Source: a virus (lineage: Duplodnaviria; Heunggongvirae; Uroviricota; Caudoviricetes). Taken from it: a stretch of 64,000 bases of DNA. A program made the position numbers and the translations under genes. This document shows positions 1 to 64,000 of this stretch, in pieces; the stretch's first letter is position 1; each line of letters opens with the position of its first letter. The notes under the pieces are model-generated. The model was not told the origin of the DNA, ran no database searches, and saw only the letters and a list, made by a program, of their open reading frames with translations. The stretch lies in the IMG/VR virus record IMGVR_UViG_3300018080_000114, one strand, 5' to 3'.

Positions 1-7
1 TACCTAA

Positions 8-36
8 AGTATAACCCATATGAAAGAGAATACAAA
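8..36 (-). promoter_or_regulatory. Sigma70-like promoter, leftward
   Basis: Reverse complement reads TTGTAT-N16-TATACT followed by TTAGG, the same architecture as other copies in the window. Confidence 0.6.
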
Positions 37-49
37 TGAAAAGGCTGAA

Positions 50-706
50 TTATTCTTCATGGAGGATAGTTTTTCCGCAATCCAGGATGGTGTGAACACC
101 AGCATCTCCGGTCACTTCGATATCGGACGTTTGGAAGCGGAAGCCCCAGGTGTCCAGATTCTGGGAGATTGTCTGCTTCATGTGTTCCAGATCTGAATGG
201 TAGAAGCCACAGCAAGAATCGAGATCCTCAGAGTCAATCTCTTCTTCCCCGTCGAAGGTGACCTTCTCTATGGTGTATTTGAGGCCCCAGCCGTTGCACC
301 AGTCAGTGTAGATCTTAAGGAGTCCGGTGGCATCTTTCTTGCGGTTCTCATAGGATCTGGGTCCAAGATCAGCAGCAGGCTGCTCCCAGACGAGAACGCC
401 AGCGAAGGAGCTGGAATCCCATTCGGAATCCGGGTACTGGTAGGTGCCAGAGATGTCCCAGCGGCAGGGTCCGTGCTCATAGTAAGACAGGATGAAGGCA
501 CGTCCGACTTTCAACTTCCGTTGCAGGGCTACGGTGGGAACGTAGCGGCTTGTGGCCTTGTCCCATTTGAATCCGCAGTCGGTGGGATGGGTGAAGTTGA
601 CATGGCGACGGTTGAAGCTGTAGACCTTCCAACCATCATATTCAGTCGGATTCTCGATCATACTATCAGTGTCGATGGAAACGCGAATTTTGGTGGTCGT
701 AGTCAT
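50..706 (-). CDS. Hypothetical phage protein
   Basis: 218-aa ORF lying downstream of the minus-strand promoter at 825-852, with YEHG...WDS...Y.DW.NG...DSCCGFY motifs; function unknown. Confidence 0.7.
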   Translation of the reverse strand: MTTTTKIRVSIDTDSMIENPTEYDGWKVYSFNRRHVNFTHPTDCGFKWDKATSRYVPTVALQRKLKVGRAFILSYYEHGPCRWDISGTYQYPDSEWDSSSFAGVLVWEQPAADLGPRSYENRKKDATGLLKIYTDWCNGWGLKYTIEKVTFDGEEEIDSEDLDSCCGFYHSDLEHMKQTISQNLDTWGFRFQTSDIEVTGDAGVHTILDCGKTILHEE

Positions 707-824
707 GACAGACTCCTACAGAAGCGCCAAGGTCCCAATAAGTGTCGTTGCAGCAACCCACAGGATCGGATGTTTTTGCCAGAATGTTCTTTCGTCGTCC
801 ATTGCGTTGCTCCTTTCTACCCAA

Positions 825-852
825 AGTATAACTCATATGGGAGAGGATGCAA
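825..852 (-). promoter_or_regulatory. Sigma70-like promoter, leftward
   Basis: Reverse complement reads TTGCAT-N16-TATACT. Confidence 0.7.
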
Positions 853-1168
853 ACGAATTTTTCTGGCGTATCCGTATTTCGGTAGCTTGGTCATGTTTGT
901 ATAGTCCATCGTCATTCTTCTTACGCCAGGAGCCCCGCACCAGATCACTAAATCGTGTCACTACGCAGCGGTAGATGTAGGTCTGGAGGGGAGCTTTCTT
1001 TGGGTCGAAGCTGGGCAGACGTTGGATGCATCTCAAGTGACCTTCCTGGATGAGGTCATCCAGACTGTGGAAGGTGGGCTTCCTCATCCTTTGGAGACAA
1101 CCATAGGCTAGGGAGGCGATCATCTGATGGTGTTTATCAAGGGCCTGTTGTAGTTCGTCATTCGTCAT
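833..1168 (-). CDS. Small sigma-70 region 2-like protein
   Basis: DDLIQEGHL...FDPKK.PLQTYIYRCV..RFSDLVR resembles the sigma region 2 pattern (DL.QEG..., FDP, TY). Only 111 aa, with no region 4. Confidence 0.65.
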   Translation of the reverse strand: MTNDELQQALDKHHQMIASLAYGCLQRMRKPTFHSLDDLIQEGHLRCIQRLPSFDPKKAPLQTYIYRCVVTRFSDLVRGSWRKKNDDGLYKHDQATEIRIRQKNSFASSPI

Positions 1169-2069
1169 CGTTGCTCCTCAGGAAATCTACGACTTCATCC
1201 CATCGGTCGGATGCTTGGCGCAGAAGGTTCTTGTAGCGTCGTTGTCGCGCTTGGGCGGCATGGAGACGCATGGCGTCTGTCAGCTCATCCACGTGGTCGT
1301 GAATGAGGTCATCCAGGATAGATGGGTCCAGTGCATCCAGCTCCCAAGAGTCATACCCATACTGAGCGATGTAGTCACTGGCGCGACTGTCGGTCAGCTT
1401 GGCAGGATTCGGAGGAGGTCCGTACTGTTGGACCTGATCCATGTTGAGAGCGATGCGTTGGACGTTCACATGGGCGTTGAAGATCCGGAGACGATCCCGA
1501 ATGTCACGAGTCATGTCGATTCCACTGGGATCATGGTCTCCGAGGTGCAGGATGTGCAGCTCTCGCCCATCACGTTGGGCACGGAGGAACCTATGGGAGG
1601 CTCTCCACATGGCCGAGGCGCTCACGTAGCCACGGCAAGAGAAGTAAGGCACGTCCAGCTCCTCTCCAGCTCCACCTACGATCCCCGCAAGAGCTTCCTT
1701 CTCTACCCAGACTTCGACATAGTTGGGCTGATCGGCACGTAGATCGATCTGGAAGCTTTCCGCAGCCGAAGAGATGATGTCACCTGGGGTATTCCAGTGC
1801 GAATTCATCTGAACTTGGCGTGTGCGGTCTACAATCGCGTCCCAAGGTAGCATTCCAGCCAATCGGGCGTCGTTGACGATGCTTCCGAGCCTCTTGTATG
1901 ACTTCTGGGAGTTCGGAATGACGTCACGAGCCACGAATTGGTAGTAGAGCTGACGCAAAGTCAGGTCATATCCCTGGTCCTGGTACTCGCGGATGATCTC
2001 ATCGGCCTCATTGATCAGTAGAACAGAGGCCGCAGAGAATCTATGGGGAACGTAGTCGTAGTAATGCAT
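1158..2069 (-). CDS. Toprim-domain protein (TopoVI-A/Spo11-like architecture)
   Basis: N-terminal LTLRQLYYQ winged-helix-like segment; Toprim-like VEVWVEKEAL and HLGDHDPSG motifs. Confidence 0.65.
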   Translation of the reverse strand: MHYYDYVPHRFSAASVLLINEADEIIREYQDQGYDLTLRQLYYQFVARDVIPNSQKSYKRLGSIVNDARLAGMLPWDAIVDRTRQVQMNSHWNTPGDIISSAAESFQIDLRADQPNYVEVWVEKEALAGIVGGAGEELDVPYFSCRGYVSASAMWRASHRFLRAQRDGRELHILHLGDHDPSGIDMTRDIRDRLRIFNAHVNVQRIALNMDQVQQYGPPPNPAKLTDSRASDYIAQYGYDSWELDALDPSILDDLIHDHVDELTDAMRLHAAQARQRRYKNLLRQASDRWDEVVDFLRSNDDE

Positions 2070-2401
2070 CAGTCGTCCTCTCGGAACCGCCGTTCACGTC
2101 TCTTTTTGGGCGGCAGATAGGCAGCAGGGCAGCACGAGCTGTCCGCACGCTTGCGGTTGAGGTGAGTTTCGCGGCAAAGACCTTCACAGGGCCGTTTGTT
2201 GCACGCACAGAGGACCGTTTGGCCGGTTTCCGCAGCCTCGAAGATCCGATTGTCGTTGTTTGGTCGTTGATGCGTCTGTTTTGCCATCACATGGCTCCTA
2301 AAAGAGGTTAGAAAAGCGTAAAGGGGCCGTTGCAGGGTCCCTGGCGGCCCCCACTGCGACTGATTTCGTCTCAGCCACGATTCATAGGGTCCTCCTTTCA
2401 T
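2069..2401 (-). CDS. Hypothetical protein (start uncertain)
   Basis: ORF abutting the Toprim gene, with a Cys-rich C-terminal part. Confidence 0.45.
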   Translation of the reverse strand: MKGGPYESWLRRNQSQWGPPGTLQRPLYAFLTSFRSHVMAKQTHQRPNNDNRIFEAAETGQTVLCACNKRPCEGLCRETHLNRKRADSSCCPAAYLPPKKRRERRFREDD

Positions 2402-2440
2402 CTAATACTGTAAATCCATCAAATTGCACTGTACATCCAA

Positions 2441-2468
2441 AGTATAACGGAGATTTTTGGCTTTGCAA
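2441..2468 (-). promoter_or_regulatory. Sigma70-like promoter driving the leftward arm
   Basis: TTGCAA-N16-TATACT on the minus strand, in an AT-rich divergent intergenic region. Confidence 0.7.
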
Positions 2469-2566
2469 GTAGAATTTTTCCGAATTTTTCATTTTGATCT
2501 GAACTTTTAGGGTGTATACTGTGTATAGAGCAAAGTAAACCGTGTTTTTCGATTTAGGGAGTCCCT

Positions 2567-2779
2567 ATGTTGACAGAAAGAGAACGATTGGCACGTGAGG
2601 CAGCTGTTGAGGTGTTTGGTGCTGGCATAGATCAGCTTGACGGCACGTTTCAAGATGCGTGCTACAATGTGGCCGATGATCAGCTGATGGAAGCTGGCAT
2701 TGAGCTGGCAGAAAAGGACAAAGAGGCCGCTAAGACGTGGGGCGGTGACATTGATTTGGTTAGTTTCGAAGGAGAGTAG
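2567..2779 (+). CDS. Hypothetical protein
   Basis: First rightward ORF; RBS AGGGAG; TATACT at 2515-2520 upstream. Confidence 0.65.
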   Translation: MLTERERLAREAAVEVFGAGIDQLDGTFQDACYNVADDQLMEAGIELAEKDKEAAKTWGGDIDLVSFEGE

Positions 2780-2967
2780 ATGCAGCACTTGACGATCATC
2801 AGTGACTTTACTACATTGTTGCACAGACATGGACCGGATTCGAATGAGGTGGATGCGTTCATCAAGCAGTACGATCATCTGGAGGAGTTTGTGGGTAGGG
2901 CACGGACGTTGCGGGCTGTTTTTCGAGAAAAAGACAACGTGACTCAGGCACAGACCTGAGTTCAGAT

Positions 2968-3040
2968 GGGTGCGTAGCTCAATTGGCAGAGTTCCCGGCT
3001 CTTAACCGGATTGTTGGAGGTTCGATTCCTCCCGCGCCTA
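2968..3040 (+). tRNA. trnK: tRNA-Lys(CTT)
   Basis: Cloverleaf; anticodon loop CT-CTT-AA; T-loop TTCGATT. Confidence 0.9.
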
Positions 3041-3050
3041 TTGACAGTAA

Positions 3051-3160
3051 TGTCACGAAGACTGGGAGGTTGCAGGTTCGAATCCTGCCCACTATGGCAA
3101 AGCTCTGTTCCGGACAGGGGCCGTAAGTGGTAGCTCAACTGGTAGAGCGCCTGGTATGGC
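3051..3160 (+). ncRNA. Circularly permuted tRNA-like RNA, YrlA/Y-RNA-like
   Basis: T arm (3072-3088) precedes D arm (3133-3148); acceptor-like helix closed by a hairpin; the 5' and 3' ends pair around a CGAAG bulge. Confidence 0.65.
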
Positions 3161-3229
3161 CCAGTGGTGTAGTGGTTATCATTCAGGACTTTCGATCCTG
3201 AGACGAGAGTTCGATCCTCTCCTGGGCTA
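3158..3229 (+). tRNA. trnE: tRNA-Glu(TTC)
   Basis: Acceptor GGCCCAG/CTGGGCT; loop CT-TTC-GA. Confidence 0.9.
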
Positions 3230-3232
3230 TTC

Positions 3233-3315
3233 GGCTTGGTGGTGGAATTAGGCAGACACGCTGGTTTCAAACACCAGTGCCTTCGGGCGTGAGGGTTCGA
3301 TTCCCTCCTAAGCCA
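3233..3315 (+). tRNA. trnL: tRNA-Leu(CAA)
   Basis: Loop TT-CAA-AC; long variable arm. Confidence 0.9.
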
Positions 3316-3320
3316 TTAGC

Positions 3321-3392
3321 GGCCCAGTGGTGTAGTGGCTAACATTGATGGTTCTCAGCCATCAGCCGAGAGTTCGATCCTCTCCTGGGCTA
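3321..3392 (+). tRNA. trnE: tRNA-Glu(CTC)
   Basis: Loop TT-CTC-AG; acceptor and T arm identical to Glu(TTC). Confidence 0.9.
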
Positions 3393-3404
3393 ATGAAAAG
3401 TGAA

Positions 3405-3620
3405 TAAGCATAGGCAGTAAGAGTCTGAGAATCTCAGGGGAGGTCGCCTGCTTACGTAAGGGCCAAACCTCCAGCGCGACGCAACGCGACTGAGATGATC
3501 AGGTGACGTCACTGAAAAACCACCCCTTGCAGGAGAGCCATGCATGCAGCCATCGGCGTCGATGGGGCTCGATGAGTGTAAGTGTGTAGACTAGGTGGGA
3601 GTCACTGTCTATGTAGTGAC
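3405..3620 (+). ncRNA. Putative structured ncRNA with possible pseudoknot
   Basis: Several nested complementary segments and no tRNA cloverleaf. Confidence 0.35.
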
Positions 3621-3693
3621 GCGCTGTAGCTCAACTGGTTAGAGCACCGGATTGTCGATCCGAAGGTTGGGAGTTCGAGTCTCCCCAGCGTGA
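3620..3693 (+). tRNA. trnD: tRNA-Asp(GTC)
   Basis: Loop TT-GTC-GA; acceptor CGCGCTG/CAGCGTG. Confidence 0.9.
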
Positions 3694-3696
3694 TTA

Positions 3697-3770
3697 CGCC
3701 GACTAGCTCAATTGCGTAGAGTGCCTGTCTTACACACAGGTGGTTCTTGGTTCGAGTCCAAGGTCGGTGA
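3697..3770 (+). tRNA. trnV: tRNA-Val(TAC)
   Basis: Stem CCTGT/ACAGG; loop CT-TAC-AC. Confidence 0.9.
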
Positions 3771-3776
3771 TTGAAT

Positions 3777-3849
3777 AGGACTATGGTGAAAATGGATATC
3801 ATGCGCGGCTACGAACCGCGCGTTGTGGGTTCGAGTCCTGCTAGTCCTG
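3777..3849 (+). tRNA. trnR: tRNA-Arg(ACG)
   Basis: Stem CGCGG/CCGCG; loop CT-ACG-AA. Confidence 0.9.
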
Positions 3850-3850
3850 T

Positions 3851-3928
3851 TGTGATTGAGCACCGTAAAGGGATGAGAATCGTCTGGTATGCTACCCGAA
3901 AGGATGAACCCCAGACAGCTTAGTCACA
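3851..3928 (+). ncRNA. Putative small structured RNA between tRNAs
   Basis: 11-bp closing helix TGTGATTGAGC/GCTTAGTCACA; inner helix TCTGG/CCAGA; two copies of CC-G(T)AAA-GG(G)ATGA. Confidence 0.5.
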
Positions 3929-3931
3929 TAT

Positions 3932-4005
3932 GGGCGCGTAGCTCAATTGGGAGAGCACCTGCTTTGCACGCAGGGGGTTGTGGGTTCGAGTCCCATCGCG
4001 GTCCA
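3932..4005 (+). tRNA. trnA: tRNA-Ala(TGC)
   Basis: Loop TT-TGC-AC; G3:U70 retained; one extra base in the 3' acceptor strand. Confidence 0.85.
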
Positions 4006-4009
4006 TTAG

Positions 4010-4082
4010 GGGAATGTAGCTCAGTTGGAAGAGCGTTGGTGTGAAGTACCAAGCGTCGGAGGTTCGAGTCCTCCCATTCCCA
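4010..4082 (+). tRNA. trnF: tRNA-Phe(GAA)
   Basis: Stem TTGGT/ACCAA; loop GT-GAA-GT (atypical G32). Confidence 0.85.
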
Positions 4083-4087
4083 TTGAA

Positions 4088-4161
4088 GGCCCTGTAGCCC
4101 AATTGGCAGAGGCGGCTGGCTTAGAACCAGTCTAGTGTGGGTTCGACTCCCACTGGGGTCA
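4088..4161 (+). tRNA. trnL: tRNA-Leu(TAG), short variable loop
   Basis: Loop CT-TAG-AA; 5-nt variable region. Confidence 0.85.
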
Positions 4162-4322
4162 TTGCTTCTGGAAACCGTTTGAAGTGGTGAATTCTGGCAG
4201 TCCACGAAAGCTGACGAGCTTACGGTTGCGAATGGGTAGCGGTAGTGAAGCCCTAGGACAGAGCACATAGCAGGTCACACTGGAGAGTACTCTAAGGTGT
4301 GGCAAGCCAAGTCCAGAAGCAA
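4162..4322 (+). ncRNA. Putative multibranch structured ncRNA
   Basis: Perfect 11-bp terminal helix TTGCTTCTGGA/TCCAGAAGCAA exactly filling the gap between two tRNAs; inner helices AACCGT/ACGGTT, GTGG/CCAC, CACAC/GTGTG. Confidence 0.55.
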
Positions 4323-4324
4323 AC

Positions 4325-4411
4325 GCCAGCGTAGACTGCTAAGGAGGCGGCTCAGGCTGTAACCCTGATCCTCGTAAAGAGGCCGAGTGGGTTCGATACC
4401 CTCAGCTGGCA
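4325..4411 (+). tRNA. trnY: tRNA-Tyr(GTA)
   Basis: Loop CT-GTA-AC; long variable arm as in bacterial tRNA-Tyr. Confidence 0.85.
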
Positions 4412-4493
4412 TTGAAAGGAGAATTGATATGGGGCAGATTATAGCTTTGTGTTGTTGCTTTCTTTTTGGTTGGTTTTTTGGTGATCTGATTAA

Positions 4494-4566
4494 GCGCCGG
4501 TAGCCCAACGGCAGAGGCATCCGGTTTAAGCCCGGTTCAGTGGTGGTTCGAATCCACTCCGGTGCA
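4494..4566 (+). tRNA. trnL: tRNA-Leu(TAA), short variable loop
   Basis: Loop TT-TAA-GC; 5-nt variable region. Confidence 0.85.
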
Positions 4567-4582
4567 ATGAGGGGAGATTGAT

Positions 4583-4777
4583 ATGAGTGAGCTTCAAAGG
4601 GCAATGGAAAGTGATTTAGATTACTGGTACGGTTCAAATGAAGTTGACTTTGGTGACGTCCACAGTGTGGATGTGATGTTTCCTGGAGCTGTGGAGTTGT
4701 TGGTCCTTGAGTATGGACATGCAATGACAAGGGATCAAATTGAAGCAGTCTTCCAAGAGTGGACTAGTAAGCGATGA
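4583..4777 (+). CDS. Small hypothetical protein inside the tRNA array
   Basis: RBS GGGGAG; acidic 64-aa ORF filling the gap between tRNAs. Confidence 0.6.
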   Translation: MSELQRAMESDLDYWYGSNEVDFGDVHSVDVMFPGAVELLVLEYGHAMTRDQIEAVFQEWTSKR

Positions 4778-4848
4778 CCAAGTGTCCGAATGGCCTTAGG
4801 TAGCCGGTTGCAACCCGGCTTATGTGGGTTCGAATCCCACCTTGGTCT
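4776..4848 (+). tRNA. trnC: tRNA-Cys(GCA)
   Basis: Loop TT-GCA-AC; U73 discriminator. Confidence 0.9.
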
Positions 4849-4852
4849 TGAG

Positions 4853-4926
4853 TCCCCTGTAGCTCAGTTGGTAGAGCTTCGGACTGTTAATCCGAGTATG
4901 CGAAGGTTCGAGTCCTTCCGGGGGAG
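4853..4926 (+). tRNA. trnN: tRNA-Asn(GTT)
   Basis: Loop CT-GTT-AA. Confidence 0.9.
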
Positions 4927-4928
4927 TT

Positions 4929-4999
4929 GTGTTCGTGGTGTAGTGGTAGCATATTAGCCTGTGACGCTGAGGGGGCGGGTTCGAATCCCGTCGAACACC
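4929..4999 (+). tRNA. trnH: tRNA-His(GTG)
   Basis: Loop CT-GTG-AC; C73; the genomic -1 base is T, not G. Confidence 0.85.
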
Positions 5000-5128
5000 T
5001 TATGAAGAAGCCAAAGAGAAAACCGAGATTGCCAAGAGGCAAGATGCCTCCACCTTCACGAGTCCATAAGGATCGGAAGAAGGAGGAGAACAAAAAACGT
5101 TGCCGTCGTCCTATTGAGGAGGAATGAC

Positions 5129-5428
5129 ATGACCGTGGAAGAAATGTGCGAACTGTTTGATGCTGATGACAGTATATACCTCAAGTTCGAGGATATCGAG
5201 AATCCTCGTCATCCGAGACCGGATATCTGTGCGTTCTTGATGCTGCATGATATCTTGGGTGGAGAGGGAACAACGGACATGGTGAGTGCGGCTGAGCACG
5301 ATCAGATCTTCTTGGATGTGTCTCTGGAAGATTTGGCCCCATTGATCACTGAGGATCAAGTGAAGGATTTGATTCGGTGTGGCGTTCACACCGATGATTA
5401 TGGTGAAGGGCTGGCAATGTTTGCGTGA
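5129..5428 (+). CDS. Hypothetical protein
   Basis: RBS GAGGAGG; acidic ORF with DLCAFL/SAAEHDQIFL-like segments. Confidence 0.65.
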   Translation: MTVEEMCELFDADDSIYLKFEDIENPRHPRPDICAFLMLHDILGGEGTTDMVSAAEHDQIFLDVSLEDLAPLITEDQVKDLIRCGVHTDDYGEGLAMFA

Positions 5429-5639
5429 GGAGTGACATGTTCACAGACAAACAACGATTAGATTGGCTGCAAAAGCAGCTGGAGAAGAAAAAGTATACTG
5501 GAAAGTGCATCCTCCGTGGGTCTACGACGGGCCGAGGTTTTCGGCTTCATGAGACGAGTATGGAAGGTGCGGTGAATGATGTGCGAACGGCGATTGATCA
5601 GGCTATGGATGATCAGTTGTGGTGTAATGGTGAGCACCT

Positions 5640-5713
5640 GGGAGTGTAGCTCAGTTGGATAGAGCAACCGGCTTTTACCCGGTAAGTCGCAGGTTCGAGT
5701 CCTGCTACTCCCA
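5640..5713 (+). tRNA. trnK: tRNA-Lys(TTT)
   Basis: Loop CT-TTT-AC. Confidence 0.9.
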
Positions 5714-5717
5714 CTGT

Positions 5718-5791
5718 GCCGGTGTAGCTCAATGGACAAGAGCGCTCGCCTTGTAAGCGAGGGGTTGTGGGTTCGAATCCCTCCACCGGCT
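5718..5791 (+). tRNA. trnT: tRNA-Thr(TGT)
   Basis: Loop CT-TGT-AA. Confidence 0.9.
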
Positions 5792-5805
5792 TTGAAAGGA
5801 GCATT

Positions 5806-6069
5806 ATGTCTGATATACTGATAATCCCAGTTGTTTTGGTGGCCACTGTGGTGGTGTTGAGGGTGGCAAAGGCTATTACGGGCTGGCAACCGAAGGGAAA
5901 GAGATACTGTAACGGGTGTAAGTTTGGATCGGACAAAGCATGTTACCATTCCAACAATGTGGAGTTGGCCAGATCGTATGCGGAATGTGATAAGATTCCG
6001 ATCAAGCATCCGAGTGAGTTGAATCCAAATAATGATTGCCCATGGTATCGTGATTGGCCGGGCATGTAA
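5806..6069 (+). CDS. Small membrane-anchored Cys-rich hypothetical protein
   Basis: RBS AAAGGAG; N-terminal hydrophobic helix; CxxC. Confidence 0.6.
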   Translation: MSDILIIPVVLVATVVVLRVAKAITGWQPKGKRYCNGCKFGSDKACYHSNNVELARSYAECDKIPIKHPSELNPNNDCPWYRDWPGM

Positions 6070-6071
6070 TT

Positions 6072-6143
6072 AGACCTGTGGTGTAATGGTTAGCACCTGG
6101 GACTCTGACTCCCAAGATCTACGTTCGAATCGTAGCAGGTCTA
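6072..6143 (+). tRNA. trnQ: tRNA-Gln(CTG)
   Basis: Loop CT-CTG-AC. Confidence 0.88.
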
Positions 6144-6145
6144 TT

Positions 6146-6217
6146 GGGCCTGTAGTGTAGTGGTCAGCACCGGAGGCTTTGATCCTCCAAGCCCAGATTC
6201 GAATTCTGGCAGGCTCG
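6146..6217 (+). tRNA. trnQ: tRNA-Gln(TTG)
   Basis: Loop CT-TTG-AT. Confidence 0.88.
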
Positions 6218-6230
6218 TTAGGAGAAGCAG

Positions 6231-6551
6231 ATGATTACAGACAAAGACCGGATTGAGTTCTTGCAACGATGTATCGATGAGGGTGAAGTGACATGCTTTA
6301 CTTTCTCCGTAAGCGTGCGCACACAGATTGATCTAGAGATGGCGAAGACTGGAGACTGGAGTTTCCCAGACTTCCATTGTGATTGCGGTGTGGGATACAA
6401 TGAGTATGAGGACATGGATGACCCTGATGGGAACCTGCCCATCCTTCATTCCACAGAGATACACTATCATCCAAATGGGCAGGAGACATGGACGGACACA
6501 CGTCAGTGTAGAGTGTGTGGAGCGAAGTTCACTTTTGAGGAGAGCAATTGA
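6231..6551 (+). CDS. Hypothetical zinc-ribbon protein
   Basis: RBS AGGAGA; HCDCG and CRVCG motifs. Confidence 0.65.
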   Translation: MITDKDRIEFLQRCIDEGEVTCFTFSVSVRTQIDLEMAKTGDWSFPDFHCDCGVGYNEYEDMDDPDGNLPILHSTEIHYHPNGQETWTDTRQCRVCGAKFTFEESN

Positions 6552-7348
6552 TGGATAAGCCGATGTTGGCGAACAAGTTCGAAGACAAGAAGGCTACGTT
6601 CCCCTGTTATGTTCAGCCGAAGCTGGATGGGGTGCGGTGCTTGTTTGATGGGACACTGGCGTGGACACGAAATCTGAAAGAACACAAGCCCCATATAACA
6701 CGCATGCTTCAGGAGCGGTATCCTCTAATGCAGTGGCCTAGGGGGCTGGTGCTGGATGGTGAGTTGATGCTTCCGAATGCCACATTTCAGGAAACAGTGT
6801 CAGCGGTCAAGAAGAAGTATGAGATCTCTGCCACGTTGCAGTACCACGTGTATGACTGTTGGATGAAGGACCTTCCGGATCTCCCGTTCCACAAGAGGAT
6901 ACAAATTGTGAGAGAGGTGGTGAGAGATTATTGGGTGGTCACTCCCAAGCTGTATTTGGTGGAAGAGGTGTGGAATCAATTAGATGAGTGGATCGACCAA
7001 GGATACGAGGGCCTGATCTATCGGAACCCAAATGGTATCTACAAGCATGGGCGCAGTGGTCGTGACTTGCTCAAGCTGAAGAAGTTCCATGATGCGGAGT
7101 ATCAGATCGTGGGTGCGATTGAGGGCAAGGGCAAAGACATAGGAACACCGATCTGGGTGTGCCGTGTGTCGGCTACGGATGAGAGAACGTTCAAGGCCCG
7201 TCCGATGGGAACTTACGAGTGGCGCAGAGAAGCGTGGAAGAATCGTGTGTCTTACTATGGCAAGATGCTCACAGTGAAGTACCAGGAACTGACTGATGAA
7301 GGGATTCCGAGATTTCCAATTGGTGTGGAGGTTCGGGACTATGAGTAA
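6551..7348 (+). CDS. Minimal ATP-dependent DNA ligase
   Basis: Motif I QPKLDGVR, III LDGEL, IIIa YHVYD, IV GYEGLIYR, V LLKLK, C-terminal OB fold ending in RFP. Confidence 0.92.
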   Translation: MDKPMLANKFEDKKATFPCYVQPKLDGVRCLFDGTLAWTRNLKEHKPHITRMLQERYPLMQWPRGLVLDGELMLPNATFQETVSAVKKKYEISATLQYHVYDCWMKDLPDLPFHKRIQIVREVVRDYWVVTPKLYLVEEVWNQLDEWIDQGYEGLIYRNPNGIYKHGRSGRDLLKLKKFHDAEYQIVGAIEGKGKDIGTPIWVCRVSATDERTFKARPMGTYEWRREAWKNRVSYYGKMLTVKYQELTDEGIPRFPIGVEVRDYE

Positions 7349-7494
7349 GAAGAAAGAGGTCTGTTGGTTGTGTGGTGGGAAGGAGCCCAACGAGACTATC
7401 AAGGTCGGGTGTGAGACTCCTGGTGGTAAGCCATGCAAGACCAAAGAGGTCCAAGTCCATTTTGGGTGCCTGATGGATATGGACTATTGAAATA

Positions 7495-7567
7495 GGGATC
7501 GTAACTCAACGGATAGAGTACCGGCCTTCTAAGCCGTAAGTTGAAGGTTCGAATCCTTCCGGTCCCG
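7495..7567 (+). tRNA. trnR: tRNA-Arg(TCT)
   Basis: Loop CT-TCT-AA. Confidence 0.9.
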
Positions 7568-7588
7568 TTCAAATTTTCCGGAAAGAAT

Positions 7589-7616
7589 TTGCACATTTCC
7601 AAATATGTCGTATACT
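7589..7616 (+). promoter_or_regulatory. Sigma70-like promoter
   Basis: TTGCAC-N16-TATACT. Confidence 0.7.
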
Positions 7617-7656
7617 ATAGGTGTAGGCACATATTGTTCAATTTGAGGAGAAACAC

Positions 7657-8064
7657 ATGACAGCACAGAAGAGAAATGCCAAAGTGAGAGCCATTGAGGC
7701 AAAGCTGGCAGCTCTGAGTGAGCTGAAGGAAGCCCAGGCTCTGGTACAGGACAAGCAGCGAAAGTTGATTGCCAAGCTGCTGGCCGAGAATCCGAAGGCC
7801 CAGAAGAAGTATGACATTCTCCAGGTTCAGATCGAGTCCAATGCCGAGATGATCGAAGATGCGACTGTGGACGTCAAGGACGCTGTGCTCGTGTTGGGTG
7901 AGACCGTCAAGGGTGAAAGGCTTCAGGCTGTTTGGTCCAAAGGCAAGACGTCGTGGAACACAGATCAGTTGCTTGGTTTCGCCAAGGTCCACAAAAAGAT
8001 CCTTGAGATGAGGGATTTAGGTGATCCGAGTATCTCAATTCGAAAGGTCAAGAGCAATGACTAA
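7657..8064 (+). CDS. Hypothetical coiled-coil protein
   Basis: RBS GAGGAG; helical N-terminus; directly downstream of a promoter. Confidence 0.7.
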   Translation: MTAQKRNAKVRAIEAKLAALSELKEAQALVQDKQRKLIAKLLAENPKAQKKYDILQVQIESNAEMIEDATVDVKDAVLVLGETVKGERLQAVWSKGKTSWNTDQLLGFAKVHKKILEMRDLGDPSISIRKVKSND

Positions 8065-8748
8065 ATCCGGGCAGCTCATGAGGTGTGGTTGTGCGGCGCA
8101 TGCCATGAAGGGTGATAAGTGGGGTTGCGGCATTCACAATTGCTGGGAGCCCATGGAAGAGGTGCCTGATCTGTCTGGACGCATGGCAATCTGCACCTAC
8201 TGCCGGAAAGAGGCTCCGTCTGATCCTGAGAAGTTGCCCTTCTTCGAGCTGGTAGGTGACCGTGACAAGGATCGATATTACTGTGGCTGTCGAGGATGGG
8301 ACTGATGAAGCGAATGTCTCCTGGGCAACGAGGTAGCGTACTGAATTCCCTCCTGGAGAAGCTTGAGCATGATTGGCTGTGTCGATATGGCCAGTGGAAC
8401 CGTGACAAGCTTCTCCAGGAGCTGGAGAAGAAACTGAGAGCAAAGAGGATGGGCAAGAATGGCTAAACGCAAGAAGAAAGAGGCGTCTCCGTTTGACAAG
8501 GCCCGTCACATTCTGAAGGTGGTGGGCAAGGCTATCGATGCAGCGGAGGAGGCGACGGCGAAGGGCAAGAAGCACGAGCATATCAATGCAGCCATCGTCG
8601 GCACTGAAACGCTGTGGCAAGAGCTACGATTCCGAGGTCGAGAAGGGTGAGACAATGTTAAGGTTCCTGGAAGGGGTGTTGTGCGGGATTCTCCTGGCCT
8701 ATATTGGTTGGGGGCCGGTGAGTTCTGCGATTGAAACTGGAATTTCAT

Positions 8749-8776
8749 TTGCACGTGGGCTTTTCTGAGGTATACT
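8749..8776 (+). promoter_or_regulatory. Sigma70-like promoter
   Basis: TTGCAC-N16-TATACT followed by TTAGG. Confidence 0.7.
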
Positions 8777-9060
8777 TTAGGTATGGATGAGAAGCAAGTG
8801 ATAGATCTGATGATGACACGTGATTACTTCCTGTATGCAAGACAGGTGGAGGGGGTGAACACGAGGCTGATCTTCACTCATGCCGATCATCCATTGTTGA
8901 CAGCACGAGTAAAGTGGACTCAGAGTGGACATGTGGATGTGCGCTTGCGGGCGCTGGTCGGCGTCATTGTGATACAGACGCTGTGGTTCAGCATCGATCA
9001 TCCGAAGTTCCGCGAGCTGTTCGAAGCGAAAATGGAACGAGCACTGAGGGCGATGGGATC

Positions 9061-9375
9061 ATGGGACTGAGAAAGTTACTGATCGATGATCTTCGTGACT
9101 TGAAGGGTGTGGATGCCATAGCACGAACTGCTGAGATGGCGAAATGTATCCTGAATGGTCCTCACCACTTCGACCTTGTCTACATGGATCATGATTTGGG
9201 TCCAGGTGAGAGTGGGATGGACCTGTTGCGGTGGATGTTTGACCGATTCATCTATCCATCGGCGTTCATACTGGTGACAAACAATCCGGCTGGTCTGCGG
9301 AATATGCGTGCCGAGTTACGTGCTCGCAACTATGTCTGTGTTTGCGGTGTGTGGAGACAGAGACGTGAGAATTAA
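9061..9375 (+). CDS. Cyclic-phosphate processing receiver domain protein
   Basis: Receiver-like fold with L.IDDLR, DHDLG..ESGMD and a T-N-N-P-A-G motif, typical of the RNA-repair-associated receiver family. Confidence 0.75.
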   Translation: MGLRKLLIDDLRDLKGVDAIARTAEMAKCILNGPHHFDLVYMDHDLGPGESGMDLLRWMFDRFIYPSAFILVTNNPAGLRNMRAELRARNYVCVCGVWRQRREN

Positions 9376-9841
9376 AGATCACAACATGGTGAAGGTGGTC
9401 AATAGGGTGCTCCTGAAATACCAGCTTCAGACTCTGTATTCGGATGAGGCCGAGGTGCTGGTTTTGCACTTCATGGAGCGGTATCCGGAGCTGGAACAAG
9501 AGATGGTGTTGCCGTATCGGGACGCATTCCGATTCACGCCAGCTACATTCTACAAGCAGCTGCTGCTGACGGCAACCACCATGCTTGAGGAGTTGTTGGA
9601 CTTGCTGTTCACCATGCGAGGGATCGAGAGCATCTACTGTGTGAAAGGGAGAAACTACCATGAGAACCGAGAAGGAGATCCAGAAGACGTTGCGTGACTT
9701 GTACATCAAGTCCGTTGCATTGAAGAAGAAGATTCGTGCGAAAGATGGTGAGTTGAAAACCAACATGTCTGCCTTGCGTAGGGTAGAGACGTCAATCGAG
9801 TTGCTCAGGTGGGTTCTGGGCGTCAATTGAGAGGAGAGAGC

Positions 9842-10081
9842 ATGAAGAAGTTGGTGTTTTTGTTGTTCCTGTGGCTCGTGACCTTTGGGGTCATTGGGCT
9901 CATCCAAGGCTCCGCAGGTGAGCAGGTCTCTAGAGAGATCGCGGTGCAGCAGGTCGAAGATTCTGAAGTGCCGTACCATGCTACCCGGAACCTGGAGCTG
10001 TTGAAGTTGGTGGCGTGCGTCGGTGTGGCGTTGCCTGCTACAGGCGTGACTGTGTTGGTCGCAGGCAAGTCGAAGAAATAG
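9842..10081 (+). CDS. Small two-helix membrane protein
   Basis: Two hydrophobic segments; directly upstream of the SPFH gene. Confidence 0.6.
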   Translation: MKKLVFLLFLWLVTFGVIGLIQGSAGEQVSREIAVQQVEDSEVPYHATRNLELLKLVACVGVALPATGVTVLVAGKSKK

Positions 10082-10141
10082 GTGATGCGGCTGTGTGGTC
10101 GTGTCAAAGACAAACTGTGTGCATTTGGAAAGGGTAAGAAC

Positions 10142-11164
10142 ATGAAGAGAAGCATTCTGTTGGTGCTGGCACTGGTGATGCTGGCGACGTGTGGGGTCGG
10201 ATGTATCAAGAAGGTGCGCGTTGATCCGATCAAGGAAATCAAGAACAACGAGACGGCGTTCGTCGTGCCCCTGGAAGGTGCGAACAAGACTGGGCAGGCT
10301 CAGTTTGGTTCCATCGAGTATCTGGAGCAGGCCAAGGTCGCCACTAAGCGGATCACGATTCCCCAGCGTTGGCGCAAGACTGGGCGCTTCGGATGGCAGG
10401 GTGAGTGGATTCCCACGATGAAGGTCATCACCGTGGACCGTACTCCTGTTACTCGCCAGTGGACTCCAGATGAGAATACCGGAACCACACAGAACAACGA
10501 ATCCATCCAGGTCGAGTCGGCTGACTCCGTAGGCTTCAGCGTTGGGTTCGGTTGTACTGCAATGGTCGAGGAGTCCAATACGGCAACGTTCCTCTACTAC
10601 TATCCGTCTGGTTCGCTGGCTCGCGTCATGGACACTGAGATCCGTGAACGTATTCAGAAGGTCGCGGCAATCGAATGTGCCAAGGACGAACTGGATACCT
10701 TGCGTGACAAGAAGAACACCATCCAGAAGGCCGTTGAGGACGACGTCGTATCGTTCTACGCGAAGGTCGGTGTGACGATTCGTACCGTGTCGATGTTTGG
10801 TGGCTTCCTATATGAGAACGAGGAAATCCAGAAGGCCATCGATGACGTCTTCATTGCCCAGCAGGAAAAGACCGTCGCCAAGGCGTTGCTTGATGCTCAG
10901 GCCGACAAGAACCTGCGACTGGAGCAAGAGGGTGCGGGTGAGGCCAAGAAGGCGATCAAGATTGCTGAGGGTGAAGCCCAGGCGCTGCGTCTGGTCAATG
11001 ATGCTGCGAAAGAGGCGAATGAGAATCCGTTCTTCCTGGAGCTGAAGAAGCTGGAAGTCGAGCTGAAGCGGCTGGACGTGTGGGACGGCAAGTATCCGCA
11101 GTGGTACATGGGTGGAGCTGGTGAGGCTCCGAGTGTGCTCGTGACTCCTCCTGCGGCTAACTAA
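10142..11164 (+). CDS. SPFH/Band-7 domain lipoprotein
   Basis: Signal peptide with lipobox-like GVGC; SPFH-like core (V.S.D.V.F...); AKAxxAEAEG-type coiled-coil; WDGKYP C-terminal motif. Confidence 0.8.
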   Translation: MKRSILLVLALVMLATCGVGCIKKVRVDPIKEIKNNETAFVVPLEGANKTGQAQFGSIEYLEQAKVATKRITIPQRWRKTGRFGWQGEWIPTMKVITVDRTPVTRQWTPDENTGTTQNNESIQVESADSVGFSVGFGCTAMVEESNTATFLYYYPSGSLARVMDTEIRERIQKVAAIECAKDELDTLRDKKNTIQKAVEDDVVSFYAKVGVTIRTVSMFGGFLYENEEIQKAIDDVFIAQQEKTVAKALLDAQADKNLRLEQEGAGEAKKAIKIAEGEAQALRLVNDAAKEANENPFFLELKKLEVELKRLDVWDGKYPQWYMGGAGEAPSVLVTPPAAN

Positions 11165-11182
11165 GAATTGGGTCCGTCGAGC

Positions 11183-11213
11183 GGTGGGTGGCCCGTTAGC
11201 TGGGTCACCCACC
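11183..11213 (+). other. Strong intergenic hairpin upstream of rtcB
   Basis: 12-bp stem GGTGGGTGGCCC/GGGTCACCCACC with no U-tract. Confidence 0.55.
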
Positions 11214-11226
11214 ATGTGTAAGGAGA

Positions 11227-12429
11227 ATGACCATGAGAGTTGAAGCACACAAGAACATGTTGCCAATCAAGATGTGGTCCGAGGACATTGAGCCTCAGGC
11301 TATGTTGCAGTTGTACAACCTGGCGCAGCTACCATTCGCGTACAAGTGGATTGCAGCTATGCCTGATTGTCACTGTGGGTACGGTATGCCCATTGGTGGT
11401 GTCATGGCGACTTTGGGTGTGGTTATCCCGAATGCCGTTGGTGTGGACATTGGCTGTGGCATGTGTGCGGTCAAGACTTCTCTCTTGGCGAAAGACTGGA
11501 ATCTTGGTGCATCGTTTTCTCAGAACCTGTGGAGACCTATCCTGGCTGAGATCCGACAGCGTATCCCGATGGGCCGGAACCATCACAGCTTCCAGGTAGA
11601 TATGCTGGACATGCCTCCGCTTTGGGGTAAGTTGACTAGCGGAACGGCGAAGTCTATTGTGGCTGAGCAGCATGAGGCAGCGCGGTTCCAGCTGGGGACG
11701 TTGGGTGGCGGTAACCACTTCATCGAGATCCAGAAGGGTGACGATGGTCACATCTGGATCATGCTTCACTCAGGATCTCGGAACGTTGGCTACAAGGTGG
11801 CGAAGTACTACAACGATCTGGCGAAGCAGTTGAATGAGAAGTGGAAGGCATCTGTGCCTCCGAACGTGCAGCTGGCATTCTTGCCTCTGGACTCTGATGA
11901 GGGCCAGAACTACCTGAGTGAAATGAAGTGGTGTGTGGATTTTGCTCTGAAGAACAGAATGTACATGATGTATGCGATCATGGACACGTTCCGTGGGAAC
12001 TTCGAGGGCATCGAGTTTGATGCACCGATCAATATAGCCCACAACTATGCGGCTATGGAGCACCATTTTGGGAAGAACGTCCTGGTTCACCGTAAGGGTG
12101 CGACTCGTGCTTACAAGGGCGAGATCGGGATCATCCCTGGATCTATGGGGACGAAGTCATACATCGTGGAAGGTTTGGGGAATCCGGAGAGCTTCTGTTC
12201 GTGCTCCCATGGGGCTGGGCGGTTGATGTCTCGATCAGCAGCGAAGGAGAAGCTGGACTTGGGTGAGGAGATCACCAAGCTGAAGGGCATTGTGCATGGA
12301 GTTCGGAACCGGGGAGACCTGGATGAGGCTCCTGGAGCGTACAAGCCTATTGACGTGGTCATGGAGAACCAGAAGGACCTTGTGAAGGCGATTGTGGAGT
12401 TAGAGCCCGTCGCAGTACTCAAGGGGTGA
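11227..12429 (+). CDS. rtcB: RtcB RNA ligase (3'-phosphate/5'-OH)
   Basis: MPDCH.GYGMPIGG, VGVDIGCGM, LGTLGGGNHFIE, HSGSR, HNYA, HRKGAT, PGSMG, SCSHGAGR, DEAPGAYK. Confidence 0.97.
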   Translation: MTMRVEAHKNMLPIKMWSEDIEPQAMLQLYNLAQLPFAYKWIAAMPDCHCGYGMPIGGVMATLGVVIPNAVGVDIGCGMCAVKTSLLAKDWNLGASFSQNLWRPILAEIRQRIPMGRNHHSFQVDMLDMPPLWGKLTSGTAKSIVAEQHEAARFQLGTLGGGNHFIEIQKGDDGHIWIMLHSGSRNVGYKVAKYYNDLAKQLNEKWKASVPPNVQLAFLPLDSDEGQNYLSEMKWCVDFALKNRMYMMYAIMDTFRGNFEGIEFDAPINIAHNYAAMEHHFGKNVLVHRKGATRAYKGEIGIIPGSMGTKSYIVEGLGNPESFCSCSHGAGRLMSRSAAKEKLDLGEEITKLKGIVHGVRNRGDLDEAPGAYKPIDVVMENQKDLVKAIVELEPVAVLKG

Positions 12430-12449
12430 GATCGTGGATTACAGAGGCT

Positions 12450-12481
12450 GCTAGGGGCCTTAAACGGGCTCCTAGCCTTTA
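12450..12481 (+). terminator. Probable intrinsic terminator after rtcB
   Basis: Stem GCTAGGGGCC/GGCTCCTAGC followed by a short CTTTA tail. Confidence 0.5.
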
Positions 12482-12495
12482 ACTGAGGAGAACAG

Positions 12496-14930
12496 ATGAT
12501 GGACAATAAAGAAATGGCGGCTTTGAAGTTGTGGAAGCATGTGATCACGTGTGTGACGATTCTCGTGCTGTCGTTCCTGCTCTTCTGGAATGCTCGGACG
12601 AAGCATTTTACAGAAAATGGGTACACCAGAGAGGTGTTGCTGGGGCATAACACTCCGCAATGGGTCCTCCCTGCGAAAGAAAAGTGTGACGAATGTGGGA
12701 GATCCAAATGAAGTACCAGATAGCAGACGAGCGCCGGTTGAGGATCATCGAGGAAGCTGGTGGTGACTTCATCGATGACTTTGTGGGCCTGAACAAGGTC
12801 TGCTTCTGCACACGTGAGTACCTGCGAAGGGTACTCAGGAATATCTTTGACAACCGGGCTCAGCACAATCCGTATCTGGCGATTCACTTGGATGAAGAGA
12901 ACCACATCTATGAGGGTGTGAAGGTGAATGGGTGGCAGACAGATCATACGCAGGAACCTCCGGTAGAGTTTGTGGAGGTGGAGATGGCAGGAATTTCGTC
13001 GTCACTACAATTTGCCGTGAACAATATTAGGAGCGTACTCGTATGTTGACCTATGCAGAAGCTGTTCAGGCGCTGAAAGACGGAAAGACTCTCGTGCTCC
13101 GTGGTCATCGGTGGCATGATTACTTCTCATACGATGGTGTGACCATCACGTGTGAGCATTGCATGGGTGGTCGTTCGATGAGCGATCCTCCGTCATACAC
13201 AGATCTGAATGCGTGGTGGGATCTGGAAGTGAAGAACTTCTTGCACGAGGCTACATTGACTGTTTTTGGAGACGAGTGATGCCGAATAGAGATTTGTGTG
13301 GGCATCGTTGTGATTGCAACCACATACTATGGCTTTGGTGCAAGTCCTCATGTTATGGGGCTGGGAAAGTCAAATGTAGTAGATGCGGCACATATGTTTC
13401 TACTGATGATGAATCTAGATGGGTGTGGGAGACGAGTGATGGCAGTGATTAAAGAGAAAAAGAAGTCGGTTCAGATCCTGTGTCAAGGCTGTAAGAGGCT
13501 GTGGTGGGTCAAGCGTGGCACACTATGTCATCGCTTGGAAGTGTGTGGCCAATGCTCCCAGAAAATTTCTGGTCGCGTGTTGGCAAAAATGAAAGAAGAC
13601 GGCGAACAAGACGTCTAACCTCTACGTAGAAGGAGAATGAGATGATAGTCAAGTTGAACGGTCAGACATTCCGAGTTCAGTTCATCAAGGAAGTGGAGCC
13701 GCGCCGTGGTGGGCGTACCACAATCACAACCATCTGCAAGGTCTACCTGTACAAGGGCGAAGAAGCCTGTGAGAAGGACGAGACAAAGACCCGTCCGATC
13801 TGGGAGCTGTTCAGTGCTGGTATGGCTCGGCAGAATCCGGTGGACAAATACAACCATTTGGTCGGAAAGCGTGTTGCACTTCAGCATGCTATGATCAAGG
13901 TCACGAGTCCTACGGATGTGGAAGACGCCTGCATGGAAGAGCTGTGCAATATCGCAGCTTACCCTGACACGTTGTACCACTTCGACCGTGTCGAGCGGAG
14001 CGTGTTCGCCCAGCGTCTGGAGAGGGAATTCGACCAGAGTGCCTAGGTGGCCTAGATATTGCATCTGTTGCGGTGTAGAGTGCAAAGAGTGTGGCACTAC
14101 CAGACTCATGTACGAATGCCCTAAATGCAAGGTCTACGGTGACACGAGTAGTGGACGTTTCGTATCCAAGAAGCAACTGAAAGAGGAGCAGAGAAATGGG
14201 TGAAGAACAACATCTGATCATCTATCGGTTCGAGGATGAGCCACGTCTCATGGTGCTGGATTTCACAGATGCGATGCAGTTCCTGTGTGAGAATGAGGAA
14301 CTGTTGAACTTCCTGACGGCTGAAGAGGCCAAGACACAGGATCTCGATCTGATGACATTTCCAGTGAACACAGCGGTCTACATGAAAGGGACGATTCAAT
14401 GACGGATGAGTCGAATATGCTTGAGTTCGATGACATTGTTCACTTCTTCGCGTTCATCGGGTTCGAAGGCAAGGCTCCTCCACTACCAACAGCGTTCATA
14501 AGAGGTATCAACGGCGAGTGTGGCCGTGACGTACAGGCGATCTGCGCTGCTACAGCGGACGATTACTTCCAGAAGTTTAAGCCTTGGTGCCAGGAGTCTA
14601 TCCACAAATACGGCGAAGGTGAGATGAGGTCTAGGTTCCTGAAGCTCCATGAGCAGGGCCTTCTGGACTATCAGTATGAGGATCGGCCTAACGGAATGAC
14701 CGCTATGATCCTGGTGGTCTGGACTGGGGAGAAGTACGAAGATTACAGGGCTATCTCGGACCTGATAGATGAGCCCTTTGTCATTGGAGGAGAAGAATGA
14801 GTCATGAGTTGACGAAATGCAAGGACTCAAGCAAGCTGCGATGCACGAAATGCAATCGTGTTTGGGACACGATGGATGTGGATCTGGCTGCAACTGAGGA
14901 CTGCCCGAAGGGAGATGGGAATGAGCGGTA
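12496..14930 (+). other. Cluster of about 9 small hypothetical genes, several with zinc ribbons
   Basis: Tightly packed + strand ORFs with overlapping stop/start codons (e.g. 12496-12711, 13043-13279, 13642-14046, 14196-14402, 14399-14800). Confidence 0.65.
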
Positions 14931-15949
14931 GTGGAGCTTTGTACTACATTATCCCAGCCAGCGTCATGCATGATGCGGAACTGGAATGGTCCCACAAGTG
15001 CATCTACGGAGTGATTGCCGGATTGGCGAAGCGTGAAGGGTACAGTTGGGCAACAAATGGCTACCTAGCCAAGTTGACTGGAGTCAGTGAGCGCCAGATC
15101 CAACGCATAGTGCAGTCACTGGACAAATCCGGGCACATCCGGGTAGAACTGGACGAAAAACGAGACCGAAAGATCTACTTGGGTACGACACAGATGACGT
15201 GCCGGGGTACGACACAGGTGTCAGGGGGGTACGACACAGATGTCGTACCATATAAAGAGGAAGAACAGGTAAAAGAAACAGGTAAAGTTGAAGAGGGGAC
15301 GACGACCACGAAATCAGAGGACCGGGTAGAGACTGACGGATACATTCTAGCGAGTGCTCTACTGGGCTTCATCCGGAGGAACAAGAAGTTCTACAGTAGG
15401 ATCGCACGGTTCTTTTCTCCAGAAAAAGAGGAGGATTCACTACGTAGGTGGGCAAAGGATTTCGATTTGCTACTTACGCGAGATGCCGTTCCATATGATG
15501 AGGCTGTGAAGGTCTTGAAATGGTGCCAGAAGGACGAGTTCTGGCAGGGCCAGATACTGTCTGGTGGGAACTTCCGGAAGCACTTCGATTCGTTGAAGCA
15601 TGCGATGAATGGAGGCTCCACAGGAGCCTGTGGGTTGCCGGATGAGAATCCAGAAATCACGAAGAAGATCATTGAGGCGTATGGGTGGCTGATCAACAAT
15701 TCGAAATGGAAGCCTGCACGCTATCAGGTCCCGAAGTTTATCGAGGCAGCAGAGCGCGTAGTAGCGTTCATCGATATCCACAACGATAGAGGCTTGAGCG
15801 CTGATGAACTGATCGGCTACCTGAAGAATTGTCTCCAGGAGCACTACCGAGAGAAGGGTGACATGGTTCATCCAGGAAATATGAACAGCGGATATACGTG
15901 GGATGTGTTGTTGCCACAATATCTAGAAAATGTGATAGGAGCGCTGTGA
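14921..15949 (+). CDS. Phage replication initiator/organiser-like protein with N-terminal HTH
   Basis: YGVIAGLAKREGYSWATNGYLAKLTGVSERQIQRIVQSLDKSGHI (HTH_36-like); C-terminal W...D.FW...ILS...FRKHFD segment seen in replication proteins. Confidence 0.7.
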   Translation: MSGSGALYYIIPASVMHDAELEWSHKCIYGVIAGLAKREGYSWATNGYLAKLTGVSERQIQRIVQSLDKSGHIRVELDEKRDRKIYLGTTQMTCRGTTQVSGGYDTDVVPYKEEEQVKETGKVEEGTTTTKSEDRVETDGYILASALLGFIRRNKKFYSRIARFFSPEKEEDSLRRWAKDFDLLLTRDAVPYDEAVKVLKWCQKDEFWQGQILSGGNFRKHFDSLKHAMNGGSTGACGLPDENPEITKKIIEAYGWLINNSKWKPARYQVPKFIEAAERVVAFIDIHNDRGLSADELIGYLKNCLQEHYREKGDMVHPGNMNSGYTWDVLLPQYLENVIGAL

Positions 15950-16547
15950 TGGAAATGGGAGAGTTCGAGTTTCTCATGATGAAGATGGGTGATCGGAAGA
16001 TCATCTACAAGCCAGAGAAAGGACTGACAATGCCAATGACTGACGTGGTTCGGATTCCTGGCGGGTTCCTATTCAGGAGCTGGAGAGATTGCTACGCTTC
16101 CGGAGCAGTGGCGACAAGTTTTGTGCCGGTTGGGCTTTTGAGAGGAGGATCGGTGTGATGGAAAAAGAAGAGCTGCTGAATGCCACGTGGGCATTAAATA
16201 GAAAACGCATTGGTGACATGGACCGTGATGAGTTGATTGACGTCCTGTTGTGGCACGCGAATGCGTACACAAATCTCCTGGACCGTCGCCAGCGGGAGGT
16301 GAGACGATGACGATGGGACAAGCATTGAGTGATCCGATCTTTGGGCCGAGCATGGTTCTCATGGGACTATCCGTGGTGGCTATTGTGATCGGTCTGATTG
16401 CAGGTGGGAGGCAGCAGAAGAGTTCGAAGTTTCAGGACTGGCTGACATATGGAGCGTTGATCGGGATGATCGTCAGTCTGGTTGGAATGATGACGGGAGC
16501 GCTGGTGAGCATCTGCACGATTTTGAGCCAGATGCAGACTATCTAGC

Positions 16548-16574
16548 GAACATTCATGCATGTGGAGCGTAGGA
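16548..16574 (+). promoter_or_regulatory. Putative phage-sigma promoter (GAACA-N16-GTA)
   Basis: GAACATTC-N13-GTAGGA in an intergenic gap; a weaker match than the other three copies. Confidence 0.35.
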
Positions 16575-16620
16575 GGTATATGAGATGAGCATTGGTGAAT
16601 TCCTTTATTGGGGACGCAAC

Positions 16621-17016
16621 ATGAGTATCAACGAGCTAGTGGGCAAGACCCTGACAAGTATTGTGAGAGACGAGAATGAGGAGTCGTTGACCTTCCATAC
16701 GACGGACGGTGAGCGGTTCCTGATGTTCCACATACAGGACTGTTGTGAGTCTGTTCGTATCGAGGACATCTGTGGTGATCTGGAGGATCTGATTGGATCT
16801 CCGATCCTGACGGCACGTGAGAATGTCAGTTCTAACGAAGATCCGGAGGGTGAGGATGAGCGTGAAGAGGACTGGCGTGAGAGCTTCACGTGGACGTTCT
16901 ACGATCTGGCTACAGCGAAGGGTGCGGTGACGATCCGATGGTATGGTGAGTCGAACGGCTACTATTCGGAGAGAGTCACATTCACGAAGATGGAAGATGA
17001 GGGAGAAGATAATTGA
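16621..17016 (+). CDS. Conserved hypothetical phage protein
   Basis: H.QDCCE.V.I.DI.GDL.DLIG.PI...W.G.SNGYYSE pattern. Confidence 0.75.
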   Translation: MSINELVGKTLTSIVRDENEESLTFHTTDGERFLMFHIQDCCESVRIEDICGDLEDLIGSPILTARENVSSNEDPEGEDEREEDWRESFTWTFYDLATAKGAVTIRWYGESNGYYSERVTFTKMEDEGEDN

Positions 17017-17360
17017 GACGCATACCGAAGGCTTGGATCGAGCCCTACTATGTTCAGATCGAGGGGCAGGAGAAGGAGCCGTGGGTGGGCTCGTGCAGTG
17101 CCTGTAGATGCAAGTTCTACGGGCAGCATGCTAGGGACATGCACATGCAGTCTCCCAAGCATCAGGCCATGGTGCGTCGGTGGATTCAGGCTTGTCGGAT
17201 GACACACCTGGACGTTCCACCAGTGATCAATTTCAAAGCGTAGGAGACGGAATGGATAACTACGAGCCGAGTAATAAGGTGTTGGCAATTTGGTTTGGCA
17301 CATTTTTTGCGATCTTTGCAGCTGCGGTAGTCTTTATACTGTGCGTCTAGGAGAAGAGGG

Positions 17361-18728
17361 ATGAAGAAGGATGATGTTCTGAGTCAGAGGATTCAAGACT
17401 CATTTTTGTACCTGTGTATCACCAGCACTGATTTCATCAAAATGGCACATTCGGCTATCAAGCCGGAATACTTCTCATCGTCAATTACGAAGGAGCTTAT
17501 TCAGCTGTGCTATTCGTACTTCATGCAATTCAAAGAGGCTCCTGGGCAGCACTTCCATGATGAGCTGGTGTCGTTCCTGGAGACGAAGGATGAGGATAAG
17601 AAGCACCACTTCCTGACCTACGTCGAGCGGATGAATGACATGGAGGAGCCGAATGTCGCGTATGTGGTGTCGCGGATCAATCAGTTTGTCCAGGCACGTG
17701 AGTTCGAGCTGGCGGTGGTCAAGAGTATGAAGCTGGCGCAGATGGGCAAGCTGGACATGGCACGTGAGAACATGCAGTCAGCGTTGCGTGTGGGCGTAGA
17801 GAAGGAAGAGGTGGGCAGTGAGTACTTCAAGGCTGATCTGCCTGCGTACATGCGTCCAGACAAGGCGAATGAACCGATCCTGCCGTTGGGGCTGGACACA
17901 CTGGATAATATCCTGAAGCGTCCGATGAGTAGAACGGATCTGGTTTGTGTGTTCGGTGGGTTCAAGGGCAAGAAGTCGTTCTCACTGATCTACTTCGGGA
18001 TCAGGGCGTTGATGCGTGGGCTGAACGTGTTGCACATTTCACACGAGCTGTCGTTGGAGGACACAGAAGAGCGGTATGACCGTGGGTTCGGTAGCTTATC
18101 GAATGATCAGCATGCCTCTGTCGATGGCGTGGACTTCGAGGAGATCGATGACGATGGGAATGTGATGCAGACCCGGAAGATCTACCCAAAGACGACGCAT
18201 GACCTGGAGGCGGTGAGGAGTGTGCGTAAGCGTGCGGCCCGATTCGGTGGGCGGCTGGTCATCAAAAAATATCCGATGGGTACTTGCACAATGGGAGAGC
18301 TGCGTCGGTATCTGGAGTACCTGGAGATGTATGAGGATTTCATCCCAGATGTGGTGATCAACGATTATCCAGAAAAAATGAAGTTGCCGTCATCGGACAA
18401 GAGAAACGATGTGATCAATGATATGTACCTGGAATGTAAGGGTCTCGCGGACGAGAAGAAATTCCTGATGATCATTGCGTCCCAGGTGACACGTGATGCA
18501 TTGAAGAGGTCGAAGTTGAAGCAGGGAGACAGTGCTGAGGACATTCGGAAGATCGGCAATGTGGACTTGGCGCTTGGCATCTCTCAGGTGGGAGACAATG
18601 GAAATCGTATGTGCGCCCATGTTATGGCGAACAGACACGGTCCTCAGTTCGTAGGATGTTTGTTCGCCCAGAATCTGGACATTGGGCAGTTTGCGTACAA
18701 GACTTGGCCGATGAAGTCGAAGAACTAG
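17361..18728 (+). CDS. dnaB: DnaB-like replicative helicase
   Basis: RecA-fold C-terminal domain: atypical P-loop GGFKGKKS, HISHEL, VVINDYPE, IIASQVTR, AEDIRKIGNVD. Confidence 0.8.
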   Translation: MKKDDVLSQRIQDSFLYLCITSTDFIKMAHSAIKPEYFSSSITKELIQLCYSYFMQFKEAPGQHFHDELVSFLETKDEDKKHHFLTYVERMNDMEEPNVAYVVSRINQFVQAREFELAVVKSMKLAQMGKLDMARENMQSALRVGVEKEEVGSEYFKADLPAYMRPDKANEPILPLGLDTLDNILKRPMSRTDLVCVFGGFKGKKSFSLIYFGIRALMRGLNVLHISHELSLEDTEERYDRGFGSLSNDQHASVDGVDFEEIDDDGNVMQTRKIYPKTTHDLEAVRSVRKRAARFGGRLVIKKYPMGTCTMGELRRYLEYLEMYEDFIPDVVINDYPEKMKLPSSDKRNDVINDMYLECKGLADEKKFLMIIASQVTRDALKRSKLKQGDSAEDIRKIGNVDLALGISQVGDNGNRMCAHVMANRHGPQFVGCLFAQNLDIGQFAYKTWPMKSKN

Positions 18729-18942
18729 GAGACCTACCATGAAGCGTGAATTGATTGCAATAGATCCTTTCAATCATAGCACGAGGATTGTGTATGATTC
18801 AAAGTTGGAGATATTCTACCTTCAGGAGAAGAGCTGCTTTGTGTGGAAGGAAGTGAACTACACGTTCGATGTGGATCACATGAGACAATGGAGAGCCCAC
18901 CACAAGCTGGTGTGGGTTTCGACGCATTTTAAGGGCATGTGA

Positions 18943-20409
18943 TTGAACTACAAGAGTATACCAGAAGAGAAGCTAGATTGGGCATTGTCCTGTTGCCAGT
19001 TCTTGCGGCCTCCGCGATGGCATCAGAAGGTGTCCATGGTGTTCGCAGTTGGGAAGGATAGAGTTGCGTTCTGGCATCCTATCGGGAGCGGGAAGACTGC
19101 GACTGCCTACTATGTGATGGAGCACATCTGGAAGTGTCCCAGGATCTTGGTTGTGGGTCCGACGTCATCATTCGGGGCATGGCAATCCAACATGAAATGG
19201 ACAGCATATAATGGAGTCGTTCTATCTGGATCGAGGGAAGAGCGCCTTGATAAGCTGGCTCTGGATCGTAATGTGTACGTCATCAACTATGAGGGCCTGA
19301 AGTACGTGTATGGTCGTAAGGTGAAGGCCAAACGTGGTTGCAAGTGGTACATGGACACGAATCAGTTCGTGGATGGGTTCGATGGGATCATCTTTGATGA
19401 GGCGCATAGATGCAAGTCATACGATTCGTTGCAATCGAAGATTTGCTGTGAGCTGAGTAGAAGAGCGAAGCATGTCATTGGGCTGTCTGGGACTCCGTTT
19501 GATAAGAGTCTCCTGGAGCTGTTCAATGTGTACAAGGCGATTGATCAGGGGCAGTGTTTGGGAGATAACTTCTTCCGCTATCGGTTGAATTTCTTCAAGA
19601 AAGGATTCTACACGTGGGACCCAAAGGAAGGCGCAGAGATGAAGATCTTTGACATGGCGTCACCAGTGACATTGTTGTTCGAGCGGTCGGAGTGTGCGGA
19701 CTTGCCGGATTGCAATGAGGTGGTATGGCAGGTGGAGGCGAGTGACGAGTTCCGGAAGTGGGAAGCAAAGATCATCCAGAAACCCTATGTCACAGTCAAT
19801 GGGGTCAAGGTGGATATCAGCGAGCCGTCTCAGAAGTCGCACAAGTACAAGCAGGTCCTGGGTGGGTATTTCTATTACGACGTTGACGGTCCTGACGGTC
19901 GTAAGGAGAGACGCATCAAGTATTTGAAGAAAAACCCGAAATTGGACACATTGATGGAGATAATAGAGGACCATCCGGTAAAGATCATCGTATTTTATCA
20001 GTATGACGGGGCTGATGAGGTCATCCATAAGGCTCTGGATAAGGCCAAGATCAATTATGTGACGATCAAGGGCGGGCAGGGCGCAGAGAAGCGTAGGATG
20101 GCCGAGAAGGCGTTTTTGGAGGACCCGGAGGTTCAGGTGTGCGTGTGCAATACGAAGTGCGGTGGGGAGTCCTGGGAGGGCTATTCAGCCGAGATCGTGG
20201 TATTCTATGACATAGTGGTATCTCCGACAGCCAGGAAGCAGTGTATCGGTCGGATGCATCGAGATGGGCAGGAGAAGGAGACAACGGTGATTGAGCTGGT
20301 CATGCGTGATACCTTTGACGAGCGGACCAAGGCGAATCAGGGGCCTCGTGCTGACTTGCAGAAAGAGTTCAACGAATACATGAGTGACTATGGAGGAACC
20401 AATGGCTAA
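18943..20409 (+). CDS. SF2 (SNF2/DEAD-like) helicase
   Basis: IGSGKT, IIFDEAH, LSGTP, QCIGRMHRDGQ. Confidence 0.9.
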   Translation: MNYKSIPEEKLDWALSCCQFLRPPRWHQKVSMVFAVGKDRVAFWHPIGSGKTATAYYVMEHIWKCPRILVVGPTSSFGAWQSNMKWTAYNGVVLSGSREERLDKLALDRNVYVINYEGLKYVYGRKVKAKRGCKWYMDTNQFVDGFDGIIFDEAHRCKSYDSLQSKICCELSRRAKHVIGLSGTPFDKSLLELFNVYKAIDQGQCLGDNFFRYRLNFFKKGFYTWDPKEGAEMKIFDMASPVTLLFERSECADLPDCNEVVWQVEASDEFRKWEAKIIQKPYVTVNGVKVDISEPSQKSHKYKQVLGGYFYYDVDGPDGRKERRIKYLKKNPKLDTLMEIIEDHPVKIIVFYQYDGADEVIHKALDKAKINYVTIKGGQGAEKRRMAEKAFLEDPEVQVCVCNTKCGGESWEGYSAEIVVFYDIVVSPTARKQCIGRMHRDGQEKETTVIELVMRDTFDERTKANQGPRADLQKEFNEYMSDYGGTNG

Positions 20410-20814
20410 GAAGCAGAAGAAGCGTGGACCGAAGTTCAAGAAGAGACGAGCGTTTGATCGGGCAGCGACGTTCCCCAAGAAGGTGGCTCAGGAAGAGATG
20501 GCCGAGGAGATGAAGATCTACCAGAATCTGGTGGTCGGGATCAACAAGGCGTTCCCGGATCGTGAGGAGCGCATTGCGTATATGGAAGCACTAATCGAAG
20601 GTTTGGCAGTGGAGGATGAAGAAGATGGCGACAGAAGTGATACAGAAGCTGAAGGGGATCAGGGCGAAGCTGGAGAAGGCGAGCAATCGAGAGAAGTCGT
20701 CTCTGGAGTGGATGAAGTTGACGGAGGCAGTTGAGGGTCTTGTGGAGATTTGCGAGTTCAATGATGCTCGTCTCACTGCCATTCAGGAGAAGCTGAACAA
20801 GTAGGAGAGAAGCG

Positions 20815-22053
20815 ATGTTGAAGAAAGCGGAATCTAACAATGCGTTGGTCGTGCGGCTAGAGAATGTCCGTCCGCATCCGAATGCAGATCGGTTGAAGCT
20901 GGCTACTGTGGTGGGTGATCAGGTGGTTGTCGGTCTGGATGCGAAAGACGGTGACTTGATGGTGTACTTCGACAGCAATCTACGGTTGTCTCCGGAGTAC
21001 CTGAGCCATAACAACTTGTATTCGAATCCGGAATTGAATGCGGATACGAGCGTGAAGGGCTACTTCGGTAAGAATGGTCGCGTTCGGGCGCAGAGATTCC
21101 GTGGTGAGATGTCGAATGGGTATGTGGCTTCAGTTGCCTCTATTCACACACTGGTGGAGTCTATCAACAACACTGGGGTTGCGGAGTACCTGGAGGTAGG
21201 TGACGAGTTTACCCATGTGAATGGTGTGAAGATCTGTGAGAAGTACGTGGTGCCTCATCGTACTCCTGGTGCGCCTGGGTCTCGGAAGAAGAGAGTTCGG
21301 GAGCCGGTGTCAGAGATGTTCTGGAAGCACTGGGACACGAAGCACCTGCTCCGTGAGTCACATCGGATTCCAAATGGGACTCTGTACATTGAGGAGAAGA
21401 TCCATGGGACTTCAGCTCGGACGGGTAACATGCTGTTCAAGACACAGCGTCCGTGGTGGAAGTTCTGGGCTCCCAAGGTGACAGAGGAGTGGCGTGTGGT
21501 TAGTGGGACACGTCGTGTGGACCACATTGGTGCTCACATTCCTGGTGTGCGTAAGGAGATCGAGGAGAAGTTGGCTCCACATCTGCGGAAGGGTGAGCAG
21601 GTGTACTATGAGATCTTCGGGCATTCAAAGACTGGGGCTGAGATTCAGTCTGGGTTCTCATATGGATGCAAGGCGAGTGAGTATCGAGTGATCTTGTATC
21701 GTGTCACCATCACCACACCAGACGGCTTCTGCGTGGATCTGCCACGTGAGATGGTATACCATCGTGCCGTGGAGTTGGGCTTGGAGTGTCCTCCGTTGTT
21801 GGGTGAGGGTCATTTCATCAATGATTGGATTGTGGATCTATTCGATTCTGAGCCGTGGTCATTGAATGACTTGAAGCAGCTGACCGAGGGCAAGTCCGTG
21901 TTGGATGCGGACACGATCCGAGAGGGGATTGTGGTCTGGTTCGAGGATGAATATGGGCGCTGGTCATGTCTGAAGCTCAAGAGTGACGAGTTCCTACTCA
22001 AGGAGGACAAGCAGCGTGAGAAGGGCATCGGTGACGTAGAGGATGATCAATAG
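20815..22053 (+). CDS. ATP-dependent RNA ligase (DRB0094/Rnl2-like) with N-terminal OB domain
   Basis: HPNADRL OB-fold start; motif I EEKIHGTS; YYEIFG; REGIVV; LKLKS. Confidence 0.85.
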   Translation: MLKKAESNNALVVRLENVRPHPNADRLKLATVVGDQVVVGLDAKDGDLMVYFDSNLRLSPEYLSHNNLYSNPELNADTSVKGYFGKNGRVRAQRFRGEMSNGYVASVASIHTLVESINNTGVAEYLEVGDEFTHVNGVKICEKYVVPHRTPGAPGSRKKRVREPVSEMFWKHWDTKHLLRESHRIPNGTLYIEEKIHGTSARTGNMLFKTQRPWWKFWAPKVTEEWRVVSGTRRVDHIGAHIPGVRKEIEEKLAPHLRKGEQVYYEIFGHSKTGAEIQSGFSYGCKASEYRVILYRVTITTPDGFCVDLPREMVYHRAVELGLECPPLLGEGHFINDWIVDLFDSEPWSLNDLKQLTEGKSVLDADTIREGIVVWFEDEYGRWSCLKLKSDEFLLKEDKQREKGIGDVEDDQ

Positions 22054-22305
22054 GAGGATGTGTTATGACTTTTCCTGATCCTGCGCAGGTGGATCTGTTG
22101 GATGAACGAGCGATAGTGCAGTACATGCGTGATCTATTGAATCTTCACGATTTGATAGAGGGTGGGATTGAGGAAAGAATGGAGAAGCTGAAACGGCAGC
22201 TCCTGGATCTTGGGTGGGGCAAGGACAAGATTCATGACATGGTAATGAGGGCCTCTCATAACACACGGTATGAGAGGCTCATCCCTCCTCCAATCGTGAG
22301 GTGAC

Positions 22306-23274
22306 ATGAACTATGAGCAGGTGATAATCGATGTGCTGTCTGAGCATGGCATTGAGTATTGGACAGAGGGTAAGAACGTTAGTTCGGATACGATCAACGT
22401 CAACTGCCCATTCTGTGCTATGGGTGGGCCTCTAGGTCCTGATCCTAGCAACCACTGTGGCATCTTCAAAGAGACGATGAAGTTCAACTGTTGGAGATGC
22501 AACAAGAAGGGCTCATTCGCTTTCTTGGTGGCTATTCTGACGCATTCTAAGCTGGAGTACTGTGAGCGTATGATCCAGGACATGGGTGTGTTCCTGGAAG
22601 ATGATCCAGTGTCACAGGTTCAGCGGATGTTGCGACGTGAGGAGTTGTCCACTACCAAGGAAGAGAAGAATGAGTTCTTGGGATTGCCACGGCAGTTCAT
22701 AGAGGTGACTGCGGACATGGACTTTCCTTTGATCGATGATTATCTGGAGCGTAGGGATCTGTACATTGAGGATTTGACAGATCGCAAGTGTGGTGTCTGT
22801 CGGACTGGGCCGTATATGAATCGACTCATCATCCCTGTCTATGAGGATAGGGAGTTGGTGGCATTTCAGGCTGCGGATATGACAGGGCGTGCGATGGTCA
22901 AGTACAAAAACTCTGACAATGACATGGACTATCTGTATGGACTAGATGACATACGTGAAGACGGTCTCATGGTGTTGACTGAGGGGCTGATGGATCAGTG
23001 GCGCGTGAATGAGCATGCGGTGTGTACGTTTGGGGCCTCCATCACAGAGAAGCAGCAGACGAGGATCATAGATAGTAAGGTGCAGCAGTTGGTGTTCGGA
23101 TGGGATGGAGATGCATACTGGAAGGCGAGAGAGGCAGCGGACTACTTCAGGCCGTTCATTCCTGAGGTGTATGTGCTCCAGCTTCCAGATGGTGAAGATC
23201 CGGACAGTTTGGGACATGGAAAGATGTGGACACTAATCCGTGAGGCAATCGGAGAGGAGTGGATGATCATATGA
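22306..23274 (+). CDS. DNA primase (zinc finger + Toprim)
   Basis: CPFC...HC...FNCWRC zinc finger; RLIIPV; LTEG.MD; GWDGD; DPDS. Confidence 0.88.
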   Translation: MNYEQVIIDVLSEHGIEYWTEGKNVSSDTINVNCPFCAMGGPLGPDPSNHCGIFKETMKFNCWRCNKKGSFAFLVAILTHSKLEYCERMIQDMGVFLEDDPVSQVQRMLRREELSTTKEEKNEFLGLPRQFIEVTADMDFPLIDDYLERRDLYIEDLTDRKCGVCRTGPYMNRLIIPVYEDRELVAFQAADMTGRAMVKYKNSDNDMDYLYGLDDIREDGLMVLTEGLMDQWRVNEHAVCTFGASITEKQQTRIIDSKVQQLVFGWDGDAYWKAREAADYFRPFIPEVYVLQLPDGEDPDSLGHGKMWTLIREAIGEEWMII

Positions 23275-24020
23275 ATGAGGTAATCTGCGGTGACTGTCGA
23301 GAGGTGGCGAGTGATCTTCGGAAAGAGCATCCACATGTGCGTATGGTGTTTGCTGATCCTCCGGACTTCTTGGGGATGAAGTATGCGGATTTCGATGACA
23401 AGCAATGGAAGAGTGTGCATGAGTATCGAACGTGGTTGTGGCAACGCTTGGTGATGTCTTTGCGGAGCAATTGGGCTGACGTTGTTTGGTGGAGCATATA
23501 TCACACACATAGAGCTGCGCTTGAGTTCTCAGCTCAGGACTATATAGCAGACTATAGCCATCTCTGTGATTACCGCCTCCTACTTTGGCGGTTCACGTTT
23601 GGGCAGCATCGGAAGACAGATTGTGGGAATGGGTATCGTCCACTGATGCGATTCAGTAAGAAAGATGTGGAGTGGAATACGGATTGCATTCGGGTTCCAT
23701 CAGCGCGTCTATTGAAGTACAAGGACAAGCGGGCGAATCCTCTTGGGAAGGTGCCGGATGATGTGTGGGAGTTTCCGAGAGTGTGTGGGACATTCCATGA
23801 ACGTCGTAAGTGGATCTCCAATCAGCATCCGGAAGCTCTGATTGAGCGGATGGTGTTGATGAGTACGAATCCAGGTGACATGGTTGTGGATATGTTTGCC
23901 GGTAGTGGAACAGTTCATCGGGTGTGCAAGCGATTGGGTCGGAACAGCATAAGTATAGAGATATCAAAGACTTACGTCGCTAACATTTTGAAAGAGGATG
24001 AAGATGAAGGTAAGTCGTAA
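23271..24020 (+). CDS. N4/N6 DNA methyltransferase (beta class)
   Basis: Motif IV FADPPD at the N-terminus, DVWEF, HPEAL, motif I DMFAGSGT at the C-terminus. Confidence 0.88.
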   Translation: MNEVICGDCREVASDLRKEHPHVRMVFADPPDFLGMKYADFDDKQWKSVHEYRTWLWQRLVMSLRSNWADVVWWSIYHTHRAALEFSAQDYIADYSHLCDYRLLLWRFTFGQHRKTDCGNGYRPLMRFSKKDVEWNTDCIRVPSARLLKYKDKRANPLGKVPDDVWEFPRVCGTFHERRKWISNQHPEALIERMVLMSTNPGDMVVDMFAGSGTVHRVCKRLGRNSISIEISKTYVANILKEDEDEGKS

Positions 24021-25005
24021 CGAATTGATTGCCTGTCTGAAGCGTGTGATCATTGGTGACACATTGTATTTCGATGGTCGGACAGTGCGTAGTGGGCATC
24101 TGAGTTTTCAAGTGGAGACCCCACTTCCAGGAGAACTGGATCTATCATGTGTGGTTTCCGGTAAGCCTCTGTTGGATATGTTGAAGACAATGCGTGCTGA
24201 TGAAGTGGAGATCGTGTTGCGGCGTGGCAAGTTGCACATCACATCTGATGGTTTGAAGATGGACTTCAAGACTTTCAAGGATGCGATGCCATTGAACAAG
24301 GTGCCGATCACTGATCCGTTGGTGGACGTTGGGGACCTGGAGAAGTTTGTGGCTGGATTGAAGGCGAGTTCAGTTTGCGTGTCGAAGGATGAAGCGGATC
24401 GTGCGTTGTGTGGAGTCCGGGCGATGGGTGAGTTCCTATATGCCTGTGACAAATTCCGTATCTTTCGTCATAAGCTGGAGGAGAAGGTGACATTGGATGG
24501 GTCTGTACCATTACCTTTCATCAAGGCGATTGGTGGGATGGACCTGAATGGTGGGAAGATCTATGCAGGGACCCGCATCAACTTTGAGGCTGCGGATGGG
24601 ACGGTGATCACATCATCTCTACTGTCAGATGACTATCCAGATTTGCGTAGGTTGTTTCCAGATTCAGAGCCGGTGACAATTTCATTCAACGGTGACAGGA
24701 TTTTGGATGTGTTGGCGAAGCATGGGAAGTATCAGAAGAAGGTGGACATTGGGGCACAGGAGTTTGAGGTGATGCTCACAGGGACACAGTGTACTATCGT
24801 GTCGGAGAGTGAGCTGGGCGTGCTTCAGGAAACGCTGGAGATGGATGCAGATATTGGGGACAGGGAGATTGGGTTCTTTGCGAATCCGGTGCTGTTCGAT
24901 GGAGTGGAGAAGGAGTGTACTTCGTTTGACTTCTACTCAGAGGATGGGGTGGTGATGTTCACTTACGGTCAATCGGAGTACTTGATTCGCACAAGGGAGG
25001 AATAG
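23998..25005 (+). CDS. Sliding clamp (DNA polymerase III beta-like)
   Basis: Size about 335 aa; L.GV....LYACDKFRI and YPD.RRLFP segments resemble the beta clamp; located between primase and polymerase. Confidence 0.7.
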   Translation: MKMKVSRNELIACLKRVIIGDTLYFDGRTVRSGHLSFQVETPLPGELDLSCVVSGKPLLDMLKTMRADEVEIVLRRGKLHITSDGLKMDFKTFKDAMPLNKVPITDPLVDVGDLEKFVAGLKASSVCVSKDEADRALCGVRAMGEFLYACDKFRIFRHKLEEKVTLDGSVPLPFIKAIGGMDLNGGKIYAGTRINFEAADGTVITSSLLSDDYPDLRRLFPDSEPVTISFNGDRILDVLAKHGKYQKKVDIGAQEFEVMLTGTQCTIVSESELGVLQETLEMDADIGDREIGFFANPVLFDGVEKECTSFDFYSEDGVVMFTYGQSEYLIRTREE

Positions 25006-25006
25006 C

Positions 25007-27703
25007 GTGGCTAAGCAGAAGGCATTCTTTTTTCCAGATGATATCAATCCGGATTTGAAGAAGGACACAGGGAAGGCGCTGAGAAGAGCGAAGCGTGGGG
25101 CGCGTAAGTCTACACCTAAGGCAGCGAAGGTCTATGACTGCTCTACATGCAAGCTGTACCAGTCCTGTGGATCTCCGAAGGTGGAGCGCTACGGGCGTGG
25201 TGAGAAGGGTATCCTCATTGTGAGTGGAGCCCCAAGTCGTGTGGATGATCGGGATGGATTGACATTCATGGGTAGTGATGGGGATCTGCTGAGATCGTCC
25301 TTGAAGCAGCTGAATATCGATATGGATCGGGATTGTGTCCGCACTACAGTGGTGGATTGTTTCCCTGGTATGAAGAACAAGTGGCAGGAGAAGGACCCAA
25401 CAGATACACAGGTGAAGGCTTGTCGGTCTAGGTTGTTGGCTGATATCAAAGAGGTGAGACCAGAGCTTATCATCTGCCTGGATACGTTGTCACTGAAGGC
25501 TGTCATTCAGCCAAAGTACCTGAAGAAGGTCAAGTTCAATTCACAGTTGATGCATGGGCAGGTGTTGCCTTACCATGAGTATGGGTGTTGGGTGGGCGGC
25601 ACTTACAGTCCGAAGTTTCATCTGGCACGAATGAATGACAAGTTCAATCCGGATGATCGTAATCTCTTCCTGTATGATTTGGCACGGTGTGTGGCGAAGC
25701 TAGGGAAGAAGCTCCCACGTCCGTTGGATCGAGAAGGGTGTGAGATTATCACTGATCCGGATGAGGCCATTGCGTACATTGAGGAGCTGATCAATCAGGG
25801 GAATCCGTTCGGGTATGACTTTGAAACAAATTCTCTTCACGCGCATTTGGATGGGTCTACCATTTACTGTGTGTCGTTTGCTACAGCTCCTGACTATGGG
25901 GTAATGATTCCGTTGGACATGCCGGATAAGGAGGGGAATCCGTATTTCAATCAGGTGGAGCTGTCTTACATCTGTCAGTCCCTGACGCAGCTGCTCAAGA
26001 GTGATGTGCCTAAGGTAGTGCAGAATTTGAACATGGAAGACTCTTGGACTAGGAAGTTCTTTGGGACTAAGGCAGTGAATGCGGTGCATGACACGATGAT
26101 TGGTGCCCATGTGATGTACTGCAACAGCAAGTCCACCAGCTTGGGGTTCCAGGCGTTTCAGATGAGAGGCGATGACTACAAGGAGATTTTGGATGTGGTC
26201 AACTTCTTGGATGCGCCGTTGAGTGATCAGGTGACATACAGTACATTGGACTCGCGGTACACAATGCTGGCATACAAGAAGCAGAAGAGATTCTTTGAGC
26301 GACATCAGGATCTGTGGGACTTCTTCTATAAGTTGATGATGCCTGGGGCTCGTGCATTGGCCAGCTATAAGTCTCGTGGTGTGCGAATTGATATGAAGGA
26401 GCTGGGTGCGTTTGAGAGGAAGTACAAGGTGGAGCAGGATGTACACTTGAAGGCACTGTATGCGGATGCGAAAGTGAAGGCGGTGGAGCTGGAGAAGGGT
26501 GAGACATTCAATCCGGATTCTCCTGCACAGGTGGCCAAGGTGGTCTATGATCAGTATGGGATTGAGCCTCCATTCAAGTCACGCAGTACAGATGAGAAGA
26601 ATCTGAGAGCCATCGAAGCTAAGACAAAGAACGCATCAGTCAGGCGGTTTGTGAATGGTGTGCTTGGTTTCCGACATACGTGTTCGGCGCTGGAGAGGGT
26701 GGAGCAATATCGGAAGGTGATGAGTTCTGATCACTATGTGCACCCAAACTACAACTTGAATCGGGCTGCAACGTATCGATCTTCTGCATCGGATACGAAT
26801 GTTCAGAATGTGTTCAAGCATGATGAGGAGCTGAAGAAGTTCCGGAAGTGTATTGTCCCGTCTGAAGGAAGGGTGTTCTTGGAGGGTGACCAGGGATCGT
26901 TGGAGGTTCGCATTATCGCCATGGCTTCTAATGACCCGGAGCTGATCCGTCAGCTTAAGGAAGGTGTGGACATGCACCTGAAGTGGGCGGCTAGGCTATT
27001 CGAGAAGGATGAGTCTGAGATCGACAGACCTACGGAGCGATTCTGGGCGAAGAACCTGTTTGTCTTTGCGTCGTTCTTTGGGTCAACAGCTGACTCTATC
27101 GCCAAGAACATGGCCCCATTGGGCGTGAGTAAGGAGCATGTATTCAAGGTGCAGGCTCAGTTCTGGGATGAGTTTGCTGGGGTGCGTGAGTGGCAGATTC
27201 GTAACCGGAAGAACTATGTTTCGAAGGGATACCTGGAGGGTGCATCTGGGTTCCGGAGCCATGGTCCCTTGAGTTACAATCAGCTGGTGAACTATCCGAT
27301 CCAGGGTCCTGCGTTCCATTTGGTGTTGAATGGAATCATTCACATCGAAGAGGATTTGGTGGAGAAGAGATTCGTCAAGGAAGGTATCAGATCCTTGCCG
27401 ATCATTGAGGTGCATGACAGTGTCACATTCGATGCGGTTCCTACTGAGATCATTAAGATTGTTCCGATGGTGGATGAGATCATGGTGCGTCCATGGTTTG
27501 AGTGGCAGCGTGATGTGCCAATGATCTTTGAGTGGGAAGTGGGACGAAACTGGTATGACATGCACGAGCTGGCTATCCGGGAGTGTGCGGCGTGTTGTCA
27601 TAAGACAGGTCAGTCGCATGAGAAGGTCAAAGAGGGTGGCACGAAGTTCCATCTCTATGATTGCATGGAATGCGGTTCTATAGAAAAAGTGGAAATCGTG
27701 TAA
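25007..27703 (+). CDS. polA: Family A DNA polymerase with N-terminal uracil-DNA-glycosylase-like domain and 3'-5' exonuclease
   Basis: UDG family 4-like C..C.L...C and G.G..GILIV..AP...DD..G..F.G..G.LL; exonuclease YDFET; motif A GDQGSLEVR; motif B AKNLFVF..FFG; motif C VHDS. Confidence 0.92.
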   Translation: MAKQKAFFFPDDINPDLKKDTGKALRRAKRGARKSTPKAAKVYDCSTCKLYQSCGSPKVERYGRGEKGILIVSGAPSRVDDRDGLTFMGSDGDLLRSSLKQLNIDMDRDCVRTTVVDCFPGMKNKWQEKDPTDTQVKACRSRLLADIKEVRPELIICLDTLSLKAVIQPKYLKKVKFNSQLMHGQVLPYHEYGCWVGGTYSPKFHLARMNDKFNPDDRNLFLYDLARCVAKLGKKLPRPLDREGCEIITDPDEAIAYIEELINQGNPFGYDFETNSLHAHLDGSTIYCVSFATAPDYGVMIPLDMPDKEGNPYFNQVELSYICQSLTQLLKSDVPKVVQNLNMEDSWTRKFFGTKAVNAVHDTMIGAHVMYCNSKSTSLGFQAFQMRGDDYKEILDVVNFLDAPLSDQVTYSTLDSRYTMLAYKKQKRFFERHQDLWDFFYKLMMPGARALASYKSRGVRIDMKELGAFERKYKVEQDVHLKALYADAKVKAVELEKGETFNPDSPAQVAKVVYDQYGIEPPFKSRSTDEKNLRAIEAKTKNASVRRFVNGVLGFRHTCSALERVEQYRKVMSSDHYVHPNYNLNRAATYRSSASDTNVQNVFKHDEELKKFRKCIVPSEGRVFLEGDQGSLEVRIIAMASNDPELIRQLKEGVDMHLKWAARLFEKDESEIDRPTERFWAKNLFVFASFFGSTADSIAKNMAPLGVSKEHVFKVQAQFWDEFAGVREWQIRNRKNYVSKGYLEGASGFRSHGPLSYNQLVNYPIQGPAFHLVLNGIIHIEEDLVEKRFVKEGIRSLPIIEVHDSVTFDAVPTEIIKIVPMVDEIMVRPWFEWQRDVPMIFEWEVGRNWYDMHELAIRECAACCHKTGQSHEKVKEGGTKFHLYDCMECGSIEKVEIV

Positions 27704-27712
27704 GAAAGCTAA

Positions 27713-27739
27713 GAACATCTTCAGCGCAGTTCAGTATAG
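27713..27739 (+). promoter_or_regulatory. Putative phage-sigma promoter
   Basis: GAACATCT-N13-GTATAG in an intergenic gap. Confidence 0.5.
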
Positions 27740-27771
27740 ATAGTATGGTGGGAGACATTTGGAGGAAAGAT

Positions 27772-28782
27772 ATGTCAGAGTTGAACTTGTTATCGAGAGA
27801 GCAGTTGTTGGCGACATTGGAGCCAACGGAAGGGTTGTCACACAAGGATGTAGATCTTGGCTCAGCGGAGGCAGTTGAGTTCCAAGAGGTGATGAATGGG
27901 CAACCAGCGAGGGTGAGTATTTTGGGGGAGGAGCACCAGCTCACAGACGTAGGACTATCACAGTCAGCAACGTGCATCGGCATCCCAGCGTCTTACACAA
28001 AGAAGTGTCCGTACCATATGTTGCGGGAGCACTTGAACTATTGGTGTGGGGTTCCTGGAAATAAGATGCGGTTCTTCCTGCGTGATGGTAAGGTGGTGGG
28101 TGCATACAAGAATCAACCGGACTACCATTCAAACATGATGTTGCATGACAATGTGCTGGCCGGTGTCAAGGACACAGAGGTGTTGGGGTATCATCAGGTG
28201 TCCACTGATCTGAACTACTCTCGGTTCTGTGTGGTTCTGAACAAGACCTTTGAGCCTAAGACCGGAGACCCGTTGTACGGAGGGATCTCAGTGCAGAACA
28301 GCATCTTTGGGTCGAAGGCATTGGAGGTCACACCTTACATCTTCCGTCAGTGGTGCTCGAATGGAGCTATCACGTCAGAGAGTCTGAGCAAGTGGTCACG
28401 TCGGTCAAACAACACAGATGACATTGCTTTGTGGACTCAGTCAGCAGCGGATCGGAGTGTCAAGGAACTGGACTGTGAGTTCAATCGGATCAAGCAGCTC
28501 ACCGAGATCGGTGTGGTGGGTCAGTTGGACTGCACACTGAAGAGTATCTTTCGGAAGTTCGGGATTCCGACTCGTACCCAAGGTATCATTCGGGATGAAG
28601 TGTCGAAGCAAAACGATGGCATGGGCGCACAGACCATGTATGATGTGTGGAATGCAGTGACGGCTGTAGGTACACACAACCAAGCGTTGTCTCAGGAATC
28701 CGCACGTGACTTACAGCTGGTGGCGGGTGAGATGACCAAGGACTATGCGATGTGTGACAAGTGTCATCAGGTGATTTTGTAA
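27772..28782 (+). CDS. DUF932-like protein
   Basis: GGISVQNS..G...L.V....FRQWCSNGAI resembles the DUF932 family signature (R..C.NG). Confidence 0.6.
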   Translation: MSELNLLSREQLLATLEPTEGLSHKDVDLGSAEAVEFQEVMNGQPARVSILGEEHQLTDVGLSQSATCIGIPASYTKKCPYHMLREHLNYWCGVPGNKMRFFLRDGKVVGAYKNQPDYHSNMMLHDNVLAGVKDTEVLGYHQVSTDLNYSRFCVVLNKTFEPKTGDPLYGGISVQNSIFGSKALEVTPYIFRQWCSNGAITSESLSKWSRRSNNTDDIALWTQSAADRSVKELDCEFNRIKQLTEIGVVGQLDCTLKSIFRKFGIPTRTQGIIRDEVSKQNDGMGAQTMYDVWNAVTAVGTHNQALSQESARDLQLVAGEMTKDYAMCDKCHQVIL

Positions 28783-28794
28783 CGGAGACTCCCT

Positions 28795-29730
28795 ATGTTG
28801 TATCAACTAGTGAGACCAACCTCCCTGGAAGAAGTAGTAGGAAATGAGGAGACCATCGGTGCCCTGAGTAGAGCGCTCAAGGGCACCGTGCGTCCTCACG
28901 TGTACCTGTTGCATGGGCCGTATGGTTGTGGCAAGACCACCATTGCTCGTGTGCTGGCTACAATGTTTGGGTCAACGGAGCAGAGCACTTTTCTATATAA
29001 TGCTGCGAACACTCGTGGGATTGACACAGTGCGGGAGATCATTCGACACTGCCGCATGACGTCGATAGATGGGGCTCCGAAGACGATCATTCTAGATGAG
29101 AGTCATCAGCTTACTCCAGCGGCCCAGGAGGCTCTGTTGGATATCACAGACAATCCACCAGAGGATGCGTACTTCATTTTCTGCACCACAGCACCGAAGG
29201 AGATCATCAAGGGGATACGGAGCCGGTGTACGGATTACGTCGTACAGAAGCTGTCCTATGCTCAGGTGATGGAGATCCTGAGGCGGGCATGTAAGGCGAT
29301 GGAGTGGGACGTGAAGGAGCAAGTCCTTGAGGCCGTGGCTATGATTGCCAAGGGGTGTCCTCGTGAGGCTCTCGTTTCTCTAGAAAAAGTTCATGATGAG
29401 AAGGATCTGGATACAGCGATTCGGTTGATCGTCAAGGGGACGGAGAAGGATTCGAACATCATCGAGTTGGGGAAGATGTTGTTGCGGGTTCCGGAGAAGC
29501 GTAGGCGGGACTGGAAGAAGATCCTGACCCTGTACTACATCATCGAAGATGATCCAGAGCGACTGAGAAAAGCGCTATTGACATTCTTTTTGACGAACCT
29601 TCGCAAGTGTGAGAACGTAGAAGATGCAGAGGATATCGCTAAGGTGATTCGAATCTTCTCCGTGAATGTGTACTATGGAGGCAAGAGTGCCTTGGCAGCA
29701 TTGATTGTGAAGGCGTGTTTTGGAGAGTAG
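28795..29730 (+). CDS. Clamp loader / DNA polymerase III gamma-tau-like AAA+ ATPase
   Basis: LYQLVRP..L.EVVG; GPYGCGKTT; ILDESH; FCTT; IRSRC. Confidence 0.9.
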   Translation: MLYQLVRPTSLEEVVGNEETIGALSRALKGTVRPHVYLLHGPYGCGKTTIARVLATMFGSTEQSTFLYNAANTRGIDTVREIIRHCRMTSIDGAPKTIILDESHQLTPAAQEALLDITDNPPEDAYFIFCTTAPKEIIKGIRSRCTDYVVQKLSYAQVMEILRRACKAMEWDVKEQVLEAVAMIAKGCPREALVSLEKVHDEKDLDTAIRLIVKGTEKDSNIIELGKMLLRVPEKRRRDWKKILTLYYIIEDDPERLRKALLTFFLTNLRKCENVEDAEDIAKVIRIFSVNVYYGGKSALAALIVKACFGE

Positions 29731-29850
29731 TGAGATGGGCCAGCCAAAGAAGGGTAACAAGAAGCGTAGACGTGCGGCACGGAATGAGAGAAAGAAAACA
29801 CGAATGGTGCGACGTTAGGTCAAACTGTCAGGACAATTGGAGGATTTACT

Positions 29851-30834
29851 ATGGGTAGAGGTAGAGATCGTACAGCGGCAATCGAGAACGAGCAGCGTGA
29901 GGCTAACAACCGTGGAGGGAGCAAGTTCTTCTACGTGGACACAACGAAGCTGGATCGTTTGGGCATTTCGCAGTACAAGACGGAGAATGGGCCGAATGCG
30001 ATTCGTATCATCTCTCCGAAGTTTGAGACATACAAAGATCTTCCTTACTTCGGTAAGAAGGTGTACATTCACACGAAGATTGGGGCAGATGAGAGTACGT
30101 TCATCTGTTTGCGGAAGATGTTTGGTGAGCCGTGCCCTGTCTGTGAGTTGTACGAGCAGATGAAGGAGCAGAATGCGGATGATGAGGCGCTGAAAGATTT
30201 GGCTCCCAAGCTGCGGTATCTGTTCTTGGTGGTGGACATCAAGACCAAGGATACGGAAGCCAAGGGCCTGCGTTGGTATGATGCTCCAGTGGTGGTCAAT
30301 GACAATATCGCGGAGCTGTCTCAGGATCGTCGTCATGGGATCATTGATCCAAGCGATCCGGACAAGGGACGTGACATTGAGTTCACCCGTTCCGGTTCCG
30401 GATTGGGAACGAAGTACAAAGGGTTCCGGTTCTATGAGAATGAGCCGATTCCGGATGACTGGCTGGATGATGCGCCTGAGGATTTCGAGGAGCTGCTGAA
30501 GAAGACCCCGTATGAGGAGATGGCCCAGGCGGTTAATGGCACATCTTCACGTCGTCGTGGTTCGGATGAGGGTGGCGAGCGTCGTCGTCGTTCTCGCAGT
30601 GATTCGTCAGAGGGTGGTGAGCGTCGTCGTCGTGGTCGTTCTGATGAGGGGGATCAGCCTGAGGAAACAGTTCAGGATGAGGGCACTGGTCGCCGTCGTC
30701 GTCGGTCTCAGGATGCGGAAGAGGACTCTGGTTCACGGCGCAGACGTAGCAGTGATGCAGAGGCTCCGTCCGATGAAACCGCATCCAGAGTGAATGAGAT
30801 TTTGGATGAGCCTAGTGGAGATGAGGATGACTGA
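29851..30834 (+). CDS. Single-stranded DNA-binding protein (T4 gp32-like) with a repetitive charged tail
   Basis: H.KIG...FIC.....GEPCPVCE zinc motif; DPDKGRDIEFTR; acidic end; position among replication genes. Confidence 0.7.
   Translation: MGRGRDRTAAIENEQREANNRGGSKFFYVDTTKLDRLGISQYKTENGPNAIRIISPKFETYKDLPYFGKKVYIHTKIGADESTFICLRKMFGEPCPVCELYEQMKEQNADDEALKDLAPKLRYLFLVVDIKTKDTEAKGLRWYDAPVVVNDNIAELSQDRRHGIIDPSDPDKGRDIEFTRSGSGLGTKYKGFRFYENEPIPDDWLDDAPEDFEELLKKTPYEEMAQAVNGTSSRRRGSDEGGERRRRSRSDSSEGGERRRRGRSDEGDQPEETVQDEGTGRRRRRSQDAEEDSGSRRRRSSDAEAPSDETASRVNEILDEPSGDEDD
30551..30760 (+). repeat. Degenerate tandem repeats encoding (E/D)GxxRRRRS
   Basis: GAGGGTGG(C/T)GAGCGTCGTCGTCGT present twice, plus divergent copies. 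Confidence 0.8.
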
Positions 30835-31366
30835 GCAAGAGTTGAAATCGCACCTGAGTGAGTTTCGTGGTCAACTCTCCATTGATCCTGATGGTCTGGA
30901 ACAGGAGTGTGTTCAACAACCACTCCTGTTCTGTCAAATTGGGGAGCTGGCATCTGAGGCACGGTCTGACGCGAAGAAGGCGAAAGAGCATGTTGAGTAC
31001 GTGAAGGCGAAGTTGAAGGGTGACATGCGTACCAATCCCAAGACATATGGGTTGGATAAGGTCACGGACAAGGCAGTTGAGGCAGCGGTTCAGGCACATC
31101 CTGACACGCAGGCAGCAATCCGTGATCACATTGAGGCGAACAAGGCAGCAGACGCATTGTCTATCCTTCAGACAGCAGCCGAGCAGCGTAGAGCTATGCT
31201 CAAGAACTTGGTCGAGTTGGTCGTACATCGGTACTACAATTCAGGTGATGTGGGTTCGATGAAGGGACGCAAGAGCGAGAGTAACATGGAGGCAATCGTG
31301 GAGCTGCGGAATCGTAATCGTCGTCAGAGAGATCGGGATGACGAGGACACAGTGTACGAGGACTAG
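30827..31366 (+). CDS. Recombination mediator (UvsY-like), helical
   Basis: All-helical ORF between SSB and RecA, beginning L.ID...L..E...QP. Confidence 0.5.
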   Translation: MTEQELKSHLSEFRGQLSIDPDGLEQECVQQPLLFCQIGELASEARSDAKKAKEHVEYVKAKLKGDMRTNPKTYGLDKVTDKAVEAAVQAHPDTQAAIRDHIEANKAADALSILQTAAEQRRAMLKNLVELVVHRYYNSGDVGSMKGRKSESNMEAIVELRNRNRRQRDRDDEDTVYED

Positions 31367-31367
31367 T

Positions 31368-32447
31368 ATGCCGAGAAAGAAGAAAGACGCAGACATTTGT
31401 GATGAGGTTGAAGAGCTGTCACAGGAGTGTGACTTGTTGGATCTGCCTCCAGTAGAGGATTGGATTCAGACCGGCTGTACTCAGCTGGACTTGGCGGTTG
31501 CCAATCGGTTTCCTGGAGGTCTGCCAGCTGGACGCATCACACAGATCTATGGTGGCAGCAGCACAGCTAAGAGCTTGTTTGCTTACACTACCATGGGCTA
31601 TGCTCAGCGCTCAGGTTACGAGACATACTACGATGACACAGAGCGGTCGATTAATCCGGAATTCACTACCATGTGTGGGATGGACATGCGGCATCCGAAG
31701 TTCCACCTGTGGCATTCGGAGACGATTGAAGAGCTGTTCGACAAGAACATCGGTGGCTTGGTGGCTGAGGTGGATAAGGTAAAGGCGAAAGCAAAGAAAG
31801 AGGGAAAGACGGTAGAGATCCCGAAACGGCTGGTGGTGGTGGACAGTATCACTGTGTTGCCTGCGGAGATTGAGCAGGACAAGAAGATGGATGAGCAGGG
31901 GTACGGAGCATATCGCGCCAAGCAGATTCACCTTGGGTTGAGATCATGGGGACGTCGTGCGTTGGATGCAAACATCACCATCCTGGTGATCGATCAGACA
32001 CGTGCGAATGTGAAGTCTCCCTTTGCGTCTGAGACCACAGTGGGTGGATTGGGTCTGGAGTTCTGGTCGTCCGTGCGTATTTACCTGAAGGGCAAGGCCA
32101 AGATTCAGAATGCGAAGAAGGTGAACATTGGCACGTGGGTAGACTCTACGGTGGTCAAGACTAGGTTCGGCCCTGCGTTCCGTGGTGGGCTGTTCCGTAT
32201 TCAGTATGACTATGGTCTGGATGACATCTCTTCGAATCTGGTTCTGTTGGCTAAGTGCCAAGGGTGTACGGATAAAGAGCTGATGCTACTCACTACGAAG
32301 GTGCAGTTCAAGGGTGAGGAGTATACGATCAAGAAGTGGGTCAAGGTCATTGAGGAGAATGGTTGGGAAGATGAGTTGCGTAAGCAAGCCTGGGAAGAGT
32401 GGCAGGATTTGTACGCGAGCGATCCCAGAAAGGAACGCAAATGGTAG
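31368..32447 (+). CDS. recA: RecA/UvsX-like recombinase
   Basis: TG...LD.A..GGLP.GRITQIYG; atypical P-loop GGSSTAKS; DTE; VVVDS; ETT.GG..L.F.SSVRI. Confidence 0.9.
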   Translation: MPRKKKDADICDEVEELSQECDLLDLPPVEDWIQTGCTQLDLAVANRFPGGLPAGRITQIYGGSSTAKSLFAYTTMGYAQRSGYETYYDDTERSINPEFTTMCGMDMRHPKFHLWHSETIEELFDKNIGGLVAEVDKVKAKAKKEGKTVEIPKRLVVVDSITVLPAEIEQDKKMDEQGYGAYRAKQIHLGLRSWGRRALDANITILVIDQTRANVKSPFASETTVGGLGLEFWSSVRIYLKGKAKIQNAKKVNIGTWVDSTVVKTRFGPAFRGGLFRIQYDYGLDDISSNLVLLAKCQGCTDKELMLLTTKVQFKGEEYTIKKWVKVIEENGWEDELRKQAWEEWQDLYASDPRKERKW

Positions 32448-33163
32448 TCATCGGATGTGACGTTTCTCTGAACCATGGAGGGTTCTGTTTTTTTGATTCC
32501 AAGGGAGAGGTGTGTTCATGGAGATTCTTCCATGACGTGAAGAAGTACGTGACGGCTGAGCCGGATCATGGTGTGCTCACAGGAATGAAGAAGGGAAAGG
32601 ATGAGACGTCACATGCATATGATGTGAGGCGTGCGTTCAATTACCGTAACTTGTTTGCAGAGCACATCTTACGAGCGGTGCCGGATGGTCTTCGAGATGC
32701 ATACTTCAGTGTGGAGGGGTATGCAATTCATCAGGGAATGAGTAGTACGAATCGGTTGTTGCAGATTGCCGAGCTGACTGGTCTACTAAAGGACCAGATC
32801 TATGCGAGTAGTGGGAAGATGAGAATCCACGATCCCATGTCGGTGAAGATGTTTGCGTGTCACGGTCGTGCCACAAAGATGGAGATGCGTGAGGCAGCAG
32901 CGGAGAATGGGTTTGAGCTTCCGGACACGTTGTTCAAGGCAAAGAAGGTCAAGGGCAAGAGTGATGATGTGGATGGTCCTGGCACAGATGTGATTGATGC
33001 GTACTGGTTGGGGAAGATGCTGGTGACAGAGATGAAGCTGCGCTCTGGTATTCTACTCATGTCAGATCTGCCTCCAAATCAGATCAAGATATTCAACCGT
33101 GTGACCAAGGCATTCCCGGTGAATGTGTTGGCGCGTCCATTCGTAGGGGCAACGGATGATTGA
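32441..33163 (+). CDS. RuvC-like Holliday junction resolvase
   Basis: VIGCDVSL..GG; SVEGYA; P.SVK.FA..G.ATK; D..DAY. Confidence 0.8.
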   Translation: MVVIGCDVSLNHGGFCFFDSKGEVCSWRFFHDVKKYVTAEPDHGVLTGMKKGKDETSHAYDVRRAFNYRNLFAEHILRAVPDGLRDAYFSVEGYAIHQGMSSTNRLLQIAELTGLLKDQIYASSGKMRIHDPMSVKMFACHGRATKMEMREAAAENGFELPDTLFKAKKVKGKSDDVDGPGTDVIDAYWLGKMLVTEMKLRSGILLMSDLPPNQIKIFNRVTKAFPVNVLARPFVGATDD

Positions 33164-34229
33164 GCAGATTCATGTGAAGAACTTTGAGTCTCATGAGGAC
33201 AGTGTGTTTGATCTGTCTCCTGGGGTGAATGCGATAGTGGGTGACTCTCATGTGGGGAAGTCTGCCATTCGTAGGTTGCTCCATTGGCTCAATATGAATC
33301 GTCCGTTAGGTAGTGACTTCATCAAGAAAGGCACTAAGAGAACGTATGCTCGGCTTCAGTTTGACGATGGTGTGGTGACACGGACAAAGACAGCGAAGAC
33401 GGGCAAGTACGAGTTGGATAGTGAGCCCGATCCGTTCACTGCTTTTGGGACTGGGGTTCCGGAGAAGGTGACAGATCTGATTCGCTTGTCTGATGTGAAC
33501 TTTCAGACACAGCATGGATCGTTCTTCTTGTTGCAGGATTCACCAGGGAACGTGGCATCCTATCTGCGATCTGTGACAGGTCTGGATGATCTGACAACTG
33601 TGGCCTCTGACATCTCTACTAGGCTGCGGTCTACCAAAGGATGCCTGACTACAACGAAGCAGGATCTTGAGGAGATGCAGGAGGAACTGGAGCAGTTAGA
33701 GCAGTTGGACATTCAGAGGCTGGAGGAATGCATACAGGCGTACAAGGAATTGGAAGAGCGGAATGCTGCGATTCAAAGTGAGCACCAATCTTTGGGCCGC
33801 ATTGTGGAGCGGTTAGAGGATCTAGAAGCCGCACCTACAGTGTCGGAGGAGGTTGCGGAGGGTCTATTTCAGAGGATGGACGAACTAATTGAGGACGGGG
33901 AACGTATAGATGATAAGAGGTTCCAGTTGCGAACGGCTCTGGAACGGATCGATGAGGTGGATGTGGAGGCAGTTGAGGTTCGTGAGGGGCTGCTGGAAGA
34001 TGTGCAGAAGGTCATTGCCACATATCAAACGAACATGGGTAGATCGGATGATTTGGATGGTTCCCTCAAGCGTCTGATTGCATTGGACAAGAGTGCGAAG
34101 CATGATGAGTTTAGGTTGGTAGAGCTGCGTGAGGAGGAGCGGGATTTGTTGTCACAGTTGACGGACTGTCCGCACTGTGGTGTGGCCTTGACTGAGGAAT
34201 CACGTGAGAGATTGATTGAGGATGCATGA
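33156..34229 (+). CDS. sbcC: SbcC/Rad50-like ATPase, N-terminal half
   Basis: I..I.VKNFESH; Walker A GDSHVGKS; Q-loop; coiled coil ending in the zinc-hook CPHC. Confidence 0.85.
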   Translation: MIEQIHVKNFESHEDSVFDLSPGVNAIVGDSHVGKSAIRRLLHWLNMNRPLGSDFIKKGTKRTYARLQFDDGVVTRTKTAKTGKYELDSEPDPFTAFGTGVPEKVTDLIRLSDVNFQTQHGSFFLLQDSPGNVASYLRSVTGLDDLTTVASDISTRLRSTKGCLTTTKQDLEEMQEELEQLEQLDIQRLEECIQAYKELEERNAAIQSEHQSLGRIVERLEDLEAAPTVSEEVAEGLFQRMDELIEDGERIDDKRFQLRTALERIDEVDVEAVEVREGLLEDVQKVIATYQTNMGRSDDLDGSLKRLIALDKSAKHDEFRLVELREEERDLLSQLTDCPHCGVALTEESRERLIEDA

Positions 34230-34819
34230 TGAAGACGTGGGTGATTTCAGATACACACTTGTTTCACACGAAGATGACCGAGCTGTGTGGTCGTCCTGAG
34301 GATTTCACTGCTCTGATCGTGAGGAACTGGAGTAATATGGTGGGGCCTGAGGATGTGGTGTATCACCTGGGTGATGTTGGATTCTACAAGAAGGGTGAGT
34401 TCTCTGGTTTGATTCGGGGACTGCCTGGGACGAAGATCCTGATTCGTGGGAATCACGATAAGTTCCCGGTTGCATGGTATCTGGACAATGGATTCATTGC
34501 GGTCATGGATCGTGCGGTGGTGAACGTAGTCTACCGTAAGGGAATCAAGAAGCCGATGAACAGGTACTACCGTGTGCTGTTGTCACACAAGCCGATCAAG
34601 ATTGGGCAGAGTTCATTCGGTGATGTGGACTTCAATGTGCATGGGCACTTCCACAACAATTCTCCACACTATTGGGAAGCACCACTGTTGCGTGTGTTGA
34701 CTCCGAAGCACTTGCTGTTCGCGCTGGAGGATACAGCTTACAAGCCTTTGGATCTGGCAGCAGCATTGAAGCACGGACAGTTGTTGCCGACTCAGGGTCG
34801 CATCGGAGTGAAGCAATGA
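34226..34819 (+). CDS. Calcineurin-like metallophosphoesterase
   Basis: ISDTH.FH, LGDV, GNHD, LSHKP, VHGHFH. Confidence 0.9.
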   Translation: MMKTWVISDTHLFHTKMTELCGRPEDFTALIVRNWSNMVGPEDVVYHLGDVGFYKKGEFSGLIRGLPGTKILIRGNHDKFPVAWYLDNGFIAVMDRAVVNVVYRKGIKKPMNRYYRVLLSHKPIKIGQSSFGDVDFNVHGHFHNNSPHYWEAPLLRVLTPKHLLFALEDTAYKPLDLAAALKHGQLLPTQGRIGVKQ

Positions 34820-35724
34820 AGCTTGGGATCTTAGGCGACCTACATATTCATAGCAAGGCTCCGGAGCGAAGGCAGGATGCGGACTATCTAGATACATGTC
34901 GCATCAAGTTGTATAGATCTCTGAAGCTGCTGAAAGATTGTGATGTGATCATTCAGGTGGGTGACTTCTTCGATTCGTATGCGGTGTCGAATAGGGTCAC
35001 GGCCATGGCAATAGATACTATTCGGTGGGCAGGCAGAGAGATTCTCTGTGTGTATGGGCAGCATGATCTCTCTTCGCATGCGGCGAGCACCATTCAGAAT
35101 TCTCCATTACAGGTGTTGCGAGCAGCTGGTGTGGTGCGACTGTTGGGCGCTGATCCAGTTGGGTTTGGAGAAGAGGATGTGATGTTTTACGGTGCTCCTT
35201 TTGGTCAGGATATTCCGCAGGTGGTGGATGATGATAGGTTCAAGGTTTTGGTGACCCATCGTATGATTGGGGATCGTCCGTTGTATCCAGGCCATGAGCT
35301 TCAGGGTCCACGGTCGTTTCTTCGGAAGTATCCAGACTTTGATCTGGTGTGCTGTGGCGACTATCACTACAGGTTTGATGATGGAGTGGGGAACAGGGTC
35401 ATACTGAATCCTGGTGTCATGATGAGAAAGACACTGAAGGAGGCAGACATGGAACACGAGCCTGCGGTCTACTCGTTTGACACGCAGGAGAGAAAGTTCA
35501 AGATCATCCCTGTCCCATGTGAGCCCATCGAGAAGGTCATGGACCTGGAGCGTAAGGAGAAGCATGAGCCTCTTGAGTTGGAGGAATTCATTCGCAAGCT
35601 CCAATTGGGCAAGGCTACACAGATCGGATGGAAGAACATCATGCTTCGCGTAATGGAGCAACGGAAGACAGGGGACCGTGTGCGAGGAGTAATCGCAGAG
35701 TCTACAGTGAAGTTGGAGAGATGA
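34816..35724 (+). CDS. sbcD: SbcD/Mre11-like nuclease
   Basis: LGDLH, GDFFD, GQHD, VTH, GDYH, NPG. Confidence 0.88.
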   Translation: MKLGILGDLHIHSKAPERRQDADYLDTCRIKLYRSLKLLKDCDVIIQVGDFFDSYAVSNRVTAMAIDTIRWAGREILCVYGQHDLSSHAASTIQNSPLQVLRAAGVVRLLGADPVGFGEEDVMFYGAPFGQDIPQVVDDDRFKVLVTHRMIGDRPLYPGHELQGPRSFLRKYPDFDLVCCGDYHYRFDDGVGNRVILNPGVMMRKTLKEADMEHEPAVYSFDTQERKFKIIPVPCEPIEKVMDLERKEKHEPLELEEFIRKLQLGKATQIGWKNIMLRVMEQRKTGDRVRGVIAESTVKLER

Positions 35725-35725
35725 G

Positions 35726-35995
35726 ATGGCAGACATTGTTGGTAGTCTGAAACGAAAGAGATCACAGATTGATGAACTGCTCAAGGATCAGACTCGTCGT
35801 GAGGGGGAGAAGAAAGCGTTGCTCGATAGTTTGAAGAGTGACTTCGAAGTGGAGAGCATCGCGGAGGCAGAGACGAAACTGAATGAGCTTGATGAGGAGT
35901 TGGATGCAAATGAAGATTCCATGCGTGAGTTGGATAGGGAGATGGCTGCGATCCTCCAGGCAGCAGAAGATGCAAAGAGCGGCGAAGGTTCGTGA
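35726..35995 (+). CDS. Coiled-coil protein, possibly the middle piece of the split SbcC
   Basis: Heptad-rich 89-aa ORF between SbcD and the SbcC C-terminal half. Confidence 0.6.
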   Translation: MADIVGSLKRKRSQIDELLKDQTRREGEKKALLDSLKSDFEVESIAEAETKLNELDEELDANEDSMRELDREMAAILQAAEDAKSGEGS

Positions 35996-36189
35996 CATTG
36001 ACGGTCGTTGGTCTTTGGCTGGGTATGCAATCTTGTGTACAGATCAGAGTACGGGACAGCCTTACTGGCACACCTACAATGGTGAGGGTGACGATGAGTG
36101 CAAGTTGTCTCTGCGACAGCCAGCTGTGTTTCCAACGAAGAAGCTTCCTTTGAATTCAGTGATCCGTGTCTATATTCCGAGAGGCAGTG

Positions 36190-36807
36190 ATGAGCCAGAT
36201 CAAGCGATATGAGGAAGCACTGTCCGACACAAAGGCTGAGATCAAGCACCTGAGGGGGAAGATTCAGGAGAAGTCTGAGGCCGTGGAAGAGCTGATTCAG
36301 CTGGTGGCTGATTTGACAGATGCTCAGGAGATTATGAACATCACAGGGACCTTGGCGCAGGAGGAGTTCGAGGGATACATCGCGGGAATGGTGACGGAGG
36401 CTTTGCAGTTGGTGTTCGGTGCGGACTACGTGTTTGAGATTCAGACGGAGATCGTGCGGAACCAGCCAGAGACAAGGTTCTTCGTGGTGGAGAATGGCAT
36501 CCGGTTGCCGACAAAGGAAGACGCTGTCGGTGGTGGGATGCTGGATCTCATTTCCATGGTTTTGCGTGTGGTGGTCTGGTCTATTCATGAGCATCGGACA
36601 AGGCCAGTGATGCTGCTGGATGAGCCAGGAAAGAATCTGGATCGGAACAAGATCGATCAGTTCGTGGAGATGATCAAGAAGTTCCATGAGCTGTTGGGAA
36701 TCCAGTTCATCATCGTGACACACGATAACAAGATAATTGAGATGGCAGATCGGGCGTTCAGAGTGACACGTTCGGATGGAACCGCTACAGTGACTATGGT
36801 AAAGTAG
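36190..36807 (+). CDS. sbcC: SbcC/Rad50-like ATPase, C-terminal half
   Basis: Signature-like VGGG, Walker B MLLDEP, H-loop IIVTH. Confidence 0.85.
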   Translation: MSQIKRYEEALSDTKAEIKHLRGKIQEKSEAVEELIQLVADLTDAQEIMNITGTLAQEEFEGYIAGMVTEALQLVFGADYVFEIQTEIVRNQPETRFFVVENGIRLPTKEDAVGGGMLDLISMVLRVVVWSIHEHRTRPVMLLDEPGKNLDRNKIDQFVEMIKKFHELLGIQFIIVTHDNKIIEMADRAFRVTRSDGTATVTMVK

Positions 36808-36818
36808 GAGGAAGAGCA

Positions 36819-37511
36819 ATGAAGAAACTGTTGATTGGATTGGTGTTGGTGTTGTCAGCTCTCACGGCAGCAGTGGGTGTGGGATGTGCGAGCATGAGTG
36901 CGTATATCACACCGGCATCGATTGACAAGAAGGCTGTGGAGTTTGTGGTCGAGTCAGGGGTGGCAGACCCAAACGAGTTTAAGGGCTGGGCTAATCTGCA
37001 CAAGGCACTGAAGTTGGACTCATACGTGGACATGGCCTATGAGGTGCGGCATACTGTGTTGAAGCAGGAGATTGAGAATCTGGTCATTAGCTACAATCAT
37101 CTCAATGAAATTGTCACTAAGAATTTGGAGGATGCACAGAAACGTGAGGAGGCTCTCTTTGCGGATGGAGGTGCGTTCTCTACTATATTGACTGCTAGTG
37201 GGCTTGGCGCATTTACAGGCTTACTGGGATTGTTCCGGAAGCGTCCTGGTGATATGACGAAGGAAGACTTCCAGAAGGCGGTGGCGTCAGTTCAGGGTGA
37301 GTTGGGGATTAAGGATCAGCAGTTTGCTCAGGTGGTGACGGGGGTTGAGAAGATCATGAAGGGCAAGGATCAGATCACTTCGTTGCTAACGAAGGAGGGT
37401 GATGCAGCCACGAAGACGGATGAGATTCTCAAGTTGATGAAGACGTGCTTGGGCAGAGCACAGGATGCGTCCACACAGCAAGAGGTGGCGAAGGTGAGGG
37501 CCACTGTCTGA
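36819..37511 (+). CDS. Putative lipoprotein/membrane protein
   Basis: Signal peptide with GVGC; second hydrophobic segment; helical. Confidence 0.65.
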   Translation: MKKLLIGLVLVLSALTAAVGVGCASMSAYITPASIDKKAVEFVVESGVADPNEFKGWANLHKALKLDSYVDMAYEVRHTVLKQEIENLVISYNHLNEIVTKNLEDAQKREEALFADGGAFSTILTASGLGAFTGLLGLFRKRPGDMTKEDFQKAVASVQGELGIKDQQFAQVVTGVEKIMKGKDQITSLLTKEGDAATKTDEILKLMKTCLGRAQDASTQQEVAKVRATV

Positions 37512-38026
37512 TGTGGTTCAAAGAAGATGTGAGACTGGTGATGTTGGATCGGGAGCCTGGAGAACTATGCAGGCTCCCTTACCCCAATCATCCTAAAGGG
37601 TGTCCGAACTATGGGAAGAAGGATCTGTGTCCTCCGAGGTGTCCAAAGTTGGAAGCGGCATTTCGTATGGATCAACCTTTCCATTTGGTGTGGATGAGGT
37701 TTGACATTGGGTCACATGCGCGCAGGATGAAAGCATTGCATCCGGAGTGGTCGGAGCGTCAGTGTTATTGTTGTTTGTATTGGCAGGGCACAGTGCGGTC
37801 CAGGCTCCGGGATTTAGAAGATTGCTTTCTCAACACACTTTATGACGATGGTTATTATGGTCATCCTGAGTGCGTGGCTACCCAGTGTGCTGAGGCAATG
37901 GGTGTGAATCTCACAGAGACAATGAAGCTGAATTGTGACATAGAGTTGGAGTGGCCTCCGAAGGAAACCGTGTACAAGATCTCCTTGATCGGAACGCCAA
38001 CAGACGAATGGAGAGACAAGTTATGA
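37511..38026 (+). CDS. DUF2284-like predicted metal-binding protein
   Basis: C.....CPNYG....CPP motif and EAMG.N. Confidence 0.65.
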   Translation: MWFKEDVRLVMLDREPGELCRLPYPNHPKGCPNYGKKDLCPPRCPKLEAAFRMDQPFHLVWMRFDIGSHARRMKALHPEWSERQCYCCLYWQGTVRSRLRDLEDCFLNTLYDDGYYGHPECVATQCAEAMGVNLTETMKLNCDIELEWPPKETVYKISLIGTPTDEWRDKL

Positions 38027-38415
38027 GTACAGCAACCAAGATCAAATCTCCGTTTCATACGAAGAGAGGTAAGCTGAAGTTTCACGTGCAGGCTACAAGG
38101 CACATCGCGTACATTTGGCCTACACCTCCTCCGACTACGTTTGGGGAGTTGGGGATTCTGGACATTCCTGAACAGTTCCGTGAGGAGCATCAGGATGGGA
38201 CTGGGATCTTGCTGTCTATTGGTCCTGGCTATTGGGGCAAGGACAAGAAAACAAAGAAGATGAAGTGGTTCCCATCACCAACGGAATTGGTTCCGGGCTG
38301 TCGGGTGTATTTTGATCATAGTGTGCCATGGCATGTCTTGATGGAGGGTCTGGATGGAGAGATGCATAAGGTTGTGTACTGTGGATTTCGTGACATTCAT
38401 GGGCTGGCATTGTGA
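38023..38415 (+). CDS. GroES-like co-chaperonin
   Basis: GI.DIP......G.G.LLSIGPG...L.PG.RV.F..DI.G matches the Cpn10 layout. Confidence 0.55.
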   Translation: MSTATKIKSPFHTKRGKLKFHVQATRHIAYIWPTPPPTTFGELGILDIPEQFREEHQDGTGILLSIGPGYWGKDKKTKKMKWFPSPTELVPGCRVYFDHSVPWHVLMEGLDGEMHKVVYCGFRDIHGLAL

Positions 38416-38440
38416 ACATCTTTATCTCCAGAGCGTATAG
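38414..38440 (+). promoter_or_regulatory. Putative phage-sigma (late) promoter before the terminase genes
   Basis: GAACATCT-N13-GTATAG. Confidence 0.5.
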
Positions 38441-38457
38441 TATGTTAAGGAGGATTC

Positions 38458-39180
38458 ATGGGCAGTGACCTACAAAAGATTGAGGTTGAACAGCGGCTGC
38501 GACTGGCGCTGTTGAGGAACCGGGGAGTCATCCGGGATACTATTGATGACTATGAGCGTGAGTTCGGGGTGCGACTGTCGGACCAGTATGTGATCCGTGT
38601 CTATCGGAAGTTTCGACGTGAGGTGCGTCAGGATAATCTGAGATGGGTGAGCTACCATTTTGCTCAGGAGTTCATTGCTCAGTCTGCAAAGGTGCAGCAT
38701 CAGTTGTCGAGGCAGCTTCAGGAGTACAATGATCGTTCGATCAAGACGGTGTCTATTTGTTGCAGCGCACCAGTGACAACGCATCCTCAGAGTGATCGTC
38801 CTTTGTGTCTGAAGTGTGATCAGCAATGTGATACGAAGGAGACGATGGACAAGGAGATGGAGCGGTTGAAGTTGAAGGTGATTGATAAGCTTCAGCGAGA
38901 GCAGGACCTAACGATGCGGTTCTTGGAGGGTATGGGGTTTCTTCAGAAGCGGAGTGGTCAAGGGGTGCTGGTGAGCGGCCAGGAACCTGTGGCGTTGCCA
39001 GCTGGGGATGGTGTTAGGGCTCCGCAGAAGCCAGATGGCATTGATCCAGACTTACAAAAGGAATTGGACGCATTAGATCCACGTGATGCACAGATGATGT
39101 TGGATGGTGATCTGGAGCTGACGGTGGAATTCGAGGATGATACGGATGAAGATCAGGGGAATCACAAGACTAACACGTAG
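38458..39180 (+). CDS. Probable terminase small subunit
   Basis: Helical protein immediately upstream of and overlapping terL; assignment by position only. Confidence 0.45.
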   Translation: MGSDLQKIEVEQRLRLALLRNRGVIRDTIDDYEREFGVRLSDQYVIRVYRKFRREVRQDNLRWVSYHFAQEFIAQSAKVQHQLSRQLQEYNDRSIKTVSICCSAPVTTHPQSDRPLCLKCDQQCDTKETMDKEMERLKLKVIDKLQREQDLTMRFLEGMGFLQKRSGQGVLVSGQEPVALPAGDGVRAPQKPDGIDPDLQKELDALDPRDAQMMLDGDLELTVEFEDDTDEDQGNHKTNT

Positions 39181-41146
39181 GGAGAGGAAGGCGGCTAAGG
39201 CTGCTCTGATGCACAGACTCTATCGAGAAGTGCCGGTGGATATTGATACGTTCATTGATGATCCACGATACATGGGGAGCATTACGCATGATGCGGAAGG
39301 GTACTGTACGGTGTGGCCGAGATGGCGCTGGGAACTGCGCCAGATGTTCAATGGGGACCAGAAGTACATTCATGTTCTGACTGGAGCCATTGGTATTGGT
39401 AAGACTCGTACTGCCATCCTAGCCTTGTGCTATGTCATCTATCGAATCTTGTGTTACCGAGATCCACAGACTGCCCTTGGAGCCCAGAAGCTGGGTAAAC
39501 TGACGGTGGTCTTTTTCAATTTGACGAAGAGTATGTCAGACAGTCGTGGGTACGGCCTGTTGCAGGAGTACCTTCTGTCGTCTCCATGGTTCCTGAACAT
39601 CGGAACAAAGTTGGGATCGAAGGAGAATCCATACATTCGTCTGCCACATATCGATTTTCGTGTAGCATCTCCGTTGATGAAAGGGTTTGGTGTCCAGGGT
39701 CTTGACGTCATCGCGGCGTTGATGGATGAGGTAGACAATCCAGAGGCTAGTGAGAAGCACCAGAAGCGTGTGGTTGAAGCCTTCGACTCAGCCTACGAGC
39801 GTCTGAAGAGTCGTTTCGTTTACCAGGGGAAGTGTCGCGGGCGGTTCTTCTTGGTGGCATCGAAGCAGGACAGGGTGTCATTCTTGAACACATTCATTGC
39901 GAAGATGCAGAGTTCTCCTGTGATCCGTGTGGTGGACATGCCACAGTGGGAGGCGCAGGCTGGGCGACGTGGTAGGAAGTATTGTGGTAAGGGATTCATG
40001 GTCAGCATTGGGGACCCGTACAATCCTCCGGTGATCATTGAGACTCGTGCTCAGTTGAAAGAAGTTCGGGAGAAGGGTTTCCAGACGATCATCGTTCCTA
40101 TCGAAGAAAAGGATGTGTTCCAGCGTAATATCGTGACAGCGTTGAGAGACGTGGCGGGCATCTCTACATCCCACATCCGATCTACCAAGTTGTTTCCAGC
40201 TGAGAGTAGTATCGCAGTGTGCATGGACAGGGATGTGAGGAATCCGGTGAAGGCAATTACCATCAAGGTTGGGCTTCATGATGACATTGACTTTACGAAG
40301 TTCATTGACTTCACAAGCATCACAGTTCCCCGCAACATTCCTCGATTCATTCACCAGGACTTTTCGTATTCTGGTGAGGGTGATGCGACAGGTATTGCCA
40401 TGTCGTGTCTGAAGGGTTGGACGGAACGTAATCGTGAGTTGCCCGATGGGACATTCAAGAAGGAGAAGTTGGCGGTTGTCGAGACAGACTTTGTGTTGAG
40501 GATCAAAGCACGAGGTGGGGACAGGATTCCTCAGCATAAGATCCGTCAGTTCATTTTGGACTTGAGAGACATATACAAGTTCAACATTCACCTGTGTACG
40601 TTTGACCTGCGAGTGGGCACTGAGGATGGGAAGCAGATCCTGGAGCGTGCAGGCATGAACTGTGACCATCTGTCTATGGACACAAGCCCACAGTACTACC
40701 GTGAGTTTCGGAACATGGTGTTTGAGCAGCGGTGGCATACACCATTCCATCCTTACTTGTTCTTTGAGTTGAAGCACTTGGAAGATGATCAGGTCAAGAA
40801 TCGGATCGATCACCCAGAAGAGGTGCCAGAGATAGAGACGCTGAAGGATGGTAGTCAAAGGCAGGTGGTGCTACGTGGTTCGAAGGACTGTGCAGATGCT
40901 GTGGCTGGGTCAGTAATTTCAGCAATCAAGAACACAGAGGAGCCTCCGGACGTAGAAGTAATGTCGGCCATCCTTGAGAAGATGAAGCCGATTGTTCCAG
41001 TGATCGAAAATGATTTGGGATTGCTGGATGTGAAACGATTCAATGGTCCAAAGGATGACGCACCGTCAACGATGTCTCCTGAGGACATGAGTTCATATGA
41101 AAAATTGTTACAGAAAATGAAAGGCTTACATCGGAGGACGTACTAA
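39137..41146 (+). CDS. terL: Terminase large subunit
   Basis: P.DIDTFI.DPRY; Walker A GAIGIGKT; Walker B ALMDE; nuclease HQDFS...DATGIAM; SKDCADAV. Confidence 0.9.
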   Translation: MIRMKIRGITRLTRRERKAAKAALMHRLYREVPVDIDTFIDDPRYMGSITHDAEGYCTVWPRWRWELRQMFNGDQKYIHVLTGAIGIGKTRTAILALCYVIYRILCYRDPQTALGAQKLGKLTVVFFNLTKSMSDSRGYGLLQEYLLSSPWFLNIGTKLGSKENPYIRLPHIDFRVASPLMKGFGVQGLDVIAALMDEVDNPEASEKHQKRVVEAFDSAYERLKSRFVYQGKCRGRFFLVASKQDRVSFLNTFIAKMQSSPVIRVVDMPQWEAQAGRRGRKYCGKGFMVSIGDPYNPPVIIETRAQLKEVREKGFQTIIVPIEEKDVFQRNIVTALRDVAGISTSHIRSTKLFPAESSIAVCMDRDVRNPVKAITIKVGLHDDIDFTKFIDFTSITVPRNIPRFIHQDFSYSGEGDATGIAMSCLKGWTERNRELPDGTFKKEKLAVVETDFVLRIKARGGDRIPQHKIRQFILDLRDIYKFNIHLCTFDLRVGTEDGKQILERAGMNCDHLSMDTSPQYYREFRNMVFEQRWHTPFHPYLFFELKHLEDDQVKNRIDHPEEVPEIETLKDGSQRQVVLRGSKDCADAVAGSVISAIKNTEEPPDVEVMSAILEKMKPIVPVIENDLGLLDVKRFNGPKDDAPSTMSPEDMSSYEKLLQKMKGLHRRTY

Positions 41147-41742
41147 TGGCAACGGCGATGGACAACTTGGAAGAGACCGTGCATGTGTATCAGGAAAGTC
41201 ATTCTTCTGAGGCGCTGGATGATGTGGTGACACTGTTAGATGGTGTGGTGTTGGGTGTGGTTCACCACATGCTGAGGAGCTACCAAGGAGTGGTGGACTT
41301 GGAATTTGATGATCTGTATCAGATTGGGATTATCGGATTGATTCGAGCATTGGGGACTCTCCCTGAGGGTTATGACGATGATGAGATTCGCATGCGGGTG
41401 GTTGCCTATGTGAAATCTGAAATTGGCAAAAAATTTCGAGAATCTAGGAGACGATTCTCCACCCAACGTCGTATATTATATGGTGAGGAGAGTGTTTCTG
41501 ATGCTCCCATGCATTGTCAGGTGGAAGTGCGTGAGCTTTTTAACCATCTGATTAGTACTGGTGTCATTACACGTGAAGACTTCTACTTCTTGTATCATAG
41601 GTTCGTGGATGAGATTTCTGTTCGGGAGCTGGCTGAGCACTACGGGAAGACACTGCATGGGATCGTGCATTGGGAAGAGAAGCTACTCAAGACATTGCGT
41701 CAGGACATGGCCGTGAGGGGATTTGCAAATGCCGACCTATGA
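41146..41742 (+). CDS. Phage sigma-70-family factor (regions 2 and 4)
   Basis: FDDLYQIGIIGLIRA; C-terminal HTH ISVRELAEHYGKT...I..WEEK.L. Confidence 0.75.
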   Translation: MATAMDNLEETVHVYQESHSSEALDDVVTLLDGVVLGVVHHMLRSYQGVVDLEFDDLYQIGIIGLIRALGTLPEGYDDDEIRMRVVAYVKSEIGKKFRESRRRFSTQRRILYGEESVSDAPMHCQVEVRELFNHLISTGVITREDFYFLYHRFVDEISVRELAEHYGKTLHGIVHWEEKLLKTLRQDMAVRGFANADL

Positions 41743-41977
41743 TTACAAGTGTACGAATTGTGAGTTTCGCTTTGAGTTGTTCCAGAGCATAAAGGATAAG
41801 TCGAAGAAGGTGTGTCCGTGTTGCCGGAAGCATAAGTTGGTGCGGTTGATCGGAGCTGGGGCTGGTATCCTGTTCAAGGGATCTGGCTTCTATCAGACAG
41901 ACTACCGAAGTAAGGGATACAAAGAGGCGAAGAAGGCAGAGAAAACTCGGAAGGATGTTGGAGGAGGAGAAGAATGA
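41729..41977 (+). CDS. FmdB-family zinc-ribbon protein
   Basis: MPTYDYKC..C...FE..Q.I...CP.C...L.RLI.....FKGSGFY.TDY. Confidence 0.9.
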   Translation: MPTYDYKCTNCEFRFELFQSIKDKSKKVCPCCRKHKLVRLIGAGAGILFKGSGFYQTDYRSKGYKEAKKAEKTRKDVGGGEE

Positions 41978-42624
41978 GTGGACCTTTTGTGTTAGGCGCT
42001 TCCGCAAAGAAGCAGGGTGGCAAGAGTACATTCTTGGACATGCTCGGACCAGAGATGGGTGACGTCCAAGTTATCCGAATGGCCGATGAGCTGAAGCGCA
42101 CGGTCATTGATTGCTTTACGCCGTGGGAGTGGGAATTGACGATTGCAGATCTGGAGTCAGATGAGACAAAGAACCGGATGCTCCCTTGTGGTCAGACTAT
42201 TCGGCAGGTGCTTCAGGTGATTGGGACCGACTGGTTCCGTGGCTTGTGGGAAGACTGTTGGATCAATGCGTGGAAGCGACAGGTAGCAGAGTCGGATGCG
42301 GATGTGATCTTCGTGCCGGATGTGCGGTTCCCCAATGAGTTGAAGGCTGTGCAGGATATGGACGGGTTCGTGATTCGATTGATGCGGGCTCCGTTTGCGG
42401 GAGTTGATCAGCATGCGAGTGAGACGGCGCTGGATCATGTGCAGACGTACATGGTGGAGAATGGATTGAGGAACATAGATGATGGGATGTACTTCCCCAT
42501 TCTGGCAGACGAGCGACAGTTTGACTTGATGTTGGACAATCGAGATAAGACATTGGAGGATACGAGAGTGTGGATGCATGAGACATTCCTTCCGTATTTG
42601 GATAAATGGTTGGGGGCGAGATAA
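41974..42624 (+). CDS. Deoxynucleoside monophosphate kinase
   Basis: P-loop-like KKQGGKST; ADELK; RQVLQVIGTD..R; PDVRFPNE; HASE. Confidence 0.88.
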   Translation: MSGPFVLGASAKKQGGKSTFLDMLGPEMGDVQVIRMADELKRTVIDCFTPWEWELTIADLESDETKNRMLPCGQTIRQVLQVIGTDWFRGLWEDCWINAWKRQVAESDADVIFVPDVRFPNELKAVQDMDGFVIRLMRAPFAGVDQHASETALDHVQTYMVENGLRNIDDGMYFPILADERQFDLMLDNRDKTLEDTRVWMHETFLPYLDKWLGAR

Positions 42625-43523
42625 TGATTGTATTTCATCACAATGATCCTGATGGTAGATGTGCAGCTGCAATCGTGCGAATCCGTTACGAGGCTGCGGA
42701 CCAACTGTGGGTGAAGGATGGCACAGGGAAGATGGACTTCGTGGAGCTGAACTACCACACCCATGACTTCCGCGATGTGTTGCCGAATGAGACTGTGTTC
42801 ATCGTGGACTACAGTCTTCCTCCAGAGATCATGAACAAGATCCTGAGTGTCACCAAGGACGTGACCTTGATCGATCACCATGCATCTACTCCTGGGAAGA
42901 TGAAGGAGTATGTGGGTGAGTACACAGCTGTGGTTAAGTGTGATGGTCCAGACTCTGGTTGCTCCCTGACGTGGCAGCATCTGTATCCAGAGGTGGCTGA
43001 TGACATGCCAGAGGCATTGCAGCTCATTCGTGATTATGACACATGGACGCACGCCATCTACCCGGCCTCTACATACTTCACCACAGGACTGAACTTGTTT
43101 GACTGTGATCCTACGAGTATGGTGTGGGAGGATCTGCTGGGCTTTGAACGGAATCCGGACTACGTGGCAGAGGATATCATACAGATTGGTCGCAACTGTG
43201 TGGAGTTCCGGAACAGCTTGGCGAAGACTGCGTGTGATGAGTTCGGATTTGAGACGGAGTGGGAAGGGCACAAGTGCTTCATCATTTACTGCTCCACGAT
43301 GAGATCTTCTCTGTTCTTTGGTGATCGGATCAAGGACTATGATATCTGCATCATGGTGGTGCCACATGGGAATGGTGTGACAATACGGCTGTACTCCGAT
43401 GAGCGAGTGGATGTGTCTGAGGTGGCGAAGAAGTTTGATGGTGGCGGTCACAAGGGCGCAGGTGGGTTTGTGTGTGCGGAGATACCGGAAGCATTCCTTC
43501 CTGGAGGAAAGAAGAATGGCTGA
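42624..43523 (+). CDS. DHH/DHHA1 phosphoesterase
   Basis: HHNDPDG, IVDYS, IDHH, DYDTW, GGGHKGAGG. Confidence 0.9.
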   Translation: MIVFHHNDPDGRCAAAIVRIRYEAADQLWVKDGTGKMDFVELNYHTHDFRDVLPNETVFIVDYSLPPEIMNKILSVTKDVTLIDHHASTPGKMKEYVGEYTAVVKCDGPDSGCSLTWQHLYPEVADDMPEALQLIRDYDTWTHAIYPASTYFTTGLNLFDCDPTSMVWEDLLGFERNPDYVAEDIIQIGRNCVEFRNSLAKTACDEFGFETEWEGHKCFIIYCSTMRSSLFFGDRIKDYDICIMVVPHGNGVTIRLYSDERVDVSEVAKKFDGGGHKGAGGFVCAEIPEAFLPGGKKNG

Positions 43524-44331
43524 GAAGAATCCGAAGCAAGATGGCAGTAGGCTGTGGTCATGTCGTCCGCAGACTGGGAAGTGTCCGAATGGGTGCCCGG
43601 AGTGTTTTTATAATCGCCCAGGAGCTTTCTATTCAGATATCGACAAGCCTGACATTCCCACATCTAAAGAGGTGGGTGGTGGGATTGTGCGTATGAATGC
43701 GGGACATGATTCAAATGTGCAGAAGGAGCTGGTGCTGGAGACGGCGAAGCAGTACAAGCATGTGTTCTTCAACACATCAATTCCTGAGTTTGACTTCCCT
43801 GGACCTGTGGTGTTCACGGCGAACGGGAAAGAGGAGGAGCCAGCTTGGTGTCCCATCGTCAACAAGAGGGGCAAGACAAAGCAGCTCATGCCAAAGAAGG
43901 AACAGCACTATGATCGGATCATGTTCGTGCGGCTACGGGTGTCACCTACGAATTGGAATCTGGTTGAACATGCGGTGGCGTGCTGGACGGCGAAGGACAT
44001 TCCAGTGGTGCTCACATTCATGGCGTATTATAGTCAAGATCCTCCTGGGCTGAAGAAGGAGGGAGATGGGTTCCACATAGAGTTGGATGATAGGTGGGGA
44101 TATCTTGCATACGTCTGGAAGAAGCGCACGATCAATTCGTACTGGTGCCCAACGCAAGAGTACATCAGGCAGTGTACTCAGCACATGAAGAAGTTTGGTG
44201 GCAGGTTGGTGACAATCTGTGGGACATATGATGGGGCCAAGTGTGCGGACTGTCGGAACTGTGAGACATTCTATTGGCAGACGAAGAGGCACTTGGAAGA
44301 AACCGAAGTGATTGTAGGAGAAGAGAAATGA
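43516..44331 (+). CDS. Fe-S protein, radical-SAM-like
   Basis: CPNGCPECFY matches CxxxCxxC; additional C-terminal Cys cluster C..C..C. Confidence 0.5.
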   Translation: MAEKNPKQDGSRLWSCRPQTGKCPNGCPECFYNRPGAFYSDIDKPDIPTSKEVGGGIVRMNAGHDSNVQKELVLETAKQYKHVFFNTSIPEFDFPGPVVFTANGKEEEPAWCPIVNKRGKTKQLMPKKEQHYDRIMFVRLRVSPTNWNLVEHAVACWTAKDIPVVLTFMAYYSQDPPGLKKEGDGFHIELDDRWGYLAYVWKKRTINSYWCPTQEYIRQCTQHMKKFGGRLVTICGTYDGAKCADCRNCETFYWQTKRHLEETEVIVGEEK

Positions 44332-46146
44332 GATTACATGAGTTCGTTACAGTTCAGATGCGACAGGTGGACCAGCAGCGGGTGGCAGTGATCGAGGGGA
44401 AGGCCAAGATCAATCTGGATGCGCTCATTGGTATCATGCCTCACACAGTTCCAAGTGAGATCGAGGGTCCAGATGGTCAGCCAATTGGAACGCCAGCATG
44501 CATGTTGATGCTTCCAGGTGGTCAGATCATCGTGAAGGATACCTACCAGGAAGTGAGTGCTCTGTTGATGGGCATCAAGCTGATTGAGGGGGATGAGTGA
44601 TGTGGGTGGCGGTTGATAAATTCGACTCCCGTCTTCGTGAGTTGGAGGGGTGGATCAGATCCCATGAGGGCTATGAGGATGTGTATCGTATCATCACGGT
44701 GTTTCGTGAGGATGTGGAGGATGTGCTTCGATATGCATACCTTGTCTATGTGGGGCAGCTTCATTACCGTCGTGTTCCCCGTTCACTGTATCCAGCGGAG
44801 TACGTGCGTGAGCCTTTCAAGGTGGCTGTGATTGTGCATGAGGAGAGCGCGGGCGTGGAGCAATTCCAGTGGGCTGACTTTCCTGAAGAGGTCAAGTTGT
44901 GGCTGGCTGGGGAAGAGAGGGGTGCGGCACTTAAGAAGGCCACACCTGCCATGTACCGTCCCAAGCTGAACTTCACTATTGAGGAAGCTGTGTTGCAGGA
45001 TCATCCATATGCGTACATCACTACAGGGGATAAGTATCTGTGGGCTGATGGTACGGTGCATGATAGTGTGGTGACGTCGAAGCTTGAGTTTCATATCCAA
45101 GGGAGATTCAGAGATCGAGCGGAAGCGGCCAAGGTGCTGGATGCGTACAACGCCACGTTTGAGTGAGGTGAAGGATGTTCAAGTGTCCGAATTGTAACAA
45201 GATGTTCATGCAGTGGGATGCACAGAGCAAGGTGCTGAGGTGCTACGGCTCTCGGTGTTGTCAAGTCATTGCGGTCCCCCGTAAGATCTGGGAGGGGAAG
45301 GATTCCCCTCTCAAGGTCGATTTGATCGAGTGCATCAATGCGTGGAGTAGAAGGAGGAGAAGGTAATGGCACATGGGCGTGAAGATTGGAGAGAGCATGA
45401 TGCGGCAGCGGAGCAATGTCGCAATGAGCGGATTGTCCGTCCTGGACCTAGGCGTGGTGGGGTGAAGAGTAAGCCGACAACACCTAAGCCGGATGTGGCT
45501 CCTCCAGGGCAGAGATCGAAACGATATGCCAAGGCTGTGGTGGAGCGTGAGCGTATCGATGTGGGTAAGGAGATGGTGATTAGCGGCCATCTCATGGGTA
45601 AGGACTTGGTGTGCCTGGAGAACATCTGCATCTATGAAGTGCTCCAGGATGAGTGGAACTTGGCGGGCAGAAGTGACAGTGAGGGTGTGGTTACTGGCAA
45701 GATCTGTGGGCGCATCTCTACGGATGGTGGCTTCAGTTTCAATGTGGAGGAGGTGCCAGAGGGCGCTTTCCTCCTCCTTGACTATGAGTACCAGTATGAG
45801 GTTCCTGGTGGGTGTGACAACTTTGGATGCCAAGGTCACAATGGGAGCATGGTATGTCCTGAGTGTAGGGATGAGCACTTCATGTTGTTACGCAAAGAAC
45901 GAGATGAGCTGCGTGAGCAAGTGGAACAGCTAGAACAGCAGATTGTGACTCTCACAGCAGAGCGAGATCAATGGGAAACCAAGTATAGGATGAGCTGAGA
46001 TGGAAGAGCTAGAGATTGGCAAAGAGTACGATTGGTTCGGTCAGCCTGTGAAGCTGATTGCTTTCTTGGGCGGTGGTGAGGCTAAGGTGGAGACTCGGTT
46101 TGGAGCCTTCGCGGTGGCTCAGATCTGTGACTTGGGAGCGTGGTGA
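44328..46146 (+). other. Cluster of hypothetical genes
   Basis: Coupled + strand ORFs 44328-44600, 44597-45166, 45175-45366, 45366-45998. Confidence 0.65.
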
Positions 46147-46550
46147 TGCAGGTATACACTGTGGCTATCGTTGGGTCCAGGGAGTTCACTGACTATGAGT
46201 TGATGGTCAGGTGGATGGGGAGTATCCTGGGTGAGTGTGGCCTGAAGTGGGGATTGGACTGGGATCGTCTGGAGGATCGGCAGCGTGTCTTGGTCATCTC
46301 TGGTGGAGCACGTGGGGCTGACAGCTTGGCGGGCAGGTATGCAAATGACGTGGGCTTCTACTTCACAGAGATACCAGCGTGCTGGGATGTATACGGCAAG
46401 CGGGCAGGGATGATACGGAATACTCAGATCGTGGAGAGTGCAGATCTGATCGTGGCGTTCTGGGATGGAGAGTCCAGAGGAACGGCAGACACTATAGAGA
46501 AGGCGCAACTGATGCAGAAGGACGTGAGGGTGATTTTCTATGAACAGTGA
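46146..46550 (+). CDS. SLOG-superfamily protein (DUF2493/YspA-like)
   Basis: VAIVGSREF, ISGGARGADSLA, AGMIRN, VAFWDGESRGT. Confidence 0.85.
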   Translation: MQVYTVAIVGSREFTDYELMVRWMGSILGECGLKWGLDWDRLEDRQRVLVISGGARGADSLAGRYANDVGFYFTEIPACWDVYGKRAGMIRNTQIVESADLIVAFWDGESRGTADTIEKAQLMQKDVRVIFYEQ

Positions 46551-46835
46551 GATGCTGACCATGTTCTACAAGTGTTCATTCCTGCTGCTGTGTGCGATGC
46601 TCAGCATGCTCTGCTTTGGGAATCCGGAAGGGATCTTCACGTCGGGATCGATTATGGTGGGAGCGGTGGCGCTGTGGATGTGTACGTTCATCCACCTAGA
46701 CCATAAGCTGGATATGCTGAGGGAGGAGATGAGACGTGTCCGTAAGATGTCCCAAGTGCGGGTTGATGATCCAGGCAGATGCCAAGAGATGCCAGTGGTG
46801 CCACTACCCGGAGAAGAGAAAGAAGAGGCATAAGC

Positions 46836-47246
46836 ATGGTAGACCTAAGTAAGCTGTTCAAGGTGCAGCAGGAGCTGAACGTGAGGTGCGGGTTCCGGGC
46901 CGAGGATATCTTTCTGGAGGATGGGAAGATTGATGAGCAGTTGGCCGGGATTTGGGTGAACAACTTCATATCGGGAGCGTATTCAGAGCTAGAGGAACTG
47001 AAGGATTGTACCCACTGGAAGCACTGGTACAAGGAGGCACGAGACGGCAAGAGGTTCCGACTACACGATCAGGAGGGAGCCAGGAAAGAGGTGGTAGATC
47101 TGTTGTTCTTCTGGATGAGTCTGGCGCAGGCGGTGGGCATGACAGCCGAGGATGTGGAGAAGGCTTTTCTAGAAAAAGCCAAGGTGAACCATCAGCGCCA
47201 GGATGATGACTGCACGAGTGAAGAGGCGAAAGGGTATGTGAGATGA
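46836..47246 (+). CDS. Dimeric all-alpha dUTPase / MazG-like NTP pyrophosphatase
   Basis: SELEEL....WKHW; E.VDLLFF; KAKVNHQRQ. Confidence 0.85.
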   Translation: MVDLSKLFKVQQELNVRCGFRAEDIFLEDGKIDEQLAGIWVNNFISGAYSELEELKDCTHWKHWYKEARDGKRFRLHDQEGARKEVVDLLFFWMSLAQAVGMTAEDVEKAFLEKAKVNHQRQDDDCTSEEAKGYVR

Positions 47247-47659
47247 AGATCTTTGAGTGGATAGGGAAGAGTTTCCTGGTGGCTATGGTGTTCATCGTGG
47301 CGTCTATAGGGGCGGCTGTGTTGTTGGCTGGTGGGTGTCTATTGGCTGATACTGTGGGCTCGGCATTGATGGGGCTGGGCGTACTGTTGATCGTGTGCTT
47401 GGTGTTGGGAGCGAAGTGGACATGGGGAAAAGACTCAACCTTTTAATAGAAAAATGCGGTGACTGTCCCTTCTGTAGGTATGATTGCAACTACGGAATGA
47501 GTTATGATTCAGGGTGGGATTGTCACCATCCAGAGGCAGAAGGGTTCCGTATTCCACAGGAGGGAGTGAGTGAAAAGGAGTCGGCTGAGGCCACTAAGAC
47601 ACTGCCAGATTGGTGCCCATTACCCAACGCAAAAGAGGTGAGTCCACCACTGATTCAGT

Positions 47660-47790
47660 AAAAAAAATTGCAAAATTCTCAGATTTTTCCGAACAGAGAG
47701 GGGTCGAGATATTTATATAGAGGTGGAGGGGTACGTTTTCTGGGTGGTTTTGTCGGATAGAACGTACCCTATGTTTGTTTTTGGGCCAGA
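47660..47790. promoter_or_regulatory. AT-rich intergenic region with an inverted repeat
   Basis: A8 tract, TTGCAA, ATTTATATA, and GGGTACGTT (47729-37) / AACGTACCC (47761-69). Confidence 0.4.
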
Positions 47791-49147
47791 AATGAGGGTT
47801 GACCGAAATGACGGTAGTCGAGGGCATGCTGAGACAGAAGGCCAAGAGGGCGGCACTGGAAGCGTACCAGAAGGGCGTATGTATGGGCATGGGAGAGTGT
47901 GATAGGTGCGGGGAGCTGAAGATGACCGTGAGTGCCTTCGCTATGCCGGGAGGGTACATCAAGCTGTGTGAGGAATGCTGGATGAGAGCGAGAGGATACC
48001 ATGCATGAGGACGTGATAGGCAGTGAGATGTGGGAGGTGACCACATGGGATAGGTGGAGGCCATACGTAAGGAGATTCCTGAGGGGGTTCGGGATATCAA
48101 TGTTGACCATGGTCCTGCTTCCAGCGGTGCTCTGGGGAGCGAAGGAGATAGTGCTGGGGCTGGCTTTCATTGCACAGAGGATCTATGAGGCAGGTGGACC
48201 ATACGTGTATCTGGGTGCCTTGGCGCTGGTGATAGCTGTAGTGGTAGGTCTGGTGGTGGCAATCTTTGGGGAGAACTGGGGCTGATGTTCACTAAGAGAA
48301 GCAAGTTCAAGCTGTGGCTATGCAGGATGGGATATCATCGGCGCTGGGTGAGATGGGCAAGCCGGTCCAGGTACTGTAGCAATTGTGGGCAGTGGCAGCG
48401 CCTGGAGTTCTACAGCAACCATACTCAGAGGTGGGTGGATACAGAGGAGGAGGAGGAATGAGGTTCCCATGGCATGAACGTGACGATCAGGTTATGAGGG
48501 TGGCACAGGAGGCGGGTTGGATCTACGATATGCCCTATGATCTCCTTAGGAAGAAGATGCCCAACGGAGATGTCTTAAGCCTTAGCAGAGGGAGACTCAT
48601 TCTTGATGTGGAGGGATTTTCGGTGGGCATGATCATGAGGTATCTTAACAGGGTGGAAGCTGAGCATGTGGAGGTGAGTGATGGCTAAGCGAACATTCAT
48701 AGTGGAGATGACAGTTACTGTCAGGAAGTCTGTGGTGGTGGAAGCGGAATCACTTGAGGAGGCAGAGGAACATCCGTGGGAGCACGCTGTGGATGAGATC
48801 GAGATCGACATGATAGACTGGGAAGTGGACAATGTGATGTGTGAGGGATAGCATGGGATTGTTTTCAAAGGAAATCCTGGAGAGGGCAGTGGAGCTTCAT
48901 CAGATCGAGGGCCGGATGGAGTGGAAGTACCTGCCAATGACCGACAAGCAGTGGGAGATTCTGGAGCCACATCTGCCTGAGGCTATGAGGGAGCACATCG
49001 ACAGGGGAGCGGCAGCAATGCTCATCCAGCACAAGTTCGATGAGGATCGGTACGCTAGGGCGTATGGGTGCTGCGGATTTGAGGGCGGTGACATGTACTA
49101 CGATGAGGACGACGAGGACTATCCCATGTGGGCTGATAGTTGGTAGA

Positions 49148-49174
49148 GAACAAACTGTGAGCGGCTACGTATAG
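49148..49174 (+). promoter_or_regulatory. Putative phage-sigma (late) promoter before the portal gene
   Basis: GAACAAAC-N13-GTATAG. Confidence 0.5.
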
Positions 49175-49238
49175 AGATGTAGGTTGTTCGCAGGTTTCTG
49201 TCTTTTTATAGAAAAAGGGAATAGTAAGGGAGATCAGG

Positions 49239-51068
49239 ATGAGAAGGAATCCGTTTCGCATTGAGGAGAATGAGTTCGACATACTGAGGGACGTTACAAG
49301 CAAGCCTCCTTATGTTCCAACACAGGATGTAGTCAACGGGCTGGACAAGGATGGGATCGACTTGCTGAAGAAGATCGGCATCTCACAGGGCACACTGACC
49401 ACAACCATCCAAGAGAGCATCCAGGTGAACTACGACAGACTGAGCCTGTATGGTCAGCTGCAACGTGCGTTGGACCACTGGATGGTGGGAGCTTCAATGG
49501 AGCTGTACGCAGATGTGGCCAGCGCCTGGAGCCCGATGCATGAGTCCTCAGTGTGGATCACAGCGGATTCAGACAAGTATGAGAACGAGCTGAATGACAT
49601 GCTCGACCGAATCGGAATGGAGGAGAGGATCTATGACTGGGCGTTTAACCTTGGTGCTTTCGGAGATCTGTTTGTACGTCCAGAGGCTGGGCCTGGGATG
49701 GGAATCGTTGCAGTTAATGACAATGAGCATCCTATCTCTGTTAGTCGAGCTGACTACAAGGGTCAGCTGATTGGATTCTACTGGACTCCGAACACACCGA
49801 ATTCAGTATCACAGGGTCAGGGCTACCATGAGAACGATGCCTACAAGCTGATGCCTCCGTGGGACTGGGTACACTTCCGTCTGTTGGGCGCAAAGAAGAA
49901 GCGGTTCAGTGCGTATGAGAACCAGAAGGAAGTACGCAGCATGAACATCATCACAGGGGAAAGTACATACCAGCTGACTACAAGGTATGGCACGAGCCTG
50001 TTGATCAATGCACTTCCGACCTACAAGAGACTGAGACTGGCAGAGGACAGCCTGCTGATGGCACGTATCACCAGAGGTATCATCCGGTACATCTGGAAGC
50101 TGGCGGTGAACCAGAGTAGTGCTGAGGCAGTGGCGGCGCTGGTGGATCAGTATGCAACCATGATCACGAGAGCCAGAGCCATTGACACAGATCCGGACAA
50201 CCCATACTACGACAGTCGGCAGAATCCATTCAGTGTGATGGAGGATATTTTCGTTCCTGTCTGGGGTGACGTGGGAGATCTGGCATACGAGAAGGTTGGT
50301 GGTGAAGCGGACATCCGTTGGATCGTAGATGTCGAGCAGCTTAGAAACCAGCTGGCTGTATCTTTGCGTACACCTATGTCATTGCTGGGTGGATGGGTGA
50401 ACGAGGCCACTGGTGCTCTGGGTAGTGAGGCACTGGAGGCGTTGGACATTCGGTTCGCACGTAACGCGAGACGTTTGCAGAGAGCACTGACCGAGGGTAT
50501 CTACAGGATGTGTCAGATCAATCTGGCCTACATGAACCTGGACCCAGATCCTACATTGTTCACGGTTCACATGGGTGAGACATCTACAGCTGAGGAAGAG
50601 GCTATGCGGGAGAGCCTGGACGCTGGCGTGGATACCATCGACAAGTTCATCAGTGTGGCAGAGAATGCTGTGGGTGAGGGTGAGCTGGACAAGCAGAAGA
50701 TGTTTGACTATCTGTCCAGAAAGATCCTGAGATTGGAAGACTTCCACATCGAGGACTTCGTGAGAAGCCCTGACAAGATGGTAGGTGAGAAGGCCAAGGC
50801 TGCATTGGCGCTGGAAGAGGCATTCCAGAAAAGATTGCTGAATCGTAGAATTTCACGGAACCATGACCTGAGTAGCTTCGTACCAGTACAGTGGGAAACA
50901 GGTCCTGCACCTAGATGGGCTGTGGGCGATAAGCTAGTGGAGCTGAAGCTGGATGAGGGCAAGGAAGAGGAGAGGGTCGTGGCTGTCTATGAACATGGCC
51001 AGCAAGAATGGGAGCGTCTGTATGGAGAGACACAGATCAGAGAGGTCACGGACGAGGAAGTCGAATAA
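49239..51068 (+). CDS. Portal protein
   Basis: 609 aa; R..LY......D......M.LYAD N-terminus, VHFRL, L...ED..L..RI.R, EDIF.P and IRFAR patterns as in T4-gp20-like portals. Confidence 0.75.
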   Translation: MRRNPFRIEENEFDILRDVTSKPPYVPTQDVVNGLDKDGIDLLKKIGISQGTLTTTIQESIQVNYDRLSLYGQLQRALDHWMVGASMELYADVASAWSPMHESSVWITADSDKYENELNDMLDRIGMEERIYDWAFNLGAFGDLFVRPEAGPGMGIVAVNDNEHPISVSRADYKGQLIGFYWTPNTPNSVSQGQGYHENDAYKLMPPWDWVHFRLLGAKKKRFSAYENQKEVRSMNIITGESTYQLTTRYGTSLLINALPTYKRLRLAEDSLLMARITRGIIRYIWKLAVNQSSAEAVAALVDQYATMITRARAIDTDPDNPYYDSRQNPFSVMEDIFVPVWGDVGDLAYEKVGGEADIRWIVDVEQLRNQLAVSLRTPMSLLGGWVNEATGALGSEALEALDIRFARNARRLQRALTEGIYRMCQINLAYMNLDPDPTLFTVHMGETSTAEEEAMRESLDAGVDTIDKFISVAENAVGEGELDKQKMFDYLSRKILRLEDFHIEDFVRSPDKMVGEKAKAALALEEAFQKRLLNRRISRNHDLSSFVPVQWETGPAPRWAVGDKLVELKLDEGKEEERVVAVYEHGQQEWERLYGETQIREVTDEEVE

Positions 51069-51318
51069 GCCGTTTCATGAGATGACCATGGACGAGCTGT
51101 ATGAGGAGTGTGAGTCTGAGGAGAAAGATGAAGAAGATCAAGTGTAAGCGGTGTAAGCAGCCGAGAAGTGAGTGGGATTTGCTGGAGGGCTATTGCCTGT
51201 TGTGTGCTGGGCGGGTCATCCAGGTGGCACGGAAGTACGTAGCGTTGAGGGAGCAGAGAGGTGAGGACGCACAGTGTGAGCGTCAGACGGCGTGGAAAGA
51301 GCTGAAGGGAGCCTTGGG

Positions 51319-51720
51319 ATGAGTGAGACTGAATATCATAGTGGTGTGTTGCATCCACTGGACATGAGTAAGGGCCTGGAAGAAACGGCCAAGGAGATCT
51401 GCGAGAAGCATGGATGGGAGAAGGACAAGTGGCACAGTGACTACGAAGAGCTGCTGTGTGATGAGGGTTACATGTCGTATGTGGTGGCCAACGGCGTGAT
51501 CTACAAGGTGGACGATGATGACATGGACCCATACGATGACGTCTATGTGGCAGAGAAGCAGTCGGATGGTTCATACCGATACACCTTGAAGTACTACAAC
51601 GGTGGATGTGGTTTTAGTGAGGCCATTGAAACGGCATTGGAGAGAGCTAAGGAGTCGAGTGATGCGCAGGACCAGAGCATGGAGGAGATGGCAGTACCAG
51701 AAGAGGAAGATGAATCGTAA
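51319..51720 (+). CDS. Hypothetical acidic phage protein
   Basis: YYNGG.GFSEAI C-terminal motif. Confidence 0.65.
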   Translation: MSETEYHSGVLHPLDMSKGLEETAKEICEKHGWEKDKWHSDYEELLCDEGYMSYVVANGVIYKVDDDDMDPYDDVYVAEKQSDGSYRYTLKYYNGGCGFSEAIETALERAKESSDAQDQSMEEMAVPEEEDES

Positions 51721-51893
51721 GCACTACTGGGGTGGGCCAGTCGGGACGGAGCCCGGTGTCAGGTACATGCAGACTGAAGAAGAACGTCTGGGGATGGTAG
51801 CCAATACTCCTCAGCCGTGTTCGTGCATCGGTGGGTGTGGGCACATGCGTCAGGCTTACGGTCCAACGATCCAGGAAAGAAAGGCAGCTGAGG

Positions 51894-52433
51894 ATGCCCA
51901 AGCGCAAATCGAAGAGCAGAACAAAGAGGCTGGAAGAGAATTATCCCAAGCTGCCTAAGGACAGTGAGGGCTACTGGGTATGTCGCTACTGTGGGGAGCG
52001 GATCAATCAGGGCAATAGGTACAGAGCTTGGTGCAGTGATGCGTGCTCAAAGAATGCCATGGAGCGAACATATTCCAACTGGGCACGTAATGCTTTAGAG
52101 AGGCGTGAGAATGGAATCTGCCAAGAGTGTGGGCTGGATACAACGGAGCTGGATCATGAGCTGAAGATCCTGCGGAGCCTAGTGAATCATACGTACAGGC
52201 AGTGCAGCAAGGAGAAGTGGCACTACAAGGATGTGCTGGAGACTCTGCTGCTGGCCATGAAGAAGTGTGGATTCAACACCGATCCGACGTGGGGCCGGTG
52301 GACTACGCTGTGGCATATGGATCACATTGTGGAGCACGCAGAGGGTGGAACGCTGGAGCCTGAGAACCTTCAGACATTGTGCGTGGCTTGCCACAAACGA
52401 AAGACCAAGAAGTATGTAAGCCAGGAGGGCTGA
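51894..52433 (+). CDS. HNH endonuclease
   Basis: CRYCG...CS..C zinc finger; CQECG; MDHIVEHAEGG...NLQTLCVACH. Confidence 0.9.
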   Translation: MPKRKSKSRTKRLEENYPKLPKDSEGYWVCRYCGERINQGNRYRAWCSDACSKNAMERTYSNWARNALERRENGICQECGLDTTELDHELKILRSLVNHTYRQCSKEKWHYKDVLETLLLAMKKCGFNTDPTWGRWTTLWHMDHIVEHAEGGTLEPENLQTLCVACHKRKTKKYVSQEG

Positions 52434-53521
52434 CCTGATGGGTCACAGGAACAAGCGCCAGAAAGAGAAACGTCGTCGTCAACGAAAGCATTTACCAGTG
52501 GAGAGCAAGGCGTATCACCCACCTAAGCTGACTAGGCCATGGTGGTATCGGTGTAAGTTCTACATCCCAGGCAGGTGTGGTGAGTGCTCGGATGGGCAGT
52601 TGCATCTGGTGTCACCAGCCAAGGGCTTGATGATGTGTGCAGGCTGGTGTTGTCACAGGGATATGCAGGTCTGGTGTGTGAAGGTCAAGAAGGCCAAGAG
52701 ATCAGAGTGGAAAGATTTGCCTAGGAGTAAGAGCAACGATGAGCAGGTCAAGACGGAAACACGCATGGGTGTGGCTGACGAAGAAGTGGGAGAAGTGGAA
52801 CGAGAGTGCATTCCGGAGGAGGGTGAAGCAGGCGCTGCATGATGTGGAGGTAGACTTCGATCCAGATCGGGATTGGGAAGAGGCGAACATCGGACACAAG
52901 AAGGCTGGTGGAGAGTTGGGAACCAAGTGTGGCTACAATGTGAAACCTCATCCAGATGACAGTCAGACAGACATCGATAGCTACGAGGAGATAATGAGGA
53001 AATGAGGGAGAAGCGGAGCTGGAAGACAAGATGGTTTTGGGTGTTGGTGGAGAAGCACGAGGCTGATTGTACATGTTCATATTGTGCAAAGGTGGAAGGT
53101 CTCACAGCGGAGCCACTGCACTATGGGCTGAACATTCCCAGAGCCTGGAAGCGTTCGACTTCATGGTGGGTGATCAAGTACGGTCGTGGGAAGTATTTCA
53201 GATGGACCAATAGCTGGCTGAGGAGATGGGCATGAGCGAATGCTTCCATAGGCCGGGACCGCATGAGGATGAGGAGCTGTATCAGCGACTGCTCTATCTG
53301 GCGTACTGCATTCATATGGATCAGTACATCACGGATATCCGAAGTATGAAACTGATAGAGGAGTGGGAGCGGTTCAGGGATTCAGATGAAGTGAAGATGC
53401 ATTGCGGTGACTGTACGAAGACGGCGTGTCCATGTCCAAGATGTATGATGCATGGCTTGGAGATCGATGCAGAGAATATGTACACATTTCTAAGAACAAT
53501 GGAGTTGCGGGAGCATAGGAA

Positions 53522-54013
53522 ATGAACGAGTTCGAGAAGGCGCTCGACATAGTAGAGGCCAAGACAGTGGAGGTCCCAGACGTGGTCTATCATGGTACGA
53601 ATTCAAAGCCATTCGATAGGTTCAAGCAGACGGGTGGGAAGGTGAGTACGGTCTTCGGGACAGAGGCAGTCAAGAGGACTGGGTTCTTCTTTGCGCCAGA
53701 CGAGGAGTTGGCAAGGGACTTCGGGAAGAACGTAGCAAAGGTCAAGCTGCATCTGGACAAGGTGATCGATCTGGAGCATGACACTACACTGGATGACAAG
53801 TGGGAGGCAGCTGGCTACAACCGTAAGTGGCTCACATCCGTGGAGACATGGGAGCTGTTCGACGGTGAGGACGGGGAAGAGTTCGTGAGGTTTTTACAGA
53901 AAAATGGATATGATGGAGCCGCATTTGTAGAGCCAGAAGCTGGTAAGGGTAGATCCGGCTGGGCGTTCGTGGCATTCGATCCGAAGGACATTGAGATACT
54001 TGAATGGAACTAA
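53522..54013 (+). CDS. ADP-ribosyltransferase-like protein
   Basis: VYHGT...F..F; GFFFA....A..FG; GYDG; resembles the ART domains of polyvalent phage proteins. Confidence 0.6.
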   Translation: MNEFEKALDIVEAKTVEVPDVVYHGTNSKPFDRFKQTGGKVSTVFGTEAVKRTGFFFAPDEELARDFGKNVAKVKLHLDKVIDLEHDTTLDDKWEAAGYNRKWLTSVETWELFDGEDGEEFVRFLQKNGYDGAAFVEPEAGKGRSGWAFVAFDPKDIEILEWN

Positions 54014-54025
54014 GGAGGACTAGGG

Positions 54026-54697
54026 ATGGATGAATTCAGGGATTTGGTAGAGTGTGGTAGTGCCGGTGTGCAGTTGGCATATGTCAAGGGACAGAAGGAC
54101 ATGACCTGGGGTCAGCTGGCAACGGCAGTGTATCAGATCCTAGAGACTGTTCACATTCCTGACGAGTGCATGGATGACGTCGAACGGTTCTGCAACGAAG
54201 CGAAGAGTCAGTTCCTGAGATGGGCCGAGAATGAAGTCAAGGCGGCTGGACTCTTGCAGGCTGACAGTGATTACGATGGGATGCTAGGTGAAGCGGTGTT
54301 GGATCTGGTCAATGTGTTTGACTCACAGAACCATTCCGGGATGAGCGCTGCGATGGTCAGAGCTATCTTCGATAACCTAGCGAACTGGAAGCCACTGTCT
54401 CCGTTGACGGACAATCCGGATGAGTGGATGGAAGTGAGTGAGGAGCTGTGGCAGTCAAGGCGAAACCCGGCGTGCTTCTCGAAGGATGGAGGTAAGACAT
54501 ACGAGGACAACAACGATCCATGCTGGCTGCATGAGGATGAAGATGGATGTACCTACTTCTCCAGGCCAGAGAATCCAGAGGACATTACGATTCACGAGAG
54601 TGAGCCGTATGAGGGTAAGGTGAACAAACAGGAGCTGGCACGGTTTGGCTCTGACAAGGACAAGAAGAAAAAGGAAGACGAGAAAGATGAGTCTTGA
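54026..54697 (+). CDS. Hypothetical phage protein
   Basis: E.ELKAAG...HSG.SA...PLSPLT...DEW....Q..R....F. Confidence 0.7.
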   Translation: MDEFRDLVECGSAGVQLAYVKGQKDMTWGQLATAVYQILETVHIPDECMDDVERFCNEAKSQFLRWAENEVKAAGLLQADSDYDGMLGEAVLDLVNVFDSQNHSGMSAAMVRAIFDNLANWKPLSPLTDNPDEWMEVSEELWQSRRNPACFSKDGGKTYEDNNDPCWLHEDEDGCTYFSRPENPEDITIHESEPYEGKVNKQELARFGSDKDKKKKEDEKDES

Positions 54698-55012
54698 GTA
54701 CGCAATGCATGTAGGGTATCCGTGCTTCCATTGCTGGGACCATGTGCGGGACTTCTCTACATGGACAACGTGTGGGCTGGAGACTGAGGTGCCGAAGTGG
54801 GCCATGTGGTACTCAGAGTATCGATGTCTGCTGTGCGGAGCGGAGAGGACGTTGCCTCAGGGAGACTGGCCAGTAGGTGGCAGATGCTACAGTCTGGATG
54901 AGGTGTGGGATGAGGAATGGGATGAGCTTCTTGAGGGAGTGGAAGTAGACGATGAGGAAGAACGCGATCCATGGGATGGAAGAGACCTTCCAGGGTATGA
55001 CGGAGATGCGCT

Positions 55013-55390
55013 ATGAATGAGTTCGATTACATGATTCGTGAAATGGAAGAGGAACCAGAGGAGAGCGATATGGGATGGATAGGTGTGGACTTGGACGGGA
55101 CGCTGGCACACTACGATGAGTGGAAGGGTGCAGACCACATTGGTGAGCCGGTGCCTGCAATGCTGGAGCGTGTGAAGAAGTGGGTAGCGGCAGGTAAGAT
55201 AGTCAAGATCTTCACAGCCAGAGCATCAGCGCCAGACTTTGATATCTCTGTGGTGCATGAGTGGCTCAAGGCGAATGGGCTACCGGAGCTGGAAGTGACT
55301 AACTCGAAGGACTATGCAATGATCGAATGCTGGGATGACCGATGCATTCAGGTGAGGCCCAACACTGGTGAGCGAGTGGATGGGAGGTGA
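55013..55390 (+). CDS. HAD-superfamily phosphatase-like protein
   Basis: IGVDLDGTLA, KIFTARA, WDDR. Confidence 0.8.
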   Translation: MNEFDYMIREMEEEPEESDMGWIGVDLDGTLAHYDEWKGADHIGEPVPAMLERVKKWVAAGKIVKIFTARASAPDFDISVVHEWLKANGLPELEVTNSKDYAMIECWDDRCIQVRPNTGERVDGR

Positions 55391-55450
55391 GTGATGAATT
55401 CAGGTGGAACCAAATACAGGACGTAGGTTGGATGGTAAAGGAGACTAAGG

Positions 55451-56767
55451 ATGGGGTTTACGGATTATGTGAGTAGGTTCAGAAGTCAGTTGGTTAATTC
55501 CAGCAAGTATCGGATGTCCGAGGTGGAGTACCTGGACACATACTGGGATGATCTTCGCGTGTCTGCGAATGATGTGATCCTTGCTGGTGTGAATCCTCCA
55601 GAGTGGAAGCAGGTGGTGAATGATGGGGCTGGAGGCGCATCGTATGCTGTTCAGCTGGATGGAAGCACGCAGTACGGGACCGTGGGAGACTATGCAGGAT
55701 TGGATGTAGATGCCAATGGTCATCTGACTGTGGAGACATGGTTCTCAGCAGATACCGTGACAGGGTTCCGTCCAATCGTTTACCGTTCTGGCTACGTACA
55801 GGTTCAGATCCGCAACGGGAGAATCCGGGTTGCGATGGAGGGATCTGGATTCCAACAGACGGGTGTGGTCACACTATCTGGCGTGACGCATCATCTAGTA
55901 GTGGTGCTGGAGAAGAGTGGCAGTGATACAAACTGTACAGTGTACATGGACAACGTTGTGGTGGACAGCTTCGTATTCGTGGGCACGGTGTTTGGGACTC
56001 AGACCACAGATCTTCTCATAGGAACAAATGGTACGCAGTACTACAATGGGATCATAGACGAGACCGTGCTTTACAATGTGGCCTTGACTGCTTCTCAGGT
56101 TACAGAGAGATGGAATAGCGGAGCTGGAACGCAGACGGTGCCGACAGGTGTGACGAAGGCGTCAGATGTGATTGCCATGTTCCACTACGATGAGGGAACA
56201 GGGTCAACGGTAGACAATGATTGTACGATTGGGGCTGGAGAGGATATGTCTCTCACAGGCTCACCCACATGGCCGACAGGGTTGATCGGTGGGAGTGCTG
56301 GGAGCGTTGGAGTGCTGGCGCTGTCGTTCTCGCCCACGATTCGGAATGAGGCATTCTTTCCGACACAAATATTGCACGCATGGAAGCAGGGTAGTGCGCT
56401 TCATCCGCACGTACATTTCGCGCCTAATGGTGCTGGTGGTTCAGGTCAGATGCCGAGGTTTGGGCTGGAGTACTCGTTGGCAGGTATCGGAGAGGTGTAT
56501 GGGAATACGACCACCATCTACACAACAGGAGTCGTGGCTGGTGGGGACACAACGTTGGTGGATCGGAAGCATTACCTGATGAGTTTCCCAGATATCGACA
56601 TGTCAGCGGTGGCAAATACGATTGGGGTGAGCGCCATGTTGCTGTGTCGGTTTTTCCGGGATGCGGAGCATGCGGATGACACGTATGCGAATGACGTATT
56701 CTTCAAGGAATTTGACTTCCATCTAGAACATGACAGTCCTGGAAGTCGTAGTGAATATGTGAAGTAG
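55451..56767 (+). CDS. Virion-associated protein with LamG/concanavalin-like domain
   Basis: LTVETWF, HHLVVV, VYMDN, IGT...YYNGIIDETVLYNVALT; Gly/Thr-rich. Confidence 0.75.
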   Translation: MGFTDYVSRFRSQLVNSSKYRMSEVEYLDTYWDDLRVSANDVILAGVNPPEWKQVVNDGAGGASYAVQLDGSTQYGTVGDYAGLDVDANGHLTVETWFSADTVTGFRPIVYRSGYVQVQIRNGRIRVAMEGSGFQQTGVVTLSGVTHHLVVVLEKSGSDTNCTVYMDNVVVDSFVFVGTVFGTQTTDLLIGTNGTQYYNGIIDETVLYNVALTASQVTERWNSGAGTQTVPTGVTKASDVIAMFHYDEGTGSTVDNDCTIGAGEDMSLTGSPTWPTGLIGGSAGSVGVLALSFSPTIRNEAFFPTQILHAWKQGSALHPHVHFAPNGAGGSGQMPRFGLEYSLAGIGEVYGNTTTIYTTGVVAGGDTTLVDRKHYLMSFPDIDMSAVANTIGVSAMLLCRFFRDAEHADDTYANDVFFKEFDFHLEHDSPGSRSEYVK

Positions 56768-57122
56768 GGGTGATCTGGGTAACACGGAGGGAGTGCCTCT
56801 GTGGGTGCAGGTGATATGCCGCACTATCTGGATCGAGTTGTAAGGAGGATGTATCATGAGAATGCCGGAAGCAGGAGAGTGTCTTGTGGGCAAAGTGTGT
56901 GTCTGTTCAGTGGGCAGACCGTTCATCGTAACGCACCAGCAGGCGTTTCCGTGGGGCGTAGCGTGGGCAGGTCTTGGCCTGGATGGGAAGGGTACTGCGT
57001 GCTCGTCCAATCCATGTGTTATTGCCGAGAGCGGACATGAGTTCCATGACAAGTTGTTTGAGCGATTCGGAGGGAGGATGAGCCACTTCGCAGATGGGAA
57101 GTGATTTTTTCTGAAAAACAAT

Positions 57123-57150
57123 TTGGATTGTGCAACGGATGCCGTATACT
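57123..57150 (+). promoter_or_regulatory. Sigma70-like promoter upstream of a structured RNA
   Basis: TTGGAT-N16-TATACT. Confidence 0.6.
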
Positions 57151-57186
57151 TTGGTTAGTGTACGGCATTTTCTTTAACAACTGAAT

Positions 57187-57370
57187 ACAGCATGTTAGGA
57201 TACCTCAGAGACTGATCGTAGTTGAGGTGCGTCTATGCTACTAAACCACTGGGCGACCCCATCCGATAACCTGATCAGTTGTCGGCCAAGCTTGATCGGC
57301 TTGAGGTGTTCTCCGCAAGAGACCGTGGGAAGCAGGTGCAACTCCTGCCTGAGGTGCCCTAACGTGCTGT
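57187..57370 (+). ncRNA. tRNA-like structured RNA with a large insertion
   Basis: About 22-bp terminal helix, T-arm GCAGG-TGCAACT-CCTGC and several internal hairpins. Confidence 0.6.
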
Positions 57371-57639
57371 GTTCGAGGGAGATGAAACCATGTTGATCGA
57401 TTGCTTGGGCAAGGCAGTAGCGAATACGCACAAGGATATCAAGCGGGCTCTGATGGAGACGGACATGGTTGAGGTGGACGGTGATGACCTGTCTATCAGC
57501 AACTTCTTCTCTGAGTCTGGGGATGAGATCAACGTGTACAACGGATACTGCACCGAAGGGCCTGCGGTGTTCGAGGTGGACGAGATCGATGAGGCTATTC
57601 GGACGTTCATGGAAATGATCGAAGAGGACGATTAGTCAT

Positions 57640-57667
57640 TTGCATTCTTTGGGATATGGCTTATACT
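57640..57667 (+). promoter_or_regulatory. Sigma70-like promoter
   Basis: TTGCAT-N16-TATACT followed by TTAGG. Confidence 0.75.
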
Positions 57668-59460
57668 TTAGGTGTAAGCTGAAACCCTTTGAGGAGCTGA
57701 GATATGGAACTTGACCGACTGGCACTGACGATCACAGAAGAGGATCTACAGGGCAGGGATCAGGTGTGGATCAAGCTGGCGGGTGGCAATCATGTCCATC
57801 TGACGCTGCACAAGCACAACTTCCGGATCGTGGCGTGGGTGGGTCAGTCGTGGAGTAAGTTGGTTAAGAAGATGTATCGATATCGGTGTGAGGGCTGAAC
57901 GATGAGTATCGTAGACTGCATGTTGGTTGCAGCTGCCATAGCGTTTGTGGAATTCTACGCCGTGATGCATAGAGGCGTGCTTGGAGTAAGAGATGAGGCT
58001 GTACCACAATGCTTGGTCTAACTGTAGGAAGAATTGGGATGCAAGGGATGTGCAGATGGTCGATGAGGCTATCGAGGATCGAGGACCTTCCTACGCTATG
58101 GCATATTCAGGCTTGCTGGCAAAGAGCTTGTTGGAGAAGGGAATCATTGAGGGGCGGTCTCCCAAGTCTGTGAAGTGGAAAATTCGTGAGAGGGCTCAGA
58201 GGAGGATGAACGATGAGCTGTTGTGATGGTTGGAAGTATCGAGATGACGAGGTCAATGGGATCTGTCCTGAGTGTGGAGGTCCTACCGTGGATGGTGAGG
58301 CGCAGCAGGGTTGCAACTATTCTCCTGTCGAGTGCAAGACCTGCGGTGATGCTCCCTGTGATTTGTCCTGTTAGGGGAAGGTGATGAGTTGTTTTGCGGA
58401 TACACAAGCAGTGGTCGAGCGGGATGCCGTGGGGCGATCTCGGATCTTTGATGTAGGAGCTGAGTCATGCTGAAGCCCGAAGAGCGACAGACAATCATGG
58501 ACAATATCGTAGCATTGTCGGATGAGGAAGCTGTGAGCTACCTGATCTCCTACGCAAGCAATGCTGGGGACTTTGATCGGGGCTGGCACATCATGCAGCT
58601 GCTGCGGACTGACGTGCTGGCTCGAATGAAGAAGGGGCAGTGATGTACGTTCACGGAGAGTATGACGAACATGGGATGCGGATCTACGTAGGTTCTGAGT
58701 GTGTGGCTGAGTACCATTCCGATGAGCCTGAGGATGTGGAAGAGAATCGCAGCCTGTGTCTACAAGAGGGCCAGGAGACAGCGGAGGAAAAGGGTCTGCC
58801 GTGGTCCGGTTGCCATTATGTGGGGATGCCTGATGGAGAATTTATGGTGTGAGAAATGTGGAGCGCCGGTGGTGGCAACCAAGGTGAGAGATATAATCTC
58901 GGTGAAGCCATGCGGGAACTGTCTGCGGATTGCGATACGTGAGGCGGTGAAGGCTGGACGATTGGCAGCTATCGCGGAGTACGGTCTTGAGGGGGATTCC
59001 AAATGATGGTGTGGATCGTGTCAACAGATGGCTACTGGGATGGTGCGATTCGGGGCCGGTGTGCGAAGGATGCCGAGGGTGTCAAGAGGATCGTCACCGA
59101 GCAACGTGAGATCGGCTTCCTGGCCAAGGTCCGGAATATCGAGGTGGACTTTGAGAACCGGAAGGTGCTCTTCGAGGAGGCTCCACGGTGGGTTGATTTG
59201 GACGATGAGCAGTGGTGGGGCCAGCTGGTGTATGAGCTGATTCCGATAGATGTGATGGGAGCGGACGATGAAGTGTCCTAGGTGCAACAAGGTGGTGGAT
59301 ATTGACATTCCAATGCGGAATGCGGAGAATTATGGGAGCCACTTGTACATACTCAGATGCGAGCACTGTGAGGGCCTGTACAGTACGTACATCTCTCGCA
59401 CGGTATCGGCGCATGATCCGGAGATGGTGAATGATCCGGATGCGATTCCTGATTTTTGAT

Positions 59461-59488
59461 TTGCATTCTCTCCAGGATGGCGTATACT
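59461..59488 (+). promoter_or_regulatory. Sigma70-like promoter
   Basis: TTGCAT-N16-TATACT followed by TTAGG. Confidence 0.75.
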
Positions 59489-61446
59489 TTAGGTGTACAT
59501 TAATCCTTTGAGGAGATGTGTGATGGCAACTGAGACCGCAACCGAATGTCGAATCTGTGGTGCAGAGCTGTGCAAGCCTGGAGACAGCGTTGCCCTGCAA
59601 CTGTGCCAGAGGCACGAGCAGCAAGAGCGGACGAGGCTCTATGAGGCCCAGAAGGCTGAGCGGCATAGTGCTTCGGAGCGAGACAATCTCCTGGAGTGTG
59701 TTCGCAAGCTGCTGGACTGTGGGTTCCGTGAGAATGGTGGCTGGTTCGCTTGTCGTCCGAATGACGATGACCTGGACTACGCAGCTGAGGTGTTGAAGCA
59801 GGCGACTGGGGAGGTGCGCTAAGATGGCTGGTAACGACATTGCGACAATCACGGTGAACGGCAAAGAGTCGAAGATGCAGGTGGCTACGTTGCTGAGTCT
59901 CTTGAACGGAGCTGCGTGCCACAATATCGATCATCAGAGGGAAGAGGAGGCTAAGACTCTGGGCGAGCTGACTGCTCACAAGGGCCTGGAGGAAGAGAAC
60001 GTCCGCAATGCTCTGATGAACCTCAGGCACTTCGAGGAAGAGCTGGAGCTGATCGAGTCCATCAAGACTGAACTGGGGATCGGGAGGTAGTCATGCCTTA
60101 CGTCAACATGAAGAAGCTGATCACTGAGGTGGCCAAGTCGCGTGGTTGGGCGATGGTTCCTGAGGGAATCACCAAGAAGATCGATGACCGGGGAGCTGGG
60201 ATGTTCGGGATCTCCATGAAGGGTGTGGAGTCGGTTGTCTCTGAGCTGAAGGTGGGCGACAGTCTCGATGAGCTGAAGGGCGGGATCGCGGAGGCTCTGG
60301 ACCGGATGGAGGGCAGCTTCGTCCTGCTGTCCATGGGCTATGAGATCTACGAGGAGGATGACGATGGACAAGTTGGACAAGATAGTTGAGGCCATAGAGG
60401 AGCTGGGAGCGGCGCGTAGGGCATCTGATGAGTATCCGAACTGTGCGGCCTCTCAGCGGAACCTGGAGACGAGCAGAGAGGAGCTGAAGTGGCTTCTTGA
60501 GGAGGTGTTGGACTGATGGCCAAGTACAGGATCATCATGGAGTGTCCATACAGTCAGATGAAGGTGACTAGGGCCATTGCAGATCTGTGCAATGGGACAC
60601 TCTTTGTCGGGCGTTTGGATGGGACCGATGAGGTCCAGGATCGATTTGATCATACGGTGGCTACTATTGAGGAGATCGAAGATGAGAGCTAAGGCATTTC
60701 TGTGTGTTCTGGTTCTACTGGTGGCGATGGTGTTGGTGGGCTGTGATGGCAGACCGAATAAGACTGCCCAGTACCAGGAGGGCCAGCAGGTGCAGGTGAA
60801 GATCTCTGGGGTTGAGGGGATGGTCATCGGTGTGTATCCGAAGAAGGACTGTGTGAAGTACAAGGTGAAGGTGTACGTAGAAAGCGACATACTCCCGTTC
60901 TACCAGAATCAGTGGTACAAGGAATATGAGCTGAAATTGGTTCAGGAGGATGAACAATGAGTAGTTGGATCAAGTATCAGTGTTGGATCATCGTGATTCG
61001 TCTGTTGCTTAGCATTGAGATCGGGCTGCATGGGCGAAACCGGGAGGCGGTCCCTGGCACTATCGATAAGGCCGAGAACCTTCTGGAGCTGCTTGGGCGA
61101 CGGCAGAATGAGTTGGGCAAGGACATTGCACGGAATACTGCGGAGGACGAGAAATGACACGCAGATTGAAATGGATCGTGGTCATGGTCGTGGCGATCAT
61201 GATCATGGTGACTGGCTTCTTTGTGGTCATCGACAGCAAACCATCGCCCAAGCCCCTGTTCAAAGTGGGGCAGACTGTGGAGATGCGGTTTGGTACGGAT
61301 CAGGGTCTGGTCATGAAGGTGGGCCGGAGCTTGGGAGGCGATTATATCTACCATGTGAAGTTCTACTACAAGAATGGAACTGAGCAGGTTCGGAAGTACA
61401 AGGGTATTGAATTGGAGTTGCCGAGGCCGAGGAAATGAGGTGAAGG

Positions 61447-61740
61447 ATGAAGGTGAAGAGCATAGAGTACGATGGGGCATATCCAAACCTGTGCAGCGGA
61501 ACGCTGAAGGTGGTGACCAGCATCGGTCTGCCTCTCGTGGAGAAGGTGTGGGTGTTCCCTGATTTCTGCCTGAGTTCAGGTGGGAGTGTGTGGTTCGATG
61601 ATGAATGGGATGAGCACGTGGAGTATGGTGATTGGACCGTGACTGACTGGCCTAAGGATTTCCCTGAGGAGCTGAAGGAAGCCGTAGAGGAGATGGTGAA
61701 TCAGGAGATACCACAGGGCTGTTGTGGAGGTTGCATATGA
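61447..61740 (+). CDS. Small phage protein with C-terminal CCGGC
   Basis: YDG.YPNLCSG.L...N.EIP.GCCGGC. Confidence 0.7.
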   Translation: MKVKSIEYDGAYPNLCSGTLKVVTSIGLPLVEKVWVFPDFCLSSGGSVWFDDEWDEHVEYGDWTVTDWPKDFPEELKEAVEEMVNQEIPQGCCGGCI

Positions 61741-62395
61741 TACTGTACGGTGTGTACAAGAACATAGACATGACAGAGGGGCGTGGGCCGATGGTGCTGG
61801 AGTCCTTGTGGTTCAGCAAGGAGAAAGCTGTGAAGCGCATCCAGAAGATCTCTGGTGTGGACAAGCCCCATGGTATTGGAAATCAGGAGTGGTATGGCAG
61901 CTTTCATTATATCAAGGAGCTGCACACAGCGGATGAACTGTCTGGGTTCGTGGTTCCTGGTGTCGTGCCTGGGGTGGAGAAGTACAAGGCAGATTTCTTG
62001 TGGCCACATGAGGATGGGACTGTCGAGGAAGCGGGCTATGAGTTCGCCAATGCTCGGACAGAGGAGTACCGTCAGAATTGGTGGAGGTGCTTGGTGGCAC
62101 GTGTGACTTTGGAGGCGAGGCATGGCTAAGATCAAAGTGATTCTACCCGCAAGTGAAGTCCCGGACAAGTCGAAGGTCTACAAGCCAGCTGGGAAGAAGT
62201 GGTACAGACTCCTGACTGAGCTGAAGATCTATGCGACGGATAGCAAGGTGAATGTCGAGTATCCGGAGGGTTCGGTGTTCCTGCATGATGAGCACGGGCG
62301 CATCAACATGATCGGCGGTGATGAGCAGCTGGTTCTGGTGTTCGAGGACTATCTGGAGGCGGCAAAGTTTTTTGCAGAAAAAGCTGAATGCGACC

Positions 62396-62423
62396 TTGTA
62401 CCTTAGCAGATCTGTGGTATACT
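62396..62423 (+). promoter_or_regulatory. Sigma70-like promoter
   Basis: TTGTAC-N16-TATACT followed by TTAGG. Confidence 0.7.
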
Positions 62424-63185
62424 TTAGGTAGCAATGGTGCTGTTCCAGGAGTGTGTTATGACTCTTCAACTTCATGATGTTCGGCGGGTAGCTCACAAGG
62501 TGGGGCTTGTGGTGCTTGAGCGTGGGGACGGGAAGCTTCTCGTGACCAACGGCGGCACACCCAAGCATCTCCGTGAGAAGCTCGTGGATACCCTGGAGGA
62601 GGCTCTGGAGCTGGTGCTGGCAGAGCGGAACGGTCGAACGCCTATACTTGAGGAGAACCACTGATGGCAACGAGAAAGACGATTGTGGTCGATGACGTGG
62701 TGGAGATCGTGAACGAGATGCTGGCGGCAAGCACGTGCAGTCCGGAGACTCGTCGTGGGATGATCGCGGTCCTTCACGAGGTTCTACACAGGACCGATAA
62801 CTATGATGGGTTTCGTTACCTGTCTAAGTTCGATCTGCCGGATGATGTGCTGCCCGGCATCGTGTGGGAAGGTGAGGGAGAGAATCGAACGTCAAGCTAC
62901 CCAGATGACACGAGACGTCAGTATGGGTGCAAGCATGTGCGCTTGGATGCGAATCGTAGGGCACGGAAGGCTGAGCGTGAACGTGAGGCTTTGGCAAGGA
63001 GAATTTGATGGCGAAGGACAAGAAGAAAGTTCAGGGTGCAACGTACTGTCGTCCGGAGATGAAGGGCAAGTGTAAGGCTCAGCGCACGAGCACGAAGTAC
63101 TGTCCGGACTGTAAGCTGCGGGTTCGCGGCGCAAACCATGCACAGGGAAGTCATCACAACCAGCATCGAGTGTAGGGAGAATGTG

Positions 63186-63881
63186 ATGGGCACGAGAAAT
63201 TTGACATGTGTGGTTCTGAACGACGAATGTGTCGTGGCACAGTATTGCCAGTGGGATGGGTATCCCAGCGGCCAGGGTGTGGAGATCCTGAATTTCCTGC
63301 GTGAGAGGTTTGATCGGGCCAAGTTCCTGGAGCAGTTGGAGCTGGTGGAAGGGATCACTGAGAAGCAACTGATGCAGTTCTATCGGGAAGCTGGTGACGA
63401 CCGTGATGATGAGCTGGTGGATCTGGACGTGTCGAATCGATTCCGGCGACGGTTCCCTCAGTTGAATCGGGATATGGGCGGTGACATTCTGGAGTTCATC
63501 CAGGGGTTCCCAGACACGTTGAACTGTGCTGTGGAGAAGGACGAGGAGAAGAGCTGGTATACTCCTCCGTCGAAGCTGGATGGTGAGGACGATCTGCCGA
63601 GCGCCTTCGATGCGATGGGCGGTAAGATCCTGGTGCAAAACAGTCAGGAATTCGCCAAAGACGGCCTGTTCTGCGAGTTCGCCTATGTCCTGGATCTGGA
63701 CAAGAATGTGCTGGAAGTCTACGAGGGCTTCAACAGGGGCGAGCCTGGGCGGTTTGGTAATGAGGCTAACGAGGATGGCTACAAGCCTGTGGGTTTGATC
63801 AAGACGTACAGTTTGGATGACCTTCCGGATGAGGAAACGTTCCTCTCTGATCTGGAAGAAAACGAGGAAGACGATGGATAA
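63186..63881 (+). CDS. Conserved hypothetical phage protein
   Basis: MGTR...QY.QWDGYPSG.G...EFAYVLDLD motif set. Confidence 0.75.
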   Translation: MGTRNLTCVVLNDECVVAQYCQWDGYPSGQGVEILNFLRERFDRAKFLEQLELVEGITEKQLMQFYREAGDDRDDELVDLDVSNRFRRRFPQLNRDMGGDILEFIQGFPDTLNCAVEKDEEKSWYTPPSKLDGEDDLPSAFDAMGGKILVQNSQEFAKDGLFCEFAYVLDLDKNVLEVYEGFNRGEPGRFGNEANEDGYKPVGLIKTYSLDDLPDEETFLSDLEENEEDDG

Positions 63882-64000
63882 GCGATTCGTCAATGCGTGC
63901 CATCGTGCCCAAGATTTCCTGAACAAAACTGGGCGGCTGGCGTATGTGTACTACTGTAAGAGCGCCAGGCGGTTTGAGGTTCACGTTGAGCCGCCTCCCA

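Follow-up and report, generated by a model that had tools for sequence, protein, structure and literature searches.

A dispersed sense-strand T-run/AGAAAAA motif in an uncultivated tailed phage and its close relatives, tentatively read as a compact promoter

In phage T4, gp55, a sigma-like factor akin to sigma region 2, reads middle and late promoters, phage-specific short boxes of which TATAAATA is one; these often sit inside the 3' part of the preceding gene and drive the following one. At the RNA level, T4 RegB and RegA act on early mRNAs. In bacteria, the UP element of promoters is a site for the C-terminal domain of the RNA polymerase alpha subunit (alpha-CTD), its consensus reportedly being a T-run followed by an A-run, and TTNTTT is a sense-strand T-rich pause motif that depends on NusG in Bacillus subtilis. 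The stoperators of cluster A mycobacteriophages are asymmetric sites of 13-14 bp, more than 10 per genome and oriented along transcription, recognised by the immunity repressor; they are found both at promoters and dispersed elsewhere, in short intergenic gaps of temperate phages (PMC9283540; PMC6550527). The PeSL cassettes of T4-like phages are terminator/promoter composites that join a stem-loop to a sigma70 early promoter (PMC2839356; PMC4122927).

The motif described here resembles several of these systems and is identical to none. Like a T4 late promoter, it is a short box rich in A, has no -35 element to go with it, occupies the sense strand and is often found in the 3' end of the preceding gene; its TAGAAAAA matches the T4 box at 6 of 8 positions, and the phage that carries it encodes a protein with sigma region 2 only, together with a T4-like gp32, a UvsX-like recombinase, a clamp loader, a portal and a tRNA array. 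Unlike T4 late promoters, it does not precede structural (late) genes, and unlike the T4 box it has an obligatory-looking T-run 2 nt upstream; compared with gp55, the phage protein (111 aa) has homologs that are small two-domain ECF-like sigmas. As with stoperators, the motif is asymmetric and oriented along transcription, with some copies at promoters and the rest dispersed, but most copies lie in open reading frames (ORFs), the phage is apparently lytic and the sequence is unrelated.

We analysed 64,000 nt (the window) of the IMG/VR record IMGVR_UViG_3300018080_000114 (Caudoviricetes), from an uncultivated phage of about 140-150 kb, and compared it with four IMG/VR contigs at 70-80% DNA identity, giving five genomes including the window's. 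An earlier note on this DNA had described a quasi-palindromic 14-bp site in about 13 copies. The strings it quoted are present at all 13 coordinates and most of the copies hold, the exceptions being 12605, 18364 and 41105, which are weak (two mismatches each), and 57105, a different object. The consensus first proposed, TTTTTNYAGAAAAA, has three exact copies (49203, 53891 and 62369) against none in 100 shuffles, but the site at 2919 carries a G at its Y position, so TTTTT-V-N-AGAAAAA(G), with four exact copies, is the better consensus. On the plus strand TTTTTNNAGAAAAA has 4 exact copies, and 10 once a single mismatch is allowed (Markov null about 0.05); at up to two mismatches there are 14 plus-strand sites, and 26 hits over both strands compared with 1.9 expected. 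AGAAAAA, which ranks second among over-represented heptamers, is found 14 times on the plus strand and twice on the minus strand (4.65 expected for both together), bearing out the strand bias noticed earlier. The T-rich half-site noticed before about 10 of 13 of these heptamers is likewise strongly associated with them, though the count is 9 of 14 plus-strand copies with at least four T in five at positions -7 to -3 (background 0.86%, binomial P = 5e-16), and the pairing of T-run and A-run is restricted to the motif's own order and spacing. The motif, a 14-base signal consisting of a T-run, two free bases and AGAAAAA, is real. It is not a true palindrome: the AG never varies, whereas its mirror positions are free, and AGAAAAA is the stricter half, the T-run the looser. 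No flanking conserved element surrounds it, and the signal is self-contained, like -10-only promoters.

Coding sequence does not account for the copies. Across 1000 synonymous-codon shuffles, in which intergenic copies were left unshuffled, the observed 4, 10 and 14 sites at zero, up to one and up to two mismatches were never attained; the shuffled genomes gave 1.0, 2.5 and 5.3-5.7, mostly because of the unshuffled intergenic copies. The genes named as hosts in the earlier note agree with Pfam (HTH_36 initiator, DnaB_C-like, PolA 3' end, clamp loader, TerL 3' end, dUTPase_2 and ART-PolyVal), and the in-gene copies do, as it claimed, use codons that are rare in the genome: GAA is 23% of glutamate codons (354, compared with 1180 GAG), AAA 13% of lysine codons (154, compared with 1038 AAG) and TTA 2% of leucine codons (31 of 1508). 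These copies fall in all three reading frames, and at conserved amino acids the same codon is kept at 42 of 48 motif codons against a background of 0.61, a test that is biased because the sites were picked for being conserved. About half of the window sites lie at orthologous positions in relatives. Together, these comparisons of sequence show selection on the motif at the DNA or RNA level, and the general inference of a functional dispersed signal stands after both the shuffles and the comparison with relatives.

Among the individual sites, all on the plus strand except where stated, the clearest is an exact copy, TTTTTCGAGAAAAA (2919-2932), 34 nt before the first tRNA (Lys-CTT, 2967) of a 20-tRNA array. 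G001 has an exact copy, TTTTTCTAGAAAAA, 32 nt before the orthologous tRNA-Lys, with flanks at about 70% identity; a translational role cannot explain a copy kept 32-34 nt before a tRNA array in two genomes at about 72% identity. A second exact copy, TTTTTATAGAAAAA (49203-49216), precedes the portal ATG by 22 nt, with the Shine-Dalgarno sequence 3' of it and a class-2 promoter (49148-49174) 30 nt 5' of it; the site is present in L010 and absent in seven other relatives, which have unrelated sequence upstream of the portal gene. The third, TTTTTACAGAAAAA (53891-53904), is in the ART-PolyVal gene (TTT TTA CAG AAA AAT), 121 nt before a Tad3-like gene, and G002 and G004 carry it unchanged, despite differences at flanking synonymous positions and in the downstream genes. 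The fourth, TTTTTGCAGAAAAA (62369-62382), is near the 3' end of a 94-aa ORF, with 24 nt to the stop and 13 nt to the downstream -35 box of an early promoter (62396-62423); G002 keeps the promoter and lacks the site.

Within replication genes, TTTCTCCAGAAAAA (15414-15427) sits in the HTH_36 initiator gene, 165 nt 3' of three iterons, with an ortholog, TTTCTATAGAAAAA, at 48054 in G001. The weaker TATTTGAAGAAAAA (19921-19934), in an SNF2-type helicase gene, appears to be orthologous to TATTTGAAGAAAAG at 53646 in G001, judging from a shared KYLKK peptide context. At the end of polA, GTTCTATAGAAAAA (27675-27688) lies 15 nt before the stop and 24 nt upstream of a class-2 promoter; its orthologs GTTTTGTAGAAAAA and GTTTTATAGAAAAA in G003, L109 and G004 are stronger, and the site is degenerate in G001. 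The clamp-loader copy TTTCTCTAGAAAAA (29375-29388) occurs in this genome only, and G004 encodes the same SLEK peptide without the motif (TCC CTG GAG AAA). In the dUTPase-portal region, CTTTTCTAGAAAAA (47164-47177) lies towards the 3' end of the dUTPase gene, with the next ORF 65 nt further on, and is common to L011 only, four other relatives having a different peptide there; TTTTAATAGAAAAA (47441-47454) overlaps the stop of a 67-aa ORF, 42 nt before the next ORF. Of the weak sites, 12605 has no alignable ortholog, 18364 is just as weak in G001, and the motif is missing at the position of 41105 in relatives. By its arrangement, the sequence at 57105-57118, TTTTTTCTGAAAAA (no strand assigned), is of another class than the remaining sites: it has TG for AG, and its T-run is that of a terminator-like hairpin (57084-57103), followed by an A-tract from which 4 nt separate the downstream -35 box of an early promoter (57123-57150), an UP-element-like position. 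Neither G002 nor G004 conserves this site; its promoter is conserved.

The motif is enriched on the sense strand in all four relatives; distant relatives and 80 loci of unrelated phages show no enrichment and almost no copies. Among non-palindromic sites with at most one mismatch in the five genomes, all but one are on the sense strand. The distance from a site to the next gene or tRNA start has a median of 111 nt, compared with 323 nt for random positions (Mann-Whitney P = 1e-4). Counted as 16 independent site families, 11 have a start within 125 nt, where 23% would be expected (P = 1.5e-4). The majority of copies fall in ORFs, ahead of the stop codon, with clustering at the 3' ends of genes and at the junctions between them. 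The motif occurs in early, replication and packaging regions and is densest in the hypervariable dUTPase-portal region in three genomes; in G001, 28 kb of structural genes and 15.6 kb of upstream glycan genes contain no copy. Many copies turn over rapidly among relatives.

We tentatively favor reading the motif as a compact, self-contained promoter without a -35 element, serving non-late transcription and read by a phage sigma; the earlier note, right about a functional dispersed signal, had left this option, the simplest one, out. Promoter identity, transcription start position and reader protein are what we infer here. The sequence T5-N2-AGAAAAA(G) would be a directional cis-acting signal for a non-late transcription programme, in which the AGAAAAA half would serve as a -10-like element and the T-run as an upstream A/T-rich aid to binding or melting. 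Host RNA polymerase with a phage-encoded factor would read it, and transcription would start a few bases 3' of the motif, giving the tRNA array a leader of about 25-30 nt and the portal one of about 15 nt with a Shine-Dalgarno sequence; copies in the 3' parts of genes would drive the following gene. The absence from structural and glycan genes in G001 fits one temporal class, and one copy in G002 counts for a promoter: it has a terminator-like hairpin on one side and, at 26 nt, a gene start on the other, a place that calls for a promoter. Several observations count against this reading. Copies 300-520 nt from the next start exist in the initiator gene and inside the portal gene (both conserved among relatives) and in the clamp-loader gene (window-specific); an orthologous copy in G002 and G004 is 1-2 nt from the ATG of a conserved small ORF, leaving no room for a leader; and the class-2 promoter upstream of the portal puts the motif there at the position of an operator or 5'-UTR element. 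The T5/A5 near-symmetry is not expected of a -10 element, and the motif is unlike any characterised -10 consensus, matching TATAAATA of T4 at no more than 6 of 8 positions.

The candidate reader of such a -35-less promoter is the early-expressed protein with sigma region 2 only, encoded at 833-1168 on the minus strand in the early divergent operon (Pfam Sigma70_r2; PHROGs sigma factor; PDB FliA/ECF sigma2). A second sigma-like protein, of 198 aa and two domains (41146-41742, plus strand), likely reads the class-2 promoters, GAACA-N16-CGTATA, and not the 14-bp motif; because a two-domain sigma fits these bipartite promoters, the region-2-only protein is left without an assigned promoter. Against this candidate, it is a truncated member of a two-domain family, with homologs 160-170 aa long that have a C-terminal helix-turn-helix, and identity to the G001 homolog is only 30%, although the two genomes share one and the same motif. 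The helix-turn-helix protein at 14921-15949, put forward earlier as a reader, looks more like the replication initiator, with its own iterons at 15181-15249, than like the protein that reads this motif.

The stoperator-like silencing suggested earlier stays a live alternative, ranked below the promoter and somewhat unlikely. A post-early phage DNA-binding protein on the asymmetric 14-mer would block RNA polymerase initiation nearby or elongation, shutting down early and middle units and sparing the late structural module, which lacks sites. Many asymmetric sites oriented along transcription are found in cluster A mycobacteriophages (PMC9283540), the shape is quasi-palindromic, and copies adjoin promoters, 3' of the class-2 promoter at the portal and 5' of two early promoters and one class-2 promoter; copies deep in genes or touching an ATG pose no problem. 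However, stoperators occupy short intergenic gaps, whereas most copies here fall in ORFs, and this phage looks lytic: its replisome is T4-like, it has over 20 tRNAs, and the parts read show neither an integrase nor a repressor. The analysis found no candidate binding protein, the invariant AG with free mirror positions makes a symmetric dimer unlikely, and a roadblock requires neither the 125-nt bias before starts nor the fixed distance to the tRNA array.

It is less probable that the signal acts in RNA, UUUUUNNAGAAAAA in early and middle transcripts being recognised by an endoribonuclease or RNA-binding protein with sequence specificity, which would process the tRNA precursor and time the decay or translation of non-late mRNAs, as T4 RegB and RegA do with early mRNAs. 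The strict sense-strand location, the late structural genes without copies, the copies that adjoin the tRNA array, fall in a 5' UTR or abut start codons, and the T4 precedent of sequence-specific control of early mRNAs all suit this. Yet the sites have no RNA structure, T-run mismatches are not offset by changes in the A-run, endoribonucleases known from phages have short targets (GGAG for RegB) and not 14-nt ones, no candidate nuclease was found, and a cut close to the 3' end of an ORF would leave its message inactive.

A DNA landmark outside transcription, whether parS/matS/NBS-like, a replication or packaging site, or a T5-like strand-specific nick, is very unlikely. The sites are dispersed and quasi-palindromic, the conserved initiator-gene copy is near iterons, strand specificity is what one would look for in single-strand nicks, and an HNH endonuclease is encoded at 51894-52433. 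The parS/matS/NBS and packaging readings offered earlier nevertheless fit poorly, since non-palindromic sequence, sense-strand restriction, position within 125 nt of starts and absence from the structural module (about 44 kb with the glycan genes) are properties of a signal tied to transcription; many copies also turn over rapidly, no par genes lie near sites, and the sequence is unlike parS, matS or NBS.

Slighter still is the chance that the T-run on the sense strand stops RNA polymerase with no need of a hairpin, perhaps aided by NusG or a phage factor, marking the ends of non-late units alone or, with the A-rich half, as a stop-start composite. Such T-rich pausing has a precedent, copies cluster at gene 3' ends and junctions, canonical intrinsic terminators are not above shuffles (9 compared with 8.1 expected), and in two intergenic copies, 57105 and 35080 of G002, the T-run doubles as the U-tract of a terminator-like hairpin. 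Against it, no hairpin lies upstream of the other window sites or of the G001 tRNA-upstream copy (folding z-scores about 0), a stop inside an ORF before its stop codon would yield non-stop mRNAs, the strict half is AGAAAAA, and at the portal the motif would stand between promoter and gene.

Least probable is a UP element, with T-run and A-run as distal and proximal alpha-CTD sites in front of early promoters of the sigma70 type (TTTGCAT-N17-TATACT): the shape is like that of the UP consensus, and 57105, 62369 and weaker copies (858 on the minus strand, L018 11968 and G001 42679) lie 2-13 nt upstream of an early -35 box, the first two at about -40 to -62 of their promoters, but only 2 of 10 sites are followed by an early-type promoter (PWM 27-29, compared with less than -6 for all others), the tRNA and portal gaps (34 and 22 nt) are too short for a downstream -35/-10 promoter, and both UP-like copies are those not conserved in relatives, so we reject it as a general explanation and keep it for those two copies only. 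Like PeSL cassettes, the motif is a short regulatory unit repeated at the borders of small variable ORFs. Other sites lack the hairpin or sigma70 promoter of a PeSL unit; only 57105 has both parts, in the order hairpin, T-run, A-tract and early promoter.

The 14-bp motif, T5-N2-AGAAAAA(G) on the + strand, is far more frequent in the window than null models allow. Every string quoted in the earlier note was found where that note had placed it. There are three exact copies of TTTTTNYAGAAAAA, against none in shuffles, and four of TTTTTNNAGAAAAA on the + strand, rising to 10 with at most one mismatch and 14 with at most two, while a third-order Markov model predicts 0.02 exact copies and 0.05 with at most one mismatch. 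In 1000 shuffles that preserved every protein and the codon usage and left three intergenic copies unshuffled, the corresponding counts were 1.0, 2.5, and 5.3-5.7, essentially the three intergenic copies, and the observed 4, 10, and 14 were reached by none. In an unbiased ranking AGAAAAA is the second of all heptamers, behind a tRNA D-arm word, and TAGAAAAA and AGAAAAAG rank alongside the -10 box of the early promoters; a literature search for TAGAAAAA with phage and promoter gave nothing relevant. The impression that a T-rich half usually precedes AGAAAAA survives counting at a lower proportion than the figure of about 10 of 13 estimated by eye: 9 of 14 + strand copies have at least four T in the five positions from -7 to -3 (background 0.86%, P = 5e-16). 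The pattern TTTT-N4..6-AAAA has 8-12 matches per spacing where 0.25 is expected, whereas pairing of T-runs with A-runs is at chance level elsewhere (1-2 matches at N3 and N7) and the reverse order likewise gives none beyond chance.

Of the 10 sites in the window, seven fall within ORFs, several of them far from gene ends, and the in-gene copies span all three reading frames (F-L-Q-K-N and x-F-x-E-K, with F-S-R-K in relatives). As had been claimed, they draw on codons that the phage otherwise uses sparingly: AAA accounts for 13% of lysine codons, GAA for 23% of glutamate codons, and TTA for 2% of leucine codons. The use of three frames and of rare codons indicates selection on nucleotides rather than on a peptide, and codon-preserving shuffles, Markov nulls, and the three frames together rule out chance, codon bias, or a peptide motif. 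With rare codons kept in essential genes, the case for selection is unusually clean, and a motif held in this way predicts transcription-unit borders and is testable with a few synthetic fragments.

The motif is also enriched in related phages. Four IMG/VR contigs (G001-G004, 28-64 kb) and several metagenome fragments, retrieved through portal, polA, and neighbouring genes, share about 70-85% DNA identity with the window. Sense-strand sites with at most one mismatch number 6 in G002 (0.22 expected), 5 in G004 (0.05), 2 in G003 (0.07), and 2 in G001 (0.25); a back-to-front control pattern matched once in one relative and not at all in the other three. Almost no copies occur in 80 unrelated phage loci of comparable G+C (about 1.3 Mb), and relatives with 38-47% portal or polA identity have no sense-strand copy. 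Being enriched in close relatives and not in distant or unrelated phages, the motif is a property of one clade.

Individual sites differ in how well they persist. The site ahead of the tRNA array (2919 in the window, 33856 in G001) stands 34 and 32 nt, respectively, before tRNA-Lys, with flanks about 70% identical; in each genome a small hairpin, whose sequence differs between the two, separates it from the first tRNA (ACTCAGG/CCTGAGT at 2933-2966 of the window, GTGTG/CACAC at 33870-33901 of G001). The site within the initiator gene (15414) is matched at 48054 of G001, and that in the ART gene is identical across three genomes in which the flanking synonymous positions and the following genes differ. 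The polA 3' end carries a site that is weak in the window, degenerate in G001, and stronger in G003, G004, and the relative L109; a portal-internal site present in four relatives has been lost from the window through F-to-L and AAA-to-AAG changes. The site at 47164 is common to the relative L011 only and that at 49203 to L010 only. Not conserved are 29375, where G004 encodes the same peptide without the motif, 41105, 57105, and 62369, nor are AGAAAAA copies that lack the T-rich half. The expectation that sites should be kept in relatives is borne out, at 70-80% identity, for about half of those in the window, and the remainder turns over. Motif codons are identical in 42 of 48 cases at conserved amino acids, whereas the fraction for the remaining codons of these genes is 0.61 (P = 6e-5), a comparison that overstates the case because the sites were picked for being conserved. 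The shuffles and the conservation in relatives support the earlier note's claim of a functional dispersed site.

The anatomy of the motif was derived from 16 non-orthologous sites. Information is restricted to the 14 bp and a following G (10 of 16 sites), and no conserved -35 or other element lies within 60 nt on either side. AGAAAAA is nearly invariant, whereas the T-run accepts C, A, or G at single positions; the base after the T-run is never T and the next is mostly a pyrimidine. Of the quasi-palindrome originally described, the near-symmetry of T5 and A5 stands, but the site is no true palindrome: the positions that mirror the fixed AG vary, and a mismatch in the T-run is never offset by a matching change in the A-run. 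Both features make it unlikely that the site forms a hairpin or cruciform or binds a symmetric dimer, and a T5/A5 stem would have only five A-T pairs.

Where the sites lie, and on which strand, connects them with transcription. Across the five genomes, all non-palindromic sites with at most one mismatch are on the sense strand but one, the exception being an antisense, near-palindromic copy at 46941 of G001. The median distance to the next gene or tRNA start is 111 nt, compared with 323 nt for random positions (P = 1e-4). Among 16 independent site families, a start is no more than 125 nt away for 11 (23% expected) and no more than 50 nt away for seven (10% expected). Typically a site occupies the final 15-110 nt of the ORF before it, or a short intergenic gap. 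Sites are found in the tRNA, replication, packaging, and small-ORF regions, with a density peak between the dUTPase and portal genes, a region of small ORFs that is hypervariable among relatives. Two large blocks are empty. In G001, 28 kb of genes for the baseplate, tail fibres, and virion contain no site with at most one mismatch; on the window's own contig, the 15.6 kb of glycan-synthesis genes that lie upstream of the window have neither the motif nor an AGAAAAA heptamer. Given the site density of the remaining sequence, absence from the first block and 8.8 kb of the second has P of about 0.01. The sense-strand restriction, the bias upstream of starts, the fixed distance from the tRNA array, the lack of sites in the late module, and a G002 copy that follows a terminator-like hairpin and precedes a gene start together point to a signal tied to non-late transcription units. 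We file the motif as a clade-specific phage transcription signal, a kind of motif that is common in phage genomics.

The reading that we rank first, and hold tentatively, is that the motif is a compact phage-specific promoter. The closest known system is the T4-type promoter without a -35 box, which it resembles in having no conserved -35 or flanking element. It differs from the T4 late class, read by gp55, in that it is unlike in sequence and does not stand ahead of virion genes. Against a promoter are the conserved copies deep in genes, a copy abutting the ATG in two relatives, a copy downstream of the class-2 promoter of the portal gene, and the near-symmetry of T5 and A5. A search of RNA runs for this phage found none that carries it.

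A candidate reader is encoded in the early operon. The 111-aa protein at 833-1168 (- strand) matches Sigma70_r2 only, that is, region 2 only; it is a shortened form of a two-domain family, whose members, including the one in G001, have 160-170 aa with a helix-turn-helix at the C-terminus. The gene either encodes a natural minimal sigma or is truncated; a 75%-identical form of 111 aa is present in another sample, and the last codons of the gene overlap the -35 box of the early promoter driving the next gene (50-706). A sigma factor that lacks region 4 would require a promoter with no -35 box, which fits a self-contained motif, and we infer that this protein may read it. If so, this would be a new case in which a minimal sigma recognises a promoter.

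Two other promoter classes are present. Strong early promoters of the form TTTGCAT-N17-TATACTTTAGGT number at least ten, with TATACT boxes at 2446(-), 2515, 7611, 8771, 57145, 57662, 59483, 62418, 830(-), and 13(-) in the window and at 9903 and 12007 in L018, and many have A/T tracts or the word TTTTCCGRA immediately upstream of the -35 box. Class-2 promoters, GAACA-N16-CGTATA(G), are of ECF-sigma type; four or five occur, 9-65 nt before genes (the four main ones at 13604, 27713, 38414, and 49148, 11-65 nt from gene starts; also 40930, which is 189 nt from the next start), and they precede the putative TerS and portal genes, among others, whose orthologs in relatives carry them too. A 198-aa sigma-like protein (41146-41742), with a region-2-like segment and a C-terminal helix-turn-helix, suits these bipartite promoters. 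When the sites were scored with a weight matrix of the early promoters, 57105 and 62369 alone had a promoter downstream (27-29; every other site scored below -6), and an UP element, with its A/T tracts at -40 to -60 of a sigma70-type promoter, fails as a general explanation for this reason. These two copies and a few weak ones occupy UP-element positions, and the two are not conserved in relatives, so that such an element accounts at most for a minority of sites.

A directional operator or roadblock, for which the stoperators of cluster A mycobacteriophages are the reference (PMC9283540), is a lesser possibility. It would explain both the orientation rule and the copies that are awkward for a promoter, namely those deep in genes, at the ATG, and after the portal promoter. 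Stoperators, as asymmetric sites of 13-14 bp, are alike in copy number (here the window has 10 on the sense strand and its relatives 15), asymmetry, and orientation, but differ in location (early promoters and short intergenic gaps) and in genetic context; the reading is also without a candidate protein, and most sites lie in ORFs of an apparently lytic phage. The scan of about 70 proteins in the partly read genome found no repressor or integrase. A broader version, which we regard as doubtful, is that of a large, apparently lytic T4-like phage with a genome-wide directional silencing or stop-start network, in which about ten asymmetric 14-mers lie in early and middle genes, a phage protein would halt transcription there or the polymerase would stop of its own accord at the T-run, and the A-rich half would be the point of re-initiation. 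Such a network would amount to a stoperator-like system outside the temperate actinophages, held by rare codons in essential genes.

An RNA-level target that guides processing or decay, on the model of T4 RegB and RegA, agrees with the strand rule and with the lack of sites in late genes; we consider it unlikely. Should the motif prove to be a roadblock or an RNA target, a new phage group would join those with stoperator-like or RegB-like control. The role in genome organisation, packaging, or replication proposed earlier, along with nick sites, is very improbable, being disfavoured by the features that link the motif to transcription; parS, matS, and NBS sites in particular are at odds with sites that are strand-specific, asymmetric, start-biased, absent from about 44 kb, and not truly palindromic. 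A pause or termination signal at the T-run is likewise very improbable: two intergenic copies do follow a terminator-like hairpin, but the other sites have none and most lie in ORFs before the stop codon. A G+C-rich hairpin precedes the T-run only at 57105 in the window and at the intergenic 35080 of G002, the rest folding no better than shuffles, and an intrinsic terminator is rejected for this reason.

Several other known elements can be set aside. A class-2 -35 box (AGAAAAA against AGAACA) would require a GTA-type -10 box at a fixed distance downstream, and a MotA-box-like activator site a consistent -10-like box 12-14 nt downstream; neither is present. Two kinds of site are irreconcilable with a translational enhancer: the conserved one ahead of the tRNA array and those over 100 nt away from a start. 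The CodY box (AATTTTCWGAAAATT) fits 57105 only, the true sites having a spacer one base longer, and archaeal TATA/BRE elements do not suit a phage with sigma genes, Shine-Dalgarno sequences, and sigma70-type early promoters. A link to thymidine hypermodification finds no modification enzymes in the ORFs scanned. PeSL elements (PMC4122927) are alike in their association with variable small-ORF regions, but their structure of a stem-loop plus early promoter is seen at 57105 only.

Phage-specific transcription signals are key to the temporal programme of uncultivated phages, and this clade, from sediment and seawater, has genomes of about 140-150 kb, more than 20 tRNAs, two sigma-like genes, and no cultured member. 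A comparison with 50,697 phage records gave no DNA match for the window, and its TerL is about 30% identical to terminases of Rhizobium, Vibrio, and Gordonia phages. A relative whose 64 kb are 41% complete by a CheckV-type estimate, and a 139-kb contig with one window protein, indicate a genome size near 140-150 kb. G+C is 50-54%, with a strongly positive GC skew. From about 2,570 on, the + strand carries nearly all genes, including an array of 20 tRNAs (2967-7567) and genes for RtcB, an HTH_36 initiator, a DnaB-like helicase, an SNF2 helicase, PolA with an N-terminal UDG-like domain, a clamp loader, gp32-like and RecA/UvsX-like proteins, TerL, a T4-type portal, dUTPase, ART-PolyVal, and a Tad3-like protein; a short divergent early operon occupies 50-2401 on the - strand.

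Some of these loci have features of their own. The HTH_36 initiator gene contains three tandem iterons, GGGTACGACACAGATG(A/T)CGT(G/A)CC, at 15181-15249, 22-24 bp apart and followed by an A-rich stretch with repeated AACAGGTAAA, and this region is probably a replication origin, arranged as in the O gene of lambda. The N-terminal domain of PolA (25007-27703) belongs to the uracil-DNA-glycosylase superfamily, and its Cys-rich C-terminal tail is missing in distant relatives. A 303-aa early protein (1158-2069, - strand) falls in no Pfam family and has more than 585 relatives on IMG/VR contigs at 50-69% identity, spanning a G+C range of 33-73%. The stretch between dUTPase and portal (47247-49238) is full of small ORFs and has little or no DNA homology to most relatives, parts being common to L010 and L011 only, among them an odd A8 run and TTGCAAAATTCTCAGATTTTTCCGAAC at 47660-47700. 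The ART-PolyVal ADP-ribosyltransferase gene is followed by the Tad3-like (anti-Thoeris) gene (53522-54697; Pfam E = 5e-34 for the latter), and the genes following the ART gene are different across three relatives. The 15.6-kb glycan-synthesis cluster immediately upstream of the window on the same contig (L118, 1-15629) encodes glycosyltransferases, sulfotransferases, a radical SAM enzyme, and dTDP-sugar enzymes.

What the first reader, a model, noticed from the sequence alone, without database searches (positions are those of the whole stretch)
57187..57370. 184-nt tRNA-like RNA with two tandem hairpins bearing anticodon-like GAT loops
Seen in sequence: directly downstream of a promoter (57123-57150). 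ACAGCATGTTAGGATACCTCAG (57187-57208) pairs with CTGAGGTGCCCTAACGTGCTGT (57349-57370), 22 positions with one mismatch. The inner 7 bp resemble an acceptor stem, flanked by a D-like arm (GACT-GATCGT-AGTT) and a T arm (GCAGG-TGCAACT-CCTGC). The anticodon arm is replaced by a ~105-nt multibranch domain (CCAC/GTGG closure) containing CCGATAAC-CTGATCA-GTTGTCGG and CAAGC-TTGATCG-GCTTG. Both hairpins have 7-nt loops of the form Y-U-GAU-C-R, like tRNA-Ile(GAU) anticodon loops, and no tRNA-Ile was found in the array. Inference: an undescribed tRNA-mimic or decoy RNA (e.g. a sponge for Ile-anticodon nucleases or IleRS/T-box ligands), or a regulatory leader for the gene starting near 57389.
Basis: partly seen in the sequence, partly recalled or inferred. 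Interest (0 to 1): 0.8.

Follow-up and report, generated by a model that had tools for sequence, protein, structure and literature searches.

The report
Novel cloverleaf-shaped phage RNA
A real, previously undescribed folded RNA of about 190 bases sits at the start of an early operon in an uncultured phage and one relative; it is loosely tRNA-shaped, its two "GAU" loops are mutually complementary GAUC loops and not isoleucine-anticodon mimics, and its function is unknown.

Summary
The element is real. It folds far better than shuffles (z -4.7). A 75%-identical homologue in a related uncultured phage (L001) keeps every consensus pair, 20 of them through changes on both sides. Rfam 15, ARAGORN and GenBank phages give no match, so it is an undescribed family with two known members.

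A 27-position closing helix leads to a four-way junction of cloverleaf topology. One arm is a T-arm-like hairpin flush with the closing helix. A second is a hairpin with an invariant 14-nt loop. The third carries three hairpins. The proposed D arm and CCAC/GTGG closure are not supported.

The Ile-anticodon reading fails. Only GAUC is conserved in the loops. "Position 37" is C in 4 of 4 loops and "position 33" is G in one, whereas all 20 phage tRNAs have U33 and a purine at 37. The two loops are complementary to each other over 6 nt in both phages.

Close relatives use the same promoter without the RNA, and the downstream gene differs, so it is an accessory RNA module and not a gene-specific leader.

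Best guess: a stable RNA cut out of the early transcript, possibly self-associating. Function is unknown. Earlier notes of this scan describe tRNA-shaped phage RNAs with self-complementary loops on other DNA. A sequence look-up with this RNA returned none of them.

The parts
57084..57113 (+). Intrinsic terminator ending the upstream unit (after the 82-aa ORF 56856-57104)
   Evidence: Terminator scan: 6-bp stem followed by a T run.
57123..57150 (+). Sigma-70-type early promoter, TTGGAT-16-TATACT. The start site is inferred near 57157. An inverted repeat (about 57140-57169) followed by TTTTCTTT overlaps the -10 box.
   Evidence: Repeat family D1/D4/D6 with copies at 57638, 59459 and 62409. Alignment with L001 and L003. 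The other copies are followed within about 25 nt by a ribosome-binding site and ATG. The start site is inference.
57182..57208 (+). P1, 5' strand of the closing helix. It pairs with 57349-57375. The irregularity U57201.G57356 and A57200 x C57357 is conserved.
   Evidence: There are 7 pairs with both sides changed in L001. The mismatch and wobble are invariant while neighbouring pairs covary.
57209..57226 (+). J1/2, an 18-nt junction strand that is almost invariant. It contains UGAUC (UGAUU in L001) and GUUG.
Evidence: Alignments A1 and A2. Its complementarity to the GAUC loops and to CAAC of the P4 loop is conserved.
57227..57257 (+). P2 hairpin (57227-57235 / 57250-57257) with a 14-nt loop (57236-57249). 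The loop core GCUACUAAACCA is invariant.
   Evidence: RNAalifold: 5 of 8 pairs covary. The rival window-only MFE pairs here are broken in L001.
57258..57329 (+). P3 domain. Stem CCCAU 57258-57262 / GUGGG 57325-57329 encloses three hairpins: P3a (57263-57285, loop CUGAUCA), P3b (57287-57303, loop UUGAUCG) and the variable P3c (57304-57324).
   Evidence: P3a has 4 pairs changed on both sides and 2 on one side; P3b has 3 pairs changed on both sides. The P3 stem is invariant. P3c differs in length and sequence, with a GAGA tetraloop in L001. The loops are complementary over 6 nt in both homologues.
57330..57348 (+). J3/4 (AA) and P4, the T-arm-like hairpin: GCAGG, loop UGCAACU, CCUGC. It is flush with the 3' strand of P1.
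   Evidence: Three pairs changed on both sides, loop invariant.
57349..57375 (+). P1, 3' strand. GGUGCC is invariant. The strand ends at the ribosome-binding site of the next gene.
57375..57635 (+). Ribosome-binding site GAGGGAG (57375-57381) and a small acidic ORF of 81 aa (57390-57635). This is the variable downstream cargo and not part of the conserved unit.
   Evidence: The ORF has only one other homologue in 5.8 billion protein clusters. In L001 an unrelated 68-aa ORF follows the RNA.

Best explanation
It is an accessory non-coding RNA module of a new family with two known members. It is transcribed as the first ~220 nt of an early phage transcript from a sigma-70-type promoter.

Shown:
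- The + strand folds into a four-way junction of cloverleaf topology, closed by a 27-position helix (P1).
- A T-arm-like hairpin (P4) abuts P1 with no linker.
- P2 abuts P3 with no linker.
- P3 carries three hairpins. Two of them, 8 and 5 bp long, bear 7-nt loops whose central GAUC is invariant.
- Stems covary, while junction strands and loops are invariant.

Inferred:
- The RNA acts as an RNA and not as a switch for one gene.
- It is released from the mRNA by cleavage in the long P1 helix. That would be RNase III, or RNase P/Z-type enzymes at the conserved irregularity that lies 12 bp from the T-like loop.
- The two GAUC loops pair with each other between molecules. The 1-2-nt linker between their stems makes a 6-bp loop-loop helix within one molecule sterically implausible. 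The result would be dimers or small oligomers, as in the manA, ROOL and GOLLD phage-associated RNAs.
- The cellular target is unknown. A decoy or scaffold role in early host takeover or counter-defence is the most likely direction.
For: - Fold z-score is -4.7.
- Of 61 consensus pairs, 59 can be compared and all are kept in L001: 20 with both sides changed and 6 with one side changed.
- As a less biased test, the MFE of the window alone has 67 pairs. In L001, 31 are unchanged, 24 are changed but still paired (17 on both sides), 10 are broken and 2 fall on gaps. The broken pairs include those that the consensus replaces with P2.
- Paired columns are 61% identical and unpaired columns 74%.
- Strand: there are 8-11 G.U pairs on the + strand, and the + strand MFE is 11-13 kcal/mol better than the - strand. 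The model scores 221-228 bits on + and about 20 on -.
- Indels of 1 and 2 nt lie inside the element, and the ATG at 57235 is absent from L001, so no ORF is conserved.
- No described family matches.
- Module behaviour: the same upstream ORF, terminator and promoter are followed directly by a ribosome-binding site and ORF in L003, L006-L011 and in Logan contigs of relatives. The downstream genes of the two RNA-bearing phages are unrelated.
- Loop complementarity: UGAUCA/UGAUCG in the window and UGAUCU/GGAUCA in L001 each give 6 pairs. Three of the four flanking positions differ between the phages yet still pair.
- GATC-loop hairpins are rare in the window: 6 on the + strand.
- Precedent: manA RNAs (under 200 nt, in phage 5' UTRs) oligomerise through heterotypic intermolecular kissing loops (bioRxiv 10.64898/2026.07.01.735769). 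GOLLD and ROOL do likewise (PMC12286853).
Against: - There are only two distinct sequences, so invariant regions may partly reflect short divergence time.
- The kissing-loop covariation rests on one double and one single change.
- Heterotypic and homotypic loop duplexes have similar computed energies, -4.2 to -5.4 kcal/mol.
- GATC is 2.2-fold over-represented genome-wide.
- J1/2 carries a third UGAUY that could pair with either loop within the molecule.
- No terminator separates the RNA from the next ORF, so a purely cis role is not excluded.
- There is no expression, processing or oligomerisation data.
Confidence: 0.5

Rival explanations
1. It is a cis-acting 5' leader of the early operon. 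The structured RNA stays on the mRNA and acts generically. It could be a 5' stabiliser against RNase E, an RNase III processing site that sets the mRNA 5' end (as in T7 early mRNAs), a modulator of translation of the first ORF, or a put/EAR-like antitermination element.
For: The element lies between the start site and the first ribosome-binding site with no terminator after it. P1 ends 0-2 nt before the Shine-Dalgarno sequence in both phages. A helix of about 27 bp is of RNase III substrate length (established knowledge).
Against: The downstream genes are unrelated in the two phages. The same promoter works without the element in close relatives. No alternative pairing sequesters the ribosome-binding site. 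The elaborate invariant loops and junctions exceed what a stabiliser or cleavage site needs. Only one terminator-like site was found in 55-60 kb, so there is nothing obvious to antiterminate.
Confidence: 0.25
2. It is a tRNA-like mimic or decoy, a generalised form of the first reader's idea. The P1(7 bp)+P4 stack imitates the acceptor/T minihelix, so tRNA-processing or tRNA-targeting proteins (RNase P/Z, CCA-adding enzyme, or a defence nuclease or transferase) bind or cut it. In the specific version, the GAU loops mimic tRNA-Ile anticodon loops.
For: The element has a four-way junction with zero-length J2/3 and J4/1, a 5-bp P4 with a 7-nt loop, and a G-C closing pair with U, C, A, A at the positions of tRNA residues 54, 56, 57, 58. 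A conserved U.G plus A x C irregularity lies exactly below the 7-bp segment, followed by an invariant GCC at the positions of residues 73-75. The phage invests heavily in tRNAs: 20 in the window.
Against: Infernal's tRNA model and ARAGORN give no hit, even at E<=10. The T-like loop is UGCAA, against UUCGA in all 20 phage tRNAs. The loops have C at position 37 in 4 of 4 cases and G at position 33 in 1 of 4, against U33 and a purine at 37 in 20 of 20 tRNAs. The 'acceptor' is not a free end and has no CCA. The D-like arm is not supported.
Confidence: 0.12
3. It is a ligand-binding aptamer, working either as a riboswitch or as an RNA 'sponge' for a small molecule such as a defence signalling nucleotide.
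For: It has a multi-helix junction with invariant unpaired nucleotides. It is expressed early from a strong-looking promoter. Counter-defence genes lie nearby: Tad3 at 54026-54697 and ART-PolyVal at 53522-54013.
Against: No expression platform is visible. It resembles no riboswitch class in Rfam. The neighbouring counter-defence genes belong to a different transcription unit, separated by a terminator. This reading is pure inference.
Confidence: 0.05
4. It is a DNA-level element: a GATC cluster or palindromes serving as a replication, packaging or recombination site, not an RNA.
For: There are three GATC sites in 184 bp plus one at 57395. The element sits at a mosaic joint between conserved and variable DNA.
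Against: GATC density is near the genome average, at one per 126 bp. The many G.U pairs are strand-specific and the - strand folds 11-13 kcal/mol worse. Compensatory changes in five helices are not expected for a double-stranded site. One of the three GATC sites is lost in L001.
Confidence: 0.03

Closest known systems
manA RNA motif (Rfam RF01745) of cyanophages and Photobacterium
   Same: It is a short (under 200 nt) multi-hairpin RNA carried by phages in 5' UTRs, with unknown function. Its hairpin loops pair heterotypically between molecules to build oligomers (bioRxiv 10.64898/2026.07.01.735769).
   Different: Rfam's library of 4227 families, which I expect to include manA, gave no hit here even at E<=10. 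The helix layout differs. Oligomerisation of the present RNA is only inferred.
Canonical tRNA and tRNA-like phage RNAs (Rfam RF00005)
   Same: Both have a four-way junction with acceptor/T-type and D/anticodon-type coaxial stacks, a 5-bp hairpin with a 7-nt loop flush with a 7-bp helix segment, and a genome rich in tRNAs.
   Different: Here the closing helix runs on for about 19 more pairs with no free CCA end. The T-like loop is UGCAA. The 'D arm' is an 8-bp hairpin with a 14-nt loop preceded by an 18-nt strand. The 'anticodon arm' branches into three hairpins. No tRNA program detects it.
phi29 pRNA (packaging RNA)
   Same: It is a phage RNA of about 170 nt made from an early promoter. A helix is formed by its 5' and 3' ends, and two loops are complementary to each other and pair between molecules to form a ring (established knowledge).
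   Different: There is no Rfam match. This phage has a classical large terminase and is unrelated to phi29-like phages. The loop sequences are palindromic GAUC, so they do not enforce head-to-tail order.
PeSL (promoter-early stem-loop) cassettes of T4-type phages
   Same: A repeated early promoter with an adjacent stem-loop marks the joints at which small early genes are swapped. The RNA occupies one such slot.
   Different: A PeSL is the promoter/hairpin joint itself. The 190-nt RNA is cargo between two such promoters.
GOLLD / ROOL ornate RNAs
   Same: They are phage- or prophage-associated RNAs of unknown function that self-assemble through kissing loops (PMC12286853).
   Different: They are 3-4 times larger and have their own Rfam families. 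No match was found here.

Membership tests
tRNA (RF00005) | Cloverleaf recognised by the covariance model or by ARAGORN | tested here: not met
   No hit at 57187-57370 at gathering threshold or at E<=10.
tRNA (RF00005) | Anticodon loop with U33 and a purine at 37 | tested here: not met
   The loops are CUGAUCA, UUGAUCG, CUGAUCU and CGGAUCA: C37 in 4 of 4 and G33 in 1 of 4. All 20 phage tRNAs have U33 and R37.
tRNA (RF00005) | T arm: 5-bp stem, G53-C61 closing pair, loop U54-U55-C56-R57-A58 | tested here: inconclusive
   The stem, the closing pair and U54, C56, A57, A58 fit, but position 55 is G. All 20 phage tRNAs have UUCGA.
tRNA (RF00005) | 7-bp acceptor stem with a free 3' NCCA end | tested here: not met
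   The helix continues beyond the 7-bp segment, and the 3' strand reads GCC then C (window) or G (L001), which is paired. Processing to a free end is not testable here.
tmRNA | tRNA-like domain plus a conserved tag reading frame | tested here: not met
   ARAGORN finds no tmRNA. Rfam gives no hit. The only internal ATG (57235) is absent from L001.
Y RNA / YrlA | Match to the Rfam Y-RNA-type models | tested here: not met
   The Rfam search returned no Y-RNA-type family at E<=10. I did not check which such models the library holds.
Y RNA / YrlA | A Ro/Rsr (TROVE) protein encoded with it | not tested
   The window's ORFs were not all scanned. None of the 10 neighbours scanned has a TROVE domain.
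manA motif (RF01745) | Match to the family covariance model | tested here: not met
   The Rfam search returned no hit to any family here at E<=10. That the library includes RF01745 is my assumption.
manA motif (RF01745) | Intermolecular kissing-loop oligomer | not testable with these tools
   The loops are complementary over 6 nt in both homologues. Assembly needs a wet-lab test.
phi29 pRNA (RF00044) | Match to the family model, and a phi29-type genome with a pRNA-dependent motor | tested here: not met
   There is no Rfam hit. The phage is about 139 kb (contig length) and has a 669-aa large terminase.
   No hit at E<=10.
PeSL-type promoter cassette (context, not the RNA) | Repeated early promoter at the joints of variable small-gene slots | tested here: met
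   There are four promoter copies in 57-62.5 kb. The content after the conserved promoter differs between relatives.

The most novel reading that the evidence does not exclude
A small phage RNA with a tRNA-like core assembles into a defined homo-oligomer through its two mutually complementary GAUC loops, with the third UGAUY in J1/2 as a further contact. In that form it acts early in infection as an RNA-only decoy or sponge against a host defence or tRNA-directed enzyme. That would be a new class of RNA-based counter-defence particle.
Probability: 0.12. Interest if true: 0.85.

Novelty: new variant of a known kind. Interest (0 to 1): 0.55.

Why it matters
Phages carry many structured RNAs whose roles are unknown, and several (manA, ROOL, GOLLD) have recently been shown to self-assemble. 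This element adds a compact (~190 nt), covariation-supported family. It combines a tRNA-like four-way junction with a pair of complementary loops, and it behaves as a swappable early-gene cassette. It is small enough for direct tests: native gels or cryo-EM, RNase P and RNase III cleavage, and defence-system screens. If it oligomerises or blocks a defence, it would link tRNA-shaped phage RNAs to a concrete mechanism. If it does not, it is still a clean new family for Rfam.

Tried and rejected
Homologue hunt:
- Three exact or degenerate block patterns and two looser ones in IMG/VR found only the L001 contig plus chance hits, which model R1 rejected.
- A three-block pattern in JGI metagenomes found only a short contig with the L001 sequence.
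- One pattern in GTDB genomes gave 16 chance hits, none confirmed.
- GenBank phages by blastn gave nothing.
- R1 found no second copy in the window or in the L001-L003 records.

Protein-guided retrieval:
- The 82-aa upstream ORF has 124 homologues. Contigs for P0002, P0003, P0007, P0009, P0012, P0022 and P0024 lack the RNA, and no DNA was returned for the P0004 contig.
- The downstream proteins led only to identical copies (L026, L054) or to a contig that starts too late.

Sequencing runs:
- No RNA holder was listed.
- Logan contigs of four DNA runs did not cover 57198-57429. Relatives there continue from the promoter into other sequence.

Other checks:
- A trans-target search with the complement of the invariant P2 loop gave only a 2-mismatch site in tRNA-Glu, which is at chance level.
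- Comparing gene content of RNA-bearing and RNA-less relatives showed no clear co-occurring gene, because the RNA-less loci are too short.

Readings rejected:
- Cobalamin riboswitch, tmRNA and Y RNA: no Rfam or ARAGORN match.
- attP or a host tRNA 3' fragment: the T-like loop is non-canonical (not tested further).
- A P1-pac-like TGATCA/G array: the hexamers are not conserved in L001.
- A protein-coding reading: internal 1- and 2-nt indels, and no conserved start codon.

Full report
**Context.** The window comes from an uncultured phage. It holds 20 tRNA genes at 2967-7567. Its large terminase is at most 34% identical to any GenBank phage. The contig that carries the window's proteins is 139 kb long. 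The finding lies just after an intrinsic terminator (57084-57113) and a sigma-70-type promoter, TTGGAT-16-TATACT (57123-57150). That promoter belongs to a repeated family, with further copies starting at 57638, 59459 and about 62405. Each of the other copies is followed within about 25 nt by a ribosome-binding site and a small ORF. Only this copy is followed by about 230 nt before the next ribosome-binding site (GAGGGAG, 57375-57381) and ATG (57390).

- The 22-position terminal helix is exactly as described. It has one mismatch (A57200 x C57357) and two G.U pairs.
- The stretch folds at -77.3 kcal/mol against -56.9 +/- 4.3 for dinucleotide shuffles (z -4.7).
- A portal-protein search in IMG/VR gave three related contigs. 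One of them, L001, carries a 75%-identical homologue at 15931-16130.
- RNAalifold on the pair predicts 61 base pairs. All 59 comparable pairs are kept, 20 through changes on both sides and 6 on one side.
- A less biased test uses the MFE of the window alone, which has 67 pairs. In L001, 31 are unchanged, 24 are changed but still paired (17 on both sides), 10 are broken and 2 fall on gaps. The broken pairs include those that the consensus replaces with P2.
- Paired columns are less conserved (61%) than unpaired ones (74%), which is the signature of a structured RNA with functional single strands.
- The many G.U pairs, the 11-13 kcal/mol advantage of the + strand, and model scores of 221-228 bits on + against about 20 on - fix the strand.
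- Internal 1- and 2-nt indels, and the loss in L001 of the only internal ATG, argue against coding.

**Revised anatomy (window coordinates).**

| Part | Coordinates | Notes |
|---|---|---|
| P1 | 57182-57208 / 57349-57375 | Closing helix |
| J1/2 | 57209-57226 | 18 nt, nearly invariant |
| P2 | 57227-57235 / 57250-57257 | 14-nt loop; GCUACUAAACCA invariant; 5 covarying pairs |
| P3 | 57258-57262 / 57325-57329 | Encloses P3a, P3b and P3c |
| P3a | 57263-57285 | 8 bp, loop CUGAUCA |
| P3b | 57287-57303 | 5 bp, loop UUGAUCG |
| P3c | 57304-57324 | Variable; GAGA tetraloop in L001 |
| J3/4 | 57330-57331 | AA |
| P4 | 57332-57348 | Loop UGCAACU invariant; 3 covarying pairs |

P4 abuts P1, and P2 abuts P3, each with no linker. 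The core is therefore a four-way junction of cloverleaf topology.

**The 'Ile anticodon' loops.**
- In L001 the loops are CUGAUCU and CGGAUCA, so only GAUC is conserved.
- Read as anticodon loops, all four have C at position 37 and one has G at position 33. All 20 tRNAs of this phage have U33, a purine at 37 and a UUCGA T loop.
- An earlier unchecked note places a tRNA with loop CCGAUAA in a second cluster beyond the window.
- The anticodon-mimic reading is therefore not supported.
- Instead, the two loops are complementary to each other over 6 nt in both phages. Three of the four positions flanking GAUC differ between the phages yet still pair.
- This evidence is suggestive and not strong. 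Homotypic duplexes are almost as stable. GATC is 2.2-fold over-represented in the genome. J1/2 holds a third UGAUY.
- Hairpins of this type are nonetheless rare. Six occur on the + strand in 64 kb, and two of them are these neighbours.
- P3a and P3b are joined by 1-2 nt. By inference, a 6-bp loop-loop helix within one molecule is sterically implausible. Pairing between molecules is the natural alternative.

**What is tRNA-like.** Five features recall an acceptor/T minihelix:
- the junction topology;
- the 5-bp P4 with its 7-nt loop;
- a G-C closing pair with U, C, A, A at the positions of tRNA residues 54, 56, 57 and 58;
- a conserved U.G plus A x C irregularity exactly below a 7-bp segment of P1;
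- an invariant GCC at the positions of residues 73-75.

No tRNA, tmRNA or other Rfam model matches, even at E<=10 in a 251-nt search, and the helix is not a free end. I treat a tRNA-like top half as an open possibility (about 0.12) and not as a membership.

**Module behaviour.**
- The upstream 82-aa ORF has 124 homologues in metagenomic phage contigs.
- In the closest relatives (L003, L006-L011, and Logan contigs of two runs) the same ORF, terminator and promoter are followed directly by a ribosome-binding site and an ORF, with no RNA.
- In more distant relatives the ORF sits in other contexts.
- The genes after the RNA are unrelated in the two RNA-bearing phages.
- Similarity between the window and L001 ends at the 3' end of P1.

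The RNA is therefore a cargo element in a promoter-delimited slot, as in the PeSL-type hyperplastic regions of T4-like phages. It is not a leader tied to one gene.

**Family size.**
- Eight IMG/VR scans (five DNA patterns and three protein-guided searches), one JGI metagenome scan and one GTDB genome scan were run.
- GenBank phages were searched by blastn.
- Eleven contig look-ups were made.
- Together these yielded only the window's own sequence and the L001 sequence (L004, L005, L025, L054 and L026 are identical copies).
- The family is rare in what could be searched.

**Mechanism.**
- Shown: a conserved, strand-specific fold at the 5' end of an early transcription unit.
- Inferred: the RNA is released by cleavage in P1, by RNase III acting on a ~27-bp helix or by tRNA-type processing at the conserved irregularity.
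- Inferred: it then acts in trans, possibly as a dimer or oligomer through its complementary loops.
- Short phage RNAs that oligomerise by heterotypic kissing loops are now documented for the manA motif (bioRxiv 10.64898/2026.07.01.735769) and for larger ornate RNAs (PMC12286853).
- Counter-defence genes lie 3 kb upstream: Tad3 at 54026-54697 and ART-PolyVal at 53522-54013. They belong to another transcription unit, so this association is weak.
- Rivals are a generic cis leader (0.25), a tRNA-like decoy (0.12), a ligand aptamer or sponge (0.05) and a DNA-level site (0.03).

**Relation to earlier notes of this scan.** Unchecked notes describe tRNA-shaped phage RNAs with self-complementary loops on other DNA (e1-543660, e1-188585, e1-196085). 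A sequence look-up with this RNA found no look-alike in any scanned window. They show a recurring theme but are not independent support.

**Verdict.** This is a genuine, undescribed structured phage RNA. Function is unknown. Self-association and tRNA-like processing are the testable ideas.

Noticed in passing
window 53522-54697: Two adjacent counter-defence-type genes: an ART-PolyVal ADP-ribosyltransferase (53522-54013, E 1e-9) and a Tad3-family Thoeris inhibitor (54026-54697, E 5e-34). The ART gene is conserved in L001, L003, L006 and L054.
   Followed up: partly
window about 57140-57177 (also L001, L003): An 11-bp inverted repeat (ATGCCGTATAC ... GTGTACGGCAT) followed by TTTTCTTT overlaps the -10 box of the promoter, and it is conserved with a compensatory-type change in L001 and L003. 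It could be a second terminator for upstream read-through or an operator. It is absent from the other promoter copies.
   Followed up: partly
window 57121, 57638, 59459, about 62405: A repeated early promoter family (TTGNAT/TTGCAT, 16-17 nt, TATACTTTAGGT) delimits slots of small ORFs. The slot content differs between related phages, a PeSL-like mosaic.
   Followed up: partly
whole window: Strong tetranucleotide palindrome bias. GATC is 2.2-fold over-represented (506 sites). TTAA (0.15), CGCG (0.26), CTAG (0.29) and TATA (0.32) are strongly under-represented.
   Followed up: no
window 56856-57104: A Cys-rich 82-aa ORF with no Pfam family but 124 homologues in large uncultured phage contigs. It appears in several genomic contexts: next to NAMPT and RNase H, next to Cpn10, and after tail-like genes.
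   Followed up: partly
window 55451-56767: A 438-aa protein with a LamG / concanavalin-like domain that has no relative in IMG/VR by the close search and is not conserved in L001. It looks like a variable, possibly host-recognition gene just upstream of the early region.
   Followed up: no
window 33421-33443: The only other long-stem (8 bp) hairpin with a GATC-centred 7-nt loop on the + strand (loop CCGAUCC). It was not examined further.
   Followed up: no
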